Source: Trichoplax adhaerens (lineage: Eukaryota; Animalia; Placozoa). From it: 64,000 nucleotides of DNA. Every line of letters begins with the position of its first letter. Within the stretch, counting starts at the first letter, position 1. The position numbers were made by a program, and so were the translations under genes. Location: contig NW_002060943.1 in assembly GCF_000150275.1 (NCBI RefSeq), forward strand, positions 10,262,209 through 10,326,208, written 5' to 3'. The notes under the pieces were generated by a model, which saw nothing but the letters and a program-made list of their open reading frames with translations, ran no database searches and was not told where the DNA came from. Positions 1 through 64,000 of the stretch are shown here, piece by piece.

Positions 1-2297
1 AAATTTAACGAATTAATGCAAAAAAATGACGACGAAGAAGTAGAGATTTGGAATGCTTTGAAGTGGGTTATGGATGACTAGTAAGTTCGTGAGCGCCGTT
101 ACAGTACATTCATTTACTTATGGATAGTACTCTTCTAAAACAAGTGAAATTTTTACTTTGACAATTATTTTTTGCGTTACTACATTTACAGCTTACCAAG
201 ACTTATGGCAACGTTAGGTATTCATTAGTAATCTTTGAAGATTAAAGATAATGAGATAGATATATTTATAACATTTAATTCTTATATACTGTCCTTTCCA
301 AGGATCGCTTGATGTGTCCCTTTGGAAGGCTGTAAATTCCCTTTCGAAGTTACTGAATGTCTTTTGCAGAACCTTTGGCCGCGGCTTCACCGAAACAAGA
401 GTTAAAGCTAATTTTAAAGTTATGCTATCTCCCGGTATGATGATGACCAGTTTAGATATTCTTATGACAATTTTTGTTTAAAAATTTGTTATTGAGCAAA
501 AATCTTAAATTCCAGGTGCTGTCGTTTCTGATGGTAGATGTTCCTTGGCGACAAGCGTTATGGCTGCATACGCTATTGGTATACTAACTGCCTTTACAGA
601 AGTAGGTGACAACATGATATAGATTATTGCTTTTCTAGTAATCAACTATGATAGGAAAAAGTTTATTATATTAGATGTTATCAACAGTTAAAGCCATCTT
701 ATTTTACATCTGTGTGATTGTATTAACGCGTTTATGTACTTTGTAGATATCTGATCGAGAGGAGCTCGCCGCATTTTTAAAAGAAACCATATTTTACTTA
801 GGAGAAAATAATATCTCCTTGGAGAGTGTCAAAACTACATTTATTAACTTGGGGTAATTTTTGTTAAAGTAATATCAATTGCGTCATAGTATCCCCTTTC
901 ATGCGTTTGTTGAAATCCTAACTTCACTTTAGCAAAGATCATGATTTACATGAATTTCTAATCAACATCTTATGGGATGCTGTCGTACATACGTCTCCGG
1001 TCGTGCGAAGCTATTCTGCTATACTCTTGAAGGTTTGTTTAACAATTTTTATTGAATTTTAGAAATGTTGCATTCATTAATGCCGTCTGCAAATCTTTAG
1101 ATTATCGCCGGATATTCAACGGAAGAAATCCTATCAAAACAAATTGTTCCTGCTTTGATAACATTAGGGACAGACCAACACTCGTAAGGCCTCTAACAAA
1201 CGAATCGTTATTACGTAGAAATTACAAATGAAATTTCCTTACCGCAATAACCAGTTAAACAAATCTGTATACTTTCGCAGACAAGTAAGACTTGCAACCG
1301 TTTCAGCGTTTGGCAGCATTGCTGAACGAGTATCAAAGAACGAAGTACGTATAGTAACATTGGTGCTAGATACATTATGTACATTAATTGAGTTTAATAC
1401 ATACGGCTTTGGATCTATACAGATTTTAGAGAGAATTGGCGCTCAGTTTCAGTCATTTTTGGAAGATAACTCCGTGAATTTTTATTATGACATCGTCAGG
1501 GAGATTGTTCAATGTTTCTCTCGTATTGGACCTAATGCAGATCCTAGTTTTCGCGACGAATGTATATTATACATTATGATATTGTGCATTACATGTTCCA
1601 AATCTTTACTCATATGTTCTAATTAGGAAATCTATTTTTATCAGTCATTTTAGTTAAATTAGTGAAAATAGCAAGCAATAATAATCAAAACGAAAATAGT
1701 GCTAAAAGAAAGCAACTGGCCTTGGATTTATTGGATGCTTATAGTGCTTTAACATGTTGCTGTATCCGATTTGATGTTTAATGCATATGATTTTACTTAA
1801 TATAACATGAACGACTGTTTTAAGATTTTACCTTAACATAGCAGTTTACTCTGATAATGTTTTGGAATCATATGTTTTACCTGGTCTTAGATGTCTTCTC
1901 GTGGATATCCAAGCTGTATATCCAGAAAATCAGGTAGGTTTATTATTTATCATAACCAAAGAAAGATAATTTTTTAGTTTTAGACACAGATATTCATTAA
2001 AAGATTTTAAAAAACCAAACATGTAGAATGTTATTGAAGCCATGATAGATGACTGCGAAGCAAAACTAAGTACCAGGTATCAAAGTATAGTTACGTTTGT
2101 CGCAATAAGATTCATTGGTTAGCATACAGATAATTATATATATTTTAATTACATTACCTTTTCTTAGCAATATTAATCAGGAAACGGTAGCAGCTGCAGC
2201 CGTAAAAGAGGATTCGCAAAATAATTTCTTACAGAAGATCAAAGAAAAACGTTTCACTGGCAAAAATGTTGCCCAAATGTTCTCAAGGAGGCAATAG
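1..2297 (+). CDS. RELCH: RAB11-binding, LisH/coiled-coil/HEAT-repeat protein (KIAA1468), 3' part; multi-exon, 5' end outside the window
   Basis: Spliced exons give HEFLINILWDAVVHTSPVVRS...VPALITLGTD...VRLATVSAFG...ILERIGAQFQSFLED...RIGPNADPSFRDEF...DAYSALTCCFYSDNVLESYVLPGLRCL, which matches the RELCH C-terminal HEAT region. Stop TAG at 2295-2297. Confidence 0.88.
1762..1844 (+). other. Minor-spliceosome (U12-type) GT-AG intron in RELCH
   Basis: Donor T|GTATCCGA, branch-point motif TTTTACCTTAAC at 1826-1837 just before CAG, and no polypyrimidine tract. Removing it restores ...TCC-F-YSDN... Confidence 0.7.
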
Positions 2298-4573
2298 TAA
2301 TTATCACCACTAACAAGGTATGAAATTAAATTTTCGTAAACTGCCTGTTAAACTCACAGTATAGCTAACTATTTAACGTAATAAAGTCAAAATACATCAT
2401 CAAACTTACGTGAATTCTGTCTGTTATTAACTAATACATCTAATTTGCTTGACTTATGTATTATACATTTCGTGAATTGTCTACTGCTAATTAATAATTG
2501 ACTAAAGCGCAGTATCATTGGAGGAATGATTCCATAATTTAATTTGTAGTTTCTTCTACATATTCTGACATTTTGTGATTCTGATAAACTATAATTATAT
2601 TACTGCAATCACAATTTCTGCAAGACAAATGAAAACTACATATTCTCAATGCAAACATTTTTACTATTTTAAATTACAGATCGATGATTTGGCCTTCGAT
2701 ATCTTGATTATGCAAAAGTTATAACAATAGAAGTAGTATTAACTTAATACGAAGTCTATATACTTCTTGTGGCTTTATCAGCTTGACAGGAAAAACTGTT
2801 CCATACGCCCGTCAACAACGACCAAGTCGCTCAAACTTAGTTTACATAGAGTTTAACGTCGTAATAGCAAACTCAGAATAAATTAAATTGGTGGTATTAA
2901 TAACTGTCGGCTAAAACGTCAAAGTTTATCCTTATACCCGTTTGAAATGATCTATGTTAGTGGTCTTTGCGGTATATCAAGACGAAGACAGATCGTTGAA
3001 GCAACGAGTATACTGTACTTATAATACCGATAAGTTATAAATGGCGATTTGGAAGAAAGAAATACTGTATATAGTATTTTAGAGTGCTCTGTGAATACTG
3101 TAAGCCCTTTATTGATCTCAAGGAAGGTTTAAGCTGGACGTTAGCTATTATGTATCATTGTAGACGCCTTTAAGTTATGGATCTTTAAATACTTTGGTTT
3201 AATCTGCCATGCTATTTTGTTGTTTTACAATACTATCAATTCGATCATTTCATTTTGCGATATCAAGATAATCTAGACTTTATCCTGCTATAATACAGTA
3301 TATAGCATATTTTATTGCGTAATTATGCACATTTAATGTCGGACCGCGAAGCTTTTAGCGTTCTCCGAAATGTTGCAAATTATAATCTAGATAATATAAA
3401 GATTATGTGCCGTTGAGATCTATACAATACACTGCAAACTATTTTAATACTACACCTATGCCTGTATACTGTAAATATTTTATCATTCCGTATTTCTTAA
3501 GCATAGTGAGGCGTTAACGTCTAGTATCTAACATGTATATTGTAACTTAAGCAATATATAATGTACATTGACTGTAAGTCGTAAATAAATTAGAAGACTA
3601 TATTTAACACTTACTTTGCGCAGCATTTCCTTCAATTGCGTATACTGTACAGCGCAAATAATCTTAATGGTCATTGCACTCGTACCTAAGGTTGTTAATT
3701 CATATCCTAATTCAAGCGGCTCATTTCCGCAACATTCAGAATACACAAGATATAAGATTTCTGTTAAGGCAGCGTTCTTAGATAATCCGTAGACCGACAA
3801 AATGCGAAGTTTTTACGAATCTAGCTTATACGTGAAGAACTTGTAAAATTTTTAACCAATCTAATCTTAGATAAAAGGGAAATTTTCATATGCAGTCAGA
3901 TCCCTTAATTCATACCACCTAAAGGCAGTGATCATTGGAATGATGGATTTCTAGTTACCATCACGTACAATTGATAACTGCCTCCATAGTATAGATATCA
4001 AAAGATAACATATTATGATATTATCCTACAATAAACTGTTTTGAGAAATTTATTATGGGTCGGCAATATCAGATGATTCACTGCGCATTGTTTATCAAGT
4101 CACTGTAACTGCAACGAACTTTATTAACAACAATTTCATTACGTATCGACAGATATTAGCTACATAACCATAGTCATAACATGTTTCGTTAACAATAACT
4201 ATTTAACAAAAATTTCTGAAGTTCTAGTTGAACGTGATCTGTCAGCTACAGATTCTTCAATTCAAACATGAAATGAACAATTCTTACAATATCAGCATGT
4301 GAGTTATGAAAAGAAATCTACTCAAATTCATTGGATTATAAATATACAGTGGAAATGTGTATACTATTTTAATCAACAGCGAAAGAATAATCTTCTTTAA
4401 AACTGTCGAGTTCATAATTAATAAAAGATGTAACTCTCAAAAAGTGTTCATATACTGTATACTTACAGTTCCATAAGGGGTATTAACTACGATTAAATTT
4501 CACTGAATGCGCTTGATCATCCATGAAGAATAAAATATATCAGAATTTATGTGGTGCTGTAACATAGCAACTC

Positions 4574-9982
<5,409 letters not shown>

Positions 9983-10051
9983 GTTGCAAGCCAGTGTGAT
10001 TATATCAATGAAAACTGAAAAATGAACTGACCCAGAATCGGTTATAACGCA

Positions 10052-10560
10052 TAGTACTATACTGTCTCGTATAGCAGTGTCGCACGATGATCATCTACTG
10101 TACCACGCTATACCAGTTTTACCGGTGATAGATTCTAGAGTTTCAAAGTCAGTATACTGTAGTAAAAAAGAAAAGAAAAACCGTTTCGACTAGTCAAGAT
10201 TTACAGTACAGTACTGTACAGTACAATGCAAACTGACAGTTCCGTACTTTCGTACTGTACTCAGTGTACTGTACTGTACAGTATAGACTGTATAGTACTG
10301 TATGTGCACATTTTAAAAATAAAATCAAAAAATTGTACTGTACCCACCAGACCTACAGTACTGTACTGTACAGATGTAGAGATAAAAAAGTAAAAAGAAA
10401 CGGAGAACGAAATTCTTATTACAGCACAGTGTACAGTACGTTGTACTGTACTGTACAGTGTACAGTATTTGACTGATTCCGAATCATCATCACTAGTGCA
10501 AACTCCCGTCGCTTTGCTGTACTGTACAGTAGTAGGAGTTCTTATACAGTACAGTATAGT
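10052..10560. promoter_or_regulatory. TACAG/CTGTA pentamer array upstream of DDX5
   Basis: Dense TACAGTACTGTA-type repeats with internal A-rich tracts (10144-10160, 10315-10332), starting about 70 bp upstream of the DDX5 ATG. Confidence 0.7.
10492..10519 (-). mobile_element. Truncated copy of the Helitron-like 3' terminus
   Basis: Exact 28-bp reverse complement of 30023-30050 (CAGCAAAGCGACGGGAGTTTGCACTAGT). Confidence 0.55.
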
Positions 10561-11501
10561 AACTGATGTTAAATTGATTTAGTTATAACGCTTGCGATTA
10601 ATACCCTGAAGATATTCACTTATAGATGATACCATAAATAATTCTATGAATGGACATACTGTAGTCTAATTAATCATCTAAAATCATGAAGTACATGTTT
10701 ACGATTATGAATATCTCTATATTAATTTATCTATTCAATATGAACTGAATTTCACAATCTTATGATGACTCATTCAGGATAGCTGCTGCCGAAAGGTATT
10801 TTAAGCTCGGCAGATAGCTGAATAAAATGAGAATTCTCTAGTTTGTTCAGCGTTGAAGCAAAGGCGCCTAAATTCTTGTCATATAGTTAACTATCTGACA
10901 GGGACACTGAATCCCGGAGACTTTAGTAATTTAGAGATTAGTTGTACGTTATCTTTGTCACGAAGTTGGTTTGTGGCAGTTTTAACACTAAAGTGCAATT
11001 ATAATTATAGTTGTTCCATACTACAATGGTAGATGACCCGGTCGCTATGCTCAGATCACTGTTCCTAATCTAGTCTCTTTATTGGTATAGTGTATACTGT
11101 ACACTTATAATATATAATTATACACTCCGATAGTAATGTTGTAGAATTCAAATTGCTAGATTGTTGTAAGGCATGCATTGCTGTACGCACAATATAACTA
11201 TATGGCAGTAAAATGTAACCAAAGTGCCATATCTGCTCTCATCATTACATTCGAGCATGATCAACGCGTAAACAAGAAATTAAACACCATAATACTGTAA
11301 TCGTTTTGAGCATAACTGATGACAAACAGTTAATGTACAGTACAATGTACATTATTCTTTAATATACGTATATATATATATATATATTGTGTTTGTACAT
11401 TTATAGTACATATACAATTGTTTCTATAGTATAATATTATGAGATACAATATACAGTTTCTATTAACATTCAAATACCTAACAGCGCATACGAATATCAT
11501 A

Positions 11502-14500
11502 TCAACTAATAATGTCAGTATTATAACTCGAAAAGTCCCCAAGATCTGTCACATAGATTTGCCAAGGAATTTCGTAAGATTTTTCTCCATTGCCTTGCGC
11601 AAGTTCCTCAATCATAATATCCAGTTCTTCATCCGACATTATAGCGATAAGATCGCCTTCATAATCAATATAATTAAGCGTAATTTCGAATTTACCGATA
11701 CGCTGGCTAGAAAGTACAGAGGGCAAAATATAGATTCCGTCAGGAAAATTGATATGAACACGTACATCAGCTGTTGAAAATTTTACTGCACTTCAATAGT
11801 ACTGATCAATTAGATACTCGCACACTATGTGTCGTAGTGATACAAAGGTTCTATCGGCAAAGGCTTACACAATCGTACAATACAATCATATCCGACGTCC
11901 AATACAATCGTACGATTTTTAAAATCACAAATTTCTCTACATATTACGTACAAATACGAATAAGTATCGCAAAATAGAGTATGCAAAATTTAAAGAGCTG
12001 TGCATACTACTGCCTTTGTGCACCGTTCATTTGGGATTAGTACAAATAAAGGATGTTTCAATCTTACCTTATTACAAAGTTTAGATTAATGATAACATTA
12101 GTGTAAATATCTACAGGTGTTTGGTGATCTTAAATATTTAAGCTTTCAACGGGTATAGATAGTAATTTATTTTAACTGTCAGTATAGACAAATGATTACT
12201 TTAATGCCATCCTACCTAATTAAGAAAAATAGGTCTTCGAATTTTGGTTTATAAAAAAACTCCGAATTAATTTCAATTTCATTCACGCAACCGTTGTAGT
12301 GGTAATTAATAACCCTTACAAAATCTTCATAACTATAATCGATTTCTTCCTGCCAAATAAAAATGGCGTATGAGCGCAAATTAGTGAAAATGTCTACGGC
12401 TTATATTTTATCACATAAAACAAGGTGCGCTACGGATGATAACGCGCGCTGTAGAATTAAAATGTATGCCGATATTCAGTAACTGAAGAAGTCTTGCAAA
12501 CAATTTGCATGTCAATACTGTAATCCTAAATTCTAACTCAACCCTGATATGGCTGTACTAAACTTACTTCAGAATCTGAGTCGCGTTTAGCATTGGTTGA
12601 AATTAATTTAAGTAAAGATTCTGTATGTACACCAATAGTCGGTTCTGATACTCTTCTTCTCGAAGCAGCCGTTGTTGCCCTAAGAATAATAATGAAGAAC
12701 TTTATGTGCCGATGATCAAAAATAGTGCAAGGAATCTGCAGAACTACGATATTTCATAGGCAGTCTTAAATATTATCATTGCTATCATAGTCTGGCTAAC
12801 TTACTCAGGTTTCCTGCGAGCTAACTTAGGACTACTACCAGCTTGATTCCTTAAAGCAAAATGTTCAGTAAGGCTGTGAGAGAATTGTTTATGTAAATCA
12901 TAGTCTTCCTTATTTTGTCGCAGAAATGACTGGATCAAGTCGCACTGTGATATTTTGCGATGCAGACTTAGTAACTCCCTTACGTAGCGATCTAAAAGAG
13001 GTAATCTCCTTTCAGCAACTTCGCGTTTAGCGCTCCTACCAAATATTATTTTACCTTAAACGAAATTGCGTAAACAAAACGAACTATTAAGATGACTTTA
13101 AAAATCTATTCCATACATTTCCTCAGTACTCCTTTCGAAGTTCCATTTTTAGTTTTGAATTAGTTCATGTACTATAAAAACTGGAACTAGAGGCTAGTGT
13201 TGCAACAGAAAGTAATGTAGTACAGCGCATAACTGCATCAAGTCAATTGACTATTAAGATCTGTGCAATAACAATCATTGAATTGCAAATTTGCAATGTA
13301 GATATGAACTACTGTATTGCACTACTAGTTATCACTTACTAATGTACCTAAAGACATATATTCACTAAGTACTGTGCAATATATACTGCAATGAATTGGT
13401 ATAACTTTAAATCTTACTGTACTGAGCTAGAGTGAATACTGAATTTGTTGGCTAGAAGAGATAGAGATAGAACTTAGAAATAGATTCGCGTGTTATACTA
13501 CGAGTATTTTCTTATTTTCAGACTAGCTTATCATGAGCCTACAATTTTTATAAACTGTAGTAAAGAAAACTTTTATCTCAATTCAGCTTAACTAACTTTA
13601 TTGTGAGTTGTAGCAGTAAAGCAGAATAAGATATAGTCGACCTTATTACACTTACTCATTTATATCATCTTACAATGATAGATTTAGCTATTAATTTTGA
13701 AATTATGCGGCGACATACTAGTGTACGGTATGCGTATGATGAAGTTCCTACCTGGCACAGTAGGTAGTATTCGATCTTGTGGATTGACCTTACCAGCCTC
13801 TAATGGAAATCGGCGTTCCAAATGTAGTAAGAGGCCATTAAATTGGCGAAATCTGCGATATATGACATGGGTTTCGCCAGAATGTAGTATTACTTTAATT
13901 GAATACACCTAAAATGCAAGACAATATTATTAATTAATGAAAGTTAGTACTGGTGTTAGCGTATGCTAGCTATTTATACAATTATATCCCATCTAAATGC
14001 AATATAATAAAGGAAAGATAGTTCCTGATCAAGGAGAGAGCTACTATAAGGATTTTAGCATAGGTTTACGTAGAAACAGGTAACGATGAAGTAAGATTGC
14101 TAGAACGAATACAGTTTGATTAACTGTAGAGGCTAGTGAAGGAGAGTCTACAAAACTTGAAATGTTAATGCTCCCGCTAACCCTATGACCAAGCTCTTTC
14201 ATGAACTGTACAGTACTGTACGTACACGTATATTTATTTTCCAGTATTTAATACCCAGACTATTAAAGAAAGTTGATTAACTGACTTCATGTTACATATA
14301 CAGTATGTAACATAATCAAAATCCTTTTAAATTATAATTATTCCTTGAAACATCAAATCTTTACTCGAGTAGAGTCACCAAATCAGATCGACAGGATTAA
14401 ACAACGTAAATAGCAGGGATTAAATAGTACAGTATACGTCAATTAATAATAATGATAATAATATAATTTAATAATTGTTACATTAAAACTTACGTAATAT

Positions 14501-14571
14501 TTCGTATTCTCCAGCTGAACTTTATGGCAATCTAAAATCGTAGCGTCAATAGCTAATTCAGATTGAGACAT
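11502..14571 (-). CDS. p40phox/NCF4-like NADPH oxidase regulator: PX domain plus C-terminal PB1 (OPCA) domain, no SH3; 6 exons
   Basis: MSQSELAIDATILD..YY|VYSIKV..IYRRFRQF..FPLEAGKVNPQDRILPTVP|GKIIFGRSAKREVAERRLPLLDRY..ISQCDLIQSFL (PX). The last exon LNYIDYEGDLIAIMSDEELDIM..PWQIYVTDLGDFSSYNT resembles the p40phox PB1 (LNYRDAEGDL..PWKLHIT..YNT). Confidence 0.8.
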
Positions 14572-14712
14572 GATTTCCGGTTATAGAATTAGAGAAGTTG
14601 CTCTTAATTTCACTTTTCACAATTAGTTATACTGTACTCTTGGTCATATTTCTCCATTAAAACATGGCTAAAATTTAAGAAACTTATTTAGGGACAACTT
14701 TTTGAATGCTGC

Positions 14713-15012
14713 CTGTACAGTACTCAGTGTACTGTAGAGTACATGTACAGTACAGTAGTATCAGCGCACTGTACAGTACAGTATGTACAGTACTGTACTA
14801 TAGGGACAGTACAGCGCCAAAAAAAGAAAAAGGAAAAGAAAATAAACACCGGCACAGTACTGTACTTAGCACGGTAGGGTATACAGTACAGTACTGTACA
14901 GTACACCGTAAACTCTTTAAGTTCCAACAAATCACTTGCACTGCACTGTACTGTATGTACTGTACAGTATGGCTGTACTACCAGCGTACTGTACATACTG
15001 TATAGTACAGTA
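14713..15012. promoter_or_regulatory. TACAG/CTGTA array in the bidirectional promoter between the NCF4-like gene and PHAF1
   Basis: Pentamer arrays flank a central A-rich tract (14819-14846). The divergent ATGs are at 14571 and 15129. Confidence 0.72.
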
Positions 15013-15128
15013 TTGAATGAATTAATTTGGCGAAGTGTTCTGGTATTTTATCCAAAATTTTGAAAACTAGTTGAGAAAAACAAAATCTTAATTATTCTCG
15101 CTGTACTGTAGTTACCTTTAAGGAAAAT

Positions 15129-20561
<5,433 letters not shown>

Positions 20562-23500
20562 GTTAAAACACTACATTGGGACGAAAAGGTTTGCTAACGT
20601 CGATAGAATTTTTCTAATCGGGCATTAGAATTAATTTATATTTTATAATAGCTTATAATTGGCCTCTAATTCACGGTCATTTTAATATAGGCATCCAATT
20701 TCGAAAGATAAGAAAAGCTTTTCTTGACTCATATACATTAATATCTCAGCAAGGTGGACATGTGTATCTTTATTGTAAGCACTACGTAATGTTTATAAAC
20801 CTAAGCGAGTAAATTTGCGTTCAAGTGAAGATTTGAGCATTTAAATAGTGTCGTTCTGTAATTTGACGCAAAATTGTAAAAGGAGACAATTCATGTATTA
20901 GTATATAAGGTATACTAAGGCTATCTAAAATTTTGTGAGACCAGCAGATACCGTATGTATACTAACAGAACACTGTATATGCGTTGTTCTGAATTAAACT
21001 GTGCCATTGTATTTTTGACATCGTAAATCTGATTTCAGTCGGCATGGCCGCAATGAATCCTACAATGGTAGGCTTTCGACTTATTTAGATCAATAAGATC
21101 ATAAAAATATAATACTATTTACTGTACGAAGCTGTCCGTATAAAACAATCTAATAACTGCATTTCAGGGATTCACTACGTTAAAATTAAAATTATATTGC
21201 TTAAATTATTCGAATGTATTATTTCTAAATGTGAACTAAGTAAAACGCTGTCGAATTTTTGTAATAAATAATTATTGTTATTATTACCAGCAAAGTGCTT
21301 TAAATATCTACCGGTAGTGACGGTATAAAGGAATATAAATCCTCCTTCCTGCGGAAATTACTTATCATGCATATTTGTACTGAATATGCAGTACTTACAC
21401 ATTTTCACACAATGCAATTCCAAATATTGAAATCAAGTTTAATTGGTAATAGCTTATTCCGGTAAGTATAATTAAGATATGAGCATATGACTACCGTTAT
21501 ATTACGATCATCTCCACTACCAAACGTATGCCGCCGAATCGGATATCATTCGCGTACATTAATTAGACTATTCAGAATATTGTAATGACGGTGCTATGTA
21601 AAGTAAAATAAGCTAGATACAGTTTCCACCTAGACGGCATGCGTATCGAGTCAATACTGAAGGCCCAAAATTATCGGAAAGCATTAGGATAGGCTAGTAG
21701 TGAAGTCTTTTAAAAACATTGTGGCAGTGAAGGAAGTGTGTCCAGGTGCATTAATGCATTAAAACAGTGGATTCTTTGTATGTGGCACGCCTTGACAGAG
21801 AGCAGTAGTATCTGAAAATTTGGTTTAGTAATATGCGTAACATCTACTTTAAACTATCGTTCAAAGTAGAGCTTCTGAACTAGCAAACGTATTTGTAACA
21901 TAAAATATGAGCGATATACGTGTAAAATGAGAGATAATCTATCGTCGTAGTATTTTACAGAACACAGAGTTGCATACAATAACATACTGTAGCTTGAATG
22001 CTTGATATTTAGTATACTCTCAATATTTAAATGACTAATGAAAACTAGACTTAGATAAATCAGGATGAGCTTACTAACATATATAGGCTTAATAACTAAA
22101 TATGATTTTATACAAGTTCCATTTATGAACAATTCGTAGATGCCAGTATCAATAATCGAAATAATACGCATGCTGTGTGTTTTCATATCATCGACACCAC
22201 AAGGCCTATCATAATAGATTAGAAACAGTAAACAAAAACTCTTCTAGATATAGTAAAGATAATTAAGTTACTGGATTAGTAATTAATAATTATAATTATA
22301 TAATCCATCTGATCGTTTTTATTTTCGCAAACCCTCTAATTATGATTTTATTTTATTAATCTACTAACCATGAAACCTGGCATAGCGGGGCATTGTGCAC
22401 ATAACGTTTAAATCTAACACTGAACGTAAGCTACACTTAGTGGCTAGATCTGTTTTCCGGATTAATCAACATACTAGTGTCGTAATAATACTGACGAGGG
22501 AATGCTAGCTGGAATAACCATTTCAAATTATCATTTAAATTTTCTAAATATATATATAATTATCATTAATTTTCGAGCAAAAGTGATCAATACCTAATTT
22601 TTTTGACCGAACCAAAGTATTGTACTAGAATGTCACAACTACAGCACCAGAATATCATATAATTTCAATGTCTTATTATTATCCCGATTTTATCTAAATT
22701 ATAACCGTAAGCACAGCAGCGTTGATTACTTTAAATGCTACTGCAAGTAAATTCTGTTTCTTACAGCTTTTTTTTACGTGTAGAACTGCGAAATGTAATA
22801 ATAATAATAAATGTAATTAGACTTATGTACCGACATAATCAAATCAGGAACTTTCATAGCCAGACTTCTTATAATCAAGTTGACATTGTCAATATGATTT
22901 TCAGTATCACCGTTACACAATTGACAAAATTTTAATTTTTGGAGAATTTTCTTAGCTTAATTGTAACATAAATCAATTTAAGTTTATTTAAAATATATAA
23001 CTTTATAATGCCCAACATTAACCCAAGATTATTATTTATTGATAATGAAATTAAAATATGGAAGTATAAAATAACTATTGGCCAATTATAAAGTCATCAA
23101 ACCGAGGAATGAATTGATAGGCAATACGCTGTATTGCGCCTGTTGCCGTAAATAATGATAAATACGGGCACAGCAATATTTAATTTGCTGATTACGTCCC
23201 ATAATTAGTAGATAAAAACCGATCGACGCATTTATCCAATTCAATTTAATAACATCAGTCACCAACATGGTGCTTATATAACATTCACATTGAGTAAACT
23301 CCAGATTAAGATCTTACATTGATCAAGCTAACGAGTAGATAAGAATTCAGTATCAATAAATAATCGGTTTTGGTAAAGCGCGTGTAAAACTGCCTGATAT
23401 GTAAGAAAAGATTATAAATTGAATCATAAAAGAGATTTTTCACTTCATTTATAAATTTACTATGTTAAAGTATTACTACGCAAAAGGAATATAAGGTTCT

Positions 23501-23730
23501 GATCAAACATCAAGAACATTTATTCCTTTTAATCATATCATTCTAACAGGACGTATAATTAATATTTTATCAGTAACTAGTGTACCCATTACTGATCGAT
23601 TGATAAAGCGGTGAAACAAATTGATATAGAATGAATCCATTAATGACAAACTATAAGATGTCTTGGTCTAATTAATGAATATGTTACATAGTTAAGATAT
23701 CCATTTTGTACAGAAAGAATGTATATTGCT

Positions 23731-24723
23731 CTATACCTTTTGAAGATCGCACCTTCTAATTTCTTTTCGACGAAAGCAAAATCGTCTAGTCATGGCAGTT
23801 CGAATATCGACAGTAAGTAATCCGTAAATGAAAGGACAAATTGATAAATTTGTAAAAATGAGATAAACTGAGATTAATGAGGCTGCATTTAAAAATTTTC
23901 CTAATGCATCTGAAATCTTGTTATCATTACTGATTAAAACTAGAGACAAAGTATGGAAAATTACCCATGAAATTATGTATATAGTCATTGTAATACCGTG
24001 AATTAAACTTGTGCATATGTGATTATTTTCACGATTTTTTACACTAAAATTCAATGACAATGCCGTATTTTTCAAGCGTCGACGCTGCTTATATGCTGTA
24101 GCAAAGATTGATGTGTAAAGGAAGATAATAATAATGCAGCTTAATGCAAAATTAATAGCGACAACAAAAATAGAATAAATCCTTTCATGTTGAATATATC
24201 TAACAATCAGAGCTACCTGATTGCAGACTGTACTATCCGAAGTTTCAGTAATATTACGCCATGCGACACTAGGTAAGAAACCGATGATAAACGGTTGTAA
24301 CCAAATATAACAAAACATAGTAATAGTTACTTTCTTGGTCAAAATGTAATGATAAGTTAATGGATACATGACGATTGTGAAGCGGCAAATTCCAATCGCT
24401 AAAACGTGCAATACACTAGATGAGCTCAGAAAAATAGAAATGCTGTATGATAAATTACAAAAAATAGTACCAAATGGCCAAAATGTTGAAATACCACTCA
24501 CAACTAATGGTAGCATTTGTAGTAGTGCCAATAGTAAACTTGAAAATGCAAAACTGGCTAAAAATGAATTGTCAATCGTTCGTAATTTGCGTTGCGATAT
24601 AATAGTAATAAATAGGCTTGCATTAGCAAGTAGGCAAACAACAAGTAAAATACCTAAGGAAATAATCTTAGGTAAGACTTCTCCATTTAATTCGAACATC
24701 CTTTCATTGCTGTCAGTGGCCAT
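23731..24723 (-). CDS. Intronless rhodopsin-class (class A) GPCR, orphan, amine-receptor-like
   Basis: About 330 aa with seven hydrophobic segments. TM1 LANASL, ICL1 KLRTIDN, ECL1 WPFGTIFC, TM3 end ICRFTIVMYPLTY, TM4 W..P, TM7 CPFIY. First ATG at 24723. Confidence 0.9.
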   Translation of the reverse strand: MATDSNERMFELNGEVLPKIISLGILLVVCLLANASLFITIISQRKLRTIDNSFLASFAFSSLLLALLQMLPLVVSGISTFWPFGTIFCNLSYSISIFLSSSSVLHVLAIGICRFTIVMYPLTYHYILTKKVTITMFCYIWLQPFIIGFLPSVAWRNITETSDSTVCNQVALIVRYIQHERIYSIFVVAINFALSCIIIIFLYTSIFATAYKQRRRLKNTALSLNFSVKNRENNHICTSLIHGITMTIYIISWVIFHTLSLVLISNDNKISDALGKFLNAASLISVYLIFTNLSICPFIYGLLTVDIRTAMTRRFCFRRKEIRRCDLQKV

Positions 24724-27700
24724 GATCAATTCGGTCTTCCCCAGAAGATAATGATAATCAAGTTCTGCTTATATCTTGCTAATATATAGTTAAAATATTA
24801 TTGGAAGAACCAAGTCAAATTGTCGCTTAACTTTATAGTCATGAAGCAAATCAATTAATATGTAATTTTTTTATTATTAATTGATTGATTGAAATATTTC
24901 TATAGGGTATGAGATCCTTTCTTTTGCTTTTAAATCACATAATATCTACGAAATAAGCTTAAGTAATAGATACTATCTTATATATAACAAGAAAGCTGGC
25001 ATAATTTAAAACGAATATTCAAATTTTCTGTACTGTATACTAGTACATCAAAATTAAACAATTATATAAAATTCTCTGTTGCTTCATTCATTTTATACTT
25101 ACAATCAAAGACAGTGCAGTTAATATTACAACAGAACTTCTTTTATCGCATTAAGAATTCAAATAAGCTAATGCTACTGACGAAGCGTAACCTTTCTAAA
25201 AAACAATGAAATGTCAATCAATTTCTAGCTTAAATGCTTTTATTTATTAATACGGTTATAATGTTATCGTTATATTATCCCTGCTATTTTAAATTAATTA
25301 ACACGGAGTAGATATTAATATTATTTAAATGATTAAAATAATAAACTTGAAATTGCTTGCTTTTTATTATTAATATAAGCTAAATCAACTTGATATATTG
25401 GCTTTTGCAATATCAAATAATGTAGTCGTACGGTGGCTACATTATATTGATTCCCTTAAACTAATTGTTGACCTACTACAATGGATAGATTGGATAACAA
25501 TACTACACGTACTTTGTAATATTTATTTATGCTACTTTACTGAAGACAGTAACCAGAGTTGATTCGCAAATATTACTAACTTTTATTATCTAATTTAATA
25601 ATATCTAAATGAAATATATATGGAAGCAATTGTTGTATATTACATTTTCATTCCTCTAATATTTATATAGAATACTACAGGTATTAAATTTATTTTTACC
25701 TAGTGCAACGTATTTATTGTGATTAATTTACAGTTATCAGCAATTTAGGAAAGCACACATAAGAAACGAGTACTGCAAGTTACTTCATAGTAGTTTTCAT
25801 ATATTTCATTAATTATTATAGTAAGGTTTAATGCAAAAGTTAATGTTGTTTATTTCATACTGCAATCCTTTAGATATTTTTATTCGTTTATTTTATACAT
25901 ACAAGTAGCCTTAGATACATAAAATTAAATGTATGCAATTTTCTTTAATAATCTATTATCGCAATTAACAGTTTATTAACTCTTAGTAGTATTGATTCTC
26001 TTAATTAATCATTCGCAGTCATAAGTATACGTATAGGAGAAATTAACTAGTACCTATTATTGCCGTAGGTACAACACGTACTGCTGTATTACAAGTATTA
26101 CCGAACTTCTTATCTCATGCATCTTCATTATTATTATCCTGCTGTAATGCCTAAAAATAATGAGGGTTAAGGTTTTCTTATTATATTACGCTACTAATAA
26201 TGAAAGATAAAACGGAAATTAATGTCACAAAAAGTAATATTTTATATTACAGTTGATAAATGACATGAACTCTACAAAATTCCAAATTACAGAGCAAGTA
26301 TCATGTTATTTAAGGATATCTTATCAATTTATAAAGAGAATAAAGGTTACATCCAAAGTAGCTCGATCACCAATTCATTCTGATTTAGTATTTTAAAGTA
26401 TTGTATTGTTGGAATATTGAATAAGTTTTCTAGTTTAAAGCATAGCTTATAGTTTTATTAACAAATTCTGCAACATTATATTTATCACAAGTAAAATATT
26501 TCTGTTTTTGATTATTTGCTACGCCAATAACATTTAATTAGTTTGTATTGCTTTATATTTACGTTTAAATAACTGTCCTGAAACATATTTATCAATTCAA
26601 AATTAAAATCTTCCATTTGATTAAAATATAATTAAACTACCCAATCAATATAGTAACTAAAACATAGTTTCTCACAGTTATAACAACAGACAGATGCATA
26701 AATCATAATAGAAAGTTTTTTATTCGAATTTAAAATCGAAATTAAAAAAATTTAGTTATAATACTTTCTTTTCATCAAATATGATTCTACGAGACCTTTT
26801 GTAACAAATTTAAGCTTTTCATTACTTATATTTGTTATTTTATGATTGTATAACTTTAAATAGAAATTATCTGCACTTTCAATAGGATTTTCCTATTGCT
26901 TGAATGGGTTAATCGTTAATATTGCTAATATTGCCACTTAACATTAATCAGAAGCTTATCTTGAATCTTAAAGAATCCTATGGATTTTCCTCGAGTAAAT
27001 TACATTTATAGCTAAAATATTGTGATTTTAGTAAGTTACTGTGCAAGACAGAAATGGCTTTTTGATCATTTGTATCGATTCAATGCTTAACTTAATCTAA
27101 TATTTCTCTAGCTTTTTACGTATGCTGATATACACACCAGTAAATTGATATGCGTAAATTAGTCGTACGCGTATGAAAATCTAATGTTCAATTAAGATCA
27201 GTTTTATTTTACTCTCTTACTTAATTAGGGTTATAGAATAATTTTTGAATAATAATAAAAGAAAATTTGTTCAATTATTAATTCATTCGCTCTATAACAG
27301 ATTTTTGTAGACAATAATAAATATATCTGTCGCTGTATAGGTGCATACTCATCGAAAAGTCTTCATCGGCAGATGTCATAGTACAATAAAATATTCAATT
27401 GGTAATGTCAAACAACTTTGGACGGAATTATAATGAGTTCCTTGTCAACTAAGTTCCTTTCATTTAGTTTATTAAAATCGTTTATACTTAGTTTATTTTG
27501 AATAGCCATTGATCATTGTAAGTACCTAGAGAAGAATACAAAAATATTAATCAGTAAAATTATGGTACTATTTTGTGATAGAATTCTCAAAAACTTTTTA
27601 TCTCGCATTTTTTCAGTTAAAACCATATTTAATTAATGTGATGTCATATTTGACAGGCGCTAGAATATCCGTGTAATATAATTAATAAAATTAATTAGTT

Positions 27701-29460
27701 GATTTAATATTTGGTTATCTCTAATGCTAATATAGATTATACATACTTGTGAAAATTTTACCTGCCTTATATGTAGTATTAAATGTAATAATATCTAACG
27801 GTAATTCAGTTTGCATCCATTTAGTTGATATATTCTGTAACGCAGTATTATTCGTACTTAATGATGAAAACGAAAGTATAAACAACTATAAAACACCATA
27901 TAAATAGTTGATGGATTTGGTACTATAAAAGAATTGATGCATATCCAAGCAGATTCAAACAGTTCGTTAATATTACGCAATTCTAGAAAAAATACCTTGC
28001 AAGGATGCGTTCAGTCGGCTTATCAAGTATGCTATTATACCCACTGATAACTATAATCTATTTACTCCTATAAATTTAATTTTCTGCAGACTCCAGCACT
28101 TACGCAAACAATATAAAATCCTTACTTTACAATCCAGATCGATTTATTTCATAATAAATATTAAAACTGATACCTTTTATCAAGATTTTATAGTAGAGTT
28201 TCTATTTAATTAATTTTTCTTTAGAAAACACAAATTTTTCTTCTTGCAATCGTTTTTAAAATCAAAATTAAAAAATTTTTTACTTTGATTCAGTAAATGC
28301 GTAATGTAAATAAATTAATAATTGAAATATTATGATTTAAGTAAATATAAAATTGTAGACCTTGGAAAATATGATAACGTTTATTTGATATCAGTACCTT
28401 AAATTTCACTTACAATAAGTAGTTCATGCCCATTTTTATACTTCGAAAAGAAATTTAAAATCTGCTATTGATTAATTAGAATCGACATAATATCAGTGAT
28501 GCGAGTGTAGATGATAGTTGATAATAATAATGTAGTGTTTGAAATGTCATAGACAGATATATAGACCAATAAATAAGAACAAGAGCCAATAATCGTATTA
28601 TTAATGTAGATATGACAGGAGTGATAAAAATTTAGTTAAGATTAGCGCTATATTACATCTATCGGATTAATACAAAACTTATTTTAACATGATTTCATCA
28701 TGTTGTTATATGTCGTATTTGATGCTACACGTTTAATACAGTTTTAATTACAAAAATTAACGATATTGTGTATGTCTTGATACATATACTGTATATGTGT
28801 TATATAAGTATAAGGTCTAAAGGATTAAAGCTGTATTAATATCATTTCTAAAAATACAGCGTAAACAGAAGCTATCTAAATAATAATGCAATTTTTTATT
28901 TACTATACGATATCATTATAACTTAATATCATAAGAATATATCATAGTAACATACAGTACATAGTAAGATTAATTTCTATTCAGAATTGGAGTAGCAATT
29001 TTTTTATATGATAAAGACCCTAAAAATAGAAATTGTAGACTTTTGCAAGATTATATTCTATGTAATACATATTAGGCTTAACCTCTTCAAATATAAATAT
29101 ATAAGTGGAGATGTGCAGAAAGCCAACAAGGTAAATTCTTGTACTATTGTGGTATATGATAATCCTAAATAAATTATTAAAAAAATATACATAAATACTA
29201 TAAAAGGATCAATACTTAAAAAAATAATTATTTTCAATAGCATTATATAACAGTTTAATCTTTTGCTATCCAATCCAAAAGAATTGAATAAATCGTCACA
29301 TTTAATTACGATTTTAAATCATCTCCTGTACGAATTCAGTAAAATACTAACCAGTCAACAAATTGCATAATTTATATATTGAATTTTGTTTGGTCACTAA
29401 TTCGATTTAATCATGAATGTGGATGATAGGGTAATTCATTCTCGATTATTTACGTACATG

Positions 29461-29751
29461 TGTCACAACCCTCACTTGTGGCAAAGGAAAGTAAAGAACT
29501 CTAGTGTAGTTACTTAAAACTTGGGCTATTTCTCCCAGTACTTTCAGTTTCTATGAGAGAAGTATTTGAGAACTCGATTTCTCGGCTGATCTCCACAGAC
29601 AACTGACTAATTATTACACTATTCTTCACGATATGAGTCTTGCCGTTTCTTGAGCAATTACTTACTTTATTCTACAAACACATGCGCTTAAATAGGTTTC
29701 TACAGTGAATCCCAATATTAACGAGTGAGAATTCATGCTTTACAAGTTACA
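29461..29751 (-). mobile_element. Possible solo LTR
   Basis: TG...CA ends with an imperfect terminal inverted repeat (TGTCAC/GTTACA). On the minus strand a TATA-like CTATTTAAG precedes AATAAA (29666-29671). No target-site duplication was found. Confidence 0.3.
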
Positions 29752-30018
29752 TTAATTAGTATAATACCATTACTAAATATACATGTCGATATTCTCAGAC
29801 TTAGATAGCTACAAGCTATCAGGTGTTAAGACGCTTAACCTTCGTCCATATACAGCTCAATTTTTAGAGATTAACACACCTTATAAACCTACAGTAAATT
29901 AACTGCTAACAACTTCTATTTTTATCTCATTTCTACCATCCTATTATCAGCTACAAGCGCATTAAAACATAGCACATAACCGGTAATACTATCTGTTAAA
30001 TGAGCACATTATCGTAAA

Positions 30019-30050
30019 CCGTCAGCAAAGCGACGGGAGTTTGCACTAGT
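30019..30050 (+). mobile_element. Helitron-like 3' terminus
   Basis: GC-rich hairpin CCGTC-A-GC-AAA-GC-GACGG (30019-30036), then CTAG|T at 30046-30050. A second copy lies at 10492-10519. Confidence 0.6.
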
Positions 30051-30745
30051 CTCACCCACCCTCCCTTGAAACGAGCAGCGCGGGGGTATTTATACTACTG
30101 TTAAATGACTCTGATTATGGGTTCATTTCAATAGGTCAGTATAAGATTCTTACAGTACTTTTAACCTAAAGATTTCTTCATGTAAAACGAATAGCTCTAA
30201 GGTAGTAATTTCTGCAGAGTACTGATTATTAAAATAGTATTCGTTATATCGCTAAGGGTGGCCACTGGGCCTTTAAATTTTGATTTCATGTAATATTCTG
30301 ATGAAAATTGAATAAACATAGAATCTTTATAGAGTTTTCTATACAGCCATTTTCATTGTTACATTTTCTTATAACGGTTGTTATCGACAGAGCAAGCTTT
30401 GCTTGCATACGACAGCGATCCTTAGACACATTATAATGATTGGTATAGAATTGACCACAGTACGAAGGACATTGTACCGCACTGTAGATATCTTACAGTA
30501 CCTGCTAATCTTAACTTGGTATGTCCATCACCATACATTAGTTATCATAATGTGCTCTGGACCATTAACTAATCTTAATATAGCATAGTATATTACTGTT
30601 ACTAGGATATATATAATATCGAATGATAATACTATCTGTTAATTTTATTAACAAATTGACCATAAACGTATATTTGACAGTTTCGCTCACCAACCTTAAC
30701 ATAGCATTAATACCGTATATAGTAACCATCCTTATTCAGTAAACA

Positions 30746-31105
30746 TACTAATACGAAAGTTACTTAACGAAATTTGAATTGGTATAGAAATGAATGATCT
30801 GTAGGGTTTATGTGAATATTATTGAGAAGGTAGAAGTGATTGATACACATCAGTAGGTACTATTAGTTCTATTGCTCTCTTACAATTCGTAGTGTTATCC
30901 TACTGTAGTTCCCCTGTCCCGATTACTAATATGAAAGTTACTTAACGAAATTTGAATTGGTATAGAAATGAATGATCTCTAGGATTTATGTAAATATTAT
31001 TGAGAAGGTAGAAGTGATTGATACACATCAGTAGGTACTATTAGTTCTATTGCTCTCTTGCAATTCGTAGTGTTATCCTACTGTAGTTCCCCTGTCCCAA
31101 TTACT
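30746..31105. repeat. Tandem duplication, about 178-bp unit x2, next to the assembly gap
   Basis: 30746-30923 is nearly identical to 30924-31101. 31121-31142 repeats about 30715-30736 immediately before the N run. Confidence 0.85.
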
Positions 31106-31142
31106 TTTGATTTCTATACTGTATATAGTAAACATCCTTATT

Positions 31143-31192
31143 NNNNNNNNNNNNNNNNNNNNNNNNNNNNNNNNNNNNNNNNNNNNNNNNNN
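31143..31192. other. Assembly gap (50 N)
   Basis: Run of n. Confidence 1.
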
Positions 31193-33676
31193 TCAAAACT
31201 GATTTTCTATTGCATTTAGAAAAGCTTACGTAGTTATAGAGCTTAGCTGCACGCATTGATAGAGAAACTATGGTGATTTTTACTTATGAATATGTAAAAG
31301 TGCAGAATAATCACAGCCAGTTACAATATATAATAGTTTAAGTTGTTGTGTCGTTACGATATCAATTTATATACGAGTAAGATACATACATTCAATCATA
31401 TCAAACAAGAATTAAGAAGTAAAAGTATTTAGTTTTATTATATAATTAATGATTTATTTACTTTCCTATGGTACTACACTATTGAAACAATAATGCTAAA
31501 TTTTAACATGGTTAAGATATCGCAAAATTAGTACTCAAATTAGCAGAATATTTAAAGCAACTTAGTGACTGTAATCTATACATAGAAATATACAAACCAA
31601 ATCAGGCACAATTGTACCTAAATAACCAAGAGCAAAGTGAATATTTTTCTTTGCTAAAATATAACTCGATTGTTGCTACAGTAGTATTCCAAATAAATTT
31701 AGAAATACATAAATTTTATTTAGGTGCAAGATTTATTAGCAAGTAATACTGGCTGAATGTTGATATTATTAAATATTAATAGTTATCTGCTATATTCCTT
31801 GATATAGATTTTACTGTAATATGAGCTAGCGAATTGTTTTATAGTTAACACAGGCAGTAATAATGAGGTATCACCTCCGTTAAATAATAGGATTTGATTA
31901 ATTATTTAAATTAAAGACAATTTAATTTCTTTATTGAACTCTTTTTGAGATAAATTATAGTAATTTGTGTAACAATTTGACTATCATTACAGATAAGACG
32001 GAACTGATTGAGATTTTATAATATATTTTTAGTTATTTCCAGGAATAGCTATAACATAGAATATATATAGTAATAATTCACTTATTGTACGCTTTATTAC
32101 TATTTTTATGACGAAGACTTAGAGATAAAACAAAACAGAACATGAAGTTCAATGGAAAGAAATTTTAATAATTGAAATCAATTAGTGCTTGAGTTGAAAG
32201 CATACGATATTATTGATGTTACTGTATCATGAAGAATCTTGACATTTGATACTATTTTAAGCAATTATTGATTTAGATTTAATTTACCGGGATGGAATCA
32301 AACAATATGTAATACATAAATGTCACCGTATTCTTTGACATAGTAGATTTTTTGTCTCTTAATCTTAAGATATAAAATATTAGCAGTGGTAATCACCTGC
32401 TGTCTTTTTGTTATGCTCTTTAACTATTGCTTGATAACCTACAGAAAGTAAGCAACATCACATAGTTATATTTATAGTTGTTATTCTGAATAAACTGTCT
32501 TAAGGCGATTTCTATCAAGTGGTATAATATTATTCTCATATTCTAGTATGAGTATTCAAAAATTTATTACTATTAGACTTTTTGAAGACATAGTGACTGA
32601 GCAGATGGTAAAGGTATCAAATAATAAACAAGAAAATTCGCTTTAACTATAATAAATTTGTGTGAGGATTTACTGTATTGCTCTGCTAATAATTCTACAA
32701 TGAGTTAAATTAAGGCAGTGAATATCTATAAATGATGCTGATCGATATTTACAGATGTAGGAAAGAAAAAGACAGATTGTAGCTAATTGTATTTACCATA
32801 TGAAAAGGGTCGACAAAAAAGATACTCTCACGACAGATCAGTATTTAGTATCTAGTAAATCATCCATTAGGCACTTTATTATACTTAAATTTTTCTATTC
32901 TAAGAAACCCTTTATTAGGTGCCAATGATATTTTTCTGGAATTATTAATATTATGTTGCACTTATAATAATAAATTTTTGTAATTTCGTCGCTCATATAA
33001 TAGTATTGCAATCAAAAATACTAAAACATTTTCCGTTTCAAAACTAACGTAAAAAGTGTTCAACTATTAAAACTTATTCAAACGAGATATGGTCTGATAT
33101 CGAATGTGATATCGTACTACAAAAAGTTTTGAACATATTTGCTTTCCTAAACAATGTGATGTCAATCTATTATCTTAAATAAAGTTGTGAGTTAGCTAGT
33201 AATTTTAAAACTACTTCGATAACTACTGTAGTGCAAAACCTATTTGTTAAGATACTATACAGTGCATATGTATCAGTGAAATTAATATCGTATCACTTTA
33301 CGTTTAATATGCAGATCAAAAGTTAGCGTTAGTAGCTCCTTACCGAGATGCACTAAGGTAACAGGTTTACTAAGAGAGAACTTGAGTCATTACAAAGAAA
33401 GAATTTATTCATATCAATTGTGTGCTCTTTTTTAGGATAGACTGTTCTTAGTATACTAAGTATAATAAAATTAAATTGAATTAAAATAATTTGCAACTGA
33501 TATCTATATTCATTTTAACTGGTGCGCCTGAAAAAAAGCTGGCATTATCATCTATGGCTGATACTAGGATGAATGTGCTGGTAATAATTCATTTCGTCGA
33601 TTTTCGGATGCTAAATTTGAATTTTTCAATTATTTTTGATGGTATTGTTGAAATTGTTTCATATTCAAACACTGTT

Positions 33677-36600
33677 CTACCAAAAGTTAATGATAGTCAA
33701 AGTTCCTGGGGGCTCTGGTGATGCTGTAACAATGCGTGTATCATTACACCACATTAGATGAAGAAGTGAAGGATTTTGATATAAAGCCTGAACTAATTTT
33801 CCCGTCTAAAAATTAAAGTAAATTTAAAAATTATACGAGTGTATAGGGCTGCAATTACGAGGCATCAATTAAAGCAATTGGAGTCCTATCATGTGTTAAT
33901 GAGATTGATATTCAATTTTTACTTGAGCATTCCAAATAATTATCTTCTTACGATCTCCACCACTTATGAGTCTCATATCGTCAAGGTGCAAGCATCTAAC
34001 AACTCCAATATGTCCTTTTAATATGTGTAAGCATTTGCCTATGATATTAGTTGATAGTATAAGAAACATTTTGTATAGTGAAGCAAAAAGTTTTTGTCGA
34101 CTCCGTTAAATTACAAGAAAAAATTTACTACTTGGATTAAAAACTATAATTACTTAATATTTTTCGATGATATTAACTAGCTACTTGGAGCTAAAAGATA
34201 TAGAAACGGAACATCGTAACATAGTAATAGTTAATATTTAATCACAAATGTTTTGCTAATTAAAGACCGGAATGATTCCAAATTCTGACGGTGCTATCTG
34301 CCGATCCTGTAGCAATTATATTATCATTATATTGCAAACAATACTGGAGAAGAATGAAAGATACCAAATTAGTAGAGTTAAATTCTGGAAAAGTATAACT
34401 TCTAACCGATAGAGATTTTTTATTAGTTGTAATAAATATATTTACAACATACTACTTCCTGTGTATGACCAGTGAGTATTGCGATTGGAGATTCATTTTT
34501 TACATGCCAGATTTTGATTAGACCGTCATCATTGCCAGCATAGCATTTAGATTCGTCAAGTTTTAGACAGTAAGCAACTATAAAAATAAATCATTTCGCG
34601 TATATTATTACTTAAGTTTGACTGATATCATATCTGTGAAAAAGTAAACTTTTTAATGTAGACTTGTGTTCTATTTAGCCGGAAATTTAATTACAAATGA
34701 ATACATTATTGTTTAATCATGTATTTTCTTTAGATAATGCGATATTAGTGATAAAGAATGAATTTATTACTACATTTTTATATAATAATATTCATAAGAT
34801 GTTTAAAGGTGGTCTAATAGCTCTACCGGCATCGTTTTTCCAAATTTTCTTATAATTCCCAGAATTAATGTCCCACAATCGGATAGTATCGTCCCAAGCG
34901 CTAGTAACGACGTACTCTTTATACATTTCTATGGCCTGATTCATATAGTACATGACAGCAAACGGAACAGCATGAATTTTTATGAAGACTATTTACCATT
35001 TCCATAATCCATATCAATAGGTATTTAATAAATCATACCTGTATTTCATCTGTATGGCCTCGCATCACATGCAGACAACGTCCAGTAGAGAAATCCCATA
35101 ATCTGATAGTTCTAGATTTAATAAATATCAAAAATAAATGCTACAAATAAAGGTTGTAAATCTATACTATGGCTATCAAAAATTTATTTCCACAAAATTC
35201 GTTCATCTGTTCTCAAAAATAGTTTTATTTTTTAAGATTGTTCAAATATGAATGACTCCCTACTTATCTGCAGATGCCGTAGCTATGATCTTTCCATCAA
35301 AACAGACACCATCAATGCCACTCTGATGGCCAGTCAAAGATCTTTGGTAAAATTTTAGCATATAAGAATATAATGTCACTAGGTAAGGCATTTATTAGTC
35401 TACAGACTTGCAACTGCTGTAAATGCACCTAAAGTCCTGATAAGGTATATTGTATGCAGTAACGTAACAATATGGGAACTTCAGATAAATCTGGGAATAA
35501 TAATCTACATTATATGAAAAGTGGTTTTGTGTACACTAGTCTTACCTTAAACATCTTCCTGTATTAGCATCGAAAATTCGTACGATACCATCGAAACATC
35601 CGGTAACTAGCACAGAGTTCTGCAAAATAAAATTATAATACTTGTTGTGTAATGCTAAATAACATTAAATTAAATGAATATATTTATTACAATTAGTAGG
35701 ATACCTTTAAAGTCAAGCAACGAACTGAATCAGTATGATTATCTAATACATGTTTGCATGCGCCAGTATAAAGATCCCATATACGAGCTGCATTGTCCTC
35801 AGATCCTGATACGATCCATTTGCCTAAATTATAATTATTTAGAATATTGGTCAAAGGTTTTATTTTATTATTAATGTATGGCAATTTTTTTTATACTATA
35901 GTAGTAAGAATTTGTAATTAGTTTTAACGTGATTACAATGCATAGCTTTAGTTTAATTTAATTATTGAAAATTTATCTTTTTAATCTCAATCGATAATTA
36001 CCATCACATGATAGACTTATTACTCTTTGCTTGTGGCCACGTAACGTATGGATACTCGTATAACGACCCGTATTCCAATTTCGATTAAGTAAATAAGCTC
36101 TAATATATATTTCCTTCCATCTACATGTCTTTAAGGTTGATTTTAGAGAATTTAACAAAATTTGATGCTGCGCTGGCGTTGTGTTGATAGTTGTTTCGTT
36201 ATTAATATTTAATAAAGATTGATCATCACCGTATTTGATCCAATTTTTATCTGTACATAATTTTTTCCTGTATAGCAATACGAGTATATACGCGTATACA
36301 ACATATCAGTACTATAAAAAAATTTCCAGCTTTTTTGTTAGTAAATAGTACATGGTAGCTTGGTGTAATAGTATTAAACAACCCAATTGTAGGTCATTAT
36401 TGGCTACTATTTAGTAAAAAATTCAATTATATCATTTTTATTATTAGACAGTGAAAGATTAAAAGTGTATTTACCAAATTGCATTGTTATTGGCCTTCTC
36501 TCGCCACAGCCGATTGCACATGGCTATGTTACATAAATCTTTGGCTTCCAGAAGGAAAAATATCTTATCAACCAATTCGCTAGGTAAGTATGCCACAAAA

Positions 36601-37867
36601 TTTACGGCTAGTAAAGGCTTGAGCTCTGAGTATAGAATTCTTAATTGCAAAGGCTGAAGAAGAAATTGTGATATTAAATTGCATATAAGGATGTCAATAA
36701 AACTGAATCAGGTTACATTTTAAATGCAGCTTGGTTAATTTTGGCAAACAACATTATATAATATTTCATACCTCAATGCTGACTTAGTATAATTCAGAAT
36801 ACTACGCGATCTTAGCACATTTAATAAATATCATTGTATAAAGTAAATTGTACATTTTATAATGATGATCGGTAAGTAACCTGGTAAAACATTATCTGTT
36901 ATTTGGCAAAATAGATATTATAGAAAAACCATTTATTGCCCATAATGGATTACGTAGTTTCATGCTCAGTTACTCTTGTATTGTGGAATCGTTATTATTG
37001 TATTTCTATCGAATGTAGATGTTGTCACGGTACATAGTACCGGCTTTATTATAGTAGTTAAATGAGTATACAAAATCATGTACTGTATAAAGTAATAACT
37101 CTAACAATGGATTCTCACATGAATTGTTAGTTATTAATTGATATTTACTGAGAATTTATGAAACTTGAAATCGTAGTAATAGGTATAATAAATCCTTATT
37201 AAAGACGTCTCATAGTTTTTCATAAAAAGTAATTAAATTAGGCTGGATTCTGAAGTACTGTTTTTATCAAAAACTTGTAAAATCTTTGTAGTCGGAGGTG
37301 CAAATTGATGCATAACTATATAAGAAAACTCTCTAATATTAATAAAATTAAACTTTTCTTAAGCTCGGAACTAAATCGCTGCGACGGTTGTTGAATGTTG
37401 AGGAACTAGTAACAGATGTACATGGACCGTGACATGTACATACAGCATCACCGATAAGTTTTATTACATGCTGTATCATGGATTTTTATTAAACATTAAC
37501 CATTTTACCTAATACGTATTTATCCTTCACTTAATTAAACTTCATTAAATCCTCAACTATTTCATTCTGACTAATCTAATGAAAAAACAGAAGTACGCGT
37601 ATCATTTGGAGCATTATTATCCTAACAGCGTAGAGTTATTACTATACTAGTATCGATCTGGTGATGGCAATCACGAGTGAATGATTTTGTATTACTTACT
37701 TATTGCTTTTGCTGTAGTTTACAATACAGAGCATATCATTTGTAGCTTAGGCTACTGCATACCTCACATTGCAGCAGGAGCTCTAATAAAATATTATTTT
37801 GTTGTTGTTTTGTACAGTCGCAAAACAAGCGGATAATCTCGTCTCTTTTGGCACTGAAGGTAGCCAT
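33677..37867 (-). CDS. F-box/WD40-repeat protein (FBXW7/beta-TrCP/Met30-like architecture); multi-exon
   Basis: MATFSAKRDEIIRLF..LLLQCE|PLQLRILYSELKPLLAVNFVAYLPSELVDKIFFLLEAKDLCNIAMCNRLWREKANNNAIW (dimerisation domain plus F-box), followed by WD repeats (LRGHKQRV, VSGSEDNAARIWD, TGCFDGIVRIFD, SAWDDTIRLWD, TGSADSTVRIWN). Stop TAG at 33677-33679. Confidence 0.88.
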
Positions 37868-37985
37868 TCCTGACTATTAACAATGACCAAGTACATTAAA
37901 TTTTAAATTTTAAATTATAAATTATAATTAATATACGAGTAGGTGTGTTTTTTTATTATTTAATGGATTTTTTATAAAAGCTATC

Positions 37986-38218
37986 TACAGTACTGTATTG
38001 GAAAGTACAGTAAAATACTGTACTGTACAACCTGTATACAGTAAGAGTTCTGTAGAGTTCTTACAGTACATACTGTAAGCACGGTACAATACTATACACT
38101 GTAAGCTACAGTCTTTTGGCCAACCTGTACTGTAGCGTTTCCGTTATTTACTACACTACTGTACTGTACTGTACTGTACTGTACTGTATGCTGTCACTGT
38201 ACTGTGCTGTACTGTAGG
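37986..38218. promoter_or_regulatory. TACAG/CTGTA array in the bidirectional promoter between the F-box gene and EDEM2
   Basis: Includes perfect (TACTG)6 at 38157-38186. The divergent ATGs are at 37867 and 38612. Confidence 0.72.
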
Positions 38219-38611
38219 CATGCTTCCAACTACACCAGTTTTACTAGTATGACGAATTTGGTCTTAGCAGCAATTATAAGAAGCATCAGAACAATTTTAT
38301 TCGCTTTTCCTCTCGCAGTTGTAGTCAAAGTTAAGGGGACTACTGACTAGTGTATAATACTATAAATATCAAAGCTAAAGGTGTAAGGCTGTACCATCCT
38401 GAAGATATTCACTAGTAATATCGAGGAAGAAATTCTTTCTCGAAAAATGTGCATTTCTAGTTGGATGATACGGTTATAGTAGTAGTTAAGTACCATAGTT
38501 GTCCACATAAGTTGGTGTATTCTACATTCCGGAGCTGTCTAAATTTGAAAGATATCATCAATAGTTATTATAACATATATCGTATAGATCTCTAGGGCTG
38601 TAGATAGTAAT

Positions 38612-41600
38612 ATGGTAACGAATATCAATAAATTTTCCTCTATAATTATTGTTGTCTGTCTTACGACTAATTTCGCAAGAAATGTAGAAAAATGGGAGAT
38701 CGATTCCTTCAGGTAAGCTCACTAACCAGGCATTATTTTTGTATTACAACCCAAATTATAGTTAGTAGGAGCAAAAGTAAATACACCTTTAAAAATAACA
38801 GTAGAAACATAGTTTGTCATAAATAATTAATTAAATATCCGATTTAAAATACTTGAAGGTGTTTTGTAACATTAATGTTCAGCGTTGGTGCATCTCCTAA
38901 ATCTGTTGTCTTTTACGAGTTTATCCAACCAACTGAGCAAGCACTTGTTAGATAGTATTGACCCATCATTGCAATGAAAGCTAAAAATTGTGCATTATAA
39001 CGGAGTATATGAAATATTTGTAGGACTCATTGTTTTGACTAAAGGCCTAAGACTTTAGAATTACGATTCTGTTTGGCCGTGTATAAATTACTGTATATGC
39101 TGTAGACATGTGTTGTAGTAGACATAACATTGACGTTACCACAACCAACACCAAAGATTCAAATAGATAACATAATCAATCTATTCCAGATAGTACAGTA
39201 TATTGATTTTAATGATTTAAATGTATGTGTAATCACACCAGTTTATAACTTGCTTGAGGATAAGCTTATTTCTATAATATTTTTATTATTGGAATATTCG
39301 AAGTTTTCTATACTGTACTATAGGTTGATTCTGACCTGATGCCAATATATGCGTATATAGTTTGTTCATATGTGCATTTCTATGATTTTTAAACTAGGCG
39401 TGACGTTAAAGAAATGTTTTATCATGGATACGACAATTATCTTCGACATGCTTATCCCTATGATGAACTTAAACCATTATCATGTCAAGGAATGAATACT
39501 TGGGGAAGGTAGTACGCGTATAAGTATTGACGAAGAAGAATTTATACGGACGTGTAGTAATTTTGATTCACATATAAATTACAAATTTGGTAATTACTAT
39601 ATGCCGTTTTTATAAATTTATTAGCTTTTCTCTAACGTTAATCGACTCGTTGGATACACTACTTGTAAGTATTAATTTGTGAAACTACTAATACGCGAAA
39701 GATATGGAGATATTATATCAAATATTTACGTATATCATTGAATTCCATAACTATGAGTGAATATTTCTTAAATGATGATAAAATAAATCAGATAAATGCT
39801 TAGCAAAGATATTAAAATTTCCTCTTTAAGCGTATAAGAAGTGTGATGTAGGAGTGTGATAACGTCCTCGATCTTCTTTACTGTTCCTAGATAATGGGAA
39901 ACAAGACAGAATTTGCAAGAGTAGTAAAAATATTGATCGACACCGCTAACTTTGATATCGATATCAATGTATCTGTTTTTGAAACAAACATAAGAAGTAA
40001 GTTTTAGAAACAGTTGATCGAATGGGCTTCTGATTATTCAATTATAGGATTAAAATTGCTGTAACATCATCTCGTACTAATTTTCTTTAATGGATTTTCA
40101 AATAAACGTATACTGCATGAGGTGATAAGATGGTAGCATGTAATATGTAGTTTGTCATTTACTGAAGAGACTACTAAAAAAGAGAGTATTCACTGTGAAC
40201 CTTCGACAGATATAATTTTAATGTGCATCATCAATAATGTGATAACTTAGTCTAAAATTTACTTTGATGACTAGTAACTAAAAATGTACAATTATTTTTC
40301 TATTTGAAGTTGTTGGCGGCTTGCTCTCTGCACATTTGCTTTCTCATAAGGCTGGTCTTGAATTAGAAGATAATTGGCCTTGTGATGGCCCACTGTTAAG
40401 ACTTGCTGTAGATGTTGCCGATCGATTATTACCTGGTGCGACTTGATTTCAGATCAATTTCATTCTAGATTTTATGTCAGCCTGTGTAGTCTTTGGTATC
40501 AACATTAATGAACGGTATTTTAAATTTCTTTCAACTGATGAAAACATCTATGCTGGAATTAAAATATGTATTATAGCGTTCGATACCCGCACCAATTTGC
40601 CTTATGGTACTATTAATCTCAGGCATGGAGTTCCTAAAGGTGAAACCACTATTACTAGTACTGCGACATGCGGTACCCTAATTGTTGAATTTGGAACGCT
40701 ATCGTTACTGACAGGTAAAGTTGTAATTCAACAGCTCCATATGCGCAACTTGTACAAACTAAGGGTACTCTCTATGCGCTACACTCCGTATTTATTCCTA
40801 CTTTTTAACCTTTTAGGTGTTTCGAAATACAAAGATGCAGCAATGAAATCTATTCTTGCTCTATGGGAGAAAAAGTCTGCGATTGGACTAGTAAGTCGTT
40901 CAGATGGTTACCGATATGTGCAACTATGAATGACGTTTCGTACGATAAATTCAAGGTGTTCTACACTATGCATAGGTTGGTAATCATATTGACTCTAATA
41001 GTGGATCTTGGACTGCTAAAGAATCTGGGATTGGAGGAGGCATAGATTCCTATTTTGAATACTTGGTTAAAGGTAGCTTACTAAATGATGATCCCGAGCT
41101 AATGGATATGTTTAAAGGTAATAATAACTAGTTTTATACTCTAAATTTGTCGCATTTGAGAGAGATTGGATTCTATAACATTGTACATGTTGTTGACAAT
41201 GTGCTATACAGCATGAGGGATCTTATGATATATGTAATTGCAACTCTAAATTTTTTAGAGTATAACAAAGCGATTTATAAATATCTTAACTATGCTGATT
41301 GGTATGTTTGGGCGGATATGATGAGAGGAAATGTAGTCATACCTATTTTTCAGTCACTTGACGCTTTTTGGCCAGGGATTCAGGTATGATTGGTCAATAC
41401 CGTTAATTTTTGATACTAATTTAACGTCAAATATTATAGCTCAGTAACCTACTTATGCAATTCGACTAAATTACGTATACAATATGATTCTGTAGTACGA
41501 AGTTATACGAGGACATTTAATCCTTACAGTTTAATAGTTATTTCATGTTTTGATCATACCGATTGTACAGTAAATCACTTTAATTTTGTAGTAGTACATT

Positions 41601-42966
41601 TAGTTGTCTTGGTTTTAACTACAAATCTCATACGCGCACTTTCAAGATAAGTAGTAATATGATATTAATTGCATTAGAAATGCTACTATTTTTATGGTAT
41701 ACTAGATACCTTTATTAACGTAATTAAAAAATGGATTGAGAATCTTTAATACGTCACGCTATTGGTCATTTTTCACTAATAAATTTTTTATTTAATATCC
41801 TATAGTCTAAGATAACTATTTTATGGTATGAATTTTTAAAGTATTTATTATTGCATATCAAAGTAGCGAAATCACGTATGTGTGATTAGCATTGTTTATC
41901 AAAATTTGATTGTTTGAAAAAGGTCTCCAATAATTAATGTAACACTAAATTCATGTTACGTACGCGTATTTAACAATAGGTATTAGTCGGAAATATAACA
42001 CAAGCTGCTAAGACTTTTCGAAATTATTATTCTGTTTGGAGACGGTTGGGTTTTATCCCAGAGTCGTACGCTATTACAGATAATATGCCATACAGTAACA
42101 GGAACGAATATCCTCTTCGTCCTGGTAGGCTAAAGAAATACTATGAATGTATTTCCTTTCTTTATTTCTTACTTTTAAGAAATTTAATCGTAGTGTGATA
42201 TTTATTTGTATAATTATTGAGCTATCTACTTATGTACTCTAACTAAATTACCTTAGAACTGATTGAAAGCGCTTGGTATTTATACATTGCTACAAAAGAC
42301 CCTATCTATTTGGAAGCTGGTATGGAAATAACGAAGTCAATTAATAGAACCCGTACGAAATGTGGTTTTGCTACGGTAACTATCCTAATTTATATTTAAT
42401 ATTAGTAAACGATTTGAATTCTTTGGTACATAAATCAAATTGCCTGGCATTTGCAAAAAGGTAAAAAATGTGATGAATCACGAACTTGAAGATAGGATGG
42501 AATCTTTCTTTTTGGCTGAAACAACTAAGTATCTGTATTTACTATTTGATACCGAGAATTTTATCAACAACGACGGAAAATTTGGCGTAACATATAAATC
42601 TAAAAATGGTAAAAGTTGTATTCTCGACAGTGGAAGTTACATTTTTAATACTGAAGCTCATCCGATTGATAAAGGTGCATTTGACTGTTGCCACAGTCTT
42701 GGTGAGTATTGCATCTTTATTGAATCTTCTACGTACCGTAGTATGTACTAGGTTTCTCATAGATTATTAGAAATGTGAGTGTTTCTGGTATCTATGGCTT
42801 AGTCTGTGTACGTTTCTTAGTTGGAAGCTCAATTTCCTTGACTTGTTTTGACTATATGCTATCATTTTATGATCTAGATTCCAAAAAATTCTCTAAATTA
42901 TCTGCTTTAAAATGTGAAGCCAATACCTTCCGAAGCCGATTGTCCACTGCTAGTGCAATAATTTAG
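38612..42966 (+). CDS. EDEM2: ER degradation-enhancing alpha-mannosidase-like protein 2 (GH47); multi-exon
   Basis: Signal-peptide-like N-terminus, then [58 protein letters not shown]|[30 protein letters not shown]|[36 protein letters not shown]. Confidence 0.92.
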
Positions 42967-43600
42967 CCAGCACTAGAAGGATAAAAGTGATATTGCTAAG
43001 TATTGCTTTGATGGTTTCTTTCGTTATTCAAGCATCAATAATGGCTGTATTTCCGATTTATTAAAAGTTTATAATACTGACTGTTACCAATACAATTACT
43101 AATTTTAAAAGGAAAATAATAACCGCCTATTACGATTATAAATTAACTGTTACTGCATATACTTTCAAATGTGATATCAATATTAAATAAAAGATTTTAT
43201 GTCATGAGGGTTGTAGAAACTGTATTTGATTAGTATCCTACCACCTATCACTAAAATATCTGATAGTATGTATATCTATAATACTTAGGTTAAGATATGA
43301 TTCTATGAGAATCAGTTGACCCACAATGGATGATAAAATTGTAGAAATATCTAGCTAAGTAACCTGGTTCGAACCAGAGGTAAACTGTTCGTGAATATTT
43401 TACGAACTGATATACCTATTGGTGTAATGATATAAATACATGGTGCATTTTGTGCATATTCACTCTTACACGATACTAAATCTAGCATGAGTGGCAATAA
43501 GTACTTGATGAAACCACCAAATTGTCTGTAACTTCAACGGTAGTATGGCTTCTTTGCAGAGATTTTACTTTTGTGAAGCCCATGGTTAGTGCTTTAAAAT

Positions 43601-46489
43601 TTATTCATCGTCCCTTGGCATAGTTATTTCCTTAGTGCATTCAATGATTTCGTTTGCTAAAGATTCTGTACTTGCACATAACACACGTCGAGCCATTATA
43701 TCCAATTCACCTCCTACAAATAATAAGAATAAAAATGCTCTTATTTTGATGTGTACTTAAAAATTGGATAAAATATTATAGAACATGTTAATATAGAAAG
43801 TGATTATACTGTCTTAAATGTTTGGACTTATTAATAATATCAAAGAGTATCATTAAATCATCCATATGCTTCTAACTTACCTCTTGTGTCTATAACGACC
43901 CCACCTGCCTCTCTAACTATTAGGTCTCCAGCAGCCATATCCCAACAATGAATGCCAGTTTCAAAGTAAGCATCACCACCACCACGAGCAACCTGACACA
44001 TATTTAAAGCAGCGGAGCCCAAACATCTTATACTATTTTTATATGATACAGAGTAGCATTTTCTCATCTTTGGCATAAAATACCCGTACATGATATTGTA
44101 CTGTATTGCATATACAAATAAAAAATTTACCCGTGAGCTGGTATTGGCTTACTAATTACACCACGCATGTTGGCTACTATTGAATCGATGATTTCCTGAT
44201 CTCGGCTAGAACCGTATTCAGAAATAACTAATGCTTTGTTAAGATCTAGATAGAATTGATTACAAGAACTGATGTGAATGTCATGTTGGATTCGGTTACA
44301 TTCAAATGTCAAGATAACTTTCGCTTACTTGTTTGATTAGAAACCGAAATATTTTTACCATTACAAAAAGCGCCATGTCCAAGTCTAGCCGTAAACATCT
44401 CATCGAGGATACAACTGTAAACGGCTGCAATTTCCGTCTACCCACGTACAAGATCGATTCATTATTCATCATATATGAGATTATATTTCAAGTAAAATAA
44501 TTATTCTGCAATATACGAATGGTGTAGTCCAATTTTTCAATTGGACAGAAATTTGTAATTTAAATTATCCATCAACTGATAGTTTGGACGAGGACAATAA
44601 GGAGTCTATAAATGCTGAGAGTAGTTTTAGGAAGAGTTTTATAGTAAAATCAATATCTAAATGTTATAATTAAGTCTTATGGGAGTATGAAGCAAATCAG
44701 ATGTTTGTGAGTATGGTCATAGATTGTTAAATTCAAATCATGGTATAGTGATATTTTGATTATGTATTATAGAGTTCTAAATCTCTGTTGGTGCTTCTGA
44801 CGCTATATAAAAGAAATATGGGTATATCATATTGTTGCAAGCATTGATATCTATTGCCTCACCTTCTTATTGATCTTAAGAGCGATAGATACTGCAACGA
44901 AAGGAATTCTATAAGATACAGATATAATGTTGCAGTGATAGTTACCATATGCATTGACTTAATACGAGCGGTGAGCTTTTAAAGCAGATTAAGTATACAG
45001 TACCATAGTATCATATCCTAGATCGTAAACTTACAAATTTATGTAAATTACGAGGTGAAAATATTGCGACTCTGTAGTTCCACAACAGTTTCAGCTCGTA
45101 ATAAATATAGGACCGAGCCTTGAATAACGCTATTATAATGTAAAGGAGTAAATACTGCACTTTGAAATGTACACCTGTCTCTATTTCATATAAATTATCC
45201 AGTATTTAACGCAACGAACGAATGCGAGTGCTGTGATAATTCGACGTGGTAACAGTTTACATGATTGTGTGATTGTGTCATTGCTAAAACGATTAGTGAG
45301 CTACATGTTATTACAGTAGGATGAATAACTGTATCTTAATTCTGTACGTATTTTACCGTGAGTTATACAATTATAGCTTTACCTATGAACAAAATTTGTA
45401 GTTCCATCCAATGGATCGATGATCCACGTTGGTTTATCAGTTAGTTGACACGATTGACCGTCTGCTGATGATTCTTCACCAATGAAACTGCATATTTATA
45501 CAAATATCAAAATCAAAAGTAAAAGGTCAATGTCAGTCGAGTTATTTTGGAGTGATAGAAAATCGCACAGTACTACTGAAATAGTATTTGTCTTACCATC
45601 ACAAGGCAGGTAGACTGCCAACTCCAATTTATAGTATTAATGTAAATAAAATAACTGAATGAAAGATTAAGTATACCAGTAGCCGCTATAATAATATATT
45701 AATTATATATTGTAGCAAGATTTTAACAGATGCAATATACTCTAATAATAAACCTACCAATGTGTTGGGTATTTGGTTCTTAGAGTCGATATAATCAGCT
45801 TTTCAACTTCCTGATCAGTTTGGGTTACTAAATCAGCACTACAACTCTTTGTCATGATAGTTTTATCATTTGAATAGGCCTTCTTGATTACCTGCAGGTA
45901 AAATACAATTTATATCTCTTAACTTCATGCTTGTGATTTAATGAGGCTAACTGCTTCATAATTACCGGTACCAAATACCTTATATACTGTGTGCTGGTAT
46001 GTATTACACGTGATTATTACTACTACATTAAGTTGTGCAAAACGAAGGGTTTACATTACTTTATTATGTGATCGCGACTGTCTGCTTATTACGCTGACAA
46101 TACATATAATGGTGCTTCATACTGTACAGTGTGATATATGAGTAATTGATAATTATCAATTAAATCTATCGTTGCTTTCTTGCGATATGGTAGCAGATTC
46201 CTAGGGAGTCATGAAAGCCGGAAAATTTAATCTCCTAATAATTATTATTATTATTATCCATTCATTCATTTAATTCATTAATATTACGAACAAATCCATT
46301 GGTGATGAAGAAAACTAAGAGTACACGATACGAATCCTGCTCTGCCTGACAACAAGCTCACAAGGTTTGCTTTACGTTAGTAATTACGATAGCTAGTTGA
46401 TCATTAATTAATGATATTCTGTACGCAACCTGTCCAGCCGTTCTCGCTACTTGTTCACAAGTTTCTAAGTATTCACCCAATTGATCCAT
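43601..46489 (-). CDS. IMPA1: Myo-inositol monophosphatase (IMPA1/2 family); multi-exon
   Basis: [64 protein letters not shown], ends MPRDDE*. Confidence 0.9.
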
Positions 46490-46588
46490 TTCTTGTTCAG
46501 AGCATCCAGTTATGCTACGATCTTCCTATTTTACTTTTACTGCGGTCAGGGACTAACGGTCTCGCAGCACGTAACAATATAATATAAT

Positions 46589-46772
46589 ATACAGTAATAC
46601 AGTATACTGTATATACGGTAATATACAGTACAGTATGTACTGTATTCTGTGCTGGAATACTACTGTACTGTACAGTAGGCGCCCATGAACAAAACTACTG
46701 TAGTATAAGTACAGTACAGTACTGTACTGTACTGTTGTCTACTACCGTACAGTACAATGTGTACTGTACAAT
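46589..46772. promoter_or_regulatory. TACAG/CTGTA array upstream of IMPA
   Basis: Pentamer array starting about 100 bp upstream of the ATG at 46489. Confidence 0.68.
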
Positions 46773-47042
46773 GCGTATTACGATGTGACTTGTTTTTAAA
46801 ATGGTTGGAGCTACAGTACATGTAAGAGCGACTGATAGTTTGTATTATTCAATGCTGCGATAAAAAGTAATCAAAATATCAAGAGCCAATTGCTCAAGGT
46901 TGTGCTGATCTGTCTGCATGGAATTGGAGCCAAATTGAAAGTCCATTTTTTCACAATTGAAAGACATAATTTAAGGCAACACTGTAGCTGAACATCTTTC
47001 AACCATTTTAGAAGGCTTGCCACGCCCCTGTAATGGTAGTCT

Positions 47043-47243
47043 TTACAGTACTGTACAGTACAGTAAAAGCTTTGGTACAGTACAGAGTACTGTACTGCTA
47101 ACTACTGTGCTGTACAGTATACTGTACTGTAATAAGAACTACTGTACTGTAGTAAGATCTATACGCAGTAAGTACTGTATAGTGTACTGTACTGTATAGC
47201 ACATTAAGTCAAGTGTACCGTATATTACCCTGTAATACTGTAC
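47043..47243. promoter_or_regulatory. TACAG/CTGTA array upstream of the coiled-coil gene
   Basis: Second, separate array in the same intergenic region, followed by CCAAT boxes at 47247-47251 and AGCCAATCA at 47291-47299. Confidence 0.65.
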
Positions 47244-47607
47244 GTTCCAATCAAAAGTATTCATTTCAGTCAATTGCTTATATTACAATGAGCCAATCAA
47301 TTACGTTATCCTATAATTTTAAATTTTATAAACTAAATTTTATTTTATTGTAATTGTACAGTTCTTTATTTACTTATTTACGGTAAACTACCGATAAAGG
47401 ATAAACGGATCCGACGGATGAGTATCTAGAAGCAGCAAGAATCAATTGATCTGCGGAAAGAATGAATATTTTTATTTATTTATAACTAAAAGTATCTGGT
47501 TAGAATTGGTTGTTGGTGTCTCTAGACCTTAAGAAAACGAGCATTTCAAGTTAATCACTGCAGCTGAATATATATGTGCACTATTATCTACGATTATAGT
47601 AAATATA

Positions 47608-49511
47608 ATGGAAGCATCCTTGCCTGCTTTGCACTCTTGTGTTCAGGTTGATAATTATGTATATAATTAAGTAGAATTCATTGTATTTGTTAATACAGTA
47701 CTTAAATTTCTGAATATTATCAAGAGGTTCTAATGCAATTGACCACAGTGGCAGTTTTAGTGTTCAATTAACGTAATATTTACAAACCGAATGCAGTCAC
47801 ATACGTACGTATACACTGTCGAGAATGCTCCATAACTGCAATGAATATAGTTATTTAGCGTAACGACTGGGCATTATTACGAAATATAAAACTCAATTAT
47901 AAATTCTATAAATCACAAACTCATATACATTATTGCATATTTGCATGCGAGTTGTAAATAAATTCGTGAATCAAAGAGATGAATAGCTCAAGATTTCTGG
48001 ATTTAATGTACTGCACAGATTAACCCTAAATTGATATATCACCTTAATACTTTTTAGCTATCCGCTGAAAATGAACTACTTCGAAAAAAATACAAGAAAC
48101 TACGCAGTAAATATCAACAATTAGTAAAGGAAATAGGTGAATTAAAAGATAAACTGAAGGAACCATCAGATGTCGGCAAGAGTTGTAAAGTAGTAAAACG
48201 AAGGTATGAATAGACCAAACTGATCATTTAATATAAATATTAAATATACATAGAAAAGTAAACATCCTACCTAGGCTTGACTTGACATCAACTTTAACTA
48301 CAAATATTTCATGAACTTTATAGTGTTCATACACAAACAATACCCTCGGTAGGAAAATCTAATTCTACACAAAAGTTTATTAACAAAATGACAAAACCGA
48401 CGCCAGTTATCGATAGTCAAACTGAAAGCATAAATCGGTAATGTAATTAAAATGCTTTTAAATTTTATCAAGCTTCCTAATTAGATAATCTACTATTTCA
48501 ACTAACGTTCTAATCAATTAAATAGATTGCTGGCAGTTCATAACAACCTAATGAAAAAGTACCAACGAGAACTAAAAAATAGCACAAATCAAATCGAGCA
48601 AATAACATCGTTAACGGTAAGTCAATCAATTAAAGGAGATTGATTAAGTTAACGTTCAACTCAAGACAGTGTAAATACTTATCAGGACAGATGCATTGTA
48701 CTATACTCTTGGTAACTTCATAATATTTATTTAATAAGACAGTTTGAGAAACAAGAAGTCCAACAACAGCTTAATCTATGCCAGGAAAAAATTAAGGCTT
48801 TGGAAAAGGAACGGACTGTTCGAGAGGAACAGTTGGCCAAGGCTGGACTTGTCAGTGCTAAAGATTTTGAGACTAGAGCCGGTAATATTTAGCGCTATAA
48901 GCTTTTTCTGTAATCATAAAAACAATTATTTTAATCCTCATTTGATTCACGAATGAAAATATTGGCTATCATACGTACTTTTGATACTTTAGCGCTAACT
49001 TCGAAATTATCAATTATAACAAAAGAAAATACCAAGCTGTCTGAAGAAAATCATAAATTAAGAAGTAAATCTTATACCTTATGTGCAATGTTGTTAAAAT
49101 TTTAATAGCTTCAATCCTCTTGATAAGTATAATTTCTTATTTATATTTATTTTTATGTAGCTGAACTAGAAGGAATAGACAAGGTATCTAAATACATTAG
49201 AATTGATTTGGTATCGTAACACTAATTAAAATATAACAAATGTAGGCAAAGGATATCGTCTAAGTAGCAGTTACTTTTCATTTCCTTTATCTATTGCTGC
49301 GCACACTAGATTTCATAATGGATTATATCGTAGAATGTGATAATTTTTTAATTTATCTTAGGAATTTTTTGATGAAATAGAAGATCTTAAATTTGCGTTA
49401 CAACAGGCTTCTAGCCATAATATTGAGTACGAAAAGACTCTAAGGAAGCTATGCTCGCAGTTTGGCCTTCCTTACCCTTTAGGTGCATTAAAGAATAATA
49501 ATAACAATTAG
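47608..49511 (+). CDS. Small (about 255 aa) coiled-coil protein with a CEP290-like C-terminal motif; 8 exons
   Basis: Phase-consistent GT-AG splicing: MEASLPALHSCVQ|LSAENELLRKKYKKL...|...KENTKLSEENHKLR|TELEGIDK|EFFDEIEDLKFALQQ..EYEKTLRKLCSQFG. The tail resembles the CEP290 C-terminus (ELENFDPSFFEEIEDLKY..KKLSEQLG). Stop at 49509-49511. Confidence 0.75.
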
Positions 49512-50852
49512 GCCAAAGTGTTTGTTATGATTGTCTTACAGTTAGGAGCTATATTGGACTGGATCATTTAGGAAAGGATATCTAATGTAATTTTCATCCT
49601 CCTCAATAATAGAAATATAGAGTATGATATTTTACTAAGCTTCGATAAACTCAACATATAAAAATTTTGCATTGAGCTATGCATAGCCATAAAGTATACA
49701 AGCGAAACTGGAGAATTGATATATCTAGATATAATAACATCAAATTAGTTGTTATTATTTATTATTATAATTGTGTATACTGTATCATATTATTACATAG
49801 TATAATAATGTACTATACATTTAAAAATGTCATTTCGTAAGTACATACCTTCATATATGCTGTACAATACATTCTAAGGTATTTTATGATTTTAAAATTA
49901 AATTTGATAGTTGCTAAGGTAGATTAATAGTAAGTTGTCAATGATGATAAATTCTGTTCTGCAAGATATATTAAACTAATGTAAAATTTTACCGGTAAAC
50001 TGGCCCGTAAACATAACGTATGCTTGCACGACATTTGATTCTTTGCCACTTGTTTATTACCAAAAAGTGGACTGCCTAAGCTTGCAATAAAACATAAATG
50101 TTACATATTGGCATAGGACAGTCCAGTTGCACAGTACAATTTGTATTGCCTTGTGTTCTCAGATATTCGTATAGTATTTCTTCTCTATGGTAATGACAAA
50201 GCTCTTCTCTTACCCCTGGTTTGACTAGGTGACAGAACCAGTATACTGTTTCTATGTGTTTTAGAACATTGACACTGCAATTGCTGACCCATTGGAGTCG
50301 CCTATCACTTCTCAGTCAGTAAGCTTTGCTGCTGTCTGAAGATAATAGTTGCTTTCTAAACAAATTGTGGACGGATAAAGTCAAAATTCTGTAAGAGTAT
50401 AGCAGCTACGCAATCACAGGCGTCTATCACTACAGCTATGATTCGCTCTTCTGCTACTGATCAATAGATTAATTAACAGAATCTTTAATAAATTTTATTT
50501 TATTCAGTCACGGTCTTTAACCTGAAAAGTACCTTTGAGTACAATTTAAATTTAAATTTTTAACGCGAACCAGGTACACCACTGTCACAGCATAGACTAC
50601 TACTAGTATAGCAGAAAAAGAGCTGGACGCACAAGTATGACTAGCTCTGCAAAGCTTGAACCAGTTTATATACCCGTATATACACGTATGCGACTTTCTG
50701 TCACACGGACACGATGCAAAGAGTCTCTCACGTGTAAAATCTCAACGCAAGGACTTTCTAATTTAATTTAATTTAATTTAAAACATAAAATTTTAAATTT
50801 ATGAATTTCTCCTGTAGGAGTCCCTGGTGAAAGTGCATATTGCCCGCGGAGA

Positions 50853-51043
50853 TACAGTACTGTACTGTATGTTAAGGTTATAGGCGTATTCGCTGCATCA
50901 CTACGGTGTACAGTACAGTACAGTAATAGTACAGTAGCAGTGTACTGTACTGTACTGTACAGTACGTACAGTACAGTACACTGGACTATACAATACAGTA
51001 CAGTACAGTACAGTATGCAGTTACGTCACGTACAGTGTACTGT
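50853..51043. promoter_or_regulatory. TACAG/CTGTA array upstream of CTNNBL1
   Basis: Dense pentamer array ending about 80 bp before the ATG at 51123. Contains a CRE-like TTACGTCA at 51021-51028. Confidence 0.72.
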
Positions 51044-51122
51044 AAACCTGGTATAAATCAACCGTATTTCCATTGTTCATAGATTCCACGAACAGACTCG
51101 CGCCCGGAGATAACTTACGAAA

Positions 51123-54100
51123 ATGGTTGATGTTGGCGAACTCCTACAATTAGCTGAAAAAGTGAGTATTACTGATATAACTTTTGACATTTTTTATAAA
51201 TACTTGTTCCCGTAGCACTCTTTATGAAATTAACTAAGAAATTGTACCAATTTGAGGATGATCGTCCTATGAAGCGAAGGCGTATAGATGGCAGTGATGA
51301 TCATAAAAGTTTAGGTGCTTCATCCAGTGGAAACAGCAGCTCCGCAGCTGCAGCTATAACTAGTAGCACAAAGTTGAGCAATGAAGAGCGTGATAAAATC
51401 TTAGCCATGCTAGATGATGAGCCAGAGGTAAATACGTTGATTGATTATTGAAGCAAATACATCAGTCATGTTTCGCCCTAAAATGTTGTTGTTAACTTAG
51501 TACGCTTACAATCTAGACGGTTTCGCGTATGTTCGCTTTTAAGAGGTATCATGCAGACCGTACTTTAGTTTACAGTATTCTGATTTACAAGTATTTGCAA
51601 ACAATACAGTCTGCGGTCAAAGCAGGGACAACTCGAGGGAAAAAAAATTATTATTTCCTTCGAGTTATCCCTCGTTAAAGTTATGCTACAATACTTAACA
51701 TTATTTGTGGCTTCATTTGAATAGACCTTATAGACACTCAGTCTGTCACCATGCTCTTACTGTTTACAAAGTTTCATTTTCAACTGTATATATGTCGTTT
51801 ACCGTATAGATAATCGGTCATTTTGCAAAATGACTGATGCAAAAGCAGGGTTTCTTCATCAAGTAGAGCACTGTACTTAAGTTCTTTTACGTTAATATGC
51901 GCTGCAAAGCACATTATACAAAGCTATTCACTACTATATAGTGTATCTGTCAATAAGAACAAACTATCATTACTGCCCTACTGATGTAACACATTCTATT
52001 ATCTGTACATTAAAAGTGTAAGTAGACTTAACAATATGTGATTATAATTAACTCATGCTGTCTAATTGTATTGACGTACGATATCAAAGACAGAATCATT
52101 AGATTCGCATAGCCTAAAGAAGTTGATACTAAGTTTCGAGAAGAAGGTATCAAAGAATCAAGAGATGAGAATTAAACATCCTGATGATCCAAAGAAGTAC
52201 GTTAGTAAAATTTTAATCTCTAACATACTATGCACCATAATCTATGTTAAAAGGATAAGATACGTATGTATACAACTAGTAAAAATATAATATGACGTGG
52301 TAGATAATTTATTTATATTGCTAATTATAATTAATAATTATGTAAGTTAAGTATAAATCACCATCTTCACATCTGATTGACCCTGGTATTACTACGGTAT
52401 ATAGCTATTTGTTAAACATAATAACTTACTTGTCAATGCATAGATTTATGGAATCTGAAATTGAATTGTATGAAGAAATTCAGAAATTGAATGTCATTGC
52501 TACTGCCCCGGAACTCTATCCACAATTGGTCGAGCTAAACACTATCAAATCCTTCGTTGATCTGCTGACTCACGATAATTCTGGTAGTTTTCACTTAATT
52601 ATAATTATAAATATTTATTTTATCACTTTAATAAGCTATGCAGTACTGCTAAAGAGATAGAACTATAAAGCTATATGGCCATTACGAATTTAGAGCATAA
52701 TGAGACATACTGCTTCTCATCATTGTTGTAGTTATTGGTTACTACTTACTTTATACCTACCCTTCTACTTCAGCTCTTGAAATATCGTAATTATGTCCGA
52801 TTTTCTATTATACAGATATATCCATTGCAATTGTGGATTTACTACAAGAGATGACTGATGTTGATAGTTTACACGAAAGTCATGAGGGAGCAGTGGCATT
52901 AATAGACGTTCTGGTTAGATAAACCGTTTTCATTCATTAACATAATAATTAACTTTTATGCTACTGTCCGTGATATCCGTGACATAAGTAAAATTTGTTT
53001 TTCCCTTATATTTGCGTATCGTGATAAAATGATTTAGGTGGAGAATCAAATTGTCACTTTATTAATTCAAAACATTGAACGACTAAACGATTCTATAAGA
53101 GAAGAAGCTGATGGAGTTCATAATACGCTAGGTTTGACTTTTGACTAACAATAAATTACGTAATTGGACGCTTTTTACGTATTAAATTATTAAAGTGATT
53201 GCTACTAACTTCATAAAATTATCGTTCTTGAAATTATAAACAAAGACACTCATTAATGACTTTTATTTATACTGTTCTAGCTATTATTGAAAATCTAACA
53301 GAGTTTAAACCTGAGTTATCTACCGAAGCAGCGAATCAAGGACTTATGCAGTGGATTTTGAGGAGTTTAGTGGTAAGCAAATACTTCTTTTCGGATGAGA
53401 GATTGATTAGATTACAAACAGTCGTATTGTCATACATTGGAACGGTGTTATTATTTTAGGCGAAACGCAACACCTATGATGCAAATAAAGCCTATTCTTG
53501 TGAAATACTTGCAGTCCTACTACAAGGCCACGAAGGTATACTTTAAACGTAAAGGGTGAGTATGATATTCTTCACGATTAGCTCATGCTTGCCACAAAAT
53601 TTTTATAGGGAATCGCACATTGTTAGGCGAATTAGAGGGTATCGACACACTACTTCAAATATTGTCTGTAAGTTTCGCTCAAATTTCGTTCTATATTACT
53701 TATACGAGTACAACTATAACGGGCGTTTATGTAGTATCCTATCATGTCTGTAATATTTTCAAGGTATATCATAAGCGAGACCCGACCACCGCAGACGAAA
53801 TTGAAATGCTGGAAAATTTGTTCGATTGCCTGTGTTCATCATTAATGCAGTGTCCTGGAAATTGCGAAAGATTTTTACGTGGTGAGGGTCTACAGTTAAT
53901 GATATTGATGCTAAGGTAGGTGTATTGAATTATTATTAAATATTATTATCAACTGACATCCGTTTACGTGATGCTCTTTCTAATGATTCCTACCATTTTA
54001 GATCGAAAAAGCTTAGTAGCAAAGGAGCAATAAAAACTTTAACTTATGTTTTATCAAACTATAATGGACCAGATTGTGCTGTAAAGTTTATAGAACTATT

Positions 54101-55295
54101 TGGTTTACGTAGTCTTTTTCCTTTATTTATGAAAGTATGACGCCGTGTTGCATCTCCTTTCGAAATTTACAATAAAGTAGTAGCTACAAATTTCAATGTT
54201 ATGAGTTTGCTTTATTATTATTTAGACACCAAAAATGTTTAAAAAACTGACCAATGAAAGTGAGCATATAGGTTAGAATTTATCAACATTACATCAATCA
54301 CTTTAAACTTTTATTCTGAAACTTTTACAAATAAAGCGAGAAAAATTCTTCTTATGATGAATTGCTATGTTTTGTTGAAATCTAGAACACATTTGCTCCA
54401 TTATGGTCCATTTATTTCGGCATAGTTCAGGACAATCCAAGTCTAGATTAGCGAATAAATTTATCGAAAACGATTTCGAGAAGGTAAATTAATCATTACT
54501 AGAATTAATACTTAGTGTTCATATCGACGGATTATATTTAGAGAAACATTATTTTATTTTAGGTGGATCGTCTTATGGAGCTACATTTTGAGTATATGCA
54601 TCGTGTTCAAGAATGTGATAATAAAATCGAAGAAGAAAAACGAGTAAGTCAGTATCCATAAAAATTTACAAAGTACTGTCATATCTTCGACTTAGGATTT
54701 TCTAAAATGTTTGCACTCTGGTGCTAATGCACTAATTTTACGTAATTTAAGGTGATAAATTGATTAATGATAATGCTGCTGACTTACTAGTGATTTCGGG
54801 CAAACACTGTTTCTCGTAGGAATTAGCTGATGATGGTGAAGAGATTGACGAAAGTTTAGAAGAGGAATTCTATCTACGTCGATTGGATGCAGGTCTTTTT
54901 AGCCTGCATCTTATTGATACGATCATGTTGGAGGCTTCAGCTGCTGGTGGTCCAAATGTATGTCTAATGCACCTGCACAAACTTTACGTTTTTATACACT
55001 AATTCGCTACTCTTTATCCAGGTAAGGCATCGTATTCAAACGTTATTAAATCAGCATGGAGGTTCCATGAAGGCTGTAAAGGATATCATGCGAGGTATAG
55101 TACATCTTTCGATACCGTAGCAGGTCTATTTTACCACTTATTTTAATTAAGGGCAAAAATGTATCTAACTTGACGCACGAATTTAATCTTTTATTTTAAT
55201 GTATAGAATATGCAAGTCAAATCGGTGACGCAAATAGTAAAGATAGCAAAGATGCAGAACAACGTCGCATTTTGTCGTTAATCGATAGATTTTAA
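51123..55295 (+). CDS. CTNNBL1: Beta-catenin-like protein 1 (Prp19/NineTeen complex); multi-exon
   Basis: MVDVGELL; LKKLILSFEKKVSKNQEMRIKHPDDPKK|FMESEIEL; LLTHDNS|DISIAIVDLLQEMTD; EEADGVHNTL; RDPTTADEIEMLENLFDCLCS; FLRGEGLQLMILMLR; EK|VDRLMELH; FYLRRLDAGLFSL. Stop at 55293-55295. Confidence 0.95.
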
Positions 55296-55741
55296 GTTCA
55301 TAAAACTATCAATAACTCGTTATTACAGGATATACCGCATAGATTTATTAAGTCATAACGTTATTGCTTGCAATTATACATGCATTAACGCCTGCGGTGG
55401 TCTATAGCACAATGTTATATATTAAACTTATTAATTCCTAAAGTTATTGTAAATTCAGTAGACTGTGTTCAATGTGATCGATTACTTAGACACTTTAAAC
55501 ATATCGAGACCTTTATTATTTTAATCATGATCAAGACATAAGGCACAGCTTCGGCTGCATTAGGCCTTGCTCATTAAACTTTAGATTCTTTGATTCGCAT
55601 AAGTCTATTGACACTGCGATATATTTTACAATAAATTATTCTTCGGTAACCCTTAGCACTAGATTAATGGCAGGTTATGCTTAATTACCATGAACTTAGA
55701 TGTTACAGTAAAAGTAGTATTATGCTAATAACAAAATCGAA

Positions 55742-63827
<8,086 letters not shown>

Positions 63828-63876
63828 GTTACTGAGTATTCCGGCGCCAATTTTAAAAGGCATGCGCAGGGCTTAA

Positions 63877-63990
63877 TGTACCTTGTACAATGTACTGTAC
63901 TGTACAGTATACAGTACAGTAGTAATGGTACGGTACTGTACGTAAAGTGGTAAAGTCATACAGTACAGTACAGTACTGAGCACACAGCAC
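63877..63990. promoter_or_regulatory. TACAG/CTGTA array upstream of SPT16
   Basis: Pentamer array starting about 50 bp upstream of the ATG at 63827, running to the window end. Confidence 0.7.
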
Positions 63991-64000
63991 AGTGTGGACC

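Follow-up and report, generated by a model that had tools for sequence, protein, structure and literature searches.

Promoter-proximal clusters of the known ACAGT repeat and their internal grammar in Trichoplax adhaerens

The analysed stretch of 64,000 nucleotides from Trichoplax adhaerens (the window) contains seven dense arrays of the pentamers TACAG and CTGTA, which were delimited by counting hits per 200-bp bin. At least nine hits fall into the bins 10201-10600, 14601-15000, 38001-38200, 46601-46800, 47001-47200, 50801-51000 and 63801-64000 and into no others, the average over all bins of the window being 1.25, and all seven positions given by the first-pass annotation are thereby confirmed. 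None of 50 shuffled versions of the window formed an array, and TACWG occurs 372 times where 126 copies are expected. The genes around the arrays were identified by searching their exons individually, and the features are as follows.

5275-5646, minus strand: Helicase_C exon of a DDX5-like gene
8753..9560, no strand: weaker scattered TACWG chains in the 5'-proximal body of the DDX5-like gene, probably its first intron
10052..10560, no strand: TACWG array preceding the minus-strand DDX5-like gene, whose ATG is at about 9982; dense part 10155-10554, with three A-rich tracts inside
14713..15012, no strand: array in the bidirectional promoter of a PX/PB1 gene (minus strand, start about 14540) and PHAF1 (plus strand, ATG 15129); single A-rich tract at 14817-14850
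23731..24729, minus strand: intronless rhodopsin-type GPCR, the sole gene start without an array (negative case)
37986..38218, no strand: array between an F-box/WD40 gene (minus strand, candidate ATG 37867) and a GH47 mannosidase-like gene (plus strand, ATG about 38220-38249); six CTG units in it, at 38157-38188, form the longest pure run
46589..46772, no strand: left half of a bipartite array that precedes a gene on the minus strand with candidate ATG 46489
47043..47243, no strand: right half of the same array; 55-100 bp downstream of it a spliced transcript starts on the plus strand
47298-50077, plus strand: this transcript, with six GT..AG introns and one non-canonical joint from 49064 to 49360
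50853..51043, no strand: array in the bidirectional promoter of CTNNBL1 (plus strand; TATAAA about 51053, 5' end of the RNA contig about 51082, ATG 51123, intron 51162-51256) and a minus-strand transcript (intron 50356-50532)
63877..63990, no strand: array reaching the window edge and preceding a gene on the minus strand (donor 63758, ATG 63827 or 63863)

Two details of the earlier description have to be revised. The array 10052-10560 serves the DDX5-like gene only; as the PX/PB1 gene lies on the minus strand, its promoter array is that at 14713-15012, used in common with PHAF1. Likewise, an A-rich tract is not a general feature of the arrays and is present in only two of the seven. No RNA family emerged from an Rfam scan of the window and of two loci with arrays. 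A gap in the assembly (31143-31192) is located 6.8 kb from the closest array inside a 178-bp tandem repeat, both of its flanks are collinear in a gap-free contig of Trichoplax sp. H2, and it is without effect on the finding of the arrays.

The arrays are closely associated with gene starts. The zones of 500 bp upstream of 11 inferred starts make up 6% of the window and accommodate 56 of its 67 GTACWGTAC 9-mers, corresponding to a 78-fold ratio of density. At least five 9-mers precede ten of the 11 starts, and none precedes that of the GPCR. The proposed promoter association therefore stands in the window. Typically, the arrays sit about 20-220 bp upstream of an ATG or transcription start and often between divergent gene pairs. 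According to assembled RNA contigs, which do not fix true 5' ends, transcripts at two arrays have their 5' ends 40-100 bp downstream, and transcription at a third array is divergent; two ATGs lying between the arrays 46589-46772 and 47043-47243 had no RNA support in three of four runs. As had been suggested, the genes marked by the arrays at their 5' ends contain introns and look broadly expressed, and these ends are often bidirectional; the GPCR, a cell-type-specific gene, is skipped. Their described confinement to promoters is valid only in part: no array is present at the GPCR start or in the gene-poor stretch of 25-37 kb, but weaker TACWG clusters occur within 5'-proximal gene bodies at 8753-9560 (the DDX5-like gene), 14208 and 63419.

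Genome-wide counts on the assembly of 105.6 Mb (1,414 contigs) substantiate the abundance of the motif. GTACWGTAC occurs 48,360 times compared to about 875 times for its reversed control, GTACAGTAC and its complement 24,078 and 24,282 times, respectively (controls 464 and 411), and the 14-mer palindrome GTACAGTACTGTAC 3,495 times, its reversed control being absent and about 0.3 copies being expected by chance from base composition. Local statistics were obtained from a sample of 264 kb, which contains 18 arrays, two 100-kb blocks outside the window holding four and seven of them. Scaled up, this density gives an estimate of some 5,000 arrays, compared with about 11,500 genes, by which many promoters would be devoid of arrays, and the earlier statement that almost every promoter is marked was overstated for the genome as a whole.

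Each array is a cluster of 100-700 bp composed of many short TA(CWGTA)n chains that are mutually out of phase, a chain being equivalent to GTAC cores at a 5-bp spacing, with either A or T between them. A or T exceeds G or C at this fifth position by 13.9 to 1, G or C accounting for 7%. A second unit, TA-CAGTG-TA, is 71-fold enriched. Among the 32,173 two-unit chains in the genome (AA 9168, TT 9462, AT 7220 and TA 6323), 57.9% of neighbouring units share the same orientation and 42.1% are switched. A and T are thus used about equally and the orientation is close to memoryless, the ATA/ATT ratio being 0.65 compared to 0.67 predicted. A block-wise or palindrome-favouring orientation was considered and rejected, as the three-unit counts fit a first-order memoryless model; palindromes of the GTACAGTACTGTAC type, which the earlier description had stressed, are accordingly a by-product. 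All arrays are dense in inverted-repeat pairs (16-42 nt, 10-580 nt apart), and two of them fold as single strands better than any of 200 shuffles (z = -4.31 and -3.65). Self-complementarity as expected for cruciform-type DNA thus exceeds chance, for single strands only.

Ordinary (ACAGT)n repeats of other organisms, taken from 80 metagenome contigs as a control set, are built differently. In these repeats 95% of the neighbours share the same orientation (5% switches), in contrast to 58% in Trichoplax; 90% of the chains are kept in phase (205/4/14/2/4 modulo 5), whereas the Trichoplax phases are uniform (29/23/36/19/30); and interruptions are single substitutions, while one-mismatch units account for only 17% of the interruptions in Trichoplax. 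Shared by both are the 5-bp unit and a change of length in 5-bp steps. Compared with a slippage-type microsatellite, the Trichoplax arrays have neither homogeneous runs nor a kept phase and change their length by whole units. The view that they are not an ordinary microsatellite therefore holds with respect to grammar, given the 42% switches and the out-of-phase chains, but not with respect to length changes, which resemble those of microsatellites.

These length changes were visible in a comparison with the assembly of Trichoplax sp. H2, which is 99.2-99.7% identical at the locus and encodes a protein 100% identical to the GPCR. One array (14713..15012) was compared base by base within 20.8 kb of aligned sequence. 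The alignment has 16 gap openings with 56 gap bases in all; about five of the openings and 37 of the bases fall into this 300-bp array, which corresponds to an about 30-fold enrichment of indels between the lineages H1 and H2 over the nearly identical surroundings. The indels span 5, 5, 15, 5+2 and 5 bp, each copying a neighbouring unit, and in the one case seen TA-CAGTG-TA and CTG are a 2-bp slip apart. The comparison shows, for this array, a fast turnover in which 5-bp units are gained and lost in slippage-type events; this turnover argues against constraint on individual units. More distant placozoans were less informative: an exon of the PX gene and an array-derived reading frame gave no matches as queries, a CTNNBL exon retrieved fragments of 82-89% identity on contigs of 635 and 1,537 bp, which end short of any promoter, and GPCR orthologues of 72-73% identity lie on contigs of about 2 kb.

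That an ACAGT repeat occurs upstream of Trichoplax genes and might be a transcription-factor site is already known and not new here: Wang, Zhang, Meyer & Bao (2010, Biol Direct 5:18, PMC2871265) found (ACAGT)n to be the predominant microsatellite of Trichoplax and proposed this role. With moderate confidence, we interpret the arrays as these known promoter-proximal clusters, which would act as a cis-element of a constitutive promoter class and turn over by slippage. On the basis of their position, the arrays might serve a putative placozoan factor as a homotypic platform, made up of palindromic sites with a GTAC core, and/or constitute nucleosome-disfavouring DNA, by which such promoters would be held open and insulating. 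Open promoters are, however, also preferred targets of mutational processes, and the position of the arrays is therefore no proof of function.

One such process might be transposon excision. In this scenario the arrays would be neutral, functionless stacks of canonical footprints of Tc1-like (Sleeping Beauty-type) elements at open promoters, remodelled by slippage, with CAGTA or CTGTA added each time an element inserts at a TA and is excised again. TACAGTA and TACTGTA are exactly the canonical Sleeping Beauty footprint, in which repair of the central mismatch yields A or T (PMC6943129; bioRxiv 10.1101/659086), and the equal, memoryless use of A and T with only 7% G or C fits this origin. So do the chains being out of phase, unlike decayed microsatellites, the 2.2-fold enrichment of isolated heptamers outside the arrays, and a chain continuation of about 0.35, which is close to the share of CWG among TA-to-TA intervals in the arrays (32%), as if units were random at TA. 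However, a source element with TA-CAG termini was not found in the genome; the only Tc1-like reading frame, of the DDE_3 type, lacks clear inverted repeats (TIRs), an upstream array and, by sequence, a PDB relative. No match to the mariner transposase (PF01359) was obtained in a genome search run without a positive control, and Wang et al. reported only 11 Tc1/mariner fragments and no active element (PMC2871265). In addition, the non-canonical footprints TACATA, TACTA and TACGTA are not enriched in the arrays (1.0-1.1-fold), the 71-fold enriched TA-CAGTG-TA is no reported footprint, all H1/H2 indels are slippage-like, same-orientation neighbours amount to 58% rather than 50%, and tens of thousands of events on 300-bp targets would be required. 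The 7-bp identity to TAC(A/T)GTA, including the equal split at its centre, is a close likeness, but known footprints are single scars at former insertion sites and stacks of 10-40 at promoters are undescribed. Altogether we regard a purely neutral origin of this kind as rather unlikely. A variant in which trails of tens of thousands of footprints from a now lost Tc1-like element were amplified by slippage and possibly co-opted as the placozoan element for housekeeping promoters and insulation appears similarly doubtful; if true, transposon excision, and not insertion, would have written a class of promoters.

A transposon contribution of another kind was proposed by Kim et al. (2025, Nature 642:1097), who found Mutator annotations concentrated at housekeeping (GP1) promoters with their motif within the terminal inverted repeat (PMC12221973). 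The arrays would then be TIRs or remnants of Mutator-like (MITE-type) elements inserted into active promoters. Their inverted-repeat pairs would readily be called by a TIR finder, and the bipartite array carries at its edges (46597-47234) an inverted pair of 21 nt and 86% identity that includes ACGG. After masking of the repeats, however, the array regions have no unique flanking or internal sequence in common except for one 227-bp pair, so that they are not copies of one transposable element. Moreover, the edge motif GGTAATATACRGTAC is present in only eight copies in the genome, ACGGNACGG is absent from the window, and the units are arranged internally as in a simple repeat and not as in an element with defined ends. 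We therefore reject an origin from one element family and hold a Mutator-like source in general to be quite improbable; the published Mutator calls might rather reflect TIR finders reading the arrays. Similarly little weight is assigned to a purely structural element acting protein-free via cruciforms or nucleosome exclusion or positioning. It would be compatible with the density of inverted repeats in every array, with the single-strand folding of two arrays beyond all 200 shuffles (z = -4.3 and -3.7) and, from general knowledge of nucleosome positioning, with the occurrence of a TA step at each half helical turn (5 bp), which should cancel rotational preference. On the other hand, palindromic junctions are not favoured over direct ones (42% switches, memoryless orientation), the inverted arms are short and imperfect, and A-rich tracts, the classical nucleosome-excluding feature, occur in only two of seven arrays.

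The placozoan genome is compact and transposon-poor, and about a third of its promoters join 3D hubs. A simple repeat at thousands of constitutive promoters is an obvious candidate handle; (GTACW)n could serve as a defined probe for a factor, and the fast turnover supplies natural variants. Beyond the known association with genes, the present analysis adds the distinction from a slippage microsatellite, quantitative rules of the grammar, the hypermutability between H1 and H2 and the proposed origin from excision footprints.

The closest known system is the (ACAGT)n repeat of Wang et al., which is identical in sequence, as TACAG is a rotation of ACAGT and CTGTA its complement, and was described in the same genome at the same upstream position. 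High abundance of ACAGT/ACTGT, upstream location and the Trichoplax genome are all given here as well. In that study the first 1 kb upstream of genes accounted for 54% of the repeats and the first 5 kb for 85%, and the respective genes were enriched for translation and kinase functions (PMC2871265). Only perfect repeats above 12 bp were counted and classed as microsatellite; mixed orientation, out-of-phase chains, cluster size, bidirectional promoters and lineage turnover are absent from it. A search of the literature by raw sequence gave only primer and miR-101 matches. The same motif was recovered by the Chimaera Hi-C network (NAR 2026), which was trained on T. adhaerens Micro-C data and found a repeating ACAGT whose in-silico mutagenesis alters the predicted contact maps (PMC12817080). 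There it is linked to contact patterns at gene starts, in silico only and without position or grammar. Kim et al. reported that about one third of Trichoplax genes, mostly housekeeping ones, have accessible H3K4me3 promoters, which are joined in loop hubs and share a lineage-specific motif conserved in four placozoans (PMC12221973). This loop-anchor motif concerns the same gene class as the arrays and was published as a figure logo, not spelled out. The Chimaera paper distinguishes ACAGT from an ACGG motif assigned to a transposable element (PMC12817080), and as the motif of Kim et al. is there called ACGG-type and TE-borne, it may differ from the ACAGT repeat. ACGGT/ACCGT is a minor variant unit of the Trichoplax arrays, at 7% of the fifth positions. 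In vertebrates and Drosophila, CpG islands and the DRE, respectively, are signatures of housekeeping promoters. They resemble the arrays by functional analogy, each being a sequence class that marks constitutive and often bidirectional promoters. Unlike CpG islands, the arrays have neither CpG enrichment nor a relation to methylation and are instead made of a short palindromic unit in tandem.

The arrays, i.e. the clusters of TACAG/CTGTA units at 10052-10560, 14713-15012, 37986-38218, 46589-46772, 47043-47243, 50853-51043 and 63877-63990, are the only places of the window where 200-bp bins contain at least nine TACAG/CTGTA hits (mean 1.25 per bin), precisely as located in the first-pass annotation, and none arose in 50 shuffles (0/50). 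Genome-wide, the 14-mer palindrome GTACAGTACTGTAC occurs 3,495 times versus 0 for the reversed control, and the GTACWGTAC-type 9-mer GTACAGTAC (W, A or T) and its complement 24,078 and 24,282 times versus 464 and 411 for the controls. Numerous contigs of about 1 kb among the smallest unplaced ones (C7-C400) are densely filled with TACWG units. A 264-kb sample composed of the window and two other 100-kb blocks contains 18 array regions (7, 4 and 7, respectively) covering ca. 3% of the bases. Scaled by genome-wide pair counts, the genome harbours roughly 5,000 arrays versus ca. 11,500 genes; the statement that they mark almost every promoter is therefore true of the window but not of the genome. 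Since the assembly seems to break at the arrays, their number is underestimated by counts on placed scaffolds.

Gene starts in the window were derived from the annotation of Trichoplax sp. H2, Pfam hits on single exons, ATG-plus-donor scans and RNA contigs, the exons being searched unjoined.

Inferred gene starts in the window
9982, minus strand, DDX5-like gene
~14540, minus strand, PX/PB1 gene
15129, plus strand, PHAF1
24729, minus strand, GPCR
~37867, minus strand, F-box/WD40 gene
~38220, plus strand, GH47 gene
46489, minus strand, unnamed gene
47298 or before (TSS), plus strand, unnamed gene
~50838, minus strand, unnamed gene
51123, plus strand, CTNNBL1
63827, minus strand, unnamed gene

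Within 500 bp upstream of these 11 starts lie 56 of the 67 GTACWGTAC 9-mers of the window, corresponding to a 78-fold density ratio. At least five are found at 10 of the 11 starts and none in the 500 bp upstream of the GPCR start, which had already been described as array-free. According to the RNA contigs, a spliced plus-strand transcript (47298-50077) begins 55-100 bp past the array 47043-47243, and the first exon of CTNNBL1 (from ~51082) ca. 40 bp past the array 50853-51043 and ca. 25 bp past a TATAAA, these distances being approximate because contigs cannot fix true 5' ends. The same data reveal a CTNNBL1 intron (51162-51256) in agreement with the predicted donor and a minus-strand intron (50356-50532) pointing away from the array 50853-51043; the stretch between the arrays at 46.6 and 47.1 kb yielded no RNA contigs in three of four runs. 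The RNA contigs of three runs contain, between the exons at 49064 and 49360, 21 additional letters not found at the joint, which could represent a micro-exon of 21 nt or a discrepancy with the assembly. Weak TACWG clusters are also present in 5'-proximal introns. The A-rich tracts ascribed to several arrays exist in two of the seven but are absent from the others and thus not general. The p40phox-like PX/PB1 gene (11333-14571) resides on the minus strand, because the N-terminal (13687-13908) and C-terminal (12804-13055) parts of PX and the PB1 domain (11505-11792; Pfam) descend in coordinate, and the H2 annotation concurs; the strand implied by the earlier promoter assignment has to be reversed accordingly. 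The long plus-strand reading frame 11439-11777 has neither a Pfam hit nor a homologue. Outside the arrays, the most over-represented 7-mers (TACGCGT/ACGCGTA) belong to the palindrome TACGCGTA, e.g. at 8740-8752, and are observed 32 times versus 6.8 expected in the 264-kb sample (order-3 Markov model); TACGCGTA may be a second promoter motif.

The arrays read TA(CWGTA)n and hence display GTAC every 5 bp. Genome-wide in-phase neighbour pairs (AA 9,168, TT 9,462, AT 7,220 and TA 6,323) share their orientation in 57.9% and switch it in 42.1% of the cases. From the three-unit counts (AAT 1,523, ATT 1,532, ATA 991 and TAT 1,032) an ATA/ATT ratio of 0.65 is obtained, close to the 0.67 predicted by a first-order model, so that unit orientation has almost no memory and palindromes receive no preference. 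A third unit follows a pair with a probability of ca. 0.35, close to the 32% of TA-to-TA intervals in arrays that are CWG; chains are therefore no longer than expected of random placement. Adjacent chains lack a phase relation (mod 5 = 29/23/36/19/30). The fifth position is occupied by A (24,078) or T (24,282) and rarely by G (1,800) or C (1,690). The arrays show a 71-fold enrichment of a further unit, TA-CAGTG-TA or its complement. Single-strand folding of two arrays surpasses all shuffles (z = -4.3 and -3.7), but there is no excess of palindromic junctions. As a control served 80 metagenome contigs of other organisms containing the W-neutral pattern GTACWGTACWGTACWGTAC. There, neighbours share their orientation in 95%, chains are in phase in 90% and a one-mismatch unit follows 68% of the chain ends, as characteristic of ordinary microsatellites, whereas the Trichoplax arrays reach only 57.9% shared orientation and 17% one-mismatch continuation. 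Orientation, phase and interruption statistics thus give quantitative support to the earlier view that the arrays are no ordinary microsatellite. Since homogeneous (ACAGT)n of up to 19 units is common in the control contigs (GC 34-65%, organisms not identified), not the pentamer but only its mixed, clustered form is placozoan-specific.

The arrays also change rapidly. Between H1, the probable T. adhaerens lineage of the window, and H2, 20.8 kb align (NOWV01000004.1) with 99.2-99.7% identity, and the intronless GPCR (23731-24729, minus strand) shows 100% identity with 'Octopamine receptor beta-1R [Trichoplax sp. H2]', which places the genome in Trichoplax. The array 14713-15012 differs by indels of 5, 5, 15, 5+2 and 5 bp, its flanks (280 bp) by one substitution and one 1-bp indel. 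With 300 bp it takes ca. 5 of the 16 gap openings and 37 of the 56 gap bases across the 20.8 kb, a roughly 30-fold indel excess. Every array indel can be read as slippage, an adjacent unit of 5, 10 or 2 bp having been duplicated or lost, and no in-situ A/T flip was seen upon re-alignment of this array by eye. The array finding is unaffected by the N run 31143-31192, which sits within a 178-bp tandem repeat at a distance of 6.8 kb from the closest array. The flanks of the run are collinear and equally oriented in the gap-free H2 contig, which indicates a copy-number difference or assembly collapse rather than a misjoin; H1 29982-31192 (about 1.2 kb) corresponds to only 170 bp in H2, and the gap may hide further repeat copies.

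With respect to their origin, the arrays are not copies of one element, as a motif proposed for their termini has just 8 occurrences genome-wide and the 18 regions share no unique sequence apart from one 227-bp segment. This non-repeat segment, the sole shared flank, connects two regions 4 Mb apart (L005 ~1081-1296 and L012 ~6638-6858) with 76% identity and has no Rfam match. A 21-nt inverted pair of 86% complementarity containing ACGGTAATATAC flanks the bipartite array (46612-46632 and 47214-47234) and is probably a local feature, because its core has only 8 genome hits. The dense inverted repeats of the arrays would draw TIR-finding software. The array unit is identical to TACAGTA or TACTGTA, the canonical footprint left by Sleeping Beauty/Tc1-like excision, in which the central base stems from A-A mismatch repair (PMC6943129; bioRxiv 10.1101/659086). 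An origin from such footprints would account for the equal, memoryless A/T, the rarity of G/C at the fifth position, the random placement of units on TAs and the out-of-phase chains. We nevertheless consider it unlikely, since non-canonical footprints are not enriched in arrays, the recent H1/H2 changes resemble slippage, a PF01359 search (without positive control) found no mariner match and the single Tc1-like reading frame of the genome lacks clear TIRs. This frame, the only DDE_3 (Tc1/IS630-like) match (L021 895-1971, i.e. C1409 ~3537595-3538671), is uninterrupted and encodes 358 aa with HTH and DDE_3 domains. It is not preceded by an array, has no sequence relative in the PDB and may be a transposase that either was domesticated or stands alone. 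Concerning function, four points fit a candidate cis-element of constitutive promoters, bound by a putative factor and/or disfavouring nucleosomes: the site of the arrays directly upstream of TSSs, the class of their genes, published work on accessibility and 3D contacts, and GTAC cores that are strictly retained. Neutral arrays without function are kept as a live alternative, in line with their rapid turnover and with mutational processes drawn to open chromatin.

The arrays are real and striking, and their association with promoters has already been published. As rotating ACAGT gives TACAG, whose complement is CTGTA, the first-pass annotation rediscovered the repeat of Wang et al. 2010 (PMC2871265), who reported that pentanucleotides constitute 61.8% of the Trichoplax microsatellites and ACAGT 78% of these. 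They placed 54% of the ACAGT repeats at most 1 kb and 85% at most 5 kb upstream of genes, noted that translation and kinase functions are enriched among the associated genes, and considered ACAGT a possible transcription-factor site. A network trained on T. adhaerens Micro-C recovers 'repeating motifs ACGG and ACAGT' (2026, PMC12817080), of which ACGG is ascribed there to the transposable element described by Kim et al. The latter study (Kim et al. 2025, PMC12221973) described promoter hubs of ca. 3,000 housekeeping (GP1) genes and, inside 'Mutator' terminal inverted repeats, a loop-anchor motif that is conserved in four placozoans and published as a logo. To this knowledge, the present analysis makes incremental additions, namely the internal grammar of the arrays, their hypermutability and the identity of their unit with the excision footprint, and these make it easier to put ideas on origin and function to the test.
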